DNA of 61,307 nt, the filler included, from Kipferlia bialata (lineage: Eukaryota), in the NCBI GenBank assembly GCA_003568945.1. It is 3 parts of 3 records of this genome, joined end to end, with 100 filler letters (N's around TTAATTAATTAA, not from the genome) between each part and the next. Parts side by side here need not be neighbours in the genome. Positions count along the whole stretch, not along the records: positions 20,476 to 40,841 come from BDIP01000380.1; 2 more parts are not named here. One strand, written 5' to 3'. The translations under genes were made by a program, and so were the position numbers. The notes beneath the pieces were generated by a model. It made no database searches. It had not been told where the DNA came from and was given only the letters and a program-made list of their open reading frames with translations. Below are positions 1 to 61,307 of this stretch, piece after piece; within the stretch, counting starts at the first letter, position 1, and the number at the start of each line of letters is the position of its first letter.

Positions 1-27
1 CCGGCCCCCCCCCCCCCCCCCCCCGTG

Positions 28-77
<50 letters not shown>

Positions 78-214
78 GTAGATAGGTGTCCTAACCGCTA
101 GCTCCTAGCAGCCCCTGGCTCTGCCCCCGTGCTTCACACCATGCTATAGATGTATACTATATACACTATATATACACTCTGCACACGAATGCCTTCACAG
201 AGTCTAACTCCTAG

Positions 215-3200
215 CTTCTAGCAGCCCCTGGCTCTGCCCCCCCGTGCTTCTCCCCCCAGGACGAGGTAGAGGGAGAGAGGGTACCAGTAGAGGTATATAG
301 TGTATGTGTATATGATGTGTAGAATTACTGTTTTATATTCTTATATCTAATTGTAATCTGATGAGATAGAGGGGGAGAGAGTGCCACTTTAGGTATCGAT
401 ATGTAGTAGTGTTGGACTGGTGTGAAATGTTTCTGACTATGCAAATGAAGGGATATTGAATTTTGGTGTGCTACAACATCCTCTCTCTCTCTACACCCTT
501 AACACCAGGGGTGAGACTCAGGAGGAGAGAGAGATTGACATTATCTTCTTCTCCTCCATATATTCATATATATTTGTGTATATATATACTTATACAATAT
601 ATCTTGCTTCCCCCTTAACACCAGGGTAGTTTATATGTATATATGCCAGAGCATATAATCCCTCTCTGCCTCTCTCTCTCTCTCTCTCGCTACACCCTTA
701 AATCCGGGGTGAGACCCAGGAGGGGAGAGAGATATCCTCCCTTCGTCGCCTTCTCTCCCTCTCTCTCTCTCCCTCTCCCTCTCTCTCTTTGCCCCCCTCT
801 CTATCTTATTACATCTTGTTCTCTCTCTCTACACCCATAAATCCAGGGTGAGACCCAGGAGGAGAGAGAGATTGATAGTGTCTTCTTCTCCATATATACA
901 TTTGTATTTATATATAGTATATATGTATATATGTCTTGCTACACCCTTAATTCCAGGGTGAGACCCAGGAGGAGAGAGAGATTGAGGCCCAGAGGCACAG
1001 AGAGGCCATACAGGCCAGAGTGAGGGACAAGATTGTGGCCAGGGCAGGTATCACTAATATACACTGTGTACATATATATAAGAATGTAATATAAATATAT
1101 ATGTATTTGGTATTATTTATCATTGGTTAGCCAGGCCAGAGTGAGGGACAAGATAGTGGCCAGGGCAGGTATAGCAAATATACATGTATGCATGTAATAC
1201 TACATTGAATTATATATGAATATAGTATTATATACATATATTGTACTACATTCACTTGACGATACCCTGCTGTTGCCATGGATATAAATATTTATATATA
1301 TCTAATGGTAGGCACTGCCCTTGACGATGCCCTTCTGTTGCCATATTGATATATATGTAAATATATATACATATTCCTTTAATATGTATGTGCATCATCT
1401 CAGGCACTGCCCTTGACGATGCCCTTCTCTTGCCATTTAGAATTATATACATATTCATACATATGTATATATTAGTATTCTATATATTCTATATATATCT
1501 CACCCCAGGCACTGCCCTAGATGATGCCCTGCTGTTGCATGTACACACACACACCCACACACACATACACACACACATATATATAGATATATGTATTGTC
1601 TTTGTTCTTAGACTCCAAGCTTATCTAATTGTAGGCCTGCTGTTGCCATGGATATACACATATACATATATATATATTAGTATTCTATATATATAGTTAT
1701 ATATCACCCCAGGCACTGCCCTTGACGATGCTCTGCTGTTGCCAGAGGGATATATATATATATATATAACCCCTATACATATGTGTATATATTCATACAT
1801 ATATATGTCATTTATGTCTCTGACTCCAGGCACTGCCCTGGACGATGCCCTTATGTTCCACACACACACATATATATATATAGATATATAGATAGTAGTA
1901 TATAGATAGTAGTATATATATAGAGATAGATATATGTATTGTCTCTGTTCTTAGACTCCAATCATATCTAATTGTAGGCACTGCCCTGGACGATGCCCTC
2001 CTATATGTCACTATTATGTATATATACCGAGTCCTCTCTCTATATATATCCTCTCTCTCTCTATATATATACCAGTCATGTCTAACCCTCTAGGCACTGC
2101 CCTTGACGATGCCCTTCTGTTGCCAGAGGGGTATGAGCTGTTGACAGGCACAGAGCTGGATAGGAGGTATATTAATACTATATACTATATACAATATACT
2201 ATATATTATATACTATATATATATATATATATTTTTTTTGTATAAGAGTAATAACATGATGGATGTACTATATACTGTCAGAGGGGTATGTTGACAGGGA
2301 CAGAGCTCGATAGGAGGTATATGCAGTGAATGTATACGATATAGTATTATATAACTCATAGGTATTAGGGGTATGAGCTGTGGACAGTCACAGAGCTAGA
2401 TAGGAGGCACTATATATATATAGGTATTTGTTAAACTCACCCCCAGTGAGATTGCTGTTCCTGAGGAGATCATCAACTGCATGTATATATGTATATGTAT
2501 ATATATATGTATTAGTATGCTTTGTGTCTATGTATGTGTATCTGAGTATATCCTCACCCCCAGTGAGATTGCTGTCCCTGAGGAGATCATCGAGCAGTAC
2601 ATCATACAGCCAGGGACAGAGGTACATAAGTATATATGGAGATGTATATATATATGTAAGTGTATATAGTATAGCTCGTGCGTATATATATGCATATCAT
2701 CGAGCAGTACATCATACAGCCAGAGACAGAGGTATGTAATTCACCACATATATGCTCTTTCTATTCTGTATATTATGTCGTTGTGTTTGTTTCAAGTGTA
2801 TTCCATCTCTCTCTCTCTCCGTCCCTCCCTCCTTACGCCTATTTTCTGTCTCTGTCGCTCTTATTTGTGCGTAGGTGTATATGTATGTCACCCACCCCCT
2901 CTCCTTACCCCAGGAGAGTATGCTTAGAGAGAGGGCCTGGAACGCAGTGCACAAGAGGTATGCATACAAAGCATATGATGTATATATTTTTGTGTATGTA
3001 CTGTATATACATAGTGTGTGTGTGTGTGGAACGCAGTGCACAAGAGGTATGCATGTTGATACAGCATGGTCATTGTATATATATCTTATGAATAGGGTAT
3101 ATGACGTGCCATCCAGAAGAGGCATGACATACTCTCCCTCCCCCTATCTCTCTCTCTATATATGTATATATGTATATATATACTTACCTGCTAGAGTGTA

Positions 3201-4379
3201 TGACCGTGCCATCCAGAAGAGACATGACAGGAGAGAGGCAGCCACATCGAGGGAGCAGCACAAGAGAGACAAGGAGAGAAATGCACAGGTACAGCTCTCT
3301 CTCTCTCTCTCTCTCTCCCCCGCTCTGTATATATACATGTATCAAGGAGAGAAATGCACAGATACATATGAGTACAGTTGTGCATGTCTGTTACTCTCTC
3401 TTGACATGTGTACTTTACTGAATTCGTCGCTCTCTCCCCCTCTACACCCTTCACTACTCACCCCAGGTCACTGTGGGGTTCTTCTTTCTCTCTCTCTCCC
3501 TCTACACCCTTTATTTCTCACCCCAGGTCACTGTGGGCGAGAGGGGCAGAGGCAGAGGCAGAGGGCGTGGAACGTACGTAATGTGTCATACATATTGGTA
3601 ATCTCGTGTTCCGTGCATGTGTTTAGATAATTCTTGCAAGTGTGACTATTCCATACTCTCCCTCCCATACTTCTAGCCGTACCCGCACTGGTGCCATTGC
3701 CCATTACCCCTAACTTGTGTATTTATTGATATATGCTTCAATGTGTATGTATCAGAATATGTCACTCCTCTTATACCTAGCCGCCAACGTGGAGAGTGCA
3801 AGGTATATAGTGATACTACTACACATTAATATATTACAGGTGTATATGTATATATATAGCATTAGTATATATGATATGGAGCATATACATGAGTGGGGTC
3901 ATGGATGCACCCAACGTGGAGAGTGCAAGGTATATATATCCATATATATATATGGATATTATGTATAATATATATATATGCTACAACGCGGAGAGTGTGC
4001 GAACATTGGCCCAACTATCCCCGGTATGCCAGACGATACTAGACCATTTATATATATATATGTGTGTGTGTGTGTATGCTATTATTGGCATCTCTCTAAC
4101 ACCCAGGGAGAGAGAGGCCACAGAGACTCCATGTATTCAATATATATATGTATATATATTGTATATATATATATATATATATATATAGTATGAGTGTTAC
4201 ATCCCATCTAACCCCCAGGGAGAGAGAGGCACAGAGACTCCATGTTCTACATATATATGTACATTCATTATATATATATATATATAGTTGGTGTATCATC
4301 TCTAACACCCAGGGAGAGAGAGGCCACAGAGGAGGTCGAGATGGAGATGGAGATGGATATGGAGTTCCTATTCAACTAG
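215..4379 (+). CDS. 3' part of a spliced gene; probable Brf1 (TFIIIB subunit)-like C-terminal region, 5' end off-contig
   Basis: Phase-consistent GT-AG exons at 215-292, 957-1047, 2094-2166, 2564-2621, 2914-2957, 3195-3288, 3527-~3573, ~3677-3693, 3781-3802 and 4313-4379 give ...SAPPCFSPQ...GTALDDALLLPEGYELLTGTELDRSEIAVPEEIIEQYIIQPGTEESMLRERAWNAVHKRVYDRAIQKR...EMDMEFLFN*. The PPxF motif and the 'EIxxYIxxxxExxxxxxxWxxxxxxY' pattern resemble Brf1 homology blocks. The gene is well supported; the Brf1 identity is by eye only. Confidence 0.5.
1254..2410 (+). repeat. Array of intronic copies of the splice-site/half-exon ends of exon 2094-2166
   Basis: AG|GCACTGCCCTNGAYGATGC copies at about 1311, 1403, 1508, 1712, 1829 and 1977, with partials at about 1254 and 1632. 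Exon-end/donor copies at about 2280-2320 and 2367-2408. Copies are separated by (TA)n/(CA)n tracts. Confidence 0.9.
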
Positions 4380-4656
4380 AGGAGCGTCTCGAGCGTCTTA
4401 GGGGTATGGGGCGTTTGGAGCATCACATGCCCCTCGATGTCTACACTATGGGTGTACTTCTCGCTTCTGTCTTCTTCTCTATCATATTCTTTATCGGTTT
4501 CGTGTCTTCTGGCTGTTTGTGATCTCACTTTCGTGTTGGTATTGTATTACCGTGTGTGTTTCTCTATGTGTGTTAATAGATAGGTGATATAGGTAATGTG
4601 TGGACTCTTTATGAAAGGGTATATGTTGCTCTTATACCACATGCCGTAATCAGTGA

Positions 4657-4706
4657 TTCTAATCTCAATACGGATGAAGACTCTTCATCCGTATTGTAGA
4701 TTAGAA
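4657..4706. repeat. Near-perfect inverted repeat (hairpin) between two convergent genes
   Basis: TTCTAATCT-CAATACGGATGAAGA C TCTTCATCCGTATTG-T-AGATTAGAA: a 15-bp perfect core plus a 9-bp extension with one bulged base. Confidence 0.8.
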
Positions 4707-4856
4707 GACACCTATATATATTGATTTCGAGGGCTAGTCCTCCCAGGCCAAGCACATCCACTCTCCTAATCTACTCTCCTAATATCTCAAGCTTGCATTA
4801 GGTATATATACTTAACAGTACTTGAAGTATTAGAGTTCTCTATTCACTTGGTATCC

Positions 4857-6257
4857 CTAGAAGTGCCAGTCCTCCCAGGCCACGCACCTCCTCTCCCTGC
4901 CCCTGCCCTGCTCTCTCTCTCTCTGGTACGGCTTGTAGGTGTGCTGCGCTGCTCTCTCTCTGTCACTCTCAAGCAGATCACCAAGACACCTAGCAGTAAG
5001 GGTTTCAAAAGGACATGTGTATAATATATACATGTACTTTTGATCCGGTATATTTAGGACACATAGGAAAGTTTCCGGGTTTTACCATGCCTGGTGTATA
5101 TGCAGGCATGCAAAATGCCTCCAACTCTAATGAGCCTATATGATATAGACTCATAGATAATAGTCTATATCATATAGACTCTATATAGTAAAGTGATTGT
5201 GACTATATACCTGGCAGAGGGGTCAATCTCTCTCTCCCTCTTCCTCACCCTCTTTGTCTCTGCCTCCCCCTCTTCCTCTTCATACTCTGCCTGGTAGGTC
5301 AGGGGCCCTATACCCGAGCCAGTCTCTGCTAGGGTTAGATATATGCAGGGATAATGAGTTTCACACACTATATGATATATAGGGTTAGATATATGCTGAG
5401 ATACAGATGTACATATCTAGATAGTAGCATACATACCAGAGAGAGTAACTGTCGGGTTAGACATATGCTGAGATATAGAGGTACATAAACTACATGTACA
5501 ACATATATAATAGAGGTACATATAGTATGTGTACTTCATATATATAGATTTACGATACATACCAGCCATAGTGAGTAGCTGCCTATACTTAGTGCCAACA
5601 GGTGCAGTCTCCTCCTCCCTAGAAGTGCTAGACTCCTCTAGGGGTGCTACAGAGGGAGAGAGAGTAGGTAGAGGGTGGCCCAGCCCTGTGACAGGGTGTG
5701 GATGGGGTGACAGGCGCAGGAGGATGTCCCTAGCTGTAGAGTACATGGCCTCGGGGGAGGGGTCTCTGCCCTAAAGTTAGTGTTATGGTCCATGTAATGA
5801 TACCAATATATATATTCACATATATATAATGAATTCCTATAGTCCATGTACTGGTACCATAGATGTCCTACACGTGTACCTCCATGAGTATGTCCATGTC
5901 CACTGGGCGGCATGGCTCCTCGGGGGCTGGGATGGGGCCTGAGTAAGCACGGAAGTACTCTACGAAGGCTCTAATTGCAATATTGGAATTGTGACAATGA
6001 TCCTGTAAAATGTGTATGCAAAGATTATGGTGTATGTGATGCTTGGCACACGGGAGGGACAATACCTGTGTCAGGTGCAGGGGAGGCACTCTCTCTTGCC
6101 GTGAGTCTCTCTGCCTCAGAGATGAACTCAGCTCTGATTGTCAGCTTATAGTATAGACCCTAGATATATGAATATATGAATCGTGGTGTATTTTTGTAGA
6201 AGATGCTGACATAGTCGTATGTACCTCCCCCCCTTGTCCATGGCCTCCTGCAGACCG

Positions 6258-6300
<43 letters not shown>

Positions 6301-9300
6301 TGGATAGATCATAGTGAATTCTTCTAGACGAGTCAAAGTATATGTGGGTTACCTCTCCCCCTTGTCCATGGCCTCCTGCAGAGCACTCTCCACAGCCTAA
6401 GGGTGAGTGAAGTAATTGTCACACAAATCCTCGGTAGTAGAAGAGACTATGCCTGTGGATCAGTCCCCAGAATGAGAGAGATCACATGTATGCAAATACT
6501 GGTTCAATGCGGAAGTCAGCGTATTAGTGACCATACCTCTTGGGCCTGCTCCAATGCAATACTGGTTGGTGGTCTGTCCCATAACTGCCTCATCTTCTGT
6601 TGGGTCTCTGCTACAGTAGAGACAACAGTAGGGGCATAGGTAGAAGCAGTAGGTGCAATGGTAGGTACAGTGGAGGGTAGGGGAGGGGCAGCGTGGTGTG
6701 GGGCCTGAGGTGAGGAAACAGAGTCCACTATTTGTAAAGAGTCATCACGACGCTACAGATGTGTATTGTCTTACCAGACAGGGGTGGTACCCCTTGGTCC
6801 ACCAGGCTGTTCCACAGGCATAGGTATCTATATATATCATAAGCTGTACTCATGATATCAATGTATAGGAGTTGCAATTATAGTACAATTACCATACCAG
6901 ACTGCGGTGATTCCCCTGTCAACCAGGCTGTTCCACATAGAGTATATAGTACATTGTATATATAGTATATAGTTGTTCAGCATTATAGTAACATCAATTA
7001 CTTAGGTATCCTCACCAGGCTGGGGTGGTACCCCCCTGTCCACCAGGCCGGGCCCCACTGCATGTCGGAGGGGTCCTGGGGGTTAGTGGCACTCCTAAGT
7101 ACCAGTACCATATCTGGTATATACTACCCACTGCATGTCGGAGGGGTCCTGGGGGTTAGGAAAGGGTCCCAAGTATATGCATATAGGTATACACAAATAT
7201 GCGAATAGGATCGCGATGGGTACGGAGAGACAGTGTCATGTAAGTGATATATATACTTATATATACTCATTCACCTGATCCCTATAGTCCACCACTGCCT
7301 TGGGTGCCTCCTCGGGTGTGAGACTCAGGGTGGAGGTGTCGAGGGGGACAAGGTCCGGCATCTGATGGTTAGAGTAGTATCTATATGTATCTCTATTATG
7401 ATGGTTAGAGGTTCGAATACGGAAATTGAATTACACTCAGTGTAATGGTTCTTCCTTCGGTTGCGAAATATCGACTATATATGGAACACAAACTCTGTAC
7501 CTCTGGGATCATCTCTCAAAATCTCACATACTTTCGCCATAGTGTATATTGTTATATATATTAAGAATGTATTACTATATATGATACATTTAGAATATCG
7601 TATATACTTTCTACCTCTGGTATCATCACCTCTATCTCATGTCAGATAGCAATTTTAACATAGGTTCAGTCATATGTACGTATACATATATATATGTGTG
7701 GGTATATACTATACACTGTACCTCTGGCATCATGGCCTCTATCTCATGTCTCTTCTGGTCATAGGTCTCGGCACTGGGGTGAGACAACATATGCAGAATA
7801 GTGTCCAAAGTATACCTTATTTAGAATGGAGAATCCAACAGTATAATTCTACCTCTACATATGCTTGAGAATACATCTCTTCTGTCATATGTCTTTGCAA
7901 AGGTGTGGAACAGAAAACGTAGGAGTCTGTATAGAACTCATCCGTGAAAGATATACTATCTATATACATATCTATGTCATATAGAGAGGGACTCGACTGT
8001 ATTAGAGTTGTTATGTACATGAATAAGTACCTCTCCCTCTGGTGCCCCTCCAGCCACCAGATGGCATTGTACACACGGTGCATGGCGGCCTTCCTCTGGG
8101 CCTGAGTATTAATAACACTTAGAAACTATAGTGGTGACCCCTTATATGAAATACATATACCTCTGGTATTGTGCTGCCTGGTGTCTGTATTCGACTTCTC
8201 AGACCATAGAGCAGGAGGTCCAGCTCGGTCTTGGCCTGCATATGAGATAATATTATATATATAGATACATACATATGTGTTGGTACATGAAGTATGTTAA
8301 ACTCTATGGTCGTAGAGCAGGAGGTCCAGCTCGGCCTTGACCTGGGGTAAGAGAGAGAGACAGAGCAGGATTCTGGAACATTCATACCCTCCTGTTTTAC
8401 TACTGGATATTGTATATAGGCCATACACTATATAGCCCATAGGATTGCATTCTGTACCTGGTGCCTGACCCTGACCTTGGCCAGCAGGGTCTTGTTGGCC
8501 AGGACCTAGGATGTGGGTTGCGTATATGGGAAAAATATTGGTTAATAATAATAATATGTTGGCCAGGACCTAGGGGTGAGGCATCTACATAACGTAAAAT
8601 ACATGGGATATGTCGCTAATAAATGTACCTGTTCAGCTGTGGGTGCCGATGGCTCTAAGAAGCTTGCAGGTCTCCCAATGCCGTATCCTGAGTGTAAGGG
8701 TTACACACTGATATATATATATATATATATACTCAATTATGACTCTCTACACCACATACATCCTGTAGTAGAGAGAGGGAGTTTCTCCCGATGCCGTATC
8801 CTATGGGTGTCAGATGCATATAGATACCATATATTGACTCTATAATAGAGACAGAAAGGGAGAGAGAGAAGGAAAACTAGGGTTGCGGTGTCCAGTGGCC
8901 ATATTACTCAAATACCCACAGGAGAGAGGGATAAGAGGGTAGGAGTATACAATGTATACTATACATATATACTAATAATCTATTGTATAGAGTGTATATA
9001 CCTTGTGCCCCAATACCAGCTGCCCTGGTGTAGTCCTGGTAGGACGGGACGGGGGGGACCTGGGGGTAAGTCATATACACACATAGGGAATATGGTCATA
9101 GTATAGGCCTCTCTCAGACACATATGTGCTTCTGTGTATTCTTGATAGCAGGGGACGGGGGGGGGCTAAAGGTTAGTTGATTGGATACATGGTATATATA
9201 TAGTCATAATGAAACACGTGCACATAGGGGACTGGGGTGAAGATAACTATCTGTAGATGTTAAATGGATATAGTACTATTATATACTTTGAGTTTTATTG

Positions 9301-9532
9301 CAGCCTGTGTATATATATTGTATGTAAGTAGGGCTTACGTTAGTCAGTATATCACACCTTGGGCTTTGGTGCAGTAATATATACACTGCATATATTTGTA
9401 TTAATTATACACAGTATGCAAGTGTACCTTTGGCTTAGGCTTAGGCCTGGCCAGGTCACGTGGCATGTATCTCTTGTCTACTCTGCCATCACCCGTCATG
9501 TGCAACCCCTCACGACCCCTGCGCAGTGACAT
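4857..9532 (-). CDS. Multi-exon hypothetical protein containing an Hsp70 C-terminal (lid/SBD-alpha)-like segment followed by a Pro/Ser-rich low-complexity region
   Basis: ATG at 9532 (MSLRRGREGLHMTGDGRVDKRYMPRD...). Exons at about 8458-8506, 8162-8236, 8031-8101 and 7721-7773 give VRVRHQAKTELDLLLYGLRSRIQTPGSTIPEAQRKAAMHRVYNAIWWLEGHQRESAETYDQKRHEIEAMM, matching the Hsp70 pattern AKNxLESYxxxxR...WLDxNQxAxxEEFxxKxxELE. Last exon ends AWEDWHF* at 4857. Confidence 0.6.
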
Positions 9533-10171
9533 AGCCCTCTCTCTCTCTCTCTTCCCCCTTCTGACACTCAAGCCCTTCTACCTCTGTCTCTATGTGGGTG
9601 TGTGTCTTAGAGTCTCTCTATAGTGTCGGCTAATGCACAGGGCGAGCAGAGAGGCGTATCATCACTCAGCCACAGTACTGCGAGGCTTGTCTCCCGTGTC
9701 ACATTGTCACTACTAATGGTTGGAGAGAGAGAAGCACTCTACACCTATTCAGCAAAACGAGTACATTACACCCTTTTTCCATTGACTCTGCTACTGTCGT
9801 TTGAACCTCTCACTTGGGAAAGTGAAGGATAATGGACCCAACTCAGTCATTTACTCTTAGTATACTGTAATACTGATAGTACTAAGGGGTCAGCAGTCTA
9901 TAATGGAAGAAGTCTTCATTCAGCTTGTCTAAGTCTTTACAGGTGTAAAGGCAGAATAACGAGATGAATGCGTGTGGGGTGATACTTATGTCCTAGATCC
10001 ATACAAAAACAGAGCAATTGTGCTATTGCTGGGAAGTGTACCAGCCTAGGAGCATCACTACTAGTGATGCTAAATTGCTCACTGCTACCGAAAGTCGGAG
10101 AATCTCAGATTTGATCGGCAGAAGTTTTGGATGTTGGCTCTCTCTCTCTCTCTCCTCTTTTGTCCCAAGCT

Positions 10172-10430
10172 ATGGTGAGTGTTGTGCATCTTACACTCAG
10201 CTGCTCTGGTGTATGCCTCTACCGTAACACACATGCATTTATTTGTATATGTATGCATTGTAAGAGAGGATCATATCTGGTGATCTTGTGTGGTTGTGGA
10301 AACGTACTGCTGTCACTGTCTCCCCCCCCCCACCCCATCCTCTTCCCTCAGTCCCTCCCAGCCCCCGCCATTCAGCGTATCACCAGAGATGTCCGCTCTC
10401 TGATGCGGTCACCCCCAGAGGGAATCGAGG
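10172..10430 (+). CDS. 5' end of a ubiquitin-conjugating enzyme E2 (UBE2S-like); the rest of the gene is not found
   Basis: ATG|gtgagt at 10172, then exon 10352-10430 SLPAPAIQRITRDVRSLMRSPPEGIE, the typical E2 helix-1/PPxGI start. No in-phase continuation with GPxGTPY or HPN...C follows. Confidence 0.55.
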
Positions 10431-10569
10431 GTGGGTATATATGGGTATATGTGTATCTTGGATTGAGAGATCTACTATCTCTTCGACTCTAATTGCCGTC
10501 TCAGCTCTTACTGAGGGGGGTTGTCTGCTGCTTCATTTCACTCTTCACATAGTAGAGTTTAGGTCCCAG

Positions 10570-10605
<36 letters not shown>

Positions 10606-11595
10606 CCACCCCACCCCAGGATGAGGTGCCCCCTGAGTTCCGCCTCTACATGGTGAGTACACGGTGTGGCCTGGTCTGGCTCTGATCGGTCATCTAAGAT
10701 GACTCATCTTCACTTCATCAATTGTGTACTTCTGCATCTCTCTCTGGTTCCACGGTCCTGTAATTTTCCTATTCTCATTCCTGTCCTTCCCTCACCTTCA
10801 GGACAAGAAGAAGCCTGTCGACAACACTCAGATGTAATGAGCGAGCCAGTATTCTCAGTCCAGTGTTTTTGCTGCAATGGACGTGGGACAATGACCTATG
10901 GGTACCCTTTTGTCTGCTGGGTATCCCACAGGTACATACATACCCCGTTCCGTATTGGGAACTGTTCCATCACTAGTATGTGTGAGTGTATGGTCCATGG
11001 TGTGTCATTTTGTATTCTATCACGGGTTGCCTAGGGTTAAGAGACAGAGTATCGCTATCAGTGTAGATGTGTTGGTACCATCTCCCAGTCACTAAATACT
11101 ACCTGTGTGTCGTGTGGTCTGATTTGATTCGTGAAGGGTGATCATCTACAACCACTCAATATATAGATAGGAAGGGTCCTCCACGGGTGTGGTGTCAGAA
11201 GTCTTCCAGCACGATGTCATTGAGCAGTTATGCATCAGTCTTGCAATGAATCAGCCTCAGGAGACCTGGCTTCCACCTTCAATTATAGGCCTTTTATCGT
11301 GCTCCTCCTAGCCTCGCTCTCTCTCTATCTCTACAGGGCACGATAAAGCGCCACAAATATTGTTTCTGTTGTTCTTGTGGGTATGCACCCAATGTGAACT
11401 TACGCGAGAGGCCGTGTCGTGTTTACAGTGTCAGGTTTGAGTCCAGAAGTTAGTTTTCGACTCGAAATTCGAGTGTCTTTCAAAAACATCTACACCCTTT
11501 CTCCACTCGGTAATGCCGGGTAACAGCGAGCTTAACAGAGAGTGCCTAGGAAATCCACATGCTGACTTCGTCTTCTTCAGGGCCAGAGGCAGGGT

Positions 11596-14500
11596 ATGGC
11601 TGACACAGCCACACAGTTCCAATGCCCCTGTGGGGCGTTCTTTACCGACTGGGCTGGGTATTCAGAGCATGCTGTGGGGTGTGTGGGTACACACACATCA
11701 GAGGTGGAGGAGGTACTCCTGCCAGTGTTCCGGAGCCTTCCTCTGTCAGACATCACCAAGTATACCATCGGGTACGACAGAGTTACTCAGAAGATGGATA
11801 GGAGGCATCCCTTCCACGTAGCTGTGTGGGAGTGCCTGCAGGAGGGGGGTCTTGACCCTGTCCTCTACGGGGGTCTGGGCACCGTCTTTGCCTCGCCCTC
11901 CTCCGACATGGACATCGCAGTGCGGTCTGGCTCATTCATGGACATCAAGATACAGCTTGCGTGTGGCGAGTTAGGTGCAGAGGTCCTCGACATCGGTCGT
12001 CATGCGGAGAGCCGGGATAGGCGACATCTCAAGGTGGGCGCACCCAGTCCAGTACTGTCACACTCTCTATTATGTGTGTCATGCTCACTCTCCCTTGTGG
12101 ATGTATAATCTACTCATTGCTGGATCCAGAGTAATACCAGGGAGTTTTCATTACTCCATATATACTCGATGGAGCTGCGACTCTGGTCGTCTCATCCCTA
12201 ATATGTCCACTATATATCCTATATAGGTGGTCCACTATATATCCTATATAGGTGTCTGTATGTGTGTTCTCCTCTGTGTCTTGGAATATATATGTATATT
12301 AATGTATATATATATATAGTAGACTCTGTTTTCTTTTGGCACCTGTCCCACCCAAGCTGAGCTCCCCCCCCGCCATGTCCCCCAATACCCACGTTGACAT
12401 AGTGTTGGCATCAGACAACAACGGGCCCCAGAAGCGTCAGGTATATGTATGTAGAGTCTCATACCTCTTTCTACTTCTCGGATGAATCTCTGGCTTGCTA
12501 TACTAGTGAGAATGGTCAGTGTCCATCATATTGCCCCTCAAGAGTCCTTCACTGTATCCAACCCATCTATTGTGCAGAGGTCAACGCTCACGCCAGCTGT
12601 TTCTCAACTATGCCACCGTGCTCCCCGTGCTGCCTCAGGTCAAGACCGTCCTCAAGACCCTGGCCTGCCACACCCACTGCCTGGCACCAGGTGGGGGGGG
12701 GGGTGTATGTGCTATGTATATTCACACACACATATATATATTTACATTACTCACTGTCTGACTCCAGGTAACAGGGGTCAGAGAGACACGGAGAGAAATG
12801 CCTCTGAACTCCTGCATAACAGTATGTGGGCACTGGCCAGTGTGTGTCCGGTTCTGCACCCCCCATCGCTGTGTGGCACTCTCTCCCCTGATGTGCGCCG
12901 CAGCCTCCTGTCCGCCGTGGCCCATGCCTTCGATGCGTCCAGTCGGGATGCCCTCATGCGAGGTGTGATGCAGGCGTGGTGCGCATACAACAGCCCTGCC
13001 AGGGTGCAGCAGATGCAGAAGAGGTGTGTTGTGACTGGAACCCCCCTCCAGCACCCTCTGTCACACACCCTCCCCCCCGGCCTGCAGGCCTTGGTGTCTC
13101 CCCTCTACAAGGGTCTCACAGAGGGGGTCGGGGTCCCTGCCCTGGCCACCCGCCTCAGGTATATGTGGCAGTGTCTGTGTCTGTGTCTGCAATATGTATA
13201 CTGTCGATGCTGATACTGACGCCTCAGGGCAGCCAAGCAGGCCAGGGACAGACACCTCATCACCCAGGCGGCACTTGCTGCGGAGTCTGCCCGCAGTGCC
13301 AGGATTAGGGAGTACACGCTGCAGCTGCAATACATTCAGGCCACGATGGCGAGTCCCAAGCTCCGCAAGTGGTTCTCTTCTCCCAAGGCGGTGAGACACG
13401 TGCGGCAGCTGCTGGGACGGAGGGCCCAGTCGCTGAGAGGCACCCTGGCTGACCTCAGCGCAGAGCCTTGCAAGGCCAGGGGTCCATCCAGCCCTGCGCT
13501 CCAGATGTCCCAGAGCAAGGTGAAGCAACTGGCCAGAGAGGCCTCTAACACCGCTGCCCCTCAGGGAGTATCATGTGAGTGTCCCTGTGGCCAGGTGTCA
13601 GCACCACTGTACACTGTGGTTGCCGGCTCAGAGGCTGCAGGGGCAGAGGCGTCCAAGACCAAGACCAAGACCAAGAGGGGGTGCACAGGCCGTGGGTCAG
13701 ACCTGTGTCAGAGTCAGGTGGTACACTATACACTCCCACTGTGCCCCGCTGGGATTCTATCCTGTACTGTATATTGGTGTTCTGTTGATACCGATGCTGA
13801 TACTCCCACAGTGCCCAAGGCTGATGTTCTGATACTGATACTGACTGTTGCACTCCACAGTCAACCTGTATCTCACCCCAGACGCCCAAGGGCCAGTGTC
13901 AGTATCAGTCTCGCTCCCCTGGAGGATCAGAACCAGGGTCCTGTATTGGTGCCGAGAGGGAGAGAGAGGAGCGGGACAGCCTAGTTGCCTCATACCTTGC
14001 AGCCGACAGGGCCCGGGACTCCCTGGTGCGACAGTTGCACCACCAGCGTACCAGGCTCTCCGCCCTCAGGGATGCCAAGCACGGGTTCCCCACTGCACAC
14101 GAGCGTGCCAGCCGAGACCACCTGAGGGGTGTAGTGTCTGGACTGGAGCGCCACCTGAACAGGACGGTGGGGCAGCAGGATGAGCAGAGGAAGAGACACC
14201 CCTGGCTGAGGCAGGCGGTGAGGGAGGCACAGGGGAGGGAGAGGGAGAGGGAGAGGGAGAGGGAGAGGGAGAGAGAGGCCAAGGCCTATCGCAAGAGTAA
14301 GGTGCCCCGTGCCTCTCAGCATAGGGGCACCTCCGGGACTGCTCCCACCTTCACCGGCCTAGTACGAGTACCTCCTGTGCAGGCCAGGCAACCCACACCT
14401 GCACTGCCTGCACCTGCACTGCCTACACATGAAGTGGACCAGACCCACCAGGGCCAGACAGACCAGGGCCAAGGGCCTGGGTCGAAGGGTCTAGGCCACC

Positions 14501-17500
14501 CCCACATGAGGCCGGCACTCTGCAGCCAGGAGGTGTGTAGTTGCCATTTGCCATCACAGTTCTGTCTCTGCTTACGCTACTCATACCCTCGTGATCCTGA
14601 CGGCTGACAGCAGATATCCACTGAGACCCTCCGGCGTCAGGTGGACTCTCTGCTAGCATCGGCAGCCATGCCCCGCAGTGGAGTGGCTCTGGTGGCTAAG
14701 AAGGTGTTTGTCTGTCTCCGTGCTCACGACCATCCATATAGGCATCATATATATATATATATATATAGGCATCATGGATACATATCGTTACCCCTCTCCC
14801 CCACCCTCTATTGCCAACCCCAGCTGGTGGATACCCTGACCCAGGACCCCTCCGAGGCCGAGTGTCTTGTGACCGACCCCACCCAGCTCAGAGACCGGGT
14901 GGCCCAGGAGCTCACCAAGCTGAAGGCCACTGCGTCGTATGCAAGGCTGATCCCCCTGGGCCTTGACCTCTCTGCATGTCGGTCTGCATATGGTGCATGT
15001 CGGTCGGTGCCAGCTCCTGCACTGCCACCCTCCTCCCATCCACCTCGTGCTGGTGGTGCACCGTCTACACCGTGTGTCCCAACCACTGGACATGAGACTG
15101 ACACGGATGCTGATACTGATACGGATGCTGATGCTGGTACTGATAAGAGTGGCGGTAGCACACAGCCTTCTTGGGCTGACCCCGCTACCTGTGCCGACAC
15201 TGCTGCCAATACCTGCCAACCATCAAACCAACCATCAAACCAAGCGTCTAGAGCTGCACATGCTGGACATGCTGATGGGACACGGGGGACAGGGGTAGGG
15301 GAGGTCACAGAACTGCCGTCCCACCAGGCCGACCCCAAGGACAGACCTCTCTCTCTGGCGGATACTGCGGACCAGGTACCTTTTATGGGTGTATCTACCA
15401 GATATATATATGGATACAGACTTTCGTCTATTAGAGGGACCTGATAATGGTTGTTGTGTGGTTAACGGCTCTGTTGTGTATCAATCAGCGTCCCTCAACC
15501 CAGAGCCAAACCACACACGCACCAGTGTATAGGCCCCCCTCTCCCTCAATTGACCCTCAGTGTATCAGTATCGCCTCAGGTGTCCCAGGGACGTCTGCTC
15601 GTCTGCTGTCTGGGGTCACCCAGAACCCTGCCCCCGACAGACCCCGCCCCTCTGCACCTACTTCCTCTTCCACCTCCAGGTCCCCTCCCTCTGTATATAT
15701 ATGCTATGTTATATTGAATGCGACTGATTCTAGGCCTACGGAGTCGGACCGGGTGATTGTGCATGTGTCTGCCGCGTCGTGCTATAACTGTGGCGAGACG
15801 GGCCACCCCTCGTCGCAGTGCCCCCACCCCATACTGTGCAAGAGGTGCGGGGGGGNNNCACCCCTCGTCGCAGTGCCCCCACCCCATACTGTGCAAGAGG
15901 TGCGGGGGGGCAGCCCACATCCAGTATGAGTGCACGCAGCGGAGGGGGGGGAGGGGGGCCGAGTCTAGCTGTGGAATCAGCTCCGTGTCTGCATCTGATG
16001 GGTCTGCTGTGTCTGGCCAGGCCCCACCTGTGTCTGCAGGATCAGTATCAGTATCACAGGCAGGGCAGGCAGTGGAGGCAGTGGAGGCTGTCGGCGGCAC
16101 ACACACACACGTACCTGCCTACCTGTCTCTCATCCCGACAGAGGGCTCGCTGTCAGACCTAGCGGGTGTCGGCAAGAGTAGTAAGAGGAGACCCCGTAAA
16201 CACAAAGAGACGAAGGTCCAGACACCCACCCGCCGTTTGGGGGTCAAGGGTGGGGGGCATGCACAGACGAGGGAGACAGGTAGTGTCCATCGCACTGAGC
16301 TACCTATGTCTAGTGTTGATGTCTCTGTATACAGGTCAGTTCTGCCCACCAGAGGCACTCTCACAGACCTGGCCGACGTGTGTGGACATGGGAGGAGAGG
16401 ACAGGGGAGACGGCCCACAAAGCTGTCCCAGCCAAACCCACCTCGGCAGAGGGCAGTAGCAGCCCCCCTTGCCAGTCTGACCAGTCTGACTAGTCTCGTC
16501 ACGGAGAGACCCTCCCGCACCCACCTCCTGGGGCATCCCCACCTGGGGCACTCCGATGGGTGTGATGGCCCATCCTGTCAGCACAGTCTGTATGGACACA
16601 CAGACAGGGGACACACAGACAGTGGACACACAGACAGGGGACACACAGACAGTGGACACACGGACAGGGGACACATGGACAGGGGACACACAGACAGTGG
16701 ATACACAGACAGGGGACACACAGACAGTGGACACACGGACAGTGGACACACAGACAGTGGACACACAGACAGTGGACACACGGACAGGGGACACACAGAC
16801 AGTGGATACACAGACAGGGTCAGAGCACCCGGCCCCCCTAGCAGTCCGTGCTCACAGGCCGACCCCCAGGACGCACATGCCTGGCACGGTGTGTTTGGAA
16901 GTTGCTCTGACAGCACAAGTGAGTCTGGCACGGATGGAGGGTTCGACTGCTGTTGTGATCAGTGCAAGGTGCCAGGGTCAGAGTCAGTGTCAACTGGGTC
17001 AGTGGGACCGGGGCCCGATACTGATGCTGATGCCGAGGGTGTGCACACTGATACTGACACTGATACTGAGGTGCAGGTGCAGGTGCAGGTTCAGCCCGAG
17101 GAGACAGACCTGCACCGTGTGTATACACACGCTCTGGAGGTAGTCGCAAAGGGCATGGCCCTTAGGGAGGCAGCCCAGCACATACCTGGCACAAAAGTGT
17201 CCCTGTGCGTGTACAGTGTGGCTGATATGCTGCGGTGGCAGACACAGCCAGGGTGTCTGGCAGAGCCACCCGTCAGGCTGGTGTCGGAGGAGCACAAGAG
17301 AATGCTCATGAGGTGCGGTGTCTCAAGGGTCTCCTGTCACAAGGGGGGCCACCCCCACCCTCACCCAAAGAAGCAGGGCTCCAATGCCCCTGCTGCTACT
17401 GTGCAGGAGAGGCCACCTCAGGAAACGCCTCGCACACATGCACCTTCCATGCCCACATCTGATGCGACTGGGCATGGCCCTGCGTCCACTGGTGATGATG

Positions 17501-19000
17501 GTGATGATGCGACCCACTCTCCCACCCTGGGCACACGGCACAGGTCGCACTCATCTGCAGTATCAGTATCATCAGCACCGTCGGCAGGAATGGCCCCCGC
17601 AGAGCCAGGCCGAGCTGAGGTGGGTACTACGTCCCAATGACTACCTAATCAAGTATATGTTATAGTATTATGCTATCTCCCATTTCCTATAAGGCCTGTG
17701 TGTCGATAGCCGTCTTCCACCCCTACCCATCAGTCACTACCCATCAGTCACTACCCATCAGTCACTACCCGTCTACCACCCTCACCCTCATTACTTATTA
17801 TGACAGATGGCAGCTGGGACCACTGCCACTCGTGTGTTTCTGACAGGTCCCTGGCCTGAGAAGGCCGGTGCGAGGCAGACTGAGAGGGCCTGTACTGCTA
17901 GTGATACTGCCACCCAGAGGAGGGCCGGTCATGGACAGGCAGCTCGCGGTCTTCAAACCCCTGTAGGGAGACCGCATTATACCGATACTGATACTGATCT
18001 CACCGGCCAGACCAGGTCGCCCGAGGCCGACTCAGGCCCCTCCGGCTCATCAGATGACGGTCACGCTGATGCCTATACTCATGCCTATACTCATTCTGAT
18101 TGGCACATGGGGCAGAGTGAGGGGTCATGTATGTCTGGGGGAGACACTGACAGCCACAGCCAGAACACTAGCCCTGACACTAGCCCGGAGACCATCCTTC
18201 GGGTGGTACCAGCATCATCACTGGTCAGAAGTGTGTGGAGCCCAAGCCTTGGCGGGAGTCAGACCCTCCGTCACCGGCCTGACGCCCCTACTGATACTGA
18301 CACTGACCCTGCATCCACAGCGCCACCTGACCAGTGCCAGTACCAGAGGCATGACATATATATACATGATCCAGCGGCAGAGGCAGGTGTCGTGTCCAGA
18401 CACGGTGTCAGCCCTGCACTGTCTGTCAGTGTATGTGGCCATGCTCCATCCGATGTGTGGGCTGACACACCCCATCGTGCAGCAGTCTCCGGCAGGGAGG
18501 GGCTCCCTGTGAGTGCTGTTACTGTCAGTGGTGGCGGGTGGAAGAGAGTGATGGGAAGGCCCCCCCTACCGACCAATGCTAAGGCTAGGGCCAGGCCCCA
18601 GGGTACCTTGCCTAGAGAGAGGGCGACTCACGCTGTATGCCGGTCTCGCACCCATACGGCAGGGCGATGCTCCAAGTGCCACCAGCCTGGGCACACGAGG
18701 GTGTCCTGTCCCTACCCTAAGGGGGCTAGGATGAGTGGGGCTCAGCGGCGGAAACTCACAAGGGAGCAGAGTGTATGCTATAGCTGCGGCAAGGTGGGGC
18801 ACCTGTCCCCGAGCTGTCCGGACGTGAGGTGCCACAACTGTGGCAGGTTGGGGCACATGGAGACAGGGTGCCCAGAGAGACCCCGCACCCACAACCCGAG
18901 CCTTGGCAGGGATCGGGCGTGCTTCCACTGCTGTGAGATCGGACACAAGTCGCACCAGTGCCCATATGAGAGAAAGGCTCTCCGGGACAGGGGGATCTAA
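11596..19000 (+). CDS. Non-canonical poly(A)/poly(U) polymerase (TUTase/Trf4/Cid1-like nucleotidyltransferase) with an N-terminal Zn-finger-like motif and multiple C-terminal CCHC zinc knuckles
   Basis: CPCG...H...C at the N-terminus. Pol-beta motif LYGGLGTVFASPSSDMDIAV (11863-11922), third Asp in THVDIV (~12390) and helix QLFLNYATVLPVLPQVKTVLKTLA. CX2CX4HX4C knuckles at about 15779-15935 (2-3 copies), 18668, 18776, 18830 and 18920. Ends ALRDRGI* at 19000. The true 5' end may include small upstream exons. Confidence 0.7.
16594..16818 (+). repeat. Coding 15-bp tandem repeat, 15 copies, encoding G[H/Y][T/M]D[S/R]
   Basis: GGACACACAGACAG(T/G) units in frame in ORF 15757-17640. Confidence 0.95.
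17723..17770. repeat. Intronic 14-bp tandem repeat (CTACCCATCAGTCA) x3.4
   Basis: Directly visible. Confidence 0.9.
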
Positions 19001-19620
19001 TCTGCTCTGATCTAGGGTGGAAGAGGGGGAGAGGGGGAGGTGGTGTGGAGACTACTCCAGCGCTTGTAGAATCCGGGTCTCTTCATGCTCTGAATATGGT
19101 AGGGCAGCATCAGTTGATGGGTACTGGGACAGAAGAGAGATACATATATTTACATTGATTACTATGAGATCCTCCAGCGTAATTGTCGGGTATCATTGAA
19201 GGAGTGTCGTTTTGTAACACAAGATAAGTCAGAAGCGATCGTAATCTTATGATACTAGAAGTTCTAGATTCCTAGAACTAAGAGTAATAGTATACGTGCG
19301 GCTTTGGTGATAACGACTGTTCCTATACATATATATACATTTCTGGTCCATGATATTTGGTCACAGAAGCCCTATATGTGTGATTTGTGACGCTCAGTTA
19401 TCCACTACTGATAAACACTTCATCTCCTCTTGTGTTGGTGTTTACACTCATAAGTTAGTGGGCACGCATATTAATGGAAGTACTCTGCGGCTGTTTTCGG
19501 TTCAGGTTGACCCCTCGACCTCTTACATATGACAGACATGCAATGACTGATACTGATAGGCCCAGACTCATAGCCTATGATGGTCACACACTGCGTATAA
19601 GACTCTGGATGTGAGTTAGC

Positions 19621-20075
19621 CTATCTCTCCCAATCGAAACAATCGAGAAAGAGAGAGTCAGGCCGTGAGTCCCGTGTCTTCTTACTGGTGCTTCCATACT
19701 GGTACCCACTGTTAAAACTGGTTGTTGTCATCCACTGATAAGGCAATGGTAAGGGTGAAAGGGTATTGGTTTCGGCGCGGACTCGGAACATAGCCTGACC
19801 CGGGGTCAGTGACACCTGTCCTCTGTAGATTATATCAATACACTATATCAATAAACTACATCAATAGACTGTATCAATAGACTATATCAGTTGACATACA
19901 TCTACATGTTCTTGTCGGCTTCTAGTATGCAATGCACTCACATACTTCTGTGCTGGCATGTGACCTGGACCGTTGGCATGTTCAAGAACTCAATTGCAGT
20001 TTTGTTTGGGGCAATCGCGTAGTCATGGTTAGTGCCACGAGTCTCGTGGGCCACGAGACTCGTACCCCATGAACA
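19621..20075 (-). other. Possible terminal exons or gene fragment of an unidentified gene
   Basis: Joinable frames ...AIEFLNMPTVQ|AMFRVRAETNT...DCFDWER*. Weak resemblance to the serine-carboxypeptidase YLNxPxVQxALHV motif only. Confidence 0.2.
19832..19895. repeat. Degenerate 13-bp tandem repeat (ATATCAATAGACT-like), about 5 copies
   Basis: Directly visible. Confidence 0.7.
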
Positions 20076-20375
20076 CGATATTTACACTTACTTACACTTA
20101 CACTCACGTGGTGCATAATATATGCATCATGCACTGCATATAGCCATCGTGATGATCGATGATCGGTCTGCAGTAGCGTGGTGGGGTGCCAGGACCACTA
20201 GAGACTGGAGCTGCCAGGAACACCAGATATATACAGATGGTATCTAGATAGTATCTAGATAGTGTCTAGTAGATACCGGAGGACGGATGAATTGTGATGA
20301 GGAAAGTATGTAGATGCCCAAAGGCGAATTGCCCTAAGACGGTGTCAACGTTCGAGTGAAACGTTCAACCGTTAG

Positions 20376-20475
20376 NNNNNNNNNNNNNNNNNNNNNNNNN
20401 NNNNNNNNNNNNNNNNNNNTTAATTAATTAANNNNNNNNNNNNNNNNNNNNNNNNNNNNNNNNNNNNNNNNNNNN
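20376..20475. other. Artificial scaffold-concatenation linker
   Basis: 44 N + TTAATTAATTAA (stops in all six frames) + 44 N. Confidence 0.95.
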
Positions 20476-20498
20476 GAGATATATATGCATATGCCCAG

Positions 20499-21487
20499 CA
20501 CTCCCTGGTCCACTCACTCATGCTGGAGGTGAGTATACTTATACTTATGTATGCATATATGTATGTGTGCAGTACAGTGGTGCTGTAACCATCATAGGTG
20601 ATAACGATGCAACCCCTGTATGCATGTACCGCATCCCTACCCCCAGGCCAGCACCCTCCTGGCCGGTGAGCCTGTGACCCTCTCTACCATGGACTGTGGA
20701 CAGGGGATGGCAGAGAGGATAGTGTGCCAGGGGCTCACCCAGGGTATGGGTATAACCTCTCATCAACTCCCTAGCATAGCTGAGTACTCAACCCCAGGGT
20801 ATGCTGCTAGTATACCACCTAGTATATGTGTGCACTCACCCTCATCCCAGGTGAGATGCTGCCTCTCCTGCGCCTGTACTCTCTCCCTGAGGGTGCAGAG
20901 CCAGTCGGTGTCAGCCCCACCTTCCCTGTCGAGGGTATATCCACATACGGGGGTGACTGGGACATAGACTCCATGCTCGAGTGGGTGTGCACTCAGCTGG
21001 GTGTGTGTGTGGGCACTGATGGCCTATACTTCGGTGGTCAGGGGCAGGTGCCCTCTCTCCGTCCCATAGTGGATAGATACCTTGCCCTGTTCTCAGATGG
21101 GCAGAGTGAAGTGGGTCTTACCAGTGAGGGTATTGTACAGCATGCATTAGAGCTGATAGGAGATGCAGTGGAGACATGCACACAGGCAGACCAGGCAGCG
21201 TGCCGGGAGTACATATACGTCATGGATAGGTAAGGGTTCCTCTCCCTCTCTTCCTCTCTCTCTTTCCGTACTACTACTCTCTCACCTCTAGGTTGATGGC
21301 CCATGGCCCTGAGTGGCTGGAAGGCGAGAGAGAGAGGGTGCTGGGCCTCCTAGCAGGTGCCCTAGGTGCTGACAACAGGGTGCGTATGAGACACAGGGTT
21401 GCGGCACTGGACGTGTTTATAGAGGCACAGGCCAGGAGGCAAGAGGGAGTGGTTGAAGTGTCTGACGACATGATGCTCGATCTATAG
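20499..21487 (+). CDS. 3' part of an ERp29/PDI-D-like protein (thioredoxin-like fold plus ERp29 C-terminal helical domain)
   Basis: YGGDWDIDSMLEWVCTQLG resembles the YxGxRxxxxLxxF end of thioredoxin-like domains. YIYVMDRLMAHGPEWLEGERERVLGLLAGALGADNRVRMRHRVAALDVF matches the ERp29-C pattern YxxxMxKxxxxGxxxxxxExxRxxxLL...RxNILxxF. Confidence 0.6.
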
Positions 21488-22178
21488 GGTTCTGTGCTGT
21501 TCTAGAGTACGGTGGCTTGACCAACATCGGTCTTGGTCTTCCTGTCTGTCGCAGTGTCGAGGAGAAGGGGTGTTCCATGGGAATGGGCACACCATCCATA
21601 GGCTGCAAGTCTACTTGATAGGGAGATACGCAACTAAGAGTCTGAGCAGTGTTGAAACAGGGTCTTTCTCCTTTATGACTCTCCTAATAGTCATGTATTC
21701 ATGACGTACCATCGCGTAGGGTACTAGGTGGCATGCTGTGGTGATAGTTCATGTTACGGTCTTGGTGGAGAGCTGTACACGCTACAGAGAAACAGAATAG
21801 ATACTGTGGCATTGAGTCTGTAAATTGGTCTGTAATCCTGGTATACATGACAACGGCACTGACATTGTTCCTACACCGGCAAAAGAGAACCACCTCATTC
21901 CAATATATGAACAATACAGGGTATATATCGTGAATGAATAGTTGAACACCTCAATTGTCACTGAGTACTTCAGTCATACCCCTAATGATACCGGTACAAG
22001 AAACCCTCTTTGCGGCTATAAAGTTTATAGTATAAACATTGTTTATTAAACAACCTGCCGGCTCGTCTCTGTCTTCCACATAGTAGGGTCAAACCACCCA
22101 CAACAAACCCAGAGAACAGACTGCCTCAACATACAGATACCACGATACTGATACTGATAGCTGACCATCCCACCCCAC

Positions 22179-25100
22179 ATGCAGTATGGGATTGAGAGGA
22201 ACACGCCCATCAGCTCTAACAGTGCAGATGTCATGGATGTGAGCCTGCTAGAGTACAACCCTAGGGGTGGCCTTACTCACACAGTGATGCGTGGGACTGG
22301 GGCACTGCACAGACAGGTGAGGACGTGACATGCAGAATGTCACATCACGCAATGGAGCTTGTGAGAATTTAATAGTACCGATTGATGACATCAATTTGAT
22401 GTGTAACTACCAACTACTAACACCCAGATAAGAACTCGAGCTACCCTGTTCTATGCTGTAACCGGAGAGGCCAGTGAGTACGCAGCCCCCTATACAGTGC
22501 TGTGCTCCTCCACACACTCTGGCAAGACAATGCTAGCAGGGTGCCTTGCGCAGGAGACAAAGGTAAATGTATACAAATATATGTGTGTGTGTGTGCAGGG
22601 AAATTATATGACTGCATGGGCTCTATCAACGTGTCCTAGTCTATGTGACATCATAGTATCACAAGAGATTGGGGGGTCCTGGTATCTCAAATAGAAACAC
22701 GCAACAGAGTGCATCTATACATTGAGGTCGATGGCTGATGTTCAGGATGCCCCAAAGGATGGTCTCGACTACACATATGTCAGCTTCTGTTACTATGTTG
22801 GGTGGGGTAAAGAGAGACCCCCGCCAAGAGAGCCCTTTCGAGTCCCCATTGGGCTAGAGACTCATGTCGAGACGTACGAAGAGCTCAGAAGGCCGCTTAG
22901 CTAGCCATTGAGTCCGGAGAGACTCTCATACCTGAGTCAAGTCATGGAACACAACATATTCAGGTATGGGTTTGATTCCTCGCGAATGAGTGATGAGCTC
23001 CTATATCAGATGCTGTATGTATACACTTGCTTATACTTCTAGCTTTGCTGCCATTCTGCTAGGGACCATCCTTCATGGGTCTGTGGCTGAGCTTGGTGCT
23101 TTGATCACCTGTGGAGACCAGACAGAGATGATGGACCTACGTAATTCAGTCAATAGCATGGCTATGAAGGTTGTCAGTAGAGACGCTAGAAGTACATTCC
23201 CGCCACCGACACACATTGTGTTTGTGGATCACGTCGATGCTCTTCTTGGTTTGAGGCCCAACCGTCCGGCATGCCCCCTGCTAGCACTCGCTTCAAGGTA
23301 TGGACAGTGTATCCCACTGATATTGTGTGGCAACTTGCTTTGCCACAGGCAAGGTACATGAAGTGTGGAAACACATGTACAAATGTGTCTAATTGTATCT
23401 ATCCTCAGGTACGTAGAGTGCCTTGGGGTCAGGCTCCTGGTAGTCGCAATCACGACTAACACGTCCCTTGTATATACATCCATCATAGTGCCAAGTCTGA
23501 TCTCCCACATGACTCTCCCTCATCGAGTTGAGATCATTACTGAGACAGCGGCACTGACACTCAGAGTAGTACAACTCTCAAGTCTAGCCTCGAAGGCAGT
23601 TCTACCACCACTGCAGGTAAGACCATAGACTCTATCGATAGTGGGTTGCACAGCCTGTACTCCCTCCCCTATCGCAACTCATCCAGCTCACTCTCGGGGC
23701 GTCCACTGACCACCCTGTCACTGTGGTAGAGTGCAAGGACTGCTGTGGATCACTCCTTGCCGCCATGAGGGCCTCCTGGAACACTACAAGGACAAGCACC
23801 CTACCACTACCACCACTACCCCACGCCTACCAGTCGAGAAGTGCCGAGGCTCTGGGGTGTCAGTGGGTAGCCAGAGCAGCATGGTCGAAAGCAAGCTTCA
23901 AGCAGCTAGTGTTCCCATTTAGCGACAATGTCAGAGGAAGAGCATTGTGTTACCTTCATCACCTTGTGGAAGTGCACATGAAGGAGTTCACCCAACGTGG
24001 GGTTCTCACTTACGAACCTGCGCAGGCTGCCCTACTCCACTTGCTACCAGGTGTTATAACGGGTCACTCACCTGCCTTTGCCCACCTCATATCCCATGGA
24101 TTCATGGATACGGTGGTGTTAGCACCATCCGTTGACGTGGGGCTGACACCTGCTGAACAGCAGAGAGCCTTCACAGCAGGAAACACTTCCACCATCTACC
24201 GCTCCCCAGCGGATGCCTCAATCAGCTATGCACTGATATACAAGTATGGACTGGGTATTGTACGGCAGCAGATTCCAAGTGACGTCACGACATCCAGTCA
24301 GAGTGGGGGGAGATTGGGAGGTATTACTTATAAGAGTTAGCATTTCAAATACTAATAGTATTTGAGTCTAGCATATGGTATCAAGTATTGAAGGGTTCTG
24401 TTGCAGTGACACTTGAGATGATATCTTACTCCAGAGAACCGTCTAGCTGTCCTCATGAACGTGGCTTCGGCCTGCGATCTAAACCTCGGCCTCCCCAGTG
24501 TAACATACACTGTCCGCTGCTCCCTCCTCTCCGCCATGCCCCTTACTGTCTATCTCCACCGCCTGGCACGCGTATCTACATGTAGCTGGATGGGGGAGGG
24601 CCTGGTGCACCCTGGGGTAGAGGGGTATGTGTGCCCATTGGTGTCAGTGATAGACCCTGCGTATAGGGAGGACGACGAAGAGGAACTGACACTAGCGGAG
24701 GCCAGGGAGAGAGCAAGGCAGATGCTTCAGAAGTGTTACTGCTCACGGTCACTTCTCCTGAGGCACTCCCGATATTCCGCCAGTTGTGGGATGTTCAGCG
24801 TAATGATACCTAGAAACTGCTGGGTATACTGTGCTTCAGACTGCCACACTAGAGAGCAATCCGATCCCAATGAGTACAACGATATCCGTCCCTTCCTTCA
24901 GGAGGCATCCTGGATAGAGCCAGCCGATGTGCACTTTGGTGTCCATGGTATGGGCCAGGTAGGGCTTCAAATATATATTATGATGCTAACTCCATTATAA
25001 ATAATATTATAGTCAATCCAATACATACTTGAGGCCCTAAGGCCAGGGTGTGTGGCACCCCGAGGACTACATAAGGAGGGGGTATGGAATCCACGCAGAA

Positions 25101-25373
25101 GGAGAGGGAGAGGAAGATATCGGTCCCCCAGAGGCTGCCTTCTGTACCATCCTAATGGTACACGCCAGGGACACAGTGGCGGCAGAGATGGGCGAAAGGG
25201 AGGGTGCAGACACATGGCTCAGGAACCACATAGAGGCATTGTATTCTGGCAGGGATGACATGGGTGAGAGGCTTGTTAACCCCCACAACCTAGCAGTCTT
25301 TGTGTTTGATGGCAGCAGCACTGTGTTTCCTACACGACCCGACTTTGAGTTGGGTGCACTAGATCCATTTTGA
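22179..25373 (+). pseudogene. Degenerate Crinkler-type P-loop NTPase plus restriction-endonuclease-like gene with an in-frame TAG (22902-22904)
   Basis: EYAAPYTVLCSSTHSGKTML (cf. YAPYxxxxQSSGxGKxxL), PPPR, Walker-B-like IVFVDHVDALL, VAITTNTSL, LISHGF, GRLGENRLAVLMNVASACD (cf. GxxGExxxxLLLLxAxD) and DYIRRGYGIHAEGEGEEDI. Splice phases stay consistent across the TAG. Confidence 0.55.
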
Positions 25374-25578
25374 GAACATAACAGAGGAAGCAAGAACCCA
25401 CATCCTTGCACACAACAGGGAATAGGGTATTGATGTACGTGATGTGTAGAGGAAGTACTCTACCAGTGGTATGACTGTGCAAACTTCATAGATCTTTGAT
25501 CTGTGTCTATAAGGGTTCGCGTAATAACTGTATCAAACACGAGACAAGACACTACCTTTCTTGGAGCCCCATATACGT

Positions 25579-26006
25579 ATGGGTATACGAGGCTTCTATG
25601 GCGCCCTCAACCGCAGTGGCTGTCTGACCTCTGTGCGTGTCTGCACCCTCAGGGACAGGCACTTGTTGGTGGATCTGAGTGCACTCAAGTTTGCACTGGT
25701 GCCCCTGCTAGGTAGGCAGCAGCAGCAACAGTACAGAGTAACAGTATCCTATATGTAATATATATATACACAACAGCAACGTATCTTTGTGTATTAGTAT
25801 ACTGATGCTGCTAGGAAGCCAGTACAGGTGGACACCCCTGGATGTGGCACAGCAGCTGGAGGCCTTCTTCACCACCTTCAGCAGAGTGGTGGTGGTCAAG
25901 GACGGCGCGGTGGGGGCAACACCGGAGCAGCTACGGGTGGGTGTCCTCCTTCTCTCTCTCTCTCTCTCTGCCCCCCCCTTCTCTCTCTGCCAGTGTGGAC
26001 TGGATC

Positions 26007-26043
<37 letters not shown>

Positions 26044-26325
26044 ACCTTGCACTGCATCAGCGGATCCTCACACCAGAAGCGTGAAGATCGGTTTACTAAA
26101 CGCATCAGAGACGCCAGAGAGGCAGGGCAGGTATATATACATATACAATAGTATTGCATAGCAACTGTACTTCTTGTCTCTGTGCACCATTCCCCCCCCC
26201 CCCCATATTCTCACTGACTTAGTGGCTGTTGCGTGACCCCCATCATGTGCCCAACTTCCTGAGTCGTGTCATGGATGATGCCCTGCAGGATGTGCTGGGC
26301 AGGTGTCCATTCCATATCACACACA

Positions 26326-26364
<39 letters not shown>

Positions 26365-28607
26365 CATATACTATACCTGAGTTCTGTGCAGCATGTGCTG
26401 GACAGGTACCAAGTCTCTCTCTCTCTCTCTCTCCCTTATTAAATAATGTTTTGCAGGATGTGCTGGGCAGGTAGGGGCACATTCTATGTCACTATTTTTC
26501 TCTCTCTCCCCCCCCCTCTCCCCCCTGTATACGTCTCTCTCTCGACTGTTCCGGATTGTCTAGGGATATATCTTGTCGTTTAATGTCCTGAGCTTACTCT
26601 CTCCCATCTTTCTTTCTCTCTCACTCTAAGAGTTGCTCCATCTGAGGCCGATACTCTCTCTCTCTCTCTCTCTCTCTCTCCCCCCCCCCTCTCCCCCTCA
26701 TGTTTTAGGGTTGCCTCTGAGCACATCACTGCCCCCTCTGAGGCCGATCATGTCCTGATAGACATGGCCCTCAGGGATAGACAGGCAGCCATACTCACAG
26801 GGGACACAGACATGTGTAAGGTTTGTACATAGATACACATATAGATACATTAGTATTATATATATTCATGATATGTAGCACATTCTAGATATGTGCTAGG
26901 TGAGTGTGTGAATGTCAATCCACTCCCCCCTCCTCCCTCCTTTCACCCAGGTAGCCACCACCGTTGTATGGGCCAAGACCCTGTATAAGACACTGCTCTC
27001 TCTCAAGGGTGGAGAGACAGAGAGCGCGAGGGTATCAGTCACAGACAGCAGGAGTGGCAAGGTTAAGAAACTGTTGCACGAGTATCACCAGGTATAGTAG
27101 CAACTCGTACTGTATGGATATAGTGTTTTCCTCTATACATCTAACCCCCAGCCCCGTGTCACCTCTGTCACTGTTAGTCCACCCCCTGTATACACCCACC
27201 AGATGACAGGGAGACCCCTGCCACACTCATTTTTATCGGTGCTCAGACAGGGTATGTGCATACATCTTTCATTCATGCACATGTATATTGTATATGTGCA
27301 AGTACGTCCCCCCCTCAGTTACTAACAATATAGGCCTCATGTCCAACACCCTTGCAGACCTTGTGGCCCAGGGCATAGCCACCAACCAGCCTGGCATAGA
27401 GTGCACGGGGCTCCACTCACCTTGCACCGCAGTCAATGTCAGGTGCACACTCAATATTGGGCATACTTATGGCACTTTGAATCATGCTAACCTTCGTACC
27501 TAACCCTCAGAATGTACACCAACCTAGCCAACATGTGTCTGTGCACTGGACCCCTCATACCCCCAGGGGCATCTATTACCATAGGGTCCTACCTAGGCCG
27601 GCAGCCAGATAGTATCCACGTCCCATTGACAGGCACATGTACAGCTGTGTCTAACAAGGGGAAGATGGTAGAGACCCGTCTACCCACCTTCACTGATATA
27701 TACCCTGAGACTGGTACATTGAATACCAGTCATAGGGATAGGTTTGTGTGTCTGGCTGCCTTGGGTAGTATGGACACAGACTATATGGACAGAGTAAGGG
27801 ACCCATACGACATACAGCGCACACTGCTTCTGTCCATAGTGGCTAGGGAGGTACTTGATGGTGGTATTGCACCCTACAGGTTGCTGTCCTTGGCCATGCT
27901 CCTAGGGGGTGTGAAGCCAATAGATGGTGCATACAGAGTGACTGAGGCCGATACCTCCACCTATGCTCTGCTCAACGTGTGTCTGCCTATAGTCAGGGCA
28001 TACCTCTCAATGGGACCGGACAGGTACCTAGTCTGCTAATACAGTATACACACTGTACATATATAGTGTCGTACTGACCCCCAGATACACCCCTGCCCTC
28101 TACCCCTCCTGTGACCACCGGACATGTCTGGCTCTCAGTGCTCAGGTAGATCACATTCTACATATTTATGTATATCCATATATATACGTATATATCCATG
28201 TTCATTATTTACCCAGGTTCGCACTGAGGCACCAGAGCTCTGCCAGTTGCAACCATACTCGGTACATGAGCTGTATGCAGCACTGACCAGATGCATGAAC
28301 AGGACTGCAATGACTGGATGGGAGAATCTGCATTTGGATAGCATACCCTTGTTTGCCAGTGTAGTGAAGGAATACCCTTGAGAGCCTGAGGATAGGGTCT
28401 TTGAATGAGCAGACCTTCACTCTGCGGAGGTTGGCTCCCCTAATGGTCCATGCACAACTGAGGTTCCATAGTGATAGAATAGGGACAAAGTGTAGGTCTT
28501 CAGAACCATCCCTGATGTCCTTGGCTGCACTCGATGCTAGTGGTCTTGGTGTCTCTTTCGTAAACGATATGCACATGGATCCACTAGACTGCAAGGACTA
28601 CAGCTGA
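25579..28607 (+). CDS. Asteroid/XPG-FEN1-family PIN-domain nuclease; apparent frameshift near 28370
   Basis: MGIRGFYGAL...LLVDLSAL...VVVVKDG...EADHVL...AAILTGDTD are the XPG-N/XPG-I motifs, with a long Asteroid-like C-terminus. Confidence 0.65.
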
Positions 28608-28946
28608 GCCCACTGTCTTGCACCCTGGAGGAACACTTGAGTGGTGAATGTTGCCAAGATAGACAATGTGGCAGGGATGACCGTATGCATTATATTATGG
28701 AGAGACTACACTACTACTTACTCACACTACCTTCCACACCTATTGTCTGAAGACTCAAACAGACTTCAACAACGTCAATAGAATACTGTCCTCTCTCTAT
28801 TCGGCCATTATAGATAACACATAAAGAAAAACCACACGCTCAGACCGATAAATCGAGAAACAGCGTCAATATATCCACTGCTTGCTATCGCTACTTGGTT
28901 ACCACTGAATGCATCAGTGTCACTGTCAGTATCATACAGATACTGA

Positions 28947-31900
28947 TCAGCGCCTCCTGCCCTTGTGCTCGTGTAGACACTGCTCACAGACCTTGACCCT
29001 GGGGTGAGGGCAGAGTAGTATCATTGAATACATACATATATATATATATGTGAATATACACACAATGCTACTTACTGTACACTGACCTTGTGTACCCCAG
29101 GTCTGGCAGGTCCACCACATGGCTGCAACACTTGGAGCACAGCACCCTCCCACAGGCACGGCAGTGGTGGCGTCTACAGTGAGTAAGTACGTGACAAGCA
29201 AGGGAGTAGACAATTGACCAACCTGTTTAGGAACTTGCCAAATGCCACACCGCACTCTGGACACACTAGCATGTTGGCATTGATCTCCCACTGGGGGCGG
29301 AGGCCCACCTAGGTGTTAGAACATACATGCATACACTAATACATATTGGAGTGTGGTATACAGTATAGTACAGGAAGGGTATGGTACCTGCTCCCTTGTG
29401 ACCCCCTTCCCCCTCCCGCCCATGCCCTGCAGAGTGGCAGTGTCTCTGTCTAGGAGAGAGTCAACCCTGACAGTCAGAGAGAGAATGATTCCACTATATA
29501 CTATATACCCTACACAATCAGTATATACATATACAACTATACCTCCCCATGACGTCGTCCATGGCACTGGTGATGCCCTAAGCACATACATAACCACTAT
29601 ATATACATATATACTCTATATACACTACACTACTGTATGTACCTCCCCATGACGTCGTCCATGGCACTGGTGATGCCCCTCAGATAGGGTGCAGGGGTGA
29701 AGGGTACAGGGGATGCACTGAGTGGGGAGGCAGGGGTGTCTGGGACCACAGGCTCTCTTAGTAACTGACATGCAGAGGCACCCCCAGAGACAGCGGAGAG
29801 GTCGAGGACTGACACAAACCTACAGGTTAGGAGGGGTAGATGGAGACGGAGAGAGAGAGAGACAGCGGAGTGGTCCAGGACAGAGACGAACCTGGGGTAA
29901 ACAGAGTAAAGACAGTCATGGAACGAAGTATATATATGATATAGAGAAGAAGCGGAGGGAGACCAAGTGGAAGGGAGAAAGAGAGCAGGACAGGGTATGG
30001 CTATGTACCTAGCGATGTCTGGTGGGAACAGGGACGGGACGGGGTAGAGCTGATGGCCAACCTGGGGGTGAGGGTGCATATATATAGAGCGCAGAAAACA
30101 GTCCTTTGCATATATATACACTCATTTACATCAACAATAATACCTTCACCAGCCTCTCACACCCAGCTGCATAGAGCAGGACTAGCTTGACAAGGGCAGG
30201 GCCTGTGATGGCACGGGAGTCAGCTGGAGTCAGTGAGAGATATATATATATATATGGACTAGTGTACAGTATATACTATGTATACCTTCCATCTCGTCCT
30301 CACTGCACTCTGCCCCTTCGTTGCCCTCTCCCTCTCCCTCGGTCACACCCACTACCCCAGCCACGCATATGGCAGCCAGGTATGCCACGGGTGGGACACC
30401 AGCCCCGTCTGTGGCATCGGGGTCGGCACCTGCAGCCTAGGGTTAGAGTGAGAGAGAGAGAAAGAGGGAGAGAGAGAGAGAGAGAGAGAGCTGAAGCATC
30501 GGGGTCGGCACTGGCAGCCCAGGGTGAGAGAGAGAGAGAGAGAGAGGGGGGGAATGCAATAGTACTCTTAGTAAGATAGAGAGAGACGTACCAGCAGCGC
30601 TGCAAACACAGTGGGACTGCCTGTTAGGGCTGCCACGTGCAGAGGGGTGAGTCCAAACTCATTGGAGGCACCGACGGCACCGGTGATGGCTGAGCCTGGG
30701 GGGGTGAGGGAGGGGAAAGAAGGGGTTGAGCGAAGGGGGACTCGCTACAAATATCTATAGTAATCATACTATTGTATATGTCTATACCTAGTCTGAGCAA
30801 GCTGAGCAGCCCCCTGACTGCCTCCTTGTCCTCTGGCACAGCATCACATATATATACATAGTGTAGTATATATACGTGTATGTCTATACCTAGTCTCAAC
30901 AGACTCAGTAACCCCCTGACTGCCTCCTTGTCCTCTGGCACAGCATCACATATATACATATACATAGTAGTATNNNNNNNNNNNNNNNNNNNNNNNNNNN
31001 NNNNNNNNNNNNNNNNNNNNNNNNNNNNNNNNNNNNNGTCTCAACAGACTTAAGAGTCCTCTCACTGCCTCCTTGTCCTCTGGCACAGCATCGCCCAGGG
31101 CACCGTGGGTCTTGGTCTTGCACTTGGTCTGGGGGTGAGACACCAAGGTATATACAGCTAGATCTGATATATATATATGAAATCAGGTCGCGTTGCTTGG
31201 TCTGGGGGTCAGGCACATATGTATATGTATATATATGAAGTGACAGGATAGTGTTTAGAATTGTGGGTCTTGGTCTGGCACTTGGTCTAGAGGTGAGTCA
31301 GGGAGTATTACACACATAGCAGTTATAGATACACCCGATATTAGAAGTGAGTGACAGTGTATAGAATTGTGGGTCTTGGTCTTGGTCTTGCACTTGGTCT
31401 GGGGGTCAGCCATTAAGGAATATGATACAGGTATATATACACACACACATACTATATATGGATACACCCATACCTCCATTGTGACGCTGTCCACGTGTCT
31501 CAGCAGTGCAATCAGCCACACCCTGGCGGCATCAAGCAGTCTGAAGGGGTAAGGAGGGAGAGAGAAAGAGGAGAAGAAATACATAGTATCCAGCAGTCTG
31601 AAAGGGGTCAGAAGGGGGAGAGAGAGTGAGGGAAAATGAACATGAATACAATCAATATAGACTTCATTAGTATATATTCATATACATCCAGCAGTCTAGG
31701 GGTCAGAGGGGAGAAGTGGAGTGGGTGTAGCAGAGATAAGAATATATATATATACCTTCCAGCCTCCTTGACCGCATCCTCAATCTCAAATGCATCACTG
31801 TCCTCATACTATCTATGACACATATACACTAATTAGTGTATATATATATATATATATGAATATGCATATATACCTCCCGGCCTCCTTGACCGCGTCTTCA

Positions 31901-32695
31901 ATCTCAAATGCATCACTGTCCTCATACTATCTATAACACATATATACTAGTTAGTGTATATATATATATATATACATACCTCCCGGCCTCCTTAACCGCA
32001 TCCTCAATCTCAAATGCATCGCTGTCCTCATCGCTGAAGGTGTCATAGATGTCAAGGTCATCGGCCGCTAGGCCAAACCTGGGTGTGGGTGTGAATTATT
32101 TATTAATTATTACAATGCTATAGACATATTCAGCACTCTATCTATAGTGTTATATATATATACAGTGTATACACTAACAGTGGCACATACCTCAGCAGCA
32201 GGGGCAGCAGGGACAGCTCAAACACAGAGTCAACGGCACAGCGCCTGGGGTCAGGGGGACACACATACATACACATACATACATAAGCATCAGCGTATGG
32301 CTCTGGGTATATGTACCTTGGAATGAGTGCGCGCCTCTCCTCCGGTGTCTCCCCCCACCCCCCTGCCTTAGTCACACACTGTGTGTGACAGGGGGTGGGG
32401 CACCCACAGGACTGCGTGGCACGCTCACACTCCCTGGCGTCCTGGGGTTCGAGAGATCTACATACATACACATATACATGAGTATACATACTGTACCCAC
32501 CTGATCCCCGACCCAGTTGACCAATGGCAGTATGAGGGATGCCACTGGGAAGGGAATGGCAGTGTCGGAGTCGTGTCTGGGGGTGGGGAGAGACATAACA
32601 AAGAGAGAGAGATGACATAGGAGAGCATGCACTACAAATCATCCCCACCCACCTTCCCTCTCCCTCCCCGTGCCATGCTATGTCGTCCACACGGG

Positions 32696-32738
<43 letters not shown>

Positions 32739-33878
32739 CACCAGATGCAAGGTACACCCACCTACTATCCCCGTTTCCATGTCCTGCTATGTCGTCCACA
32801 CTGTATCTGCTGTAGCTGGAGGGCACACAGCGCAGCACCTGGGGTGTCAGCACAAGAGTTTACATATATGTCTAGATTGTGAAGGTGTCGACACACTAGT
32901 GTGCATAGTAACTAGTAACTACATACGTATATTCCTGTGTGTGTGTGTCGCTGGGGGTGCAAAACAGTGTGTATATATACATACCTGCGTGTGTGTGTCC
33001 CTAGTGCATAACAGTATCCAAGTGTGCAATGTATAGAATACAGTGTATATATACATAAGTATACTTGCGTATGTGTGTCCCTGGTGCATGGCAGGTAGTG
33101 GTAGGGCACATTCCCGTCTGAGTCTCTGGCCGATGTGCCCTCTCCCAGTGTCCTCCTCCTGGCCACACTGGCACCGGCCTCCATCCCTACCTCACCCCCG
33201 GAGAAGGTGTCAGCTAGGAGTTAGGGGTACATATTCACATATATACTTACATACATAAGTATTAGAGATAGAGACACAGTACCTAGTAGCGATATGACGT
33301 CTCGGGGTGTGATGACAGCACTTGAGGCTGGGTATACTACACATACAATATATATATATATATACCAGGGGGGAGTGATATATAGTACCTAGTAGGGATA
33401 TGACGTCTGGGGGTGTGATGACAGCACTTGATGCTGAGGTGGGTGAGAAGGAGAGGTCACTGGCCCTCTCCTTGTCCCTCTCTGCCATCTCAGCCCTGAG
33501 GGCCTCAGCAACAGACATCTAGGGGTGATAAGGGGTGTAGGGAGAGAGAGAGAGGAAGAGAGAGTTTGTGTGTGAGAAAGATATACTCACACACACCCCC
33601 TACCTGAGGGGAGAGTGAAAGTGACCCCCTCCTGGACTGTCTGGGGGATGGGGAGTGGAGGAGGTTGGACAGGGAGTCTGAGACACCCTGCATCTGTCGG
33701 TCCTGGGTATGAGTATACACAAAGAATATATATATTATATACAGAATAGTACTTCATGGGGCATCGTACCAGGCTACCCTGTGCTGAGTCTGTCCCCTCT
33801 CTCTCCTTGCCCTGTGCCTTGTCAGATGGTCTGGATTGGCCATCTCCATAGGACTGGGCCTGGGTTAGGTATGTGTAT

Positions 33879-33917
<39 letters not shown>

Positions 33918-34149
33918 TAGAGGGTCATGCTTGAATGCGTATGATACCTCTGCCGACCCACAGTCCAGTGCGAGGACATGGATCAAGGGCACACGGACCT
34001 GGGGGGTCAGGGGACACGGAGGGAAGGAGAGAGAGAGAGGGAGAGAGTGTGTTACCCACCCTAGGCTCTGGGTGGCATATGATGGACACAAAGGCAGCTG
34101 GGAGGCAGTGGAAGGGGCGGATGACACTGAGGGTAAGAGGGCGCCATAT

Positions 34150-34189
<40 letters not shown>

Positions 34190-34288
34190 TCATAGGTATA
34201 CCTGTTGGGGCTGTCGAAGAGTGCGTTGTGGGTATCGTCACCAATCTCCACCTCAGACCCACACAGCCACCTGGATGTTAAGGGTGTA

Positions 34289-34326
<38 letters not shown>

Positions 34327-34935
34327 CTGATGGACCTCTGGGACTGTACCTCCTTGCACCGGGTATAGAGCTCACTGGAGGTAAGGAGGGGGTCGTGACA
34401 AGGTGTGACAAGGTGTGTATGGACATGTACCTGTAGTATCTGCACCCAGCCAGTATGCCGCACTCCTCTGCGAATGTCCTCCTCCTCAGCAGATCATCGG
34501 TCAGCTTGGTCTCGCCTAAAGGTCAGTGATGCGAATGAACAACAATACAAGTATATAATGGTACATACGTATATAGTGGATCCTCAGTCAGCTTGGTCTC
34601 GCCTAGGGGGTCAGATATACAGCGTAGACGAATAGGGTGCTATAGAACTAGGTCTGGGGGGTCCGGGAGGAGACGGGTGTATAGGTATAGAGTGAGATGT
34701 TAGGTATTCCCCTACCTAGCAGGGCCAGCGTCCATACATGTACATGTAGGGTGTCATCTACTTTGTAGAATAACATGTATCATAATGTATCATAAAACAA
34801 CAGACTCCCTGTACCTAGGAGGGCCAGGGTCCTCCTGTCAAACCCTGATGCAGCGGCATATGCACAGGCACGACGCAGCTGACCTCTGGCATACTTGAGA
34901 ACCTTTGGTCAGAGAGAGAAACGGAAAGAGAGAGG

Positions 34936-34968
<33 letters not shown>

Positions 34969-37900
34969 CCGTACCAGTGCCTCCAGCTCTGCAAAGGCCA
35001 AGGAGGTGCCCGACCCCTGGGACAGACCGGTCACCTGGGGTTAGGATGCATATAAATACCATTAGAGATGCAACTTATACTACTATTTACTATTCATGGA
35101 ACACCCACCTTTGCCAGCGTGTCATACTCGACGTGTCTGAACGAGTCCCTCAGGGTTGGGAAGTATGTGGTGCTGATGGTCTCCATCAACATACGGACAA
35201 CGTCAGACAGGCCGTTTCTAGGGGTTAGAGAGAGGTAGATAGATAGATATATATATAGAGAGAGAGAGAGAGAGTATACCTTGCTGCCAGGATAGCCAGG
35301 TGTGGTAGAAGGGTGGTGCGGCGCATGCCCAGGACCTGTTGGTCGGGGTCACTCTGCATGACCTAGGGGTGAGGGAGGGAGTATGTCTACCCACTATTAC
35401 AATAACTATGCATATATACATTTAGGTAGTGACATACCTTTGGCTTGTTCCTCTGTCTCCTGACGGCAGAGTATGTAGCGATGGAGAGAGAGGAGGCAAG
35501 CTTGGAGGCAAGGGCGGCTGTCTCCTCATTGGGCTGTGCATCACCCTCTCCCTCTCCCTCTCCCTCTCCCTCTGCCTCCTCCTCCTCCTCTTCCTCTGTG
35601 ATAGGCTGTGCCTGTACGACATGCATGACAGTACTGGATGGTACACAGCTGAGACCAGAGGCGTAGGAGCTGTACCCGCTGAAGGAGGCCCAGCCATCCT
35701 GGGGGTAAGGGAGAGGGAGAGAGAGAGTGTGTGAGAGTCATACTAAATATATACATATACCATATGTACAATTAGTATACCTCTAGTGCCTGTTCCGACA
35801 GACTGTGCTTGTCCACGCACTCTGCCAGTACCCTCAGGTGGTAGCTGTCCAGGATGCCAGAGAGAGAGGGACCGTCCATCTGACAGTCAGAGACGAAGTC
35901 TATACACTGACCTAACTAAACACAATGATTAGATGTTAGAGAAGTACTATCGCTAGTATATCTGGAAATTCACACTAGTGGTACCTGCAGGTGTCGGAGT
36001 GGTCCCTGTATCTCCTGCAGGAGGGGTATCTTGGCAAAGACACCCAGCTGGGCAGAGAGGTGGCCTGCAGCAGCCAGCATCTCGACAGACCTGGCAGTCT
36101 CTGAGGGTGAGGGGGAGAGTAGGACAGGGGTGGTATGTATAGAGAGTAAGTATAGGGAGGATATGTATACATATGTGTATATATAGTCACCTGCTATGGG
36201 CCTTCTGGCCTGGCACAGGTAGGACAGAGGGGTGTTACCGGTGGCATCAATCCAGCCAACTATCACCCTGGGGTTAGGTGGAGAGGAAAAGAGTAGCAGT
36301 AGGCCTATAGGAAAGTGTACCTGACGTCTGCTGTGCCGCAGCTGTTGATCATTCTGACCAGGGTCTATTAATGTATCTATCTCTCTATGTATCTCTCTAT
36401 ATATACGTGTATATCCATACCTGACGTCTGCTGTGCCGCAGCTGTTGATCATCCTGACCAGGGGCTCAAGACACACATCACTGTAGGGGTGAGAGAGGGA
36501 TGTATCAGTGTGTATATAGATACTGATACTGGTACTAGGGTGATTGTATGGCAGGCCTACTAGTGATAGTGTACCTAGGGGGCCTGGTCTCCTCTCCCTT
36601 GGCCTGTCTGTCGATGCAGGCACACCTGGGGTGGGGGGAGAGAGATACCTTGCATAGTCCACAAGTGTCTGCTATACATACATATACATACATATATACA
36701 CATACTAGTATATGTATATATACAAATACGCATACCTAGCATAGTCCACCAGGGGCACTGAAGAGATATGTGCTCGGGTGTTGTCATACATCAGCACACA
36801 TATATATACATCCCCCTCTCTCTCTCTATATATATATATATATGTACATGCATACATAAATGCATACCTAGCATAGTCCACCAGGGGCACTGATGAGATA
36901 TGTGCTCGGGTGTTGTCATACATCAGCACATATATATATACATCCCCCCCCCTCTCTCTCTCTATATATATATATATATACATGCATACCTAGCATAGTC
37001 CACCAGGGGCACCCAGGGGAGGGGCAGCGAGGTGGGCTGCCAGGCAGGCATCACGGTGTCACCCCTGAGGCCTAGGATGGGGGTGGAGTCTCCAGATATA
37101 CTGCACACATACAGCAAACATCACAATGGTACACCACTCCATATGGATGTTACCTAGCAATGCTGGGAACTCTGCGATGTTGCCTGCACAGCTGGAGCCA
37201 TCGGGGGTGATCCTGAGGGGTGAGAGAGACGACATATACAACAGGTCTGGGGGTGATGTAAAGTCTGTACTATTGACTATACCTGGGAGGGAGTGAGAGG
37301 GATGAGAGCTGGCTGGCTGCAATGTGCAAGGGTGTCCTGTGCAGCTTGTCAGTGAGGGCAAGGACAGCGGTCACAGGGGCAGCAAGGGTGCCTGGGGGTG
37401 GTAAACACACATATAGTATACAGTATAAAGAATATATAACATTCACATTATAGATAGGTTTAATATAGTGACAGGGGCAGCCAGGGTGCCTGGGGGTGGT
37501 ATATGCAATATACATACTGATTCAACAATGCTCGATAGACCATGATTCTCTATACTAATGATCATTGAATCAGTATATCCCTACCTGTGAACTGGCCAGA
37601 GATGAGGGCATCACAGACCTGGAGGTCAGAGAAGACAGTACAGACACACATATATATAGAGAATTGGCACAACACTCGAGGCAACTAATACTGATTGGTG
37701 TGAGAGTCACCGTACCTCAGTCAGTAGCTCCACACTGCTAGAGTAGACAGCACAGTGCAGCACTGACCTGGGGTAAGGGAGAGATAATGATCATGGCAAC
37801 AAAACCCACAGTACGGACACTACTATTATACAAAGAGAGATACATAGGCCTCACCCGAAGTACTCTGACACAGCCAGCACATTGTCAAAGGGCAGCAGCA

Positions 37901-39358
37901 GCTTGGTCAATGAAGGGTCAGGGGCAAGGAGGGCAGAGAGGAGCAGAGGGGTCAGGCCATACCTGGGTGAGTAGATAGTATATGAATACAGAGAGAGAGA
38001 GAGAGAGCTGGGTGAGGGGGAAGTAATGAGTAGATACGCTATATATATATATATATATATACAGAGCGAGCGAGAGAGGGATACTATGAATCTGTACGTA
38101 CTGGTCTGGGGGGCAGAAGAACTGGATGGGAGCCGAGTGGTCCCCAAAGGCACATGAGATGGCCACATTAGAGTGGGTGGAGGGGCCCTCCTCCTTCTCC
38201 TTCCCCTTGCCACTCTCTCCCTCTCCCTCCGCCCCTTCCTCTACCTCTGCGTCTCCGGGTAGCCTTATCAGCTCACTCTCATCAGGGGCAGGCTGGTTCT
38301 CAGGAGAGGGGTGGTCACTCACTGCCACCAGGTCATTGAGGGTCTCAAAGACAGTGAGCAGGAAGGCAAGGATCAGCTCCAGAGAGGGAACAGAGCCTAG
38401 GGTAAGGGAATAGCGAATCTCACGGTAGCCACCTGAATAGGATTATATAGTGTACCTAATGCGAAGTAGTGCATGGGAGACCGCCCGTATATGTCCTGTC
38501 CAAATGCGTGCTGGATGTTGTCGAAGTACCCAGCATCAAGGTCCTCACCCAGACAGGTCAGCAGGACCTGGAAGGGTAAGGGGTCGTCAGAGAGACTATA
38601 TCTACTCACTTGGATATATATGGTTACATATGGTTGTCAGGGTACCTGCAGACAGCGTAGGTATGCCTCTGGTGTCTCGTTCTGCCCTGTCTCATAGTCC
38701 AGAGACTGGTCTGCAGACTGCACCTGGGATGGTGAGTGGAGGGGGAATATAGTGCGGTATATGGAATATCAAATATCGAAGAGTGAGTGGATGGGTACTA
38801 CCAATTGGGTTGCAATAGGAGAGTGCCATGGAGAGAGTGTGGTGCTATCTGCACGTACCAGCAGCTCTGAGTCCCCGACAGCCAACAGGTGCAGCACAGT
38901 GTGGCCCCTGGGGTTAAGAACACATCAAGAGAGTGGAAATATGGTGTGTTCACTGCAATGTAATATCTGATATTTATCCTTGGATGGTTGTGTGTACTCC
39001 AGCCCTCACCTCTGTGTGCTCTCAGAGGCCACTGCACAGAGGTCTCTCTGACACATCTCTCTGGGGTCAGACATATAGGGAGAGAGAGAGAGGGGGGGGG
39101 GGAGAGAGAGTATATGCCCACCTAAGGAGTACGTGGTCTGCCTTGAGTGCCGCAAAGTGGGCCGGGGTGAAGCCATGCTCGTCCTGGGGTGAGGGAGGAG
39201 AGAGAGGTATGGAATGTAAACAGGAGTATAGTATTGAGAGAAGCATATACACTGACACCAACATGGTACCTGAGGTGTGATGAGTCCCCCTGCCTCAAAA
39301 AGAGCATGGACACAGTCGAGATCACCCTGGGGGTCAGTATCGGAAAGAGAGAAGAAGA

Positions 39359-39410
<52 letters not shown>

Positions 39411-40073
39411 CCACCCACCCTGAGTGCAGCCAGATGGAGTGGACTGTGTCCGGCAGCTGTGAGCTTGTTGGCGTCTGCCCCGGTCATCAACAGGGCATCT
39501 GGGGGGTGAGAGAGTGAGGAGAGGGGCAATAGCAGAGAGTGTGGAGGAACTACTGGGAGTATGGAGAGAGTCACTGTGGGTAAGTAAGAGTAACCAGGGG
39601 TGGCTGAACTCAGGAGGGGGGGCAAGCAGTACAAAGAGAGGGCAGGAGGAATACTCCATACGACAAAGAGATAGGAGAGACACAGTCACATGAGTACCTA
39701 TGAGGCCTGGCAAGGCAGCGTCTGCGGCATAGTGCAAGGGGGTCTCTCCATAGGCGTTCACAGCATCCACCACATCCGCCCTAGCGATGGAGCTGGGTGC
39801 ATAGGTGGGCTCTCCCCCCTCAGTTCCTCCAGTCTCGTATTCAACAGGTGGGGGGACACCTGTGGCGATGATGCAGTTGACGATCATGCTCACGAGGTCC
39901 TCCCTCTCCTGCAGCACCACTGCATGTAAGATGGTGCTGCCCTCGGGGTCCCTCAGCTGCAGGGGGTCCTCGGCGTCGGCTATGATGCCCCTCAGCATCT
40001 CGTCCCTGTGCTGGCCCAGCGCAGCCTCGATCAGAGGCCACTGCGGGGAGGCATCCCCGCTCCAGGCTGCCAT
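28947..40073 (-). CDS. Large ankyrin-repeat protein with C-terminal FYVE domain (Rabankyrin/ANKFY1-like architecture), more than 30 exons
   Basis: Ankyrin motifs GSTILHAVV, GETPLHYAA, GHSPLHLAA, GFTPAHFAA, GRSPMHYFA, HRTPLHIAA and GLTPLHVAA. Last three exons (29310-28947) splice to WEINANMLVCPECGVAFGKFLNRRHHCRACGRVLCSKCCSH...RVKVCEQC...RRR*. Confidence 0.85.
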
Positions 40074-40250
40074 CGGTCACAAGCAGTATGTGAGAGAAGT
40101 GGGGTGCCCTGTGTGAGGGGTAGGGCTCTCTGAGTAGATCAGTGGTGTCAGGTGAGAGTCTCATTTCTTAGCCCCTTATAGAAATCCAGGCAAAAACGGC
40201 CATTGATAGAGCTGTGTGTACTCTGTTCTATCCGCCGTTCATACCACGCT

Positions 40251-40711
40251 ATGTTCGGAGCTGGGCCATATAACCCGGCTACTAGAGCGGCGCCTGCGTC
40301 TCCACATGGTGATGGCTTCCAGGGTGCCTTTCCCCCCTCTCCTGGCCAGGCGGTTGCCTACAGTCAGCAGCCTTCCTCGCAGGAGAACTCCCATCCTTGC
40401 TCCCAAGTGGTCACCCCCGTGTTTACTGGCCCTCACATGGCTACAGGGTGCGCTGTATCTTCTCTGCCATCCAGTCCAGGTCGCACCCCAGGGCACTCTC
40501 CGTCCCCCTCCCCCTCCCACTCACCCCGACGCCGCTTGACCAAGTTATCCTCCCTACGTAACGAGCCGGAGTCGGTGCGTAGCCACCACCCGTACCCTAC
40601 GGATACAGCAGCGATGCAGAGGGAGACCCAACGGGAGAGAGAGCGAGTGGGGCTGCGCGCTAGGGCTCGTGGGAGGGTGATTGCTGCCAAGAGGCGGGAG
40701 AGCATTCACAG
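40251..40711 (+). CDS. First exon of a gene truncated by the contig end; Pro/Ser-rich N-terminus then a basic IBB-like segment
   Basis: MFGAGPYNP...MQRETQRERERVGLRARARGRVIAAKRRESIHR|gtac. The Arg spacing loosely resembles the importin-alpha IBB domain. Confidence 0.45.
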
Positions 40712-40790
40712 GTACTATTGACATCACCCCATGTCACTATAGTTCTATACATATATCCAGTCTTCTGCTCTTACCATATTATAGTAACCA

Positions 40791-40841
<51 letters not shown>

Positions 40842-40941
40842 NNNNNNNNNNNNNNNNNNNNNNNNNNNNNNNNNNNNNNNNNNNNTTAATTAATTAANNN
40901 NNNNNNNNNNNNNNNNNNNNNNNNNNNNNNNNNNNNNNNNN
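40842..40941. other. Artificial scaffold-concatenation linker
   Basis: 44 N + TTAATTAATTAA + 44 N. Confidence 0.95.
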
Positions 40942-41140
40942 CTTCTCTTTCCCCCCCCTCCCCCCCCCCCCCCCCCCCCCATATTTCTCTACCCCATCCT
41001 CCCCCCTCCCCTCCTTTCCATTATTTACGACACTATTTACCTACCTCCCTAGTGTTATGAACTTCTCTCTCTCCCAACTGTGATGCTATTTATACTCTCT
41101 CTATAGTTCACTCCTCCTCCCTCACTATAGACCACCTCAG

Positions 41141-42709
41141 ACTCCTGGGACTGGATCCCCCTCTACAACACAACAGCATCCAGAGCAATATGCAGAGGGG
41201 CACACATAGGCATAGAGGGATTCCTGCTACTTACAGGGTCAGTACTATCTTCTCTCTCCTTTGTCTCTCGAATCACTGCCTTCCCGGCCTTCCTCACCCC
41301 AGCTATCTCCTCACCTTGAGCAGCCTCAGGCGGCGTCCGTCTACTTTCCCATACACCAAGCACTCTGGTCGCTTTGTCCTATCTGAGCACATGCATGTAT
41401 ATGTGAGGAGGCTCATCAGGTGCGTTTTACGTGAAGTATGGCTACCTTTGAAAAGGACAAGTAGTGTCCCTCCATCCCGCCCTGACCCCTCCAGGCTCTG
41501 GCAGCTAGGAGTCCTCCTCCATCTAGGCGACATCGCCCAGATCCTGACCCTCGACTTCTGGCTGGTCTTTGTAGGGTTTGGACTGGATAGCCAGGGGAAG
41601 ATATGGTACCTGGGCATTGACGCCCTCAACACCCTAGTCCATCTTCCTATCCTGCTATACCTGGCCAGACGGATAGGCATGCCTAGGGGCAGGAGGGTGC
41701 AGAGGGGTAAGGAGGATAGACACCCACCCAGGGTGTGGCTTGTGAGGTACCTCCCTCTGGCCCTGCCCTCCCTACTCTTCGAACTAGGCATGTCATACTG
41801 GCTGGCTAGAGACCCCGAGGTCACTCCGTACAAGGTATAGTGGTGTGTGAAGAGAACACGTGTCCTATACTTCCTCTCTCCTATTCTCACGCCGAGGTAT
41901 CGTACAGACACTGGTTCTCGTTCGGCCTAGGGGGAGCTCTTGGTGCCTACAAGCACTTCCACAACACAGCAGTAGCCACTAGATTAGCAGAGTCTAATGC
42001 TGTGGAAAATGTGCCTGAGACTAGGGAACCAGCTACAGAGGGGGGTCCTTGTATGGATAACCATACTAATAGTGATGCTGTCTCCCCGCCAGAGTCACCT
42101 GGTGATGTATCCCACGTTGATGCCCCCAACCCCACCCCCCACTCTGTCTCTGTCCCCATGTGTGTGTGGCAAGTACTGCTGAGTGTGGTGTTTGTGTTGG
42201 TGATGGGTGTCCTCATTCCCCTGGTGGGATATGCCGAGGCCTCGGGGCATAACGATGACGTGGCCATTCCCTATCTGGTCCAGCTCCTGGGTGCCTGTCA
42301 GCTGGCCTCTGTCCTCTATGCCTGTGCCTTCCACCTACTCATACACACTAGATGCATCCAGCCCTTGAGACATTCCATCGGGGTGTCTCCCTTTGTATCC
42401 AAGGTGGCCAGGGTCTCATTCCCACTCTACCTCACACACTGGATACTGCCCCTCTCCCTTGCACCAGACGGTGAGGAGCACCTATACTCATGGAGGCCCT
42501 TGCTAGATGCGGCACTCTTGCTAGGCTGTCTGAGTCTCGAGGTCAGGTTCGGTACATACTGGGGGGACCTACTTGGGAAGACCCTCTACCACCACTTCAG
42601 GTTCAAGGTGACACTGCCTGTCTATGAGCCACCCTGCACCCTTGAGACAGATACTGATACACCTTGTACACTGGAGGCAGGGCATGTCTTGGAGGGTGTA
42701 GTGGAATAG
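41141..42709 (+). CDS. 3' part of an acyltransferase-3 (OafA/NRF-6-like) multipass membrane protein
   Basis: WYLGIDALNTLVHLPILLYL (cf. WYLxxDxQ), FSFGLGGALG and VARVSFPLYLTHW (cf. SYxxYLxH), with several hydrophobic helices. An intron at about 41835-41895 joins the two ORF frames. Confidence 0.6.
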
Positions 42710-43306
42710 CCATAGACAGTAGTTAGATATATATCTCAGAAGAAGATACTGTATAAATGTACACGTGTTCTATTATTGTAACAGTTGTAGCTTCGTACTG
42801 CTTGGGTGGTCAGACACAGTACTGATCAGAGGTGTGTAACACACCAACTGAGGCACCCACTCTCAATTGCCAGCAAGAACCCCAATAGGCAGAACCAACA
42901 CTGGTCACTCTTAGTCTTGCTAACTGGGGGACTAATAGACTCTATGGCTCATAGACATCGATCCCCCTCTAGAAAGACTGAGATTGATTGGTCTGAGAAC
43001 ACTCTCTCGTGTGTTCGCGCGGCGTTACCTAGTCGGGTACTGTGTCAATGTGTGTCAACGCCCTCATGGGCGTGTACTGCCCATGGGTTGTTGTTCCGCA
43101 CTAGGGAGCCCAAGCCAGGAGTGCAGCACAATACACACACCTCAGCAGTACACTAAGAGGAGGGGAGTGGCACTACGAACCTGAGGCACTGAGAGGCCAT
43201 CCCCTCTGGATGGCTAGAGCACCCTGTCCCTCTACCTCACCCTTTAAGTGCTGGGATGGAGCATGTTGCACACTCGTATGTATGGCGGTGCATGGTTCAG
43301 TTCAGT

Positions 43307-43667
43307 TCATCCGAACATCATTGAGAGCCCACTGCCACTCCCCTCAGGCTTGTCTCCCTCTGACCTCTCCTCCTGTGTACTGGCCTGTCTCAGCAGACGC
43401 ACCCACCGTCTGCGCTCGGCCTCGTCCTGATGGGGTCAGTATACATTCATACAATGATATATGTATTATATAGTGTCGATCTACACATGAAAGGCGTTGA
43501 GCGTTGATATCATACCTCTGCCTCAAAGACATAGACCCTGGTCTCCCCGGGTATGGCTATGGTGAATATGTGCGGGTGGGATCGGTTGGACTGCACAGGG
43601 GTCACCACTGCCCCACTTGCAAGAGAGATGGTGCCTCTGGGGACGCTGTCACCCTCCTGGGTATCAG

Positions 43668-43707
<40 letters not shown>

Positions 43708-44562
43708 CCCTCCTGGGTATCAGAAGAGAGTAATAAAGGAAAAGTGAGAGAACAAGAGAGAGAGAGAGAGAGATTGTGTGAGATGAAGTCTAACCTTGCG
43801 GTAGTAGAACAGGTTCTGGTACTCTAGGACACAGAACCGAATGCGCCATGATTTGATGCGGCCTCCCTGCTTCCTCAGCCAGCCACGCTTCTGGGGTCAG
43901 GATAGATAGAAGCGATACAAGAGATAGAATAGTCTTATAGAGTATAAAATTTACACCAGAGACAGTGCCCTCACCTCTACTAGTGCTGGGGGAGTGACGC
44001 TGTGTGTGGTACTAGTTGTGAGTGCCCCCTCCTGTCCATCGCCTGTGTCTGTGCCATAAGAGTGTGCCTGTGCAAAGGACCCAGAGAGAGAGGGGCTGGG
44101 GTGCATGGTTCCCACAGGGGCCACGGTCTCAGTGACGTCTGCCTCTGGGCCCTCCACAGAGTACTCATAGTCTGCCTCCGGGTCTGGCTTGGGACCGGTC
44201 TTCCTCACATCCAGGCCCCTCACCTTGACACTCCTGGCCGTGAACTGCACTGTCTCCTCCTCACACGTGGCAGACTGGTGGGTGCCAGTCCACTCCAGAG
44301 GGCTAGCAGGGGCCTCAGTAACAGCACCCCCAAGCACAGTGGAGGGAAGGGTCACATAGTCACCAACTACAAGAGACGCAGGGTTGTGGCGCTTACGCTC
44401 TGCTGCAGCTACCTCCAACTGTATCCACCACTCACTCCCTATCTCATCATCACGACAAGCAGGCGAGGGGAACGTCGTGTACCGAGGGGGGAGCAGGGCT
44501 GGGAACATACTGCAAAAGAGAGGTCCCTCTGACTCAGAGGGCTCTGAGCGTTTTTGTGTCAT
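43307..44562 (-). CDS. PH-domain protein
   Basis: Spliced KRGWLRKQGGRIKSWRIRFCVLEYQNLFYYRK|EGDSVPRGTISL...HIFTIAIPG...VFEAE|DEAERRRWVRLL, a canonical PH domain, after a low-complexity first exon. Confidence 0.85.
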
Positions 44563-44679
44563 GTCAGGTAGAGGGTGTAGGCTGGGTCAATCTTCAACTC
44601 TTTACTCTCACGGCTGGAGAGAGCTGTTTAGCCCCCTTGTTACCATATAGGACCTTCCTTCCATTCTCTAGGGTGCGCT

Positions 44680-47600
44680 ATGCAGCCAGTGACCGAGGGG
44701 TCTCTGGAGGACCTGTGTCGGGTCTGTCCGGATGAGGACCCCCTCTCTGTGCTGCACCTGGCAGAGCACCTGTGCTCCAACAGACGCTATGCCTCAGCGG
44801 TCTCCCTGGCCTTTTCTATCCTCACTCTCTTCCCTGTGCCCGAGAGCCAGGCGGAGAGCGCCGCCTCCCCCTGGTGCCGCACTATCCACTGTGCTCTGCT
44901 CTCTGCCTCCCAGGGGGGTAGGGTGTGGACACCAGAGGCACAGCAGGCACTCATGTACATCCACGCCAACATCAACGTGATCCCAGTGGGCCTGGCCCGG
45001 CTAGTGTTGCGTGTGCACACTGCGCGGCTGTCTGTGCTCCCTGTCTACCCAGATGCCATGGCTAGAGGCCTGGCTGTGAGGCTGAGGGAGGTGGGGCACA
45101 GCGTGGATGCAGAGGTGGTGCACTTTGTGCATCAGTGGATAGAGATGCCCCTCATCAAGAGGAAGATGATAGCCGGGAGCGGGGACCGGATGCGGTGGCT
45201 GAGTCTGAGTGCCGGACTGCCCCTCTGTCTGAGAGCAGTGGCACAGGCCAGGCTGGCTGCCATCATACCCGTGCCTATACCCCCTCCCACAGCAGTCACA
45301 TCCCACCCAGTGCCTCCTGCTGCTGCCCTGGCATACTGCTCTGCAGCGCTGGAGGCAGCCTTCCTGCGTCTCTCCCCCTCTCTCCTCTCCCACGTACGTA
45401 TGCTGGACTCCCTCTCCTCCCGACCTGCCTGTCTGTCTCTGATACCCGAGATAGTGACCCCCCTTGCCATGTCAGGAGCACTCCTCAGTGGGCATGTCGG
45501 TGAGTGCCCTGCCCTGCTGTCTGCCTGGGGCATGGACACATTCCCCCTCTCCCTCCTCTCATCCGTGCCCCCATACACCCTGAGGGCACCCACAGACGTG
45601 CTCAAGATGTGCCGGGATAACGTCGCAGTCTGCCCGTCTGCTGCTCTGGCCATAGCCACTGTCGTGGTGGCAGGGGCCAAGGTACGCGATTACGTAGATA
45701 TGCCTCCTCTCTCCCATTGCTACTCTCTCTCTATGTGCCTATGACACCCTCCTCCTCTCTCTTGACCCCAGCCCCCCCAGCACCTGTCCAGACAGTGGTC
45801 CAGCACAGTGCTCAAGAGTGCCAGGCTCATGGCCCTGGGTACGCATACAGACACGTCCATTTCCATATCACTACTATGAATATACACAACTAGTATACTC
45901 ATTACACAACATGTATCCTTGCACTTCCTTAACACCTGATGTGTCTGTTTCTTGTGCATATATATGTATAGGCTCTGTACCCACCCCAGGCCGTGCCTAC
46001 CCTGCCCCCCTCTCCCTCAAGATAGCCATTGGGACTATCGGACTGGGAAGCGTCAGGTATTATGTTTGTGGATGTACCCCTTCAATACCCTGCTCCCTAT
46101 CTCTACTGTCACCCCCCCCCCCCTTACCTCAGTGTGCCTGATACCATGGGCACTGCCGAGGGTGTACGGTCAGTGCGCGAGATGCTCCCGGCCGACCCCT
46201 GCTCCCCCTACCTCCAGGCTGCACTCCGAGTGGCCAAGGGAGAGGCCCTGACAGAGGGTGGGGGCGAGGGGGCGGCAGATGAGAATGCAGATGTTCCCAA
46301 CAGCGCCCCCATCCCCCTCGAGAAACTGTACTCTGGTCCATTTGGTGCCTCCTGTCTCGCCCTCGGTGCCCTGTCTATGCTGCATGTCAGCGAGTACAGC
46401 AAGGCAGCGGGGCTGGTGCAGAGGTGTCTCGCGGCACCCCCCACCCCACACTGCCCTGCCCCCAACAGTGGGGACCTGGAGTATGCCTTATGCTGCTGTG
46501 AGGCACTGACTAACAGGTATCTCTCTCTCTCACACACACTATCTCTGTGAGGCACTGACTAACAGGAATAGGGGGGACATGTCTCTCTCTCTCTATATGA
46601 CTCGATGTACTATCCTCCTCTGACCCCAGACTGGACAATGCCAGACAGGCCATGACCAGGTGTCTGGCAGCAGACCCCAAGCATGGAGGTACTCCCACTC
46701 ACTACACATACACACACCTACACACACACACTCTCTCTCTCTCTCTCTCCCCCCCCCCCTCTCACCCCCAGGAGGCCTCCGGGCCAAGCAGCTGCTGGAG
46801 GATGAGGACACGGCCCAGAACGGTGCCCATGAGTTGAAGCTGGGGGCAGTGGCAGCCCTCTCCGTGGCAGGGTACGGGGTTAAGGGTGACGTCAACGGGC
46901 CTGACCTGTCAGTGGTGGGTGACATCTGCAGACTGGTGTCTAAGGGGGAGGGCCATAAGGGCACACCACATGTCCCCAGGTCACAGAGGGCTAATAGACC
47001 AGGGGCTGGGGGAGGCGGGCGGGGAGAGAACGACTACCCCGCGTACCAGGGGGAGAACCAGGCCCTGGACAGCTCTCTGGTCAGTGGGGGCTCCTGGGGT
47101 GACTCCTCCCTAGTGTCCAGGGTGGACAGTGACAGGGTGGGTAGCAGGGCCAGACACCAGGCATCAGGGGCACCCAGGGGGCCCCCTCCTATTGGGAGGC
47201 CAGGGAGGCCCACACGCAGGTATGTTGTTCATGCGTCCGTATGTATCAGATACTCTATATATACCAATACTAACACCCCAGGTACGATGACGCCTCCCCT
47301 GATATGAGAGGGTCAGCCCTCGTGGACCCCCAGGGCCGGAGGGGGACCCCAGGGATACCCCTACCCACCCCCTCTGGCTCCATACGCACAGGTCAGCTGG
47401 ACAGTCAGCTGGACGATGTGGCTAGGCGGCGACGGGAGAGAGAGAGACAGGCGGAGCTGGCCACCTCTCCCTCTGAGTTTGGCGCCTCCTCCATAGCAGC
47501 AGGGGTCTCCAACATGGGGTCCAGCTTTGGGGGTATGTCCATGTCGTTCTCCGAGCTTGGTCCCTCTCCTGCCGCAGGGGGCAGGGCCAACGGGGTCACC

Positions 47601-48041
47601 CCCGTCCGTACCCCGATGGAGCAGGGTGTCAACGGGGTCACCCCCACCGGCCCCTCCTTCGGGAACCACTCTGTCCTAGGGAGTGGCATGGCTGTGGACC
47701 CTGGGTCTGTGCCTAGGCCAGGCAGGCAGGGGGGGGCGGCCTTCGCCACTCCAGTCGATGCCACCCCTGGGGGCGCCTTTGTGTCACCCCTCATGGATGA
47801 GTCGCCTGTCATGCGCAGTCCGCCCATACTCAGGAGAGGTACGGCAGACTGATTCATTGTTATATATACAACTACTTCCTGTATTCATACGCTAGCAGTG
47901 TACCTCGTCTCTCACCCCCCAGGCCTCCAGCGTCCCCCCCCTCCCTCGTCTGTGGCTGCCAGGCAGGGACCCAATGGGGGCTCAGTCATATCCGCCTTCA
48001 GCCCCTTCTCTGCATTCGACGCAGGGTCCTCCTTCCAATAG
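44680..48041 (+). CDS. Helical/TPR-like hypothetical protein with disordered Gly/Pro/Ser-rich C-terminus
   Basis: 354-aa first ORF. TPR-like EYSKAAGLVQRCL and YALCCCEALTNRLDNARQAMTRCLAADPKH. Last exon ends FDAGSSFQ* at 48041. Confidence 0.6.
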
Positions 48042-48614
48042 ACTCTGTTGACATTGTATTATTGATATTTGTAGTTGACATATAGTGAGACTATGTTGAT
48101 AGCAAGGGTGTGGCGTTGTGGCTATACAGTACCAAGCCTGAAGGGTGGGGGGGGGGGGAACAATAGAAACACACAGACGGAAATTCCATTTCTATTGTGC
48201 CNNNNNNNNNNNNNNNNNNNNNNNNNNNNNNNNNNNNNNNNNNNNNNNNNNNNNNNNNNNNNNNNNNNNNNNNNNNNNNNNNNNNNNNNNNNNNNNNNNN
48301 NNNNNNNNNNNNNNNNNNNNNNNNNNNNNNNNNNNNNNNNNNNNNNNNNNNNNNNNNNNNNNNNNNNNNNNNNNNNNNNNNNNNNNNNNNNNNNNNNNNN
48401 NNNNNNNNNNNNNNNNNNNNNNNNNNNNNNNNNNNNNNNNNNNNNNNNNNNNNNNNNNNNNNNNNNNNNNNNNNNNNNNNNNNNNNNNNNNNNNNNNNNN
48501 NNNNNNNNNNNNNNNNNNNNNNNNNNNNNNNNNNNNNNNNNNNNNNNNNNNNNNNNNNATCTTTTATCTCTCTATTTTCCCCCCCCCCCCCCCGTGTACC
48601 TCTCTCACCCCCAG

Positions 48615-51600
48615 AACACTTTTGTGGGCCAGTCTGTGGCTGCCTCTGGTGACTGGATGGTTCTAGGGACCAGAGACAACATGGCATACGTATACAAGAG
48701 GGCCCCTGACGGCACCTGGGGCTACGCCGACTCTCTCTCCTCTGGGGGTGACGGTGGCACCACCTTTGGGTGGAACGTGGCCATGTCAGACGACTGGATG
48801 GCAGTGACATCCTCCCAGGCCACGGTGGATTCGTATAGCAACGCAGGCAAGGTGTACCTCTACCAGCTCAGTGCTGATGGCACCTACTGGGCGTACCAGC
48901 GCTCTGTAACAATGCCCACACTCGAGGCCAGCGTCTGGTTCGGTGCCAGCCTCTCCCTCAGCGGGGGGCACCTGCTAGTGTCCACCAACAACACCGCCCG
49001 GATCTTCTACGCCCATGTGTCAGGGTCTGTGGCTATAGAGCTGGCAGACGTGTCTGCCTATGACGGGGAGACCTTCACCGGCAGTAGGGTAGCAGTGAGT
49101 GCTTCGGTGGACGGGGCATGGGCAGCAGTCCTCTGCAGTAACCACGTCTTCCTCTACGACCTGTCCGTCCCTGGGTTCGAGACTGCCCCAACCTATAGTG
49201 ACAAGCACGAGTGGGGCACAACCGCCCTGTACCTGGGTCTAGACATGCTCAGCGTCAGTGGCAAGATGATTGTGGGCTCCTCTACACAGTCTGGGTTTGA
49301 TGTCTATGTGTACAGTGGAGGTACCTGGGTGAAGAGTGGACACACTACCAATGCGTCCTGCATGATGACTGCACTGTATGGCTCCACAGCTGTGTGTGCT
49401 CACAACGGCTATGTCTCTGTGTACGTCATATTTGAGAGTGGCTATACCTCTGCGCTCAGATCCCTCACCCCCACCACCTCGGGTGACCCCCACTCCATAG
49501 CCCTCTCAGAGAGTGGTCTGTTCCTGGGTGCAGGGTATGTGGACACAGATGCGGTGAGTGACAACGGAGGGGTGTACGTGTATCACGCAGACCTCCCCTA
49601 TGTTGGACCAACCACACTCAAGATGACCCTTGATGCCACACCGACCTTGCTGCAGCCCAGCGCAGGTACCCTCCCCCTCTCACGTTGTCTATCTGTTCTG
49701 TATTTGTGGGTGTTCCCACGCGTCCTTAGTTCTACTCTGCTATGTAGTTGCTGTATATACTGCCGACCCCCCCCCCCTCTCTCACCCCAGCTGCCAACTC
49801 CAGTGTGGGCGTGTCCTCTGCGGATGGCCAGTGGCTGGTGATGGGAGGGTATGGTGTCAACTCCCTCAACGGAGCAGTCTATATGTACAGGAACACCTAT
49901 GACACCTCGACCGAGTCCTGGGTGCCCTCTCTCTACCAGACCCTCTCTCCCCCCTCCGGGGCTGTACCCTCTGGTACCACAGACCTCCGCTTCGGTGCGA
50001 GTGTCTCTGTTTCTGGGGACAGACTTGCTATCGGGACTAGTTTTGAGAAGGTTGATCTCCTTCTGTCGGTAGGAGCTGTGTACACATACACCTTTGACGG
50101 CGAGTGGTGGGTGGAGGATGCAAGGATAGTTCCTGCCTCCCCCGTCGCCGAGACCAGGTGTGGCGTCTTCGTTGCCATTCAGGTGAGGGTGGAAAGACTG
50201 CCTATCAGAGGGGGATCGTAATTGTATAGACCGGGTCATTACTCTCTCTCTCTCTCTCTGTCTGAGCTATGTCTGACCCCAGGATGACCGTGTATTCTTC
50301 AGGTGTAGCAACGGCGACATCCACATGGCCACCTGTGTCGATGGGACCTGGGGCACTCCCTCGGTCATCCTCACAGGGTGGCAGTACGCACAGGTTGGGA
50401 CTGATACATTATCATACCCTCTCCTCTGCTCCACCGTGTTTCTATCTCTTTCTCCTATGTATTTGACATATGTTTCGTCTGACCATCAGTTTGCCCTGTC
50501 TGGCGACACCTTCGCTCTGTTTGGCATCAACGACCTCCACATATACGACATGTCAGTGGCCAATTGGGAGTCCAACGCTCCGGCGTTCAGTGAGAACCAT
50601 GGGTTCTGCACTGCACTGGGCAGCACCTCCTGGGGCATTGGTGCCGTCGACATGGACTCTGGTGCAGGCAGGGTTGTGTATGGGGTGGGAGCGGGTACCG
50701 TCCGTGTATCCTACTACGATGGTAGTACCTGGGTGCAGGAGAACACGTTCTCTCTCACAGCGCAGCAGGTGGCACTCCGTGGCTCCACCATTGCACTGGG
50801 GTCAGCCAACAGCCTCGCCGTCTACAGCCACTCCCAGGTGCTGGGGTGGGTCTCTGTCAATTGGGTGGACCCAGGCACCAACGGCTCCCCCTGTGCCTCT
50901 CTCTCCGTGTCTGAGTACGGCCTGTACATAGGGGCAACGGGACTCACTTCCCCATCTGCAGCTGCAGGCGGTGTCCAGGCATACTCCTACCTCCTACCCT
51001 CCTACTCGGACTCCTCTTCTCTTCTCACAGAGCTCTCTGGGGTCCCAGCTGTCATCGCCCCCTCTCTTGTGGCCGGTGCAGCGGTAGGGTCTGAGATATC
51101 TGTAGATGGGGAATGGCTGGCGATTGGTGCCCCTACCGACTTTGAGCGTGGTCTAGTCTACATGTACAGGAGGCAGGACGACCTCTCATACGAGTACTTC
51201 GAGACCCTGTCCTCAGCCTCCTGGTCAGATGCCAACACAGGCTGGCAGGGGGGAGGGTACTTCTCCTTCGGGTACAGCGTGTCTGTGTCGGGAGACAGGT
51301 ATGATACTTAGTACCAGCTTCACTATATCCCAGTATTGTCATAATAGACTCCTTTTCCATGCCTCACCAACAGGGTGGCCATTGGAGCGCACCTGTCTGC
51401 CCCATACGGCACTGCCTATGCTGGAGCAGTGTATACATTTACCTATGATGCCACTAACGGATGGGAGACGGAGGGCCTTCTCACCGAGCCTGAACTGACG
51501 TCTGGTCTCAGGTTCGGCTCCCACGTTACACTGTCTGGGAGCACTCTAGTGGTACAGTGCGGCGAGTCAGGCACTGAGGCCTCAACTGTCTACACGATCA

Positions 51601-54600
51601 CCAACGGTGGGGTGGGAGTATGGGGCAGCTGGAATCAATTGACACAGCCCGCCGGCTACAATGCCGCGCTGAGTGCCTATTCTAAGGATAGCAGGGTGTC
51701 GATGAGCGGAGACTGGGTAGCTGTGACAGGAGAGACTGTGCTAGCGCTATACGACAAGTCACAGCCCAGTTGGTACAACACCGAGCCCCAGACTCTGTAC
51801 CATGGGCTGGGCGAGTGGCCTGCCAGTGTGTCTATGGATGCCTACAGTGGCAGTGGGAGAGTGGTGCTGGGGTCAACGTCCGGGTCTGTCACTGTGTACA
51901 CACTGAACTCTGGTACATGGGAGCTTGAGGGTACTATCAGTACAGGTGCAGCTGAGCACGTGTCTCTGTATGGGACCACCCTCGCTGTTGCCACGTCCAC
52001 TAGTGTTGATACATACGCACACGACGGGACTGACTGGTCTCTCCTCCTCACCCTACACCCCTCTGCTGCCCCCAGCGATGTAGTTGTATCAGAGTACGGG
52101 TTGCAAGTGGGTGCTGCCACCTTCGGCGATGCCGGCGCCGTATACGTCTACCCCTGCACCCAGATACCTGCCTCTCTTCCCAACACTGTGGCCAACCAGC
52201 TGACAGTTGGACCAGACCTTAGACAACCCTCTGCCACCGCTGGTGATGCCGTTGGGGTGTCTATAGCAGCAGAGGGAGACTGGATGGCCGCAGGTTCCAA
52301 TGCATCTGGGGGCGCTGTACACATGTACCAGATGCAGGCTAATGGGGTGTACAACCACAAGCAGATAATCACAGGCACTACTGGGTCAATGTTCGGTACC
52401 AAACTGGCCATGTCCGGCACGACACTAGCAGTGGCTGCCCCGCTGGAGACAGTTGATGGCGATGCCAATGCCGGTGTGGTGTACGTCTACTTACTTAACG
52501 AGAGTGGCGTCTGGGGACACCAGGCTACCCTCGTTGGAACCATGGCTATGGGAACTACTGAGAAGTTTGGGACACGCATCGCCCTGTCCGGGGATACCAT
52601 TGTTGTGTCTAGCCAGGATGACATGGTGTACTACTTCACCAGAACAGGGACATGGTGGTCAGAGGCAGTGGAGATTGTGGAGCCTGAGGTATGGTGTCGC
52701 TCTATGTTATATATCTGCATACATAATATATTGGATTCAATACCCTTACAACCAGGCTGGTGTTTCGTTCAACCAGACCCCTGCGCTGGCGATGTCGGAT
52801 CACTGGCTAGCCATCCTGGGCTACAACAGCCTGTTCTTCTACGACGTCTCCCATCCCGACTGGCACGCATCCCCCTACCAGTCCTTCTCAGGCTTCTCCG
52901 ACTGGTCAGACTCATCCCTCTGGGTATCCTTGGACATGTACAGTGGATATGGCAGGGCAATCGTTGGCAGCAAGGTGCAGTGCTGTCCCGAGGTGTATGC
53001 CCTGTCAGAGGATGGGGTGTGGGCCAAGGAGGAGTGGCTGGAGAACATGCCCGTCTGGGGTGATGCCACGGAGTGTGCCATATATGGGGAGACCCTCGCT
53101 ATAGCGTCCTCCCACGGTGTTGACGTGTATGCCTATGACGCCTCTGCCACCAAGGTGTGGGACATCGTATCCAGCCCTAGGCCCAACCTCAATGCGGTCA
53201 CCGGTGGTTTGGCCCTTACCCAGCACGGTATGGTGGTGGGTGCACCTGGTATACACAACACAGGCATCGCTGCCGGTGGGGTCTACGTGTACACACTCGA
53301 CTACCCATACTCTGGACCTGCACTCTCCCAGTCCGTACCTGAACTATTTGGGTCCCAGCCCTACCTCCTCAAGCCATCATTTGGCAATGCCCGCTTTGGG
53401 ATGTCTGTTTCATCTGACGGGGATTGGGTAGTCACTGGGTCCCCCTATGAAGGTACTGGTATGGCATATGTGGGGAAGCATGCATCTGACGGGTCCTGGC
53501 TCTACAGCGAAGAGTTCACTGCTCCCGATACTTCTGTCGCCAGCTCCAATGGATACTTGGTCTTTGGCTGGAGTGTAGCCATATCCGGCACTCGGATGGT
53601 TGTATCTGCCACATATGAGCAGGTTGACGGGGTCGATACTGTAGGTGCCGTGTATACATACACCCTCGACCATGCTACCGACACCTGGTCTCTGGAACAG
53701 ACCATATACGGTCCCACTGGGTGCAACCAGTTTGGCCTTCAGCTTGCTCTGTCAGGCAGCGATATGCTCATTTCGAGTTCGCATGCCGTGTACCGTTGCC
53801 GTCACAACGGTGTTGAGTGGGGGACACCGATGGCTCTGGCTGAATCCTACGATGGTGCATTCTCCTCCCAACCCATCAATGTCACCCTTGATGGAGGGTG
53901 GGCGGCTGTCCAGACCCTGGCCTATATCTTCATGTACGACACCACCCTGATTGATTGGCACCTGCTGCCTGTACAGCTGATAAACCAGTGGTATTTGTCT
54001 GGCCCGCACCTCTCCCTAGACATGTCCAGTGGCAGGGGCAGAGTGTCTGCAGGGGTGGATGTTGCTACGGGCACGGATGTGTACGTATTTCAGCTTAGCG
54101 AGACTGGGATTTGGACATATGAGACGTTATTCCCAGTCCGCCCCTGTAAGGGAGTTGCGCTGTATGGAGACATGCTAGCCGTTGGAACCGATTCCACTGT
54201 CTACCTATATGAGACTGGTGACGACGGGACTTGGCAGGACGTAGGGACAGGTGGTGCCCACACGCTGTCCCCCCTCATGACTAATGGGATGGGATCACTG
54301 CACCTCTCCCAGCATGGTCTGTTTGTGGGGTGTGACAGGGTAGATGCACAGTATGATGGACTGGTCTACGCCTACCCCATCGACCTTCCTGCCAAGTACA
54401 GCCATGCCTCCATGCCGTCTCCCTATCCAGACACATTCAAGTCCTGGGACAACCCCCACCCGTTCAACATCGCTGTTGACGGAGAGTGGGCTGTGATGGG
54501 CGCTCCTTATGAGTATGCAGAGAGGGGAAGGGCATTCGTTGCTCGTAGACAGGCTGACAACTCCTGGGCGGAGTTCCAGACCCTGGTACCTAGGACCGCG

Positions 54601-57600
54601 GACGTATCCTCCCCCAGGGGCATAGACACTCTGATGTACGGACACTGGGTGGCTGTATGTGGAGACTACATCGCGGTGGGACTGGTTAACGCCAAGGTTG
54701 ACTCTGTCAACTTTGTGGGCTCTGTCCACATATACAAGGCGGGTGCCACAGAGTTTGAGCTGGACTCCGTCTCTCTGCCCCCTGCGACACACAGGGGAGG
54801 GGACCCCATCGTATACTTTGGGATACACCTCGCCATGTCTCACTCAACCCTTGTGATAGGTGGGGTTGGTGCTGTCTATGTGCAGAGCCTGGATGACACT
54901 GGGACCTGGGGTGCAGTGTCCGTGCTCAAAGAGCCAGTGACAGACTGCTATGTCTCTGGGGATGTGAAGCTTGATGCCGACGGGGACTGGGTCGCAGTGC
55001 TCACTGCCACCCACATCTACATGTACGTGACTACCAAGGCAGACTGGTCGACAAGTGATCCCTACCAGGCTATCGAGCACGACATTGTCGTAACCTGTTG
55101 GTTCTGTGGCACTATCTCGCTAGACATGTCGAGTGGGCCTCTGGGCAGGGTTGCCATTGGCGTATCTGATGGTGCCACCACAGAGTCCCTAGCTGTCTAC
55201 GCCCTGGTACGCGATGAGTGGCAGCTGGAGAACAAGTTCGACGGTGTGGCTACAACCAACGGAAGCGTGTCCCTCTATGGCGACACTCTTGCCATAGGCA
55301 CAGACAGTGGTATATCTCTGTTCACGTATGACACCAACAACTGGGTGCCCTCAGTCACAGTACACCCAGAGGTCGTGTACGGCGGTACATACGTCTCTAC
55401 CATAGCGCTCTCTGAGGGTGGTATCTTGGTGGGTCAAGTTCACGGCGAAGGTGCCCTCTACTGGTACCCAGTCAACTTGCCAGGGACCGAGCGACCTGCT
55501 GCTCTGGAGTCCTTCCTAGACGACCTCGTTGTAGACCCCACCCTCCTCTCCCCCACTTCGTCGTCTGAGCCCCAGACAGGGCGTAGTGTCGACATGGATG
55601 GGGATTGGTTGGTGGTCGGTGCCCCTCGGGAGGATTCCACCGATAACAGCGGCAGAGTGTACATATACAAGTGGGATACAACCACTGGTGACTACGCCTA
55701 CCACTCCCAGCTGGACCCCCCTGGATCTGCCATCCCGTCCTATACCAACGACGACAGCAGGGCCCAGGTGATGTTTGGGATATCGGTGTCCATCTCACAG
55801 ACCTCCCTCGCTGTAGGTGCCTCCGATACCAAGGTCACCAACGACAACGTGGGCATGGTGTATGTGTATGACCTTGTAGCGGATGTGTGGACACTCGCTC
55901 ATGAGCTGGTCCCACCCTCTACCAACACATACTTCGGGAGCAATGTCTCTCTTGAAGGGAGTAACCTAGTTGTTGCCGGCCACAATACCCTCTACACATT
56001 CCAGCTGGTCACGAATGTGTGGAGTAGCTATATATCGGTGGCTGCCCCCTTCGCCAGTTGTTTCGACTCAAGTGGCCGGAGTTCCACGAGGGTCTCTCTC
56101 AGTGACAACTGGGCTGCTGTGGTCACAATGACCCACCTCATGCTGTTCGACATGACTGACAGCGACTGGCACACCAACGCCCCTGCGTTCTCAGTCGATC
56201 TTGGTGGTGTCAGCAATGTACTCGATGTTTCCATTGACATGAGTGCTGGTAGGTGCGTTCTTGCAATAGGTGACCCCGTTGAGAGGTATCTGCAGGTGTA
56301 TGCATACAATAACGACACATGGGCGCTGGAGCAGACACTTCCCATGGTGGAGGGGATGCGTGTAGCAGTGTATGGGAGTGTGATTGCCGTTGGGTGTGCA
56401 AATGAGGCTAGGGTATATGCTTACAGCGAGTACTCTGGCAGGTGGTACCTGGCATACAGTATGGACCTTGACTCCTCCCCCACTGCCGTATCTCTCTCAG
56501 AGTACGGTATGGCGATAGGTGCTTCTGGGTATCTCTTTTCTACTGGCGCTGTGTTCGTATATCCTGCCGATGTCCCTGCTGCATCCTCCACCGACACCAC
56601 CCCTGCCTCCATGTCCTGTACAGTCTCTGCCATGCAGACAAGGGAGGTGGCATTCATGAGGTTGCGTCTCCACGCCAGTGATGGATCAATGGTGAGGGTG
56701 ATTCCAGAGGGGTATGTACCGCACTACGCCACCTTCAACGAGAGTGACTACCCTGTGCACTGTGGGCCTGGGGGTGAGTGTACCCTGTCACTGGTGGCCC
56801 CTCTGACCGCGGGAACCTACGCGATGTCACTGCACGGGGGCAAGACTGCGACAGACGTCAGTCCCCTCGACGCCCTTGGTCTGAGTACCAATATCGTGGT
56901 GTCCGGCATTGACTATCCACATATGACAAGGATGTATGCCCCAGCTGACCCTTTCACCAGAGGGTCTGGAGACTCTGGCCTGGTCGATACTCTACTAGAC
57001 GCTGAACCAGGTACACTGATACTTTCATGTCACTTTCCTTGTTCTCCATAGCCGTTGTGTGACTTCCAGTCGACTTGTGTTTCTCTGAGTTCATTATTCG
57101 ACTCGTCCCTCTCACCCTAGGTCTGGTGGTGACTGTGTATGACTGCAACATCGCAACAGACAGTGAGCTACATGCATTCAGGTGGAACGGGACTGCCTAC
57201 GCTGCATCAACCTTCTCCAACTTTGGCTGCCACCCTGAGAGCCTGTCTGTCAGTAATGGAGTGGCCCTTGTGGGGTGCCCTACGACGGATGTGGTGGGCA
57301 TAATTGATGTGGCAGAGGATTCTTTTGGGGACATTCTAGGTACGGACTTCTCTATTCTCTCTTGTACAGTACACTCTCTCACCACCAGGCTATGTCCCTC
57401 TCCCTGGTAGTAGCGGGATCAACTTTGGGGCTCTGGTTGCCCACTTTGGAGACTGGCTAGCAGTGGCATCCGATGATGACGTCCATGTGTTCCACTATGA
57501 TCTATATGCTGGCTGGAGATACACACAGTCCCTCTCCTACGGCATTGACACCGTAGCGTCTTTGGCGATGCATAGCGGGTACGCTTCCGTTGTGGTATCC

Positions 57601-60420
57601 CTCTTCTTCTGTGTTCATCTCTAATACCCTAGGTACTTGGCTCTTGGCCAGCCCACAGAGGCAGGGGATGGCTTGGTTCGTGTATACGCCTTAGACTCCA
57701 CCTGTGGTCTCTTTGAGTTGATGGACACTCTGTCCATGAGCCAGGGAGGCTTTGGGTCTGCCCTGTCCCTTGATGCAGACTGGCTAGCCGTACATGCCAC
57801 AGAGGCAGATGACAGTGGGTCGGTGTACCTGTTCCAGAAGGACGGAGAGCACTTTGTGCACCAGCACACACGCACACACCAGCTGAATGGTGTCTCCAGT
57901 CTCTCTGCCGGTGACCTGTTTGGCGCTGGTGTTACCTTGTCTGGTGCCCAGATGATAGTGGGGTCTCCCCTCATGTCCTGCTGGGGTGTCGGGGCAAGTG
58001 AGAACGGTGGTGCTATGATATACCCTAATGCTCACAGCGCAACTGCCAAGCTGTACAGTCACTTGTGGGTCGGGGGCAGTGACACAAGGGTGACCGAGGT
58101 GGCACTGGTCGGCGGCTATGCTGTTAGTGTTGGGTCCTACAGTGCAAGGGAGATCCAGCTGTGGGTACCCACCCCAGCCCCTGACTCCGTGACTGTCACC
58201 CCAGTCGACACCGTTGTGCCACTGGCACCCGTTGCATTCACAGTCTCTCTCGAGGCTGGTGGCGCTGCCCTCTCCCTAGAGGGCGTGTCAGTCACTGTCA
58301 CCCCCACTGCCACACCGGGTGACCAGGGTGTCTCTGTCCCATGTGTGTATGACTCTGATACAACCTCACACGCATGCGTGGTGGTCACGCCCCCTGGAGA
58401 ATTCACTTTGTCTGTCCTTTTGGATGGGACTACTATCCACTCAGAGACCATTGGGGCAGATGTCGATGGAGTAGTGCAGGGCGGCATGCAGCTGGCAGGT
58501 CAGTGCTTGTGGATAGTGTGTATTTGGTACTAGTACCCTCTGTTATCATGTTCTCATATTCCCCTAACCCAGGCTTCTATGGGGATGGGTGTGTGGAGGG
58601 TGTCTGCGGCACCGCAGCCGGACACATCAACACATCGGGCGGCACCTCCCTCATCATGAAGGGGGACTCAGCCCTGTCCATCTATCAGTTCAGGAGCTCT
58701 ACTCAGGTACTATGTGTAATTGAGCTGTGTCTTCTCTGGATTGTGCACTGACCCAGGTGTACACCAAGTACCAGGACGTCAGCCTCTCTGACATCACTGC
58801 ACATGCCGCCATGTCCCCTGAGTGCGTGGTGATAGCACAGGCGGTGGGCACGGTGGGTACAGCCACTGTGTTATGTAACTCTGCATGGCCCTATGCCTCC
58901 TCGGCCTGGACCCCAGCTGGGGGGATGACGCTCTCCCAGGCTGATATGTACATGGGGAGCAGAGGCGCCACGGCAGCAGGGAACAGGTCCGGGGTGTACT
59001 CTGTATCCGTATCGAGTCTAGATTATACTTACCCTCAGGATAGCCTTGCTCAATGGTGATGCCAATCACACCATGGTTCTTTTCAGAAGGGATACAAGTG
59101 GTCTATGGGTCTTCGAGGCCTCTATAGACTATGTTAGGGTGAGCATTCTATCTGTCCAATGGAAGACACAGTGTGTTGTATCTGTCGCTACCTCTTACCC
59201 AAGGACGCCCACCTTGAGACGCACTGTCTGCTGTTTACCCACACTGACACTGCCTTCCTCACCAGTGCTGTCTTCAACAGTGCCAGGGGTCCCTCCATAA
59301 CTGTCAACGACGTGGAGGTAACATCTACCAATCTATGTGTTTCCATCACCCTCTCGTGTCTCTATCGTGTAGCTCTTGTATCCCTTTCTCTGACCTCTAG
59401 GTGACCAACAACTGCAGCATCAGTTCTGTGACCCAGGGCACGGTGCTCCTGTCCTGTCTGGTTGGCGATGACACCCACCTCGTGCCTGTCACAAGGGAGG
59501 CAGATGGCACCCTGACAGTGTCCACAGCACTCACCGACATCAAGGCACATGGGGGGTCTGCCATGGCGGCAGGGGCGGTGTATGCATCCAACCCAGCCCT
59601 CGGGAAGTTCGGCCCAGACAGTGGGGGCCTGTCCATGTATGAGACAGGGGCTATGCATCTGGAGCTACAGTCCCAAGGCCCATTTAACCCCTTGCCTAAT
59701 GCAGGGGGTGGGTATGGAGCAGCCTTGCACGGGAGCGATGACGGGTGGCTGCATGTGATGAGTCAGGGTGTGGGTGCAGGGCGAGGTGTGGCTGTGTATG
59801 GGCCTCGCCTCATACCCCAGTCCATGGCCTCTCCCTCTGTCTCAGCCAGACCAGGACAACACGTGGCACACAGCGTAGGGGTGCTGTCCTCTGGTGATGG
59901 CAGGGTCATCCCTGGTGCCTATGAGCTTTACGCTGTGCTAGAGGGAGTGGAGACCGAGGTGGCGAGGAGGGACTACGATAGTGGGTCCTACACACTCACA
60001 TTCACTGCCCCATGTACAGCTGGGACATACACCATGCCTGTGTATGCCAAGGACTGCGCAGATGTATCTATGGCTATGACCCTGACGGTGTCTGGTACCC
60101 CAGCCCCCCACCCCTCTCAGACCACCATCCAGCACTCATCCACCAATGTATGTGATGTATCAGTGTCACTGGGTGGTATCTGTGGGGTGGATATAGGTGG
60201 GGCAGAGAGTGTCACCCTGCACTGGGACTCAGAGTCAGACACTGCTGCCTCCTATGACTCCTCAGCCGATGCATACGGCCTCACCCTGACCGAGCCTACA
60301 TCCCTTGGCCCCCACACCCTGTCTGTGTGCATGGGGTATGGGTGTGTGGAGGAAAGGTGGCACAACCTGCCCGGGGTGGGGTGGCTCATGCTGGAGGAGG
60401 TGAGGCGCCACACACAGTGA
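48615..60420 (+). CDS. Giant secreted/surface FG-GAP beta-propeller repeat protein with interspersed Ig-like domains (5' end hidden in N gap 48202-48558)
   Basis: Recurrent FGxSVAxSGDxxxxGAP...GAVYxY blades in about 7 clear modules of roughly 330 aa (48615-56580) plus about 2 degenerate ones. Ig-like segments ending ...AGTYAMSL, PGEFTLSVLLDG and AGTYTMPVY. Includes a 4.25-kb exon (52756-57010). Confidence 0.85.
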
Positions 60421-60830
60421 GAGCCTGGTGTATCAAACACCATTCGATTAGTCTTGACGCATTCCATTCCTGTTTCGTGGTCTGCATAGCTTAGTATCTC
60501 TCCACTGTTTATTGTCTGGAGAGGTAGTGTACTTCACATAACATAGATTGATTCAATGACGTATGACGTGTCATTTGAGCGGAGAATGTATCTCCCATTG
60601 GAAGCCGCAGCCCGCTGTATGGACCTGAAAGCGTCACACCGCGACGATGGCTTCTTGATTGTGATGGGCCCTGTGTATCTCATGCAGGTCCTCTAGAGTG
60701 GCACAAGTCAAATACTACACCCCTAATACAATGTGTCTCAATAGATTGAGCGACAAGATTCTGATCGCCATTTGAATCTGCGATGGACGTTAAATTGATT
60801 CCTGCCTCTCTTTCACGGCATTCAGCAAGA

Positions 60831-61246
60831 ATGGCGCAAGCAGGAGATCTTCAACCTTCTGGAGAGGCTTACACAGTCCCCAACGTTCTGGTACTGGCAG
60901 AGCAGACGGTAAGGAGGCTTTCATTGCCGAAATAGCTACTGGTCTGGATAATCACCGTCTTTAAACGGCACATTATCATAACTCCTTGTACATCTTCCTC
61001 CAACCCAGGTTGTCCAGCCGGTGGATGCGTTCAACCCTATCAACCCCTCTGCCCCTGTGCAGGTAGTCCCAGATGACAGTAAGGGGGACGGGGAGGCAGA
61101 CCTCGATGGCCCTGTCAGCACCGACAAGGCGCCGGTGAGTGCACTGTTTGATTCAATCTCTGTGTCTCATGCCCGTCTCACTACCAGATCTCGAGGACCT
61201 TCCTGGTTGTGGCATTGGCAGTGGCAGTGGTCTGTGGTGTCGGAGG
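60831..61246 (+). CDS. 5' exons of a probable single-pass membrane protein, truncated at the window end
   Basis: MAQAGDLQPSGEAYTVPNVLVLAEQT|VVQPVDAFNP...TDKAP|ISRTFLVVALAVAVVCGVG, with phase-consistent GT-AG junctions. Confidence 0.5.
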
Positions 61247-61307
61247 TACGTGTGATTAGCTCTCCCCCCCCCCCCCCCCCCCCCCCCCCACCCAACATAC
61301 ACCCACC

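Follow-up and report, generated by a model that had tools for sequence, protein, structure and literature searches.

Half-exon echoes beside splice sites in four Kipferlia bialata genes: likely leftovers of other working gene versions brought in by recombination

Introduction

Copies of exon ends lying in neighbouring introns are known from amphioxus as mirages, reported in Adh3, the globins BflGb6 and BflGb9, troponin C and PGBD5 (PMC3087553, PMC3902484). These mirages are tandem duplications over an exon-intron boundary, either 5' or 3', that often keep the AG or GT. Their units are 10-160 bp long, normal splicing is unaffected, and unequal or intra-strand crossing-over has been proposed to change their length. 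The BflGb6 units are 81-100% identical and undergo concerted evolution, and mirages have been reported for a handful of lancelet genes (PMC3087553, PMC3902484). The word "synonymous" is absent from PMC3087553.

The Rogers model of intron gain, as cited in PMC3087553, also invokes a short intragenic tandem duplication that includes splice signals; there, copying of an exonic AGGT yields a new intron. Paralogous MDSs of ciliate germline genomes are local partial coding copies with possible alternate use, and they depend on programmed germline/soma rearrangement (PMC9797194).

Here we analysed a 61,307-nucleotide window from the free-living protist Kipferlia bialata, in which introns of four genes on two scaffolds carry partial copies of adjacent exon ends (echoes). 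The earlier note on this DNA knew of no description of such a system, but the anatomy is that of amphioxus-type mirages (PMC3087553, in part). In both, a head-to-tail copy spans one boundary (in Kipferlia, 52 of 55 matches are anchored at the exon end with the expected polarity, and the copies are contiguous in a DNA contig over 31063-31809), acceptor and donor boundaries are both copied with AG and GT mostly kept, and normal splicing is undisturbed, as seen in Kipferlia for seven echoes in two introns. Mirages are homogenised and minisatellite-like, and some Kipferlia arrays have units 82-87% alike. The differences are that Kipferlia is a metamonad protist with echoes at 35 of 165 exon ends, often as single copies, and that its echo flanks are mostly as unlike as unrelated introns while the exon parts differ mainly at silent sites. 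In contrast to the Rogers model, AGGT occurs in 1 of 55 echoes and no new intron is formed. Unlike ciliate MDSs, the echoes are anchored at splice sites, and no rearranged DNA joint or branch was found in 1.2 kb of Kipferlia DNA contigs, which drop rare forms.

Tandemly duplicated or mutually exclusive exons are adjacent copies with silent-biased divergence, both splice sites and translation. Echoes, in contrast, have one splice site and are skipped in one RNA contig, from which rare isoforms could escape. In a search that left out most subscription journals, we found no publication describing echoes in Kipferlia or mirages in any protist, and nothing on silent-biased mirages or on diverged flanks that keep strong splice signals.

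Results

Echoes are anchored at exon ends, with a polarity set by the type of splice site. We aligned every exon of the four genes with its two flanking introns and found 55 matches with a score of at least 26, where about 2 were expected by chance. Thirty-six adjacent exon-intron pairs had a match, where the rate in non-adjacent pairs predicts 2.3; of the 82 introns, 30 bore an echo. Acceptor copies preceded the exon and donor copies followed it. Of the 28 upstream matches, 26 began at the 5' end of the exon, and of the 27 downstream matches, 26 finished at its 3' end. The AG was retained in 22 of 26 acceptor echoes and the GT in 23 of 26 donor echoes. Each echo covered one exon end, never combining acceptor and donor, and in all six introns in which both types were scored, donor echoes preceded acceptor echoes. 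The earlier note had described upstream acceptor copies and downstream donor copies and had argued that an echo with a single splice site is not a cassette exon, and both points stood. It had placed the echoes within 95..37052; repeats were visible there by self-alignment as well, and echoes run on to 37501. Whole-exon duplication followed by decay was rejected, as it would permit either polarity and 0 of 55 matches had the opposite one. The counts include three doubtful matches (7899, 26443 and 32954; together 4 synonymous and 1 nonsynonymous differences) and exclude four short echoes below threshold (1635, 31201, 31597 and 31695).

Table 1. Echo-bearing genes and their echoes, with positions along the window (S, synonymous; N, nonsynonymous differences)
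Feature	Position	Strand	Evidence or content
Gene 1, 5'-truncated by scaffold end	215..4522	+	22 echo matches, 18 S/5 N
Gene 1, first five exons	215-265, 957-1047, 2094-2166, 2564-2621, 2914-2957	+	9 GT-AG exons in total
Gene 1, last four exons	3195-3288, 3527-3573, 3781-3802, 4313-4522	+	9 GT-AG exons in total
Acceptor echo of exon 215	91..140	+	Self-alignment, exon-intron alignment
Array of acceptor echoes of exon 957 (510, 708, 847)	481..956	+	
Donor echo of exon 957-1047	1132..1170	+	Exon-intron alignment
Array of 8 acceptor echoes of exon 2094	1255..2002	+	7 scored, 1 short
Exon 2094 donor echoes (two), followed by a single exon 2564 acceptor echo	2276..2474	+	
Single or paired echoes 2696, 3027, 3097, 3343, 3911, 4107, 4219	2696..4236	+	
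Gene 2, annotated KIPB_002338, P0002	4860..9499	-	10 echo matches, 8 S/12 N
Gene 3, open frame over 11 exons	25579..28381	+	3 echo matches, 2 S/2 N
Gene 4, annotated KIPB_002343, P0001, ankyrin repeats + FYVE, 50 exons	28950..40073	-	20 echo matches, 38 S/6 N
Echoes 29578, 29891, 30518	29543..30518	-	Exon-intron alignment
Two donor echoes of exon 31128	30788..30947	-	One common junction
Intron with three acceptor echoes (31398, 31286, 31201)	31129..31473	-	Whole intron absent from spliced RNA; one unbranched DNA contig across
Intron with donor echoes 31925-31874 and 31807-31756, then short acceptor echoes 31695 and 31597	31541..31979	-	
Echoes 32692, 32954 (doubtful), 33014, 33330, 34602, 34733	32659..34733	-	
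Donor echo 36366-36321 and three donor echoes of exon 37071 (36890, 36758, 36665)	36321..36890	-	
Acceptor echo of exon 37391	37468..37501	-	Self-alignment, exon-intron alignment

The distribution of echoes across gene regions is patchy. The six remaining gene regions contain 102 strong acceptors, none with an upstream copy, and scaffold 3 had a single donor-side copy (46525-46566). All three matches of gene 3 fell in one intron (26303-26708). TA runs were richer in echo introns than in other introns (0.108 vs 0.066, P=0.002), which is only a correlation as regards microsatellites as a cause of echoes. The reading frame of gene 1 was taken from continuity of the open frame over its exons; no annotated protein was found for it and a homologue search with its last exon was empty. 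The gene 2 protein had no Pfam match.

Differences between echo and exon are mostly synonymous. The matches comprised 387 identical codons, 66 synonymous and 25 nonsynonymous differences and 6 indels, with pN/pS of 0.14-0.20. Shifting the frame by +1 or +2 gave 6/86 and 10/81 synonymous/nonsynonymous differences. Four-fold sites differed at 42 of 219 positions (19%) and second codon positions at 13 of 478 (2.7%). The neutral expectation of about 25% synonymous in the earlier note was too lenient, as a constrained exon with a copy that alone decays gives about 45%; neutral decay was rejected even so (66 of 91, P about 1e-7). Simulations of a constrained exon against a copy that evolves neutrally, put through identical detection and trimming, gave a synonymous share of 0.36-0.47, in contrast to the observed 0.725. 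The excess remained without the four richest echoes (45/70, P=0.001-0.004), with only the echo nearest each exon (40/59) and with unique events (57/82). It was confined to gene 1 (18/5) and gene 4 (38/6), so the claim that differences are mostly synonymous holds overall and for these two genes, but not for gene 2 (8/12) or gene 3 (2/2), where the share did not exceed that of a dead copy.

Echoes of the same array also differed from each other mainly at silent sites. Among their variable codons, 18 of 29 were synonymous (P=2e-4 against a neutral 0.29, marginal against 0.45, P=0.05), including 5/5 and 4/4 in two arrays with one common junction. The two donor echoes of exon 31128 had 5 and 8 codon changes relative to the exon, all synonymous, of which four were double changes within Leu, and the two donor echoes in the intron 31541..31979 had 4 synonymous and no nonsynonymous changes each. 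These patterns support the view that protein-level selection has moulded the echo sequences, as judged from codon comparisons. CpG hypermutation was rejected as the source of the bias, with CpG-type changes accounting for only 9 of 70 synonymous differences. The direction of change (GC>AT vs AT>GC) was 22 vs 26 for synonymous and 13 vs 5 for nonsynonymous differences (P=0.095); a skew in the latter is suggestive only. Decay did not increase from inner echoes (40/19 synonymous/nonsynonymous) to outer ones (26/6). A pile-up of nonsynonymous differences near the junction was absent from trimmed alignments (P=0.38) and appeared only in untrimmed ones, where overrun inflates it.

Echo flanks have mostly diverged while splice signals remain strong. 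Likeness to the real flank reached the 95th percentile of unrelated introns for only 19 of 50 echo flanks. In simulations, the share of flanks that passed was 96-100% when each branch had diverged by 3% and 44-57% when it had diverged by 9%, with equal indels; with three indels per substitution at 3% divergence, 64-79% still passed, so very fast microsatellite slippage narrows this argument. Flank divergence was about that predicted from silent sites and far above that predicted from second positions. Echo splice sites nevertheless matched real ones in score: median acceptor scores were 8.6 for echoes and 10.6 for real sites (P=0.14), and donor scores 7.1 and 6.2 (P=0.28).

Some echoes share a junction and others have flanks of their own. 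The junction and the sequence beyond it were common to the pairs 30947/30845, 31925/31807, 36890/36758, 31398/31286 and 4107/4219, and echo 30947 is a mosaic of the other exon 31128 echo and the real exon. The array units 481-627 and 820-959 were 82% alike. The exon 2094 array contained at least five different acceptor flanks, and most of its echoes stopped near one exon position. Three single echoes were near-identical to the exon and had unrelated flanks: 8339; 29578 (36 nt identical, flank departing from position +4); and 36366-36321 (46 nt, one silent difference, its donor flank bearing no relation to the exon's own).

In a 1.2-kb stretch of gene 4, the echoes exist in the DNA itself rather than as haplotypes tiled by the assembly, and its RNA leaves them out. 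We compared DNA and RNA contigs with 1,223 bases of gene 4. A separately assembled DNA contig over 31063-31809 (747 nt) was unbranched, had 0 differences and spanned six echoes at a depth of 503, compared to 461 in the neighbouring contig, that is, at single-copy level; tandem linkage, which the earlier note had wanted confirmed, was thus established here. We found no DNA joint or branch and no half-depth bubble in the stretch, although contigs drop rare variants. Sample X1 showed no allelic differences there, its two listed differences matching a neighbouring echo. No contig of a paralogous exon was found for the stretch at 85% likeness, weak evidence against donors at other genomic sites. 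We treat sample X2, which no record marks as RNA, as RNA on the strength of its CT..AC joints. Its single RNA contig contained the main exons only and left out seven echoes in two introns; one joint was listed and the other, across 31541..31979, was deduced from record positions. It had 0 differing letters, as one contig from which rare isoforms could escape.

Discussion

The echoes are likely leftovers of other working gene versions brought in by recombination. We lean slightly towards a history in which unequal recombination with highly diverged alleles, themselves working versions of the same gene, renewed the echoes and raised their number. An echo would start as a tandem duplication, some 100 nt long and spanning one splice site, which would be tolerated because the outermost donor and acceptor remain in use; this geometry places acceptor copies upstream and donor copies downstream. 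Alleles in the population would have strongly diverged introns and would differ at about 19% of four-fold sites, leaving the exon piece as the only good homology. If an echo then paired out of register with the exon end of the homologue and crossed over, it could either be promoted to working status and so be lost as an echo, or be refreshed by receiving at its position the working splice site and exon end of the other allele, so that the array grows. Echoes would thereby be young as dead sequence and old as allelic lineages.

The shared junctions and the mosaic echo fit unequal exchange. Metamonads do without canonical NHEJ, depend on homologous recombination and have retained meiotic genes (PMC8516963). 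Against allelic exchange, genes 2 and 3 (10 synonymous, 14 nonsynonymous) fit ordinary dead copies, its predicted junction-side pile-up was absent from trimmed alignments, outer echoes showed no greater decay, and sex has not been observed in metamonads (PMC8516963). Since no second allele or strain was seen, it is the echoes themselves that point to hyperdiversity; two metagenome scans yielded no relative. The earlier note had proposed unequal recombination of alleles driven by microsatellites: the recombination fits best, but the homology would be the exon piece. Its suggestion that echoes are or recently were translated fits as descent from a working allele, but not as current translation.

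A minority possibility is that one-sided homologous repair makes each echo afresh after a break in the exon. One end would copy the diverged homologue's exon end and part of its intron, and homology-free joining would leave the old allele's half exon behind, with no prior duplication needed and the same diverged alleles required. Such repair goes by the term one-sided invasion. It explains the polarity and the near-identical single echoes with unrelated flanks, and in metamonads canonical NHEJ is missing and the alternative end-joining pathway is patchy (PMC8516963). It predicts a truncation point of its own for each echo, however, and arrays share the junction and sequence beyond. It could supply echo seeds.

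We consider it unlikely that the echoes are ordinary mirages, dead tandem duplicates within one lineage, the excess then coming from silent sites that evolve faster in exons, introns that slip fast and a handful of extreme arrays. Their anatomy (PMC3087553, in part), the more similar array units, genes 2 and 3 and the TA-rich echo introns all agree with this. The simulated synonymous share did not rise beyond its peak of 0.47, however, the excess persisted in every subset, CpG-type changes were few, and four codons changed twice still encode Leu. Intron-to-exon conversion in one lineage was rejected, as by reasoning it cannot take pN/pS below about 0.5.

That echoes are kept under selection by current use, through DNA pop-out or conversion in some cells or through non-canonical splicing, appears quite improbable. 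It would directly account for the low pN and intact splice signals, and rare variants drop out of contigs; the joints considered leave out one at the repeats. Against it stand the unbranched DNA over six echoes and the sole RNA contig, while only 3 of 34 units (median length 106 nt) were in frame and stop-free and AGGT was rare; non-canonical splicing, another proposal of the earlier note, is not supported by the same evidence. Because pop-out removes the echo, one lineage cannot keep both versions. A splice-junction replacement system, in which silent half-exon cassettes under protein-level selection are swapped into the exon position at the DNA level in living Kipferlia lineages and whole intron ends are turned over, would be a very long shot.

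An assembly artefact, with haplotypes or strains tiled in tandem, is scarcely credible and for 31063-31809 largely refuted: the genome is a short-read draft of 11,563 contigs (PMC8516963) assembled with SPAdes (PMC5874029; both in part), one echo array adjoins an N gap, the median unit is near short-read length, and X1 may be the assembly's source sample and so not independent, but a separate contig followed the same path at the depth of neighbouring single-copy DNA, and the flank types in one array exceed two haplotypes.

If allelic exchange holds, one genome stores several past alleles per affected exon end and records recombination in a group without observed sex. The long-unexplained mirages would gain a testable mechanism, and would be expected to be commonest in hyperdiverse species with short introns. 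There is also a splicing question: a reduced spliceosome, with 87 of 174 proteins found (PMC6679479), passes over as many as eight strong decoy acceptors. A practical effect is that echoes mislead annotation, and the public P0001 gene model takes an echo as an exon.

Exon echoes are real and patchily distributed

Intronic copies of exon ends with their splice sites (echoes), as claimed in an earlier note on this DNA, proved to be real. We aligned every exon of four gene models to both its flanking introns and found 55 matches; 36 adjacent exon-intron pairs had a match, compared to 2.3 expected. The matches were anchored at the exon ends: 26 of 28 upstream matches started at the exon 5' start and 26 of 27 downstream matches ended at the exon 3' end, with AG retained in 22/26 echoes and GT in 23/26. 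The repeat unit, measured between a splice site and its copy in the echo, was 64-158 nt (median 106), and introns were longer by ~120 nt per echo (median of 82 nt for introns with no echo).

The four gene models were built for this analysis (see table). Two window exons were 100% identical to annotated proteins of Kipferlia bialata, a free-living fornicate: P0001, an ankyrin and FYVE protein, and P0002. The reading frames of genes 2 and 4 were taken from these annotated proteins with two corrections: one donor in gene 2 was shifted 12 nt (phase kept), and an echo used as an exon in the annotation of gene 4 was removed. The frames of genes 1 and 3 were open reading frames over 9 and 11 GT-AG exons, respectively. 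'KEAVRGLL' (30890-31050, minus strand) occurs repeated in the public protein P0001 because the annotation splices the real exon into the echo at 30947-30890; the end of that exon falls inside an N gap (30974-31037).

Parts of the window and its principal genes
Feature	Position	Strand	Remarks
Scaffold	1-20375
Scaffold	20476-40841
Scaffold	40942-61307
Artificial spacers	20376-20475 and 40842-40941		N44 + 12 bases + N44; separate the three scaffolds, which are unrelated
Gene 1	215-4522	+
Gene 2	4860-9499	-	annotated P0002
Gene 3	25579-28381	+
Gene 4	28950-40073	-	annotated P0001
Long gene	10387-19000	+	CCHC zinc knuckles near end (PF00098); no echoes
Very large FG-GAP repeat protein gene	48560-60420	+	PF14312; exons several kb, introns short, no echoes

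The distribution of echoes is patchy among genes. None of 102 strong acceptors in the window's other gene regions had an upstream copy, and TA runs were scarce in these regions (0-0.7 per kb, versus 1.7-5.1 per kb in the four genes). On the third scaffold, 46486-46566 (+) holds a donor-side echo that matches the exon end exactly over ~22 nt but has lost the donor GT. An acceptor-side echo of exon 26709 at 26634-26652 (+) has two synonymous changes and an apparent internal deletion. The sequence at 4730-4763 (-) copies 4862-4895, the final stretch of gene 2's last exon; this echo sits past the stop codon and has no splice site.

Echoes and exons differ mostly at silent sites

In two genes, the silent bias has solid statistical support. 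Among 478 aligned codons, 387 were identical, 66 differed synonymously and 25 nonsynonymously (including 4 and 1, respectively, from three doubtful matches), in agreement with the earlier note. The excess came from genes 1 and 4 (56 synonymous, 11 nonsynonymous); genes 2 and 3 together had none (10 and 14). Across the four genes, pN/pS of echo versus exon was 0.14-0.20, depending on the assumed transition bias; the note had proposed computing dN/dS genome-wide.

The note had taken three-quarters nonsynonymous changes as the neutral expectation. The appropriate null compares an exon under constraint with a decaying copy and predicts ~45% synonymous; the observed 72.5% still exceeds it. When simulated dead copies were detected and trimmed in the way used for the real echoes, 36-47% of differences were synonymous, and shifted-frame controls gave synonymous/nonsynonymous counts of 6/86 and 10/81. 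The excess persisted among unique events (57/82), with nearest echoes only (40/59), and after dropping the four richest echoes (45/70, P = 0.001-0.004).

Intron flanks have diverged like silent sites. Divergence was 19% at four-fold sites and 2.7% at second codon positions. The 40 nt beside echo and real splice sites had a mean ungapped identity of 47%, compared to 30-36% for unrelated introns, and only 19/50 flanks reached the 95th percentile of unrelated introns. In simulations, flank divergence fit the four-fold-site level plus indels and did not fit the second-position level unless indels were several-fold more frequent than substitutions. Splice-site scores of echoes were similar to those of real sites. 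Silent sites and flanks thus appear to have diverged over a long period of separation in which both the amino acids and the splice signals stayed protected, a pattern that suggests two working copies rather than a working and a dead one.

Echoes are tandemly linked and skipped in RNA

We found DNA of the window in two runs of one sample and checked read contigs, which omit rare forms, over 31038-32260 in gene 4. A single unbranched DNA contig of 747 nt covered six echoes and parts of two real exons with 0 differences (depth 503; 461 for the adjoining contig). The only two differences listed were a neighbouring echo placed on its twin. Tandem linkage is therefore real in 31038-32260, and for that stretch alone the contig argues against haplotypes tiled in tandem by the assembler, the note's proposed refutation. 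No second allele was seen in DNA contigs over this region. The DNA run may be from the assembly's own sample, and so constitutes a second assembly, not a second sample.

Current translation of echoes, which the note had entertained, is disfavoured because only 3/34 echo units are in frame and stop-free, 1/55 echoes contains AGGT, and the single RNA contig skips echoes. That contig covers four exons in 31038-32260 with 0 differing letters; its joint from 31128 to 31474 (CT..AC) leaves out three echoes, and its record positions put 31542 beside 31990, with the expected 8 letters, leaving out four more.

A possible origin by unequal crossover

Echoes within an array have a common junction and common sequence beyond it, and therefore each array grew from one seed. 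Between echoes of the same array, 18/29 variable codons were synonymous (5/5 and 4/4 in the two clearest arrays). Towards the junction, echo 30947 matches the other echo of its array; towards the splice site, it matches the real exon. We infer that these shared junctions, silent differences and the mosaic would result if an echo underwent unequal crossover with a diverged homologue's exon end: one product would promote the echo, and the other would gain a new echo made from the junction that works in the other allele. The predicted junction-side pile-up of nonsynonymous changes was absent in trimmed alignments, and predicted extra decay of outer echoes was not found. Passages of PMC8516963 describe metamonads as lacking canonical NHEJ, reliant on homologous recombination and retaining meiotic genes, with sex unobserved.

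The anatomy of echoes is already known, as the little-studied mirages of amphioxus. As described in parts of PMC3087553 and PMC3902484, mirages are tandem duplications of exon-intron boundaries, often retaining AG/GT, that leave splicing undisturbed; the mechanism is called unclear and unequal crossing-over is proposed. Kipferlia echoes share these core features. They are set apart by the taxon, by their density, by how far their flanks have diverged and by the silent bias, points of which we found no account in the literature outside supplements and most subscription journals. 'Synonymous' does not occur in the available text of PMC3087553. Silent-only divergence needs an explanation that is absent from the available text of both papers. 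It may make metamonad recombination and diversity testable from one genome.

Other features

The start of gene 3 (MGIRGFYG) and an EAD motif recall the XPG/FEN1 nuclease family. Single-exon scans of gene 3 gave no Pfam match. XPG is reported absent from Fornicata in passages of PMC8516963.

The long gene on the first scaffold is possibly TUTase-like; a nucleotidyltransferase-like SDMD motif near 11900 was seen by eye, with no Pfam match. A weak Acyl_transf_3 match, under the curated cut-off, lies at 41810-42709 (+). A 55-nt exact duplication flanking a 3-N gap (15804-15912) is probably a scaffolding artefact, and 16595-16810 is a coding tandem repeat of ~14 units of 15 nt.

Follow-up and report, generated by a model that had tools for sequence, protein, structure and literature searches.

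Why should a single intron carry eight partial copies of the start of the exon that follows it, and how might those copies be passed over in splicing? The question arises in gene g1, which lies in the 61,307-nucleotide stretch of Kipferlia bialata DNA under study here (the window). We use the term 'echo' for a partial copy of the start or end of a neighbouring exon, splice site included, that sits in the adjoining intron, and all echo counts given below come from this one window. The window probably comprises several joined scaffolds and not one continuous locus, as suggested by short linkers carrying stops in all frames within runs of N at 20420-20432 and 40886-40897.

Genes in the window are built from short GC-rich exons (GC 0.60) and AT-rich GT-AG introns (0.40), as judged from four curated models. 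The g1 model (plus strand, 215-4522) was built by hand, and its nine exons keep the reading frame open over 235 codons, with a hydrophobic segment at the end. A small gene finder was used to model g4 and seven other genes, and the seven automatic models are predictions. For g4, manual curation removed four predicted exons judged to be echoes (one of them with an RNA check), three ends were shifted and one exon was inserted, after which both parts of the gene are stop-free; an N gap falls within one of its echo arrays. The domain order of g4 may resemble that of rabankyrin/ANKFY1. The likeness between the g1 and g2 proteins is not significant, with 20 of 300 shuffles reaching the same score. 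Searches for relatives found none for the last g1 exon (sequence, atlas and metagenome searches), for the open reading frame at 11590-12033 or for an exon of g4, and the search with the ankyrin exon returned generic clusters only.

In g1, the intron at 1048-2093 holds seven AG-preceded copies of the start of exon 3 and one that lacks the AG, in agreement with a sequence-only reading of this DNA that had reported six to eight acceptor echoes; the four copies whose codons it had quoted are present at 1404, 1509, 1713 and 1978, each one nucleotide from where it had placed them. Its further statement that the echoes all encode ALDDALL holds for five of the eight start copies, the others being those at 1830 (ALDDALM), at 1255 (LDDTLLL) and at 1635, which is without most of the motif. 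Downstream of exon 3 lie two copies of the exon end that include the donor position. Two leucine codons each occur in three silent states in this array, and the distinct changes in the exon 3 cluster are 11 synonymous and 5 non-synonymous, which gives p = 0.0006-0.002 if the neutral share is set at 0.27-0.30 and only p = 0.049 if a share of 0.45 is used. The GC content is 0.34 in intron 2 and 0.58 in the exon. Two pairs of spacers in the array have clearly been duplicated again (scores 28 and 39 of 45). The other spacers of the g1 array mostly cannot be aligned, either among themselves or to the flank of the real site, which bears on whether the spacers might form a dispersed sequence family, as introner or transposon insertion with a long target duplication would predict. 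No N gap interrupts the array. By eye and outside the counts, the 22-nt exon 3781-3802 is seen to recur at 3984-4023 in a longer and diverged form that ends in GT, and the final exon of g1 has two acceptor echoes at 4107-4243.

Table 1. Positions of exons, echoes and genes discussed in the text, numbered along the window
Feature	Position	Strand	Remarks
g1 exon 2	957-1047	+	Bounded by AG and GT; upstream exon of the echo-laden intron
Three copies of exon 2 start	510-538, 708-733, 847-875	+	Flanking intron alike too
Exon 2 end copied over 37 nt, then GT	1132-1168	+	1 synonymous change
Exon 3 start fragment, no acceptor AG	1255-1278	+	From the echo search
Exon 3 acceptor echo	1312-1343	+	32 nt identical to exon 3; intron flank differs
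Exon 3 acceptor echo	1404-1435	+	1 synonymous change
Exon 3 acceptor echo	1509-1538	+	3 synonymous changes
Exon 3 acceptor echo, 18-nt in-frame internal deletion	1635-1648	+	Below search threshold; outside the counts
Exon 3 acceptor echo	1713-1753	+	3 synonymous changes
Exon 3 acceptor echo	1830-1857	+	1 synonymous and 1 non-synonymous change
Innermost exon 3 acceptor echo	1978-2002	+	2 synonymous changes
g1 exon 3, sole complete copy (AG...GT)	2094-2166	+	Modelled as the spliced exon; open frame
Exon 3 donor echo, GT kept	2276-2316	+	5-nt deletion; 2 synonymous and 1 non-synonymous change
Exon 3 donor echo, GT changed to GC	2367-2406	+	1 synonymous and 2 non-synonymous changes
Further g1 echoes	2447-2474, 2696-2731, 3027-3046, 3105-3129, 3343-3361, 3911-3929	+	From the echo search
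Exons bearing the further g1 echoes	2564-2621, 2914-2957, 3195-3288, 3781-3802	+	g1 model
Gene g2	6225-9499	-	11 exons modelled by hand; 9 echoes
Gene g4	28947-40073	-	About 50 exons; N-terminal ankyrin repeats, C-terminal FYVE finger; 19 echoes
Two g4 donor echoes	30808-30947	-	Synonymous changes only (7 and 3 counted)
g4 intron holding four echoes (two donor, two short acceptor)	31474-32078	-	Donor after 31980 and acceptor before 31540 used

The echo pattern is real and is spread across the window. An ungapped search of each of 136 modelled exons against its two neighbouring introns gave 52 matches in 253 exon-intron pairs, compared with a single match in 349 pairs when non-adjacent introns were searched at the same threshold. 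Short or gapped copies such as those at 1635, 3467, 31205, 31598 and 31696 miss this threshold, and the counts are therefore lower bounds. Echoes accompany 29 of the 136 exons (26 of 70 in g1, g2 and g4, and 3 of 66 in the automatic models), and they are found at 24 of 85 exons of up to 120 nt versus 5 of 51 longer ones. Thus, the acceptor echoes that the sequence-only reading saw in one intron belong to a pattern that is window-wide and two-sided, with donor echoes as well.

Each echo covers 13-55 nt of one exon end, and the polarity of the copies is nearly invariant: all 25 upstream copies are exon starts, and 26 of the 27 downstream copies are exon ends, the one remaining copy being half of a donor echo that is split. 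This polarity indicates head-to-tail duplication across one splice site. Where an intron holds both kinds, the donor echoes come before the acceptor echoes (5 of 5), and consequently no counted pair of echoes encloses a false exon. Some donor echoes on the minus strand do stand behind an AG, forming possible mini-exons of 22 nt each at 36757-36736 and 36889-36868 and a possible in-frame mini-exon of 45 nt at 33327-33283, and these are candidates for exon gain. In a PH-domain gene (43307-44562, minus strand), a short duplicated acceptor piece is found near 43720 by an AG repeat.

The repeat unit, measured to the nearest copy, has a median length of 106 nt (interquartile range 88-113, n = 30). 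Spacers are at least 51 nt long in 31 of 33 cases, and their lengths are distributed like those of echo-free introns (KS p = 0.51), which are about 80 nt long. By a rough unit count, echo units make up approximately 30-60% of the intron DNA in g1, g2 and g4. For 15 of 43 echoes, the flank matches that of the echo's own real splice site within the top 5% of all sites, where about 2 would be expected, which indicates that intron DNA was copied too; the other 28 fall outside the top 5%. Flank likeness is 0.63 for acceptors and 0.54 for donors versus baselines of 0.51 and 0.40, and some units align over 95-200 nt. An origin of the echoes from cDNA was considered and rejected, given that many copies bring intron flank with them. 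The exon parts of echoes are 94.5% identical to their exons whatever the divergence of the flank, and identity of flank and of exon part are uncorrelated (rho 0.06 and 0.24). A copying tract of fixed length would predict an inverse relation between echo and spacer lengths, which the data do not show (rho -0.11). Finally, some pairs of echoes have a junction in common and yet carry substitutions between them.

The sequence-only reading had noticed an excess of synonymous differences, and a formal count finds this excess to be significant both at exon 3 and across the window. Among the 49 echoes of curated genes (the 3 echoes in automatic models were left out), there are 54 synonymous and 32 non-synonymous distinct changes, with 61 of the 86 at third codon positions, and counting in the two wrong frames as a control gives ratios of 5:81 and 8:78. 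In simulations that included detection, neutral decay gave a mean synonymous share of 0.25, and serial snapshots of one allele, in which the exon keeps gaining silent changes, gave a mean of 0.38; none of 1500 runs of either kind reached the observed 0.63. Counted exon by exon, synonymous changes are in the majority in 14 of 23 exons and in the minority in 5, with 4 ties (p = 0.00065 against 0.42). Divergence per site is about 0.16 for synonymous and about 0.03 for non-synonymous changes. The signal is carried by g1 (16:7) and g4 (33:13) and is absent in g2 (5:12), and one g4 echo goes against the bias with 3:7. Synonymous changes lie nearer the splice site in 41 of 59 cases and non-synonymous changes in 17 of 29 (p = 0.29-0.35, with one echo extended by hand).

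The splice sites of the echoes are also largely intact. AG is kept in 19 of 22 acceptor echoes and GT in 19 of 23 donor echoes, and the score equals or exceeds that of the real site for 7 of 22 acceptor echoes and for 12 of 23 donor echoes. Loss of splice dinucleotides amounts to 6-7 of 90 nt, compared with the non-synonymous divergence of 0.03 (p = 0.02-0.05). Using YTVAY as a branch-point-like consensus, we find a match within 16 nt of the AG in four of the six exon 3 copies scored and in 76 of 105 modelled real acceptors. Across the window, 73 of 105 modelled acceptors have a branch-point-like motif at a short, fixed distance of 6-10 nt from the AG. The suggestion that the splice signal of the echoes was itself constrained is right insofar as AG and GT are mostly kept, and the selection behind it probably dates from a time before these copies existed as echoes, because from every one of the seven echo acceptors in g1 intron 2, read-through meets a stop before the end of the real exon.

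Evidence on which sites are used comes from the g4 region 31465-32090 and from run X2, which we took to be RNA by guess. Record 7 of this run is a 2876-nt contig that covers only exons and bridges the g4 intron listed last in Table 1, with 69 and 91 letters aligned. Between the aligned pieces stand 8 letters, identical to the 8 exon bases that a junction of the innermost donor with the innermost acceptor would leave there. The loose end of the record is identical to the next exon in its innermost copy and to none of the three echoes of that exon. In total, the contig skips seven echoes in two g4 introns and contains no echo letters. The innermost site is thus used in g4, and this is likely to be general; for g1, the spliced exons are those of the gene model. 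Minor use of echoes may exist, since contigs drop rare splice forms. Run X2 contains 0.09 of the words of 900-4400, against 0.088 expected from exons alone, a figure that we do not count as evidence. In the DNA run X1, possibly from the source sample, the g4 exon is present in a single version. An exon-fragment/intron junction occurs in two of its records, exactly in one and with 1 difference in the other; by a 31-letter rule, no X1 record bridges the junction. Contig depth is 447-487 over echo pieces and 461 over unique DNA and is not a measure of copy number.

Exon definition and recursive splicing had been suggested as possible ways in which several apparently valid acceptors are skipped. 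Pairing of innermost sites fits the geometry of the echoes, and the spliced g4 contig shows it, in keeping with exon definition. Recursive splicing, which places extra acceptors inside an intron, is not supported: it expects AG|GT, and a GT start is found in 3 of 14 exons that bear acceptor echoes versus 25 of 91 others, without enrichment. Counting GT and GC starts together gives 8 of 14 versus 39 of 91 (p = 0.39), and two-step removal through an exon-final AG shows no enrichment either (14 of 17 versus 39 of 50). Exon 3 begins with GC in a donor-like context and may be used recursively in a GC-type manner.

Exon-like intronic copies with silent-site differences also arise by duplication of tandem or mutually exclusive exons. 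However, mutually exclusive exons are whole exons with both AG and GT, whereas the echoes hold one splice site and 13-55 nt of one end, and read-through fails from all seven acceptor echoes in g1. Closer precedents are known from human genes. In CBS, the 844ins68 allele contains a 68-bp duplication of the junction between intron 7 and exon 8, and the inner site (termed 'donor' in the paper) is strongly preferred and yields normal mRNA (PMC2630376). In F7, the tandem units of the 37-bp IVS7 minisatellite span an exon-intron boundary, and five to nine functional donor pseudo-sites remain silent while the most upstream donor alone is used (PMC1557585). The echoes share with this kind a head-to-tail copy containing one splice site and part of an exon, and use of the site by the intact exon (in one g4 contig, across two introns). 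As to copying of adjoining intron, it is seen for the same 15 of 43 echoes, the remaining flanks being indistinguishable from those of other sites. CBS 844ins68 resembles the present case in its junction-spanning copy and in the use of the inner site (here seen in g4), but it is one locus with one extra copy, whereas here a site may have as many as eight copies, 29 of the 136 exons are affected, both polarities occur and the copies differ at silent sites. Likewise, the F7 pseudo-sites are identical, whereas the units here are about 106 nt long, have diverged or unalignable flanks and include acceptors in a mirror pattern. Intron gain by internal tandem duplication (PMC4974935, citing Gao and Lynch 2009) similarly involves partial duplication within a gene with one copy spliced out; there a new intron results, whereas here existing introns lengthen, and the g4 contig skips its whole echo block as one intron. 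Our searches of the openly accessible full-text literature turned up no description of dense, two-sided echoes with a synonymous bias, and the stem 'duplicat' is absent from the main text of the K. bialata genome paper (PMC5874029). A reduced spliceosome has been reported for this species (PMC6679479). What is already known, then, is a set of single human junction-spanning precedents, and for the density and codon bias seen here no precedent was found in these searches.

These observations led us to consider that the echoes arise by duplications of about 100 nt that cross a splice site, that the innermost sites are used, and that the copies are the former working exon ends of diverged haplotypes, an account to which we give slightly less than an even chance as a whole. 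The duplicated unit, as observed, is one exon end plus about one intron length of AT-rich spacer, and it would be generated by unequal recombination or by aborted break repair. Splicing would put up with such duplications if sites are paired over the short, GC-rich exon, in line with the innermost pairing seen in g4 and presumed in g1; the outer acceptors, having no near donor, would be ignored, as would the outer donors, and selection would remove copies that create a new AG...GT pair or alter the exon. A break in the exon could then be repaired with about 100 nt from the homolog, reaching across the splice site and followed by end joining, or alternatively a crossover might occur between an echo and the exon of the homolog. 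In either case, the displaced exon end would stay behind as an echo with its own intron flank, and later unequal exchange, apparent in parts of the array, may re-duplicate echo units. With one spliced copy per chromosome, the silent-site variants would have been in use together on different chromosomes. Error-prone repair is described in a review as one source of tandem duplications of 10-1000 bp (PMC7407515). Metamonads have been reported to lack canonical end joining and to depend on homologous repair (10.1101/2021.03.14.435266), which is context that applies here if the organism is a metamonad.

A haplotype origin of the copies is the reading that we favour, and several observations weigh against it: no second haplotype is seen at the g4 exon in run X1, g2 and one g4 echo run counter to the bias (5:12 and 3:7), and the unalignable spacers and 28 of 43 unmatched flanks imply that divergence in the introns of these alleles would have to be several times as fast as at silent sites. 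Flank and exon-part identity being uncorrelated, and echo and spacer lengths showing no inverse relation, also count against it. Diverged alleles would be unnecessary if old duplications in one lineage were kept exon-like by gene conversion and array collapse, which we regard as an unlikely but serious alternative. Recombination between repeats would then make the codons and splice site of an echo the working ones, so that damaged echoes would carry a load and be purged in a large population. The single haplotype seen, the mostly retained AG and GT, the 94.5% identity of exon parts regardless of flank divergence, and the echo at 1312, identical over 32 nt beside an unrelated flank, are all as this account expects. 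However, one-way conversion from exon to echo yields the snapshot ratio, which the simulations reject, purging requires a rate of collapse or back-conversion that, multiplied by population size, is well above 1, and splice dinucleotides have been lost at least at the non-synonymous rate, the opposite of insurance. Serial snapshots, in which past exon ends were duplicated, the exon shifted silently, the echo decayed and slippage quickly scrambled the AT-rich flanks, provide the simplest model, which fits g2 and which exon 3 alone rejects marginally (p = 0.049). This model is nevertheless improbable: none of the 1500 simulations reaches the window-wide share, the nearest echoes are not the most similar while the distant echo at 1312 is identical, single sites show three different silent states, and flank divergence far exceeds twice the 0.03 decay.

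The codons could also be under direct selection if echoes were in current use through alternative, recursive or trans-splicing. Most echo sites look usable, with 7 of 22 acceptors and 12 of 23 donors scoring as well as the real site or better, two g4 donor echoes with an AG just ahead could form mini-exons, and exon 3 has its GC start. Yet each echo acceptor in g1 intron 2 runs into a stop, GT and GT/GC starts are not enriched, and the g4 contig joins innermost sites only, without echo letters; we consider current use to have little probability, as low as that of serial snapshots. Very improbable, in our judgement, is an assembly artefact in which tandem stitching joined alleles or strains whose introns had diverged. 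The assembly is of a short-read style with N gaps, one of them within an echo array, the unit length is close to a read length, X1 contains 0.80 and not all of the words of 900-4400, and no DNA record spans the junction by the 31-letter rule. On the other hand, the g1 array is free of gaps, a single exon version is seen, and echo pairs share a junction and carry different substitutions. In addition, junctions from mid-exon to AT-rich DNA would exist in no working allele, yet they occur in two records of X1, which may be the source sample.

In organisms with short introns, pairing of splice sites across the intron is usually assumed. The echoes are natural tests of competition in cis, in which outer sites of both kinds, though intact, are left aside in introns that without echoes measure about 80 nt, and they make the choice between exon and intron definition testable in a short-intron eukaryote. 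Through them, introns can also grow and exon ends be replaced while the number of introns stays the same, and they will mislead gene finders, the one used here having taken four of them for exons in g4. If the silent differences do come from other haplotypes, one genome would record allelic diversity and recombination in a lineage for which other isolates may be lacking. A broader proposal, on which we are a shade more doubtful than on the account above, is that exchange of exon ends between haplotypes of deep divergence is routine in this genome and that the displaced ends are stored in its introns, so that it would contain a fossil record of alleles and cryptic recombination, with tens of thousands of splice-site competitions settled by strict innermost pairing. 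The density, polarity and codon bias of the echoes would surprise a specialist in splicing or genome evolution.

Two further genes were noted in the window. A large plus-strand gene with long exons (48600-60420) encodes FG-GAP-type repeats, and its 15 modelled exons carry no echoes; a protein search gave 20 distant matches at 25-35% identity, and the homologs carry PF14312. At 16593-16817, fifteen copies of a 15-nt coding repeat lie in a long open frame, in a gene that ends in CCHC zinc knuckles.

Follow-up and report, generated by a model that had tools for sequence, protein, structure and literature searches.

The window analysed here, 61,307 nt of DNA from Kipferlia bialata (a free-living protist and a metamonad), contains genes in which parts of exons recur in the neighbouring introns. 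Each of these copies, which we call echoes, comprises part of an exon and one border only. The site of the array discussed first is the piece at 20476-40841; N runs with a 12-nt linker at 20376-20475 and 40842-40941 join separate contigs, and therefore two further genes considered below, P and Q, may not be neighbours of the gene that carries it. That gene lies on the minus strand at 28945-40073 and has 50 exons in a hand-built model, with a frame open throughout and a product of 1618 aa containing ankyrin repeats and a C-terminal FYVE finger (Pfam). A search with exon 1 gave a single protein, P0001 (source name KIPB_002343 of K. bialata, 100% identical), which equals the 50-exon model apart from ten added residues at an N gap. 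These (residues about 1327-1336, window 30890-31128) are a false 10-residue repeat, because the annotation ran from the used exon over the gap and into an echo. Apart from the entry for this gene itself, the protein searches returned four ankyrin proteins, all of them distant, and no close paralogue, and metagenomes queried with the full-length protein and with exon 1 gave 588 and 505 pattern matches respectively, none of them confirmed and no relative among them; neither approach found a second isolate or allele. Elsewhere in the window, a 55-nt direct duplication about a 3-N gap at 15800-15916 is probably an assembly overlap, and long-gene sequence includes a coding 15-nt repeat in 15 copies (16593-16817, plus) and, by eye, CCHC zinc-knuckle-like motifs (about 18780-18960, plus).

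The used copy of exon 41 (version A, 94 nt) spans 31035-31128 on the minus strand, as given by the offsets of a spliced contig described below; an earlier note had its start right but placed its end at 31038, and the last 3 nt in fact fall within the N gap. The donor, a 32-nt TA-rich spacer and the N gap follow at 30948-31037 (minus; bridging-contig depth, contig start at 31063 and simulation). Then come donor echo B (30890-30947, minus; in the assembly, with no contig displayed), which consists of exon nucleotides 37-94 and then GT, a 44-nt TA-rich spacer that begins with GT and is akin to the A spacer (30846-30889, minus; sequence), donor echo C, again followed by GT (30788-30845, minus; sequence and codon comparison), and exon 42 (30592-30695, minus; gene model and spliced contig). 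B and C are thus copies of the final 58 nt of exon 41 inside the following intron, and while they had been taken as contiguous, and no gap lies between them, the GT-initial spacer keeps them apart. The codon strings and echo coordinates first noticed here were reproduced exactly: DAVPEDKEAVRGLLSLLR is encoded alike by A, B and C, with 7 base differences between A and B, 7 between B and C and 10 between A and C, all silent at codon level. The initial 29 nt are the same in all three, and variable codons make up 0/9 of the first nine vs 8/10 of the last ten (Fisher P 0.0007). The first three variant codons of B are as in C and the last three as in A, and the two between them, both Leu, are found in B alone; on codon comparison, this sharing reads as a recombinant pattern.

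Two runs from one sample contain this stretch, both as contigs: DNA run X1 and a second run, X2. They give no independent support, because X1 may be the source sample and the kind of X2 is a guess; X2 was taken as transcript because its contig behaves as spliced, and neither run is recorded as RNA. The eight listed single-copy contigs of the DNA run have depths of 461-516 and no other letters, and a contig of 747 nt (31063-31809) takes in exon 40, three acceptor echoes and the greater part of exon 41. The N gap is bridged by one contig with 9 letters, at a depth of 1708 vs about 480 for single-copy sequence. In a k=31 de Bruijn simulation, the contig 31063-31809 arises only with at least one extra A-type unit in the gap; with none it would extend to 30927. 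From contig ends and depth, rather than from units read singly, the N gap hides at least one further 90-nt unit with version-A codons, and the earlier count of three encodings, which holds for A, B and C, is accordingly too low. The depth suggests 2-3 A-type units in the gap, as a rough guide in which tandem copies and copies elsewhere are indistinguishable. The short side was reported as 55 nt, 8 nt above the simulated length, an excess that would fit B having been simplified away in the contigs. Among the contigs listed, none apart from the gap-bridging joint falls at 30434-31062, so the presence of B and the B-C order rest on the assembly.

The X2 contig (2876 nt) is spliced and joins 30697 to 31038. 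Its offsets fit the lengths of exons 33-46, with exon 41 at 94 nt, and therefore the main transcript uses A once; it has no insertion and no other letters, and contains version A alone. The suggestion that several codon versions occur in mRNA thus found no support, with one spliced contig fitting A exactly, in data where rare transcript forms are invisible since contigs drop them. At exon 34 (window 33065, minus) AA precedes the GT, and in its unused echo (32985) AG does; the spliced contig picks the first donor, which is less consensus-like than that of the echo.

Such an array could be produced by an assembler placing alleles, paralogues or mixed strains end to end, and the N gap inside the array, the absence of B from the displayed contigs, the popping of small allelic bubbles in contigs and the possibility that X1 is the source sample are all compatible with this. 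Against it, contigs of 747-1191 nt with even depth and no other letters cover echoes and exons together, and contig ends at 29649, 31063 and 31809 agree with a haploid simulation. There are just two variant sites in 11.9 kb, which arise where one exon-39 echo has been aligned to its twin, the variant being at full single-copy depth, and no close paralogue appeared in the homologue searches. Where contigs span, echoes and used exons lie on single contigs at single-copy depth, and not on the separate haplotypes or paralogous loci that the earlier note had named as the alternative. We therefore find an assembly artefact hardly credible.

Echoes are not special to exon 41, as more introns of three genes carry such copies. 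The three acceptor echoes described for exon 41 are present (all minus), albeit each with a qualification: the one at 31369-31398 (sequence and echo search) has a branch site and AG with an extra in-frame 6-mer, that at 31263-31286 (echo search) has a K>Q change, and the shortest, at 31196-31201 (sequence), is only a 6-nt match, below the echo-search threshold; the first two share a contig with the used exon. Exon 39 has two donor echoes (31756-31925, minus; echo search), one with its variant at full single-copy depth, each with 4 silent and 0 amino-acid changes and both out of frame with stops, and exon 46 has an acceptor echo with 4 silent changes and 1 amino-acid change (29858-29891, minus; echo search, one contig). 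In the hand model of gene P, one exon has seven acceptor-side echoes (1255-2002, plus) with 11 silent and 2 amino-acid changes; in this gene there is also a case of a distal echo identical to the exon, with silent differences in the nearer ones. The last coding exon of gene Q has an echo beyond the stop codon (4730-4763, minus), in which 5/5 changes are non-silent, a stop included, unlike the intronic echoes, and the 12 nt between a branch-site/AG and a GT at 5437-5448 (minus) would fit an in-frame micro-exon of this gene. Further, uncounted echoes were seen in other genes at 26302, 26405 and 26470 (plus), at 46509-46558 (plus) and at about 43650-43760 (minus), with the one near 46550 lacking GT. 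Echoes accompany TA-rich regions, with 49 (TA)4+ runs in 1-9600 and 30 in 28900-40100; the long repeat-rich gene at 48559-61307 has no such run and gave no echo in a model-free scan.

To count echoes, 146 exon-intron pairs from three genes in one window were searched blind to codon position, using putative structures, modelled by hand, for gene P (plus, 215-4500) and gene Q (minus, 9499-4856); a gene near 25.6-27.1 kb, whose model lacked an open frame, was excluded from the counts. There were 52 matches in the 146 adjacent pairs vs 17 in 2414 non-adjacent exon/intron pairs, and the echoes thus exceed chance. They occur in 13/49 introns of the ankyrin gene, 7/8 of gene P and 8/15 of gene Q; 43/52 have their anchor at a splice site, with donor and acceptor sides both represented, and 38 of these 43 keep the GT or AG. 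The TA content of the individual intron was rejected as a general cause, being 0.122 with and 0.120 without an echo (P 0.99). A clear relationship of the intron side to the used intron exists in 16/42 echoes, and 11 echoes with identical exon parts have at most 11 intron bases in common. The intron side has drifted and the exon side has been kept, unlike fresh duplications.

Differences between echoes and exons number 15, 15 and 64 at codon positions 1, 2 and 3. Over the three genes 54 of 86 unique base differences are silent, a count in which echoes within one array are not independent, echoes scoring <12 are missed, and X-drop shortened C to 38 nt, so that only 3 of its 10 differences are included; it also leaves out the most decayed parts, some with several amino-acid changes (by eye, the distal half of the exon 35 echo and the second echo of Q exon 7). 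Null expectations are 25.8±3.9 (base-matched) and 29.3±4.0 (trinucleotide-matched), and as 0/20000 draws reach 54, the mutation spectrum was rejected as the cause; the other sense frames give 11/86 and 15/86 silent. Once the hand-picked exon 41 is excluded, 48/79 are silent. By gene the silent counts are 31/41 (ankyrin), 16/23 (P) and 7/22 (Q), so that gene Q has no silent bias, and pN/pS is 0.08-0.11, 0.12-0.17 and 0.56-0.76, respectively, with a pooled pS of 0.17 (two genes). Single echoes show the silent bias too, and the distance from the free end is no shorter for amino-acid changes than for silent changes (P 0.22).

The explanation requiring no extra process is that these are ordinary dead duplicates in a clonal line, in which echoes are snapshots and silent differences accrued later in the used exon. 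The order A, A, B, C is indeed polar by similarity, and gene Q is in keeping with near-neutral decay. If selection acts on the used exon alone in a clonal line, however, the silent share can be no higher than 42% (kappa 2) or 46% (kappa 5), which the 63% seen (CI 52-73%) exceeds (P 6e-5 and 1e-3), and 14 of the 19 changes assigned by parsimony to the echo side are silent; a distal echo of gene P, identical to the exon where nearer ones differ silently, is likewise at odds with it. Dead duplicates are very unlikely on this evidence, and from the bias above the clonal maximum together with the echo-side changes it follows that selection on the protein has acted as a filter on the echo sequence itself. 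The implied claim of the earlier note, that echoes are kept by selection on protein, is therefore supported; of its overall reading, protein selection stands, several codon versions in mRNA do not, and the structure is of a described kind, the mirages discussed below. The echoes are real mirage-type repeats, and the unexplained and new part is a silent bias on DNA which the main transcript discards.

Selection could reach echoes directly if they were sometimes translated, via a distal donor, a proximal acceptor or a chimeric transcript. The retention of GT or AG in 38/43 anchored echoes is in keeping with this, and at exon 41 the units, 90 and 102 nt long, keep the frame and contain no stop (our own reading of sequence, contigs and simulation), so that distal donors would yield tandem peptide repeats and translation stays alive as an explanation there. 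As a general cause it was rejected: 13/42 echoes are in frame, which is the chance level, and only 2/42 are in frame and open. Furthermore, the exon-39 echoes have 8 silent and 0 amino-acid changes while being out of frame with stops, and the spliced contig has neither an insertion nor other letters. Overall, we regard translation as quite unlikely.

The main rival to the reading that we favour invokes the same recombination with no foreign allele: through deletion or conversion across their identical 5' parts, an echo would sometimes become the working exon end, so that its amino-acid changes are purged second-hand. The common start point and the 29 identical bases of A, B and C are in line with such array turnover, turnover of the array is evident from its additional identical copies, and mirages are length-unstable (PMC3087553). 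Turnover quick enough to purge should, however, erase silent divergence too; by our own estimate a pS near 0.17 needs exchange at only about 10-100 times the mutation rate, and at such rates effective purging requires a diversity that is very high to begin with. The bias is also present in single echoes. We consider this rival unlikely, albeit with a real chance of being right.

The favoured reading, to which we give an even chance, is that echoes are the ends of other alleles that once worked, acquired when recombination occurred out of register in a population of very high diversity. In its favour are the silent bias beyond the clonal maximum, the preponderance of silent changes on the echo side, the drift of the intron side, the recombinant pattern of B and the precedent of the lancelet alignment discussed below. 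What was observed are the copies, the lack of echoes in the main spliced contig and the excess of silent differences; from these we infer the following steps. A break would be repaired by strand copying through the exon end into the intron and then joined to the other end, and such overshooting repair with end-joining would duplicate the border while leaving one complete exon. In a very diverse population alleles would pair in exons only, and therefore an echo would pair out of register with another allele's exon; the exchange would swap in the other allele's exon end and intron start, and repeated rounds would build arrays such as A, A, A, B, C, whose units all start at one point. Each version would have acquired its silent changes while a working exon elsewhere, and would have been dead too briefly for many amino-acid changes. 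The donor may have been a mate's chromosome, or a diverged homologue lost later from the same cell line; that several versions were selected at once is simplest if each was a working exon on a different chromosome. Parts of such a process are documented elsewhere: crossovers favour exons in the hypervariable fungus Schizophyllum commune (PMC4209137), where silent diversity is 0.13-0.20 (PMC4576712), a range that includes the pooled pS of 0.17 found here; fornicates are reported to lack NHEJ and Rad51A and to retain two Dmc1 copies (PMC8516963), Dmc1 tolerates mismatches (PMC8682777, PMC7809202), and in worms tandem duplications arise from end-joining of aborted SDSA (PMC8654963). Against the capture of other alleles are gene Q with its lack of bias, the uncounted diverged echo parts with several amino-acid changes, the lack of any clustering of amino-acid changes towards the free end, and the in-frame, stop-free exon-41 units, which suit translation instead; it also demands a silent diversity near the eukaryotic maximum.

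Tandem mutually exclusive exons, e.g. those of Dscam, have their own acceptor and donor in each copy. The Kipferlia echoes resemble them as tandem exon-like copies under purifying selection, but as they have one splice site only, and start or stop in mid-exon, they are unusable as cassettes, and none carries an acceptor plus a donor. In the Rogers model, introns are gained by tandem genomic duplication (PMC3443670), and as in that model the echoes represent a short tandem duplication that copies splice signals within a gene; unlike it, the copied sites are unused in the main transcript and no new intron or exon is formed, the spliced contig holding one 94-nt exon 41, while an existing intron grows. 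With regard to Schizophyllum, the setting proposed for Kipferlia is shared in its silent diversity of 0.13-0.20 and in exchange confined to conserved exons, whereas border duplications go unmentioned in the abstracts of PMC4209137 and PMC4576712, and diversity is measured there and inferred in Kipferlia.

The closest likeness is with the mirages of lancelets, tandem minisatellite units over a 5' or 3' exon-intron border with GT/AG mostly intact and normal splicing (PMC3087553), which are described in Adh3, troponin C, the globins BflGb6/BflGb9 and PGBD5, and whose near-identical units cluster (PMC3087553, PMC3902484); length polymorphism and somatic instability are further traits of this class. 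Kipferlia echoes likewise span a 5' or 3' border in tandem (43/52 anchored), most but not all keep the GT/AG (38/43), and splicing is undisturbed, at least in the main form, for which the spliced contig equals the echo-free model. They differ in being found in a protist, in their density (13/49, 7/8 and 8/15 introns) and in that, next to a conserved exon side, the intron side is in many cases unrelated. The preference for silent changes was measured in Kipferlia, whereas the main text of PMC3087553 uses the words synonymous and silent 0 times. The published alignment itself nevertheless seems to show such a bias: in supplement 4 of that paper (BflGb6; by eye, with the frame inferred), unit D3 differs from the exon at 6/6 silent sites, and the differences of D1 and D2 are silent in 5/8 and 6/8 cases. 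Codon states present in the exon of the other haplotype also recur in BflGb6 mirage units there, a sharing that common ancestry could partly explain. Our literature search found no report of such repeats in K. bialata, nor of the silent bias, although the original Adh3 papers, outside its scope, may treat codon patterns; in the main text of the species genome paper (PMC5874029), terms for duplication, heterozygosity, ploidy and meiosis occur 0 times.

DNA that is left untranslated and yet preserves amino acids calls for an explanation, and every candidate given here is testable. At a practical level, echoes mislead gene prediction, as in the false 10-aa repeat of a public protein, and the decoy sites, some nearer to consensus than the used ones, offer a natural test of splice-site choice by a reduced spliceosome (87/174 proteins, PMC6679479). 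If allele capture is true, it would also suggest a cause for the lancelet mirages, the mechanism of which is called unclear in PMC3087553. It is possible, if a little on the doubtful side, that the introns of K. bialata are a genome-wide archive of captured alleles, in which case one haploid-looking genome would record, for a free-living metamonad, a silent diversity near 0.15-0.25 together with recurrent exchange between partners that had diverged, and mirages generally would mark populations that recombine and are hyperdiverse. To our knowledge sex has never been observed in the group to which K. bialata belongs, and if allele capture is true, its echoes would be a fossil record of recombination there.

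What the first reader, a model, noticed from the sequence alone, without database searches (positions are those of the whole stretch)
31756..32078. Gap-free triplet: EDSDAFEIEDAVKEAG with only synonymous differences
Minus strand. Real: AGC GAT GCA TTT GAG ATT GAG GAT GCG GTT AAG GAG GCC GGG AG|gt. Echo 31925-31874: AGT...GAA GAC GCG GTC AAG GAG GCC GGG AG|gt. Echo 31807-31756: AGT...GAG GAT GCG GTC AAG GAG GCT GGA AG|gt. Each echo has four differences from the exon, all synonymous. The nearest upstream AGs would give a wrong phase or an in-frame stop, so ordinary cassette use looks unlikely. No N gap is involved here.
Basis: partly seen in the sequence, partly recalled or inferred. Interest (0 to 1): 0.85.

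Follow-up and report, generated by a model that had tools for sequence, protein, structure and literature searches.

The report
Silent exon-end echoes inside introns
In the free-living protist Kipferlia bialata, exon ends are often copied into the neighbouring intron, where the spliced transcript skips them; this triplet's copies differ only at silent positions, more often than free decay predicts, likely because they were captured from other working alleles during DNA repair.

Summary
The locus is intron 31979-31541 of Kipferlia bialata KIPB_002343 (ankyrin + FYVE). The last 52 nt of the exon plus GT occur three times; all six variable sites are silent. DNA contigs hold each copy at full depth, and the spliced contig uses only the first copy, so this is neither an assembly artefact nor tandem cassette exons. 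It is one case of a common habit: 43 echoes in 27 of 72 introns of three genes on two scaffold pieces, 40 anchored at the adjacent splice site, none a whole exon. The right null is pN/pS 0.5 (live copy constrained, echo free), not 1. That null fits the singleton echoes and gene KIPB_002338, but not the triplet (at most 0.5% of simulations) or the neighbouring array (13 of 13 silent; 0 simulations). Best reading: break-repair duplications at AT-rich intron ends, some copied from diverged functional alleles. Allele capture is inferred; no second haplotype or isolate was seen. Ten paper searches found no description.

The parts
31980..32078 (-). Live exon of KIPB_002343 (99 nt); its last 52 nt (32031-31980) are the duplicated piece
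   Evidence: Exact spliced match to P0001; spliced contig matches 31990-32076 with 0 other letters
31926..31979 (-). Used donor and spacer 1 (54 nt; AT run, weak predicted hairpin)
31874..31925 (-). Donor-side echo 1 (52 nt, 4 silent differences, GT follows)
   Evidence: 85-nt DNA contig with its letters at depth 482
31808..31873 (-). Spacer 2 (66 nt), homologous to spacer 1 (3 mismatches in the last 33 nt)
31756..31807 (-). Donor-side echo 2 (52 nt, 4 silent differences, GT follows)
   Evidence: inside a 747-nt exact DNA contig at depth 503
31686..31695 (-). Acceptor-side echo (AG + first 10 nt of next exon, one silent difference)
31588..31597 (-). Second acceptor-side echo (10 nt, same silent difference)
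31474..31540 (-). Next live exon (67 nt); the last of three acceptors is used
   Evidence: record coordinates of the spliced contig
31129..31473 (-). Next intron, with three acceptor-side echoes (31398, 31286, 31201), all skipped
   Evidence: joint 31128-31474, CT..AC
30791..31128 (-). Neighbouring array: live exon from 31128 into the N gap, echoes 30947-30893 and 30845-30791; 13 of 13 events silent
   Evidence: live copy matches the spliced contig at 31040-31128
28947..40073 (-). Host gene KIPB_002343, ankyrin repeats + FYVE; 18 echoes in 13 of 49 introns
215..4519 (+). Gene A (hand model, 5' end missing); 16 echoes in 6 of 8 introns, 7 scored acceptor echoes in one 1046-nt intron
   Evidence: open frame across 9 exons; no protein or RNA confirmation
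4857..9499 (-). Gene C, KIPB_002338; 9 echoes in 8 of 15 introns, no silent bias

Best explanation
The triplet is a real tandem duplication of an exon end plus its splice donor, skipped in the spliced contig, that likely arose by break repair at the AT-rich intron start and whose copies were likely taken from other, then-working alleles, which would explain why they differ only at silent sites. Shown: partial copies that cross one splice site pile up in these introns, and the outermost donor and acceptor are the ones used. Inferred: (1) breaks or slippage at AT runs are patched by homology- or microhomology-based repair that duplicates 15-55 nt of exon with some filler; (2) whole-exon copies would be spliced in and are purged, one-sided copies are tolerated; (3) when the template is a homologous chromosome carrying a diverged allele, the retired copy starts life with silent differences only, then decays freely. 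The echoes themselves have no proposed function.
For: Full-depth DNA contigs for every copy and spacer, and double depth for the 37 nt shared by the two echo units. 43 echoes in 144 adjacent intron-exon comparisons against 4 in 1440 non-adjacent ones; 40 of 43 reach the splice site; 0 whole-exon copies. AT runs in 22 of 27 echo introns against 14 of 45 others, and 0.11 against 0.04 per intron base. Silent excess beyond the 0.5 null: pN/pS 0.21-0.25 overall, P 8e-5 to 2e-3; 0.20-0.24 in genes A+B without the two extreme arrays, P 0.004-0.018. Each of the three triplet copies has two private silent changes, though only one copy per chromosome can be live at a time; three-state silent codons occur. 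The replacement differences that do occur look like random decay (BLOSUM -0.78 against -0.58 null). The species lacks Ku70 and has PolQ and five Rad52 entries (PMC8516963 supplement rows) and is reported diploid from k-mers (PMC5874029 passage).
Against: No second haplotype at 90% or more likeness appeared in 2.7 kb of DNA contigs (contigs drop variants, so this is weak). With gene C included and the two extreme arrays left out, the excess is not significant (32 silent: 30 replacement, P 0.07-0.32; one longest echo per array 29:35, P 0.33). Gene C shows no silent bias (5:15). The neighbouring array has 13 silent events in about 9 codons, high for allelic variation, and lies beside an N gap; its two echoes were outside the stretch checked against reads. 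Setting gene C apart was done after seeing the data. Allelic silent diversity would have to be roughly 0.1-0.2, which is unmeasured.
Confidence: 0.5

Rival explanations
1. Plain duplication from the sister chromatid; the live copy keeps only silent changes, the echo decays freely, and the triplet is the lucky extreme that caught the reader's eye.
For: Fits singleton echoes (22:21, pN/pS 0.33-0.43, P 0.11-0.38 against 0.5) and gene C; 9 of 43 echoes are identical to the exon; replacement changes are not conservative; 31 arrays were available to choose from.
Against: Triplet all-silent in at most 0.5% of matched simulations, neighbouring array in 0 of 1295-2729 per setting; multi-echo arrays 29:9, P 2e-5 to 3e-4 against 0.5; the two spacers differ at 3 of 33 while the echoes' roughly 36-40 replacement sites differ at none.
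Confidence: 0.25
2. The exon part of each echo is repeatedly overwritten by gene conversion from working copies, possibly from spliced RNA or cDNA, so likeness stops at the splice site while intron flanks drift.
For: Several near-identical echoes have intron flanks no more alike than unrelated introns: 36/36 with 3 nt of flank likeness at 29578, 44/46 with 3 nt at 36366; RNA- and cDNA-templated repair is named as an option for metamonads (PMC8516963 section 8).
Against: Conversion from the cell's own live copy alone again predicts pN/pS 0.5. No echo match continues into the next exon as a spliced template might give (not tested systematically). My search selected for long exon-side matches, so short flank likeness is partly built in; mean flank identity is above baseline (0.48 against 0.30 for donors).
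Confidence: 0.13
3. Echoes are occasionally used in transcripts (alternative or non-canonical splicing), so selection keeps their codons.
For: Echo splice signals are nearly as strong as real ones (donor median 7.0 against 6.3; acceptor 8.7 against 11.3). Contigs cannot show minor isoforms.
Against: No echo has both splice sites; every canonical route into the triplet echoes frameshifts or meets a stop; the spliced contig uses the live copy here and skips echoes in 4 further introns with listed joints.
Confidence: 0.07
4. Assembly chimera that placed haplotypes in tandem.
For: No listed contig spans two whole units; run X1 may be the sample the window was built from.
Against: Each copy and both spacer junctions stand at full depth (447-503), the shared node at 1000; haplotypes would be at half depth. 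Echo 2 lies in one exact contig with the next two exons.
Confidence: 0.05

Closest known systems
Human F7 intron 7 minisatellite (37-bp unit spanning the exon-intron boundary; PMC1557585, abstract read)
   Same: A repeat unit crosses the donor; downstream copies of the donor stay silent and the most upstream one is used.
   Different: One locus there; here 27 of 72 introns in three genes, on both donor and acceptor sides, with filler between units and a silent-site bias.
Intron gain by tandem genomic duplication of an AGGT proto-splice site (PMC3443670, PMC2891723, passages read)
   Same: Short tandem duplication involving exon sequence and splice signals leaves the protein unchanged.
   Different: There a purely exonic duplication makes a new intron; here an existing intron grows and the copy carries the intron's own GT or branch point and AG.
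Insertions flanked by short direct repeats from staggered double-strand break repair (Daphnia new introns, as reviewed in PMC3443670)
   Same: Direct repeat plus filler, attributed to break repair.
   Different: Attributed to NHEJ there; Ku70 is absent in this species; repeats here are 13-55 nt and recurrent at one site.
Mutually exclusive or tandem duplicated exons (recalled)
   Same: Adjacent copies with silent-biased differences.
   Different: Copies here lack one splice site and are skipped in the spliced contig.
Silent donor cassettes kept by gene conversion (Borrelia vls, Neisseria pilS, chicken Ig pseudogenes; recalled)
   Same: Partial, unexpressed copies beside a live gene that may exchange sequence with it.
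   Different: Those diversify the protein; these preserve it and sit in ordinary housekeeping-type genes.

Membership tests
Tandem/mutually exclusive exons | Each copy has its own acceptor and donor and keeps frame | tested here: not met
   53-nt frameshift or 57-nt stop, poor acceptor scores; 0 of 43 whole-exon copies
Tandem/mutually exclusive exons | Copies appear in spliced RNA | tested here: inconclusive
   The one spliced contig uses the live copy; minor isoforms cannot be seen in contigs
Boundary-spanning tandem repeat with silent pseudo-donors (F7 IVS7 type) | Repeat unit includes exon end and GT | tested here: met
Boundary-spanning tandem repeat with silent pseudo-donors (F7 IVS7 type) | Only the most upstream donor is used | tested here: met
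   Spliced contig: 77 letters between mapped pieces equal 10 + 67 expected; live-copy letters at diagnostic sites
Boundary-spanning tandem repeat with silent pseudo-donors (F7 IVS7 type) | Copy number varies between individuals | not testable with these tools
   One sample only; no relative found in metagenome contigs
Intron gain by tandem duplication of AGGT | A wholly exonic segment is duplicated and the stretch between the two proto-splice sites becomes a new intron | tested here: not met
   Units contain intron sequence and lie inside a 439-nt intron with its own branch point and acceptor
Break-repair tandem duplication with filler | Direct repeat separated by sequence not present at the original junction | tested here: met
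   The last 33 nt of both spacers have no counterpart after echo 2; later loss there is not excluded
Break-repair tandem duplication with filler | Dependence on PolQ or Rad52 | not testable with these tools
   Genes listed as present; no genetic test
Assembly artefact | Junctions absent from reads or copies at half depth | tested here: not met

The most novel reading that the evidence does not exclude
Kipferlia introns are an archive of alleles: repair between homologous chromosomes keeps parking exon ends from other working alleles inside introns, so one genome records the silent diversity of a recombining population, evidence for sex or parasex in a fornicate, and drives intron growth in a lineage without NHEJ.
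Probability: 0.4. Interest if true: 0.8.

Novelty: new variant of a known kind. Interest (0 to 1): 0.6.

Why it matters
Duplications across a splice site are known as single curiosities; here they shape a third of the introns examined and more than double intron length in gene B (median 193 against 80.5 nt). If the silent excess holds genome-wide, non-expressed copies carry the mark of protein selection, which plain decay cannot give. It would make two open questions testable from existing data: whether metamonads recombine between diverged homologues (sex has not been directly observed in the group, PMC8516963 passage), and how a short-intron spliceosome skips up to seven or more good acceptors to use the last one. 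Practically, echoes mislead annotation: P0001 carries a duplicated peptide from an echo next to an N gap.

Tried and rejected
No whole genome is held, so counts rest on one window. Read evidence covers only 31040-33700; genes A and C and the echoes at 30791-30947 have none. No run is on record as RNA; X2 is a guess, though its contig skips CT..AC introns. No other strain: degenerate pattern 0 matches, exon-1 search 0 confirmed of 505 candidates. No protein record for gene A's last exon (0 of 237 candidates). TAG-as-glutamine rescue of the 57-nt cassette rejected. First echo scan had a complexity filter that dropped the triplet itself; replaced, which still drops low-complexity echoes and those scoring under 13. 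GC direction of changes (silent W>S 29, S>W 21; replacement 10, 22; Fisher P 0.02) was not used, because the plain model predicts the same pattern. The private-change test (15 silent: 10 replacement, P 7e-4) was given little weight, because some changes may lie on the live lineage. Conservative-replacement test was negative. Error-prone copying with selection on the new copy was rejected by reasoning: error-laden copies landing in the echo slot would survive and be replacement-rich. Nested inner-first splicing was rejected as general: donor and acceptor counts are unequal in most introns. Earlier-findings look-ups returned nothing.

Full report
Identity. The first exon at 39759-40073 (minus) matches one protein at 100%, Kipferlia bialata KIPB_002343, 1628 aa, with ankyrin repeats and a C-terminal FYVE finger. 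An exact spliced alignment gives 50 annotated introns; one (31049-30935) is an artefact of an N gap and an echo. The flagged stretch is the end of exon 32078-31980 and the start of intron 31979-31541. The window joins three scaffold pieces at N spacers (source contig lengths 20375 and 20366).

The observation. The last 52 nt of the exon plus GT recur at 31925-31874 and 31807-31756. Six sites vary, all third-position silent transitions; each copy has two private changes. The spacers are homologous to each other (3 mismatches in the last 33 nt), and that part has no counterpart after echo 2. Two 10-nt copies of the next exon's start, each behind an AG, lie in the same intron.

Is it real DNA? 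Contigs of run X1 laid on 31040-33700 (13 laid, some pieces not shown) give a 747-nt exact contig through echo 2 at depth 503, an 85-nt contig with echo-1 letters at 482 (placed on the echo-2 position, so the echo-1 bin reads 0), spacer contigs at 447 and 487, the live exon at 461, and a 37-nt node at 1000 that is identical in the two echo units only. Full depth for each copy and double depth for the shared node fit tandem copies, not haplotypes. No listed piece spans two whole units, so the order is inferred, and X1 may be the source of the assembly.

Is it used? One 2876-nt contig of run X2 (RNA is a guess, but it skips CT..AC introns) matches 31990-32076 with no other letters, which covers all four sites that tell the live copy from echo 1 and two of four for echo 2. 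The joint over the triplet intron is not listed, but the 77 letters between mapped pieces equal the 10 remaining exon bases plus the 67-nt next exon. Listed joints skip echoes in four other introns, including three acceptor echoes at 31129-31473. Canonical routes into the echoes frameshift or hit TAG, and TAG is not used as a sense codon in this gene.

How general? In three genes (A, a hand model at 215-4519; B; C = KIPB_002338) I compared each of 72 introns with its two flanking exons: 43 echoes in 27 introns, against 4 hits in 1440 non-adjacent comparisons. Low-complexity matches and scores under 13 were dropped before the count. 23 are donor-side, 20 acceptor-side, 40 reach the adjacent splice site, none copies a whole exon. 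Echo splice signals are close to real ones in strength. Echo introns are richer in AT runs. Outside these genes a splice-anchored scan found only two sites, near 26303-26471 and 46509-46558, after setting aside a coding minisatellite and a gap-side repeat, so the habit is patchy.

Is the silent bias special? Of 115 mismatches, 79 are at third positions. But if the live copy is constrained and the echo is free, pN/pS should be 0.5, not 1. De-duplicated and tail-trimmed: all echoes 51 silent: 30 replacement, pN/pS 0.21-0.25, P 8e-5 to 2e-3 against 0.5. Without the triplet and its neighbour: 32:30, P 0.07-0.32. Genes A+B without them: 27:15, P 0.004-0.018. Gene C: 5:15, no bias. Singletons: 22:21; multi-echo arrays: 29:9. 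One longest echo per array without the two extremes: 29:35, P 0.33. So the plain model covers much of the window. It does not cover the triplet (all-silent in 0-9 of about 1230-2160 matched simulations) or the array at 30791-31128 (13 silent events; 0 of 1295-2729 in all nine settings), even allowing for 31 arrays in the second case.

Mechanism. On one chromosome only one copy is live at a time, so silent-only private changes on all three branches need several functional lineages in parallel: alleles. The most economical account is repair of breaks at AT-rich intron ends, sometimes using a homologue with a diverged allele, leaving a one-sided duplicate that splicing ignores. The species lacks Ku70 and has PolQ and five Rad52 entries (PMC8516963, supplement rows; section 8 read) and is reported diploid (PMC5874029, passages). 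The steps from breakage to allele capture are inference. Against it: no second haplotype in 2.7 kb of contigs, no other strain found, and a very dense cluster of silent changes in the neighbouring array.

Known parallels. The F7 intron 7 minisatellite (PMC1557585, abstract) shows the same first-donor rule at one locus. Intron gain by tandem duplication or break repair (PMC3443670; PMC2891723; passages) is related but makes new introns. The genome paper's main text has no occurrence of 'duplicat'. Ten searches (listings only unless named above) showed no description of such echoes in Kipferlia or of silent-biased intronic exon fragments; the library lacks most subscription papers.

Verdict. Real, unexpressed in the contig seen, part of a wider pattern, a new variant of splice-site-spanning duplication. 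The silent excess is firm for two adjacent arrays, moderate for genes A and B, absent for gene C. Interest 0.6.

Noticed in passing
window 30890-31128 (-): The public protein P0001 repeats a short peptide because the annotation joined the live exon to an echo across the N gap by a false intron (31049-30935).
   Followed up: yes
window 215-4519 (+): Gene A is open across 9 hand-placed exons; the middle resembles the TBP-binding end of BRF1 (recalled, not tested). One 1046-nt intron holds at least 7 acceptor echoes, each with a different branch-point region.
   Followed up: partly
window 7722-7710 (-): The annotated donor of KIPB_002338 at 7709 is probably 12 nt too far; echoes point to the GT at 7721, also in frame.
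   Followed up: partly
window 36649-37012 (-): Three donor echoes; two are a recent 132-nt re-duplication, the farthest has two silent differences.
   Followed up: partly
window 26275-26475 (+): Two donor echoes in a gene that I did not model; one appears to carry replacement changes.
   Followed up: no
window 43652-43761 and 46500-46565: An acceptor echo with a mostly intronic match, and an identical donor echo whose GT is lost.
   Followed up: no
window 40942-61307: This scaffold piece has almost no AT runs and almost no echoes; it includes a long, intron-poor gene (about 48600-60420) with repeated propeller-like motifs (by eye).
   Followed up: no
window 16593-16817 and 18650-18970 (+): A 15-nt coding minisatellite (15 copies) and CCHC zinc-knuckle-like repeats (by eye) in one long gene.
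   Followed up: no
window 20376-20475, 40842-40941, 15804-15910: N spacers with a 12-nt linker join scaffold pieces; an exact 52-nt repeat around a 3-N gap is probably an assembly overlap.
   Followed up: no
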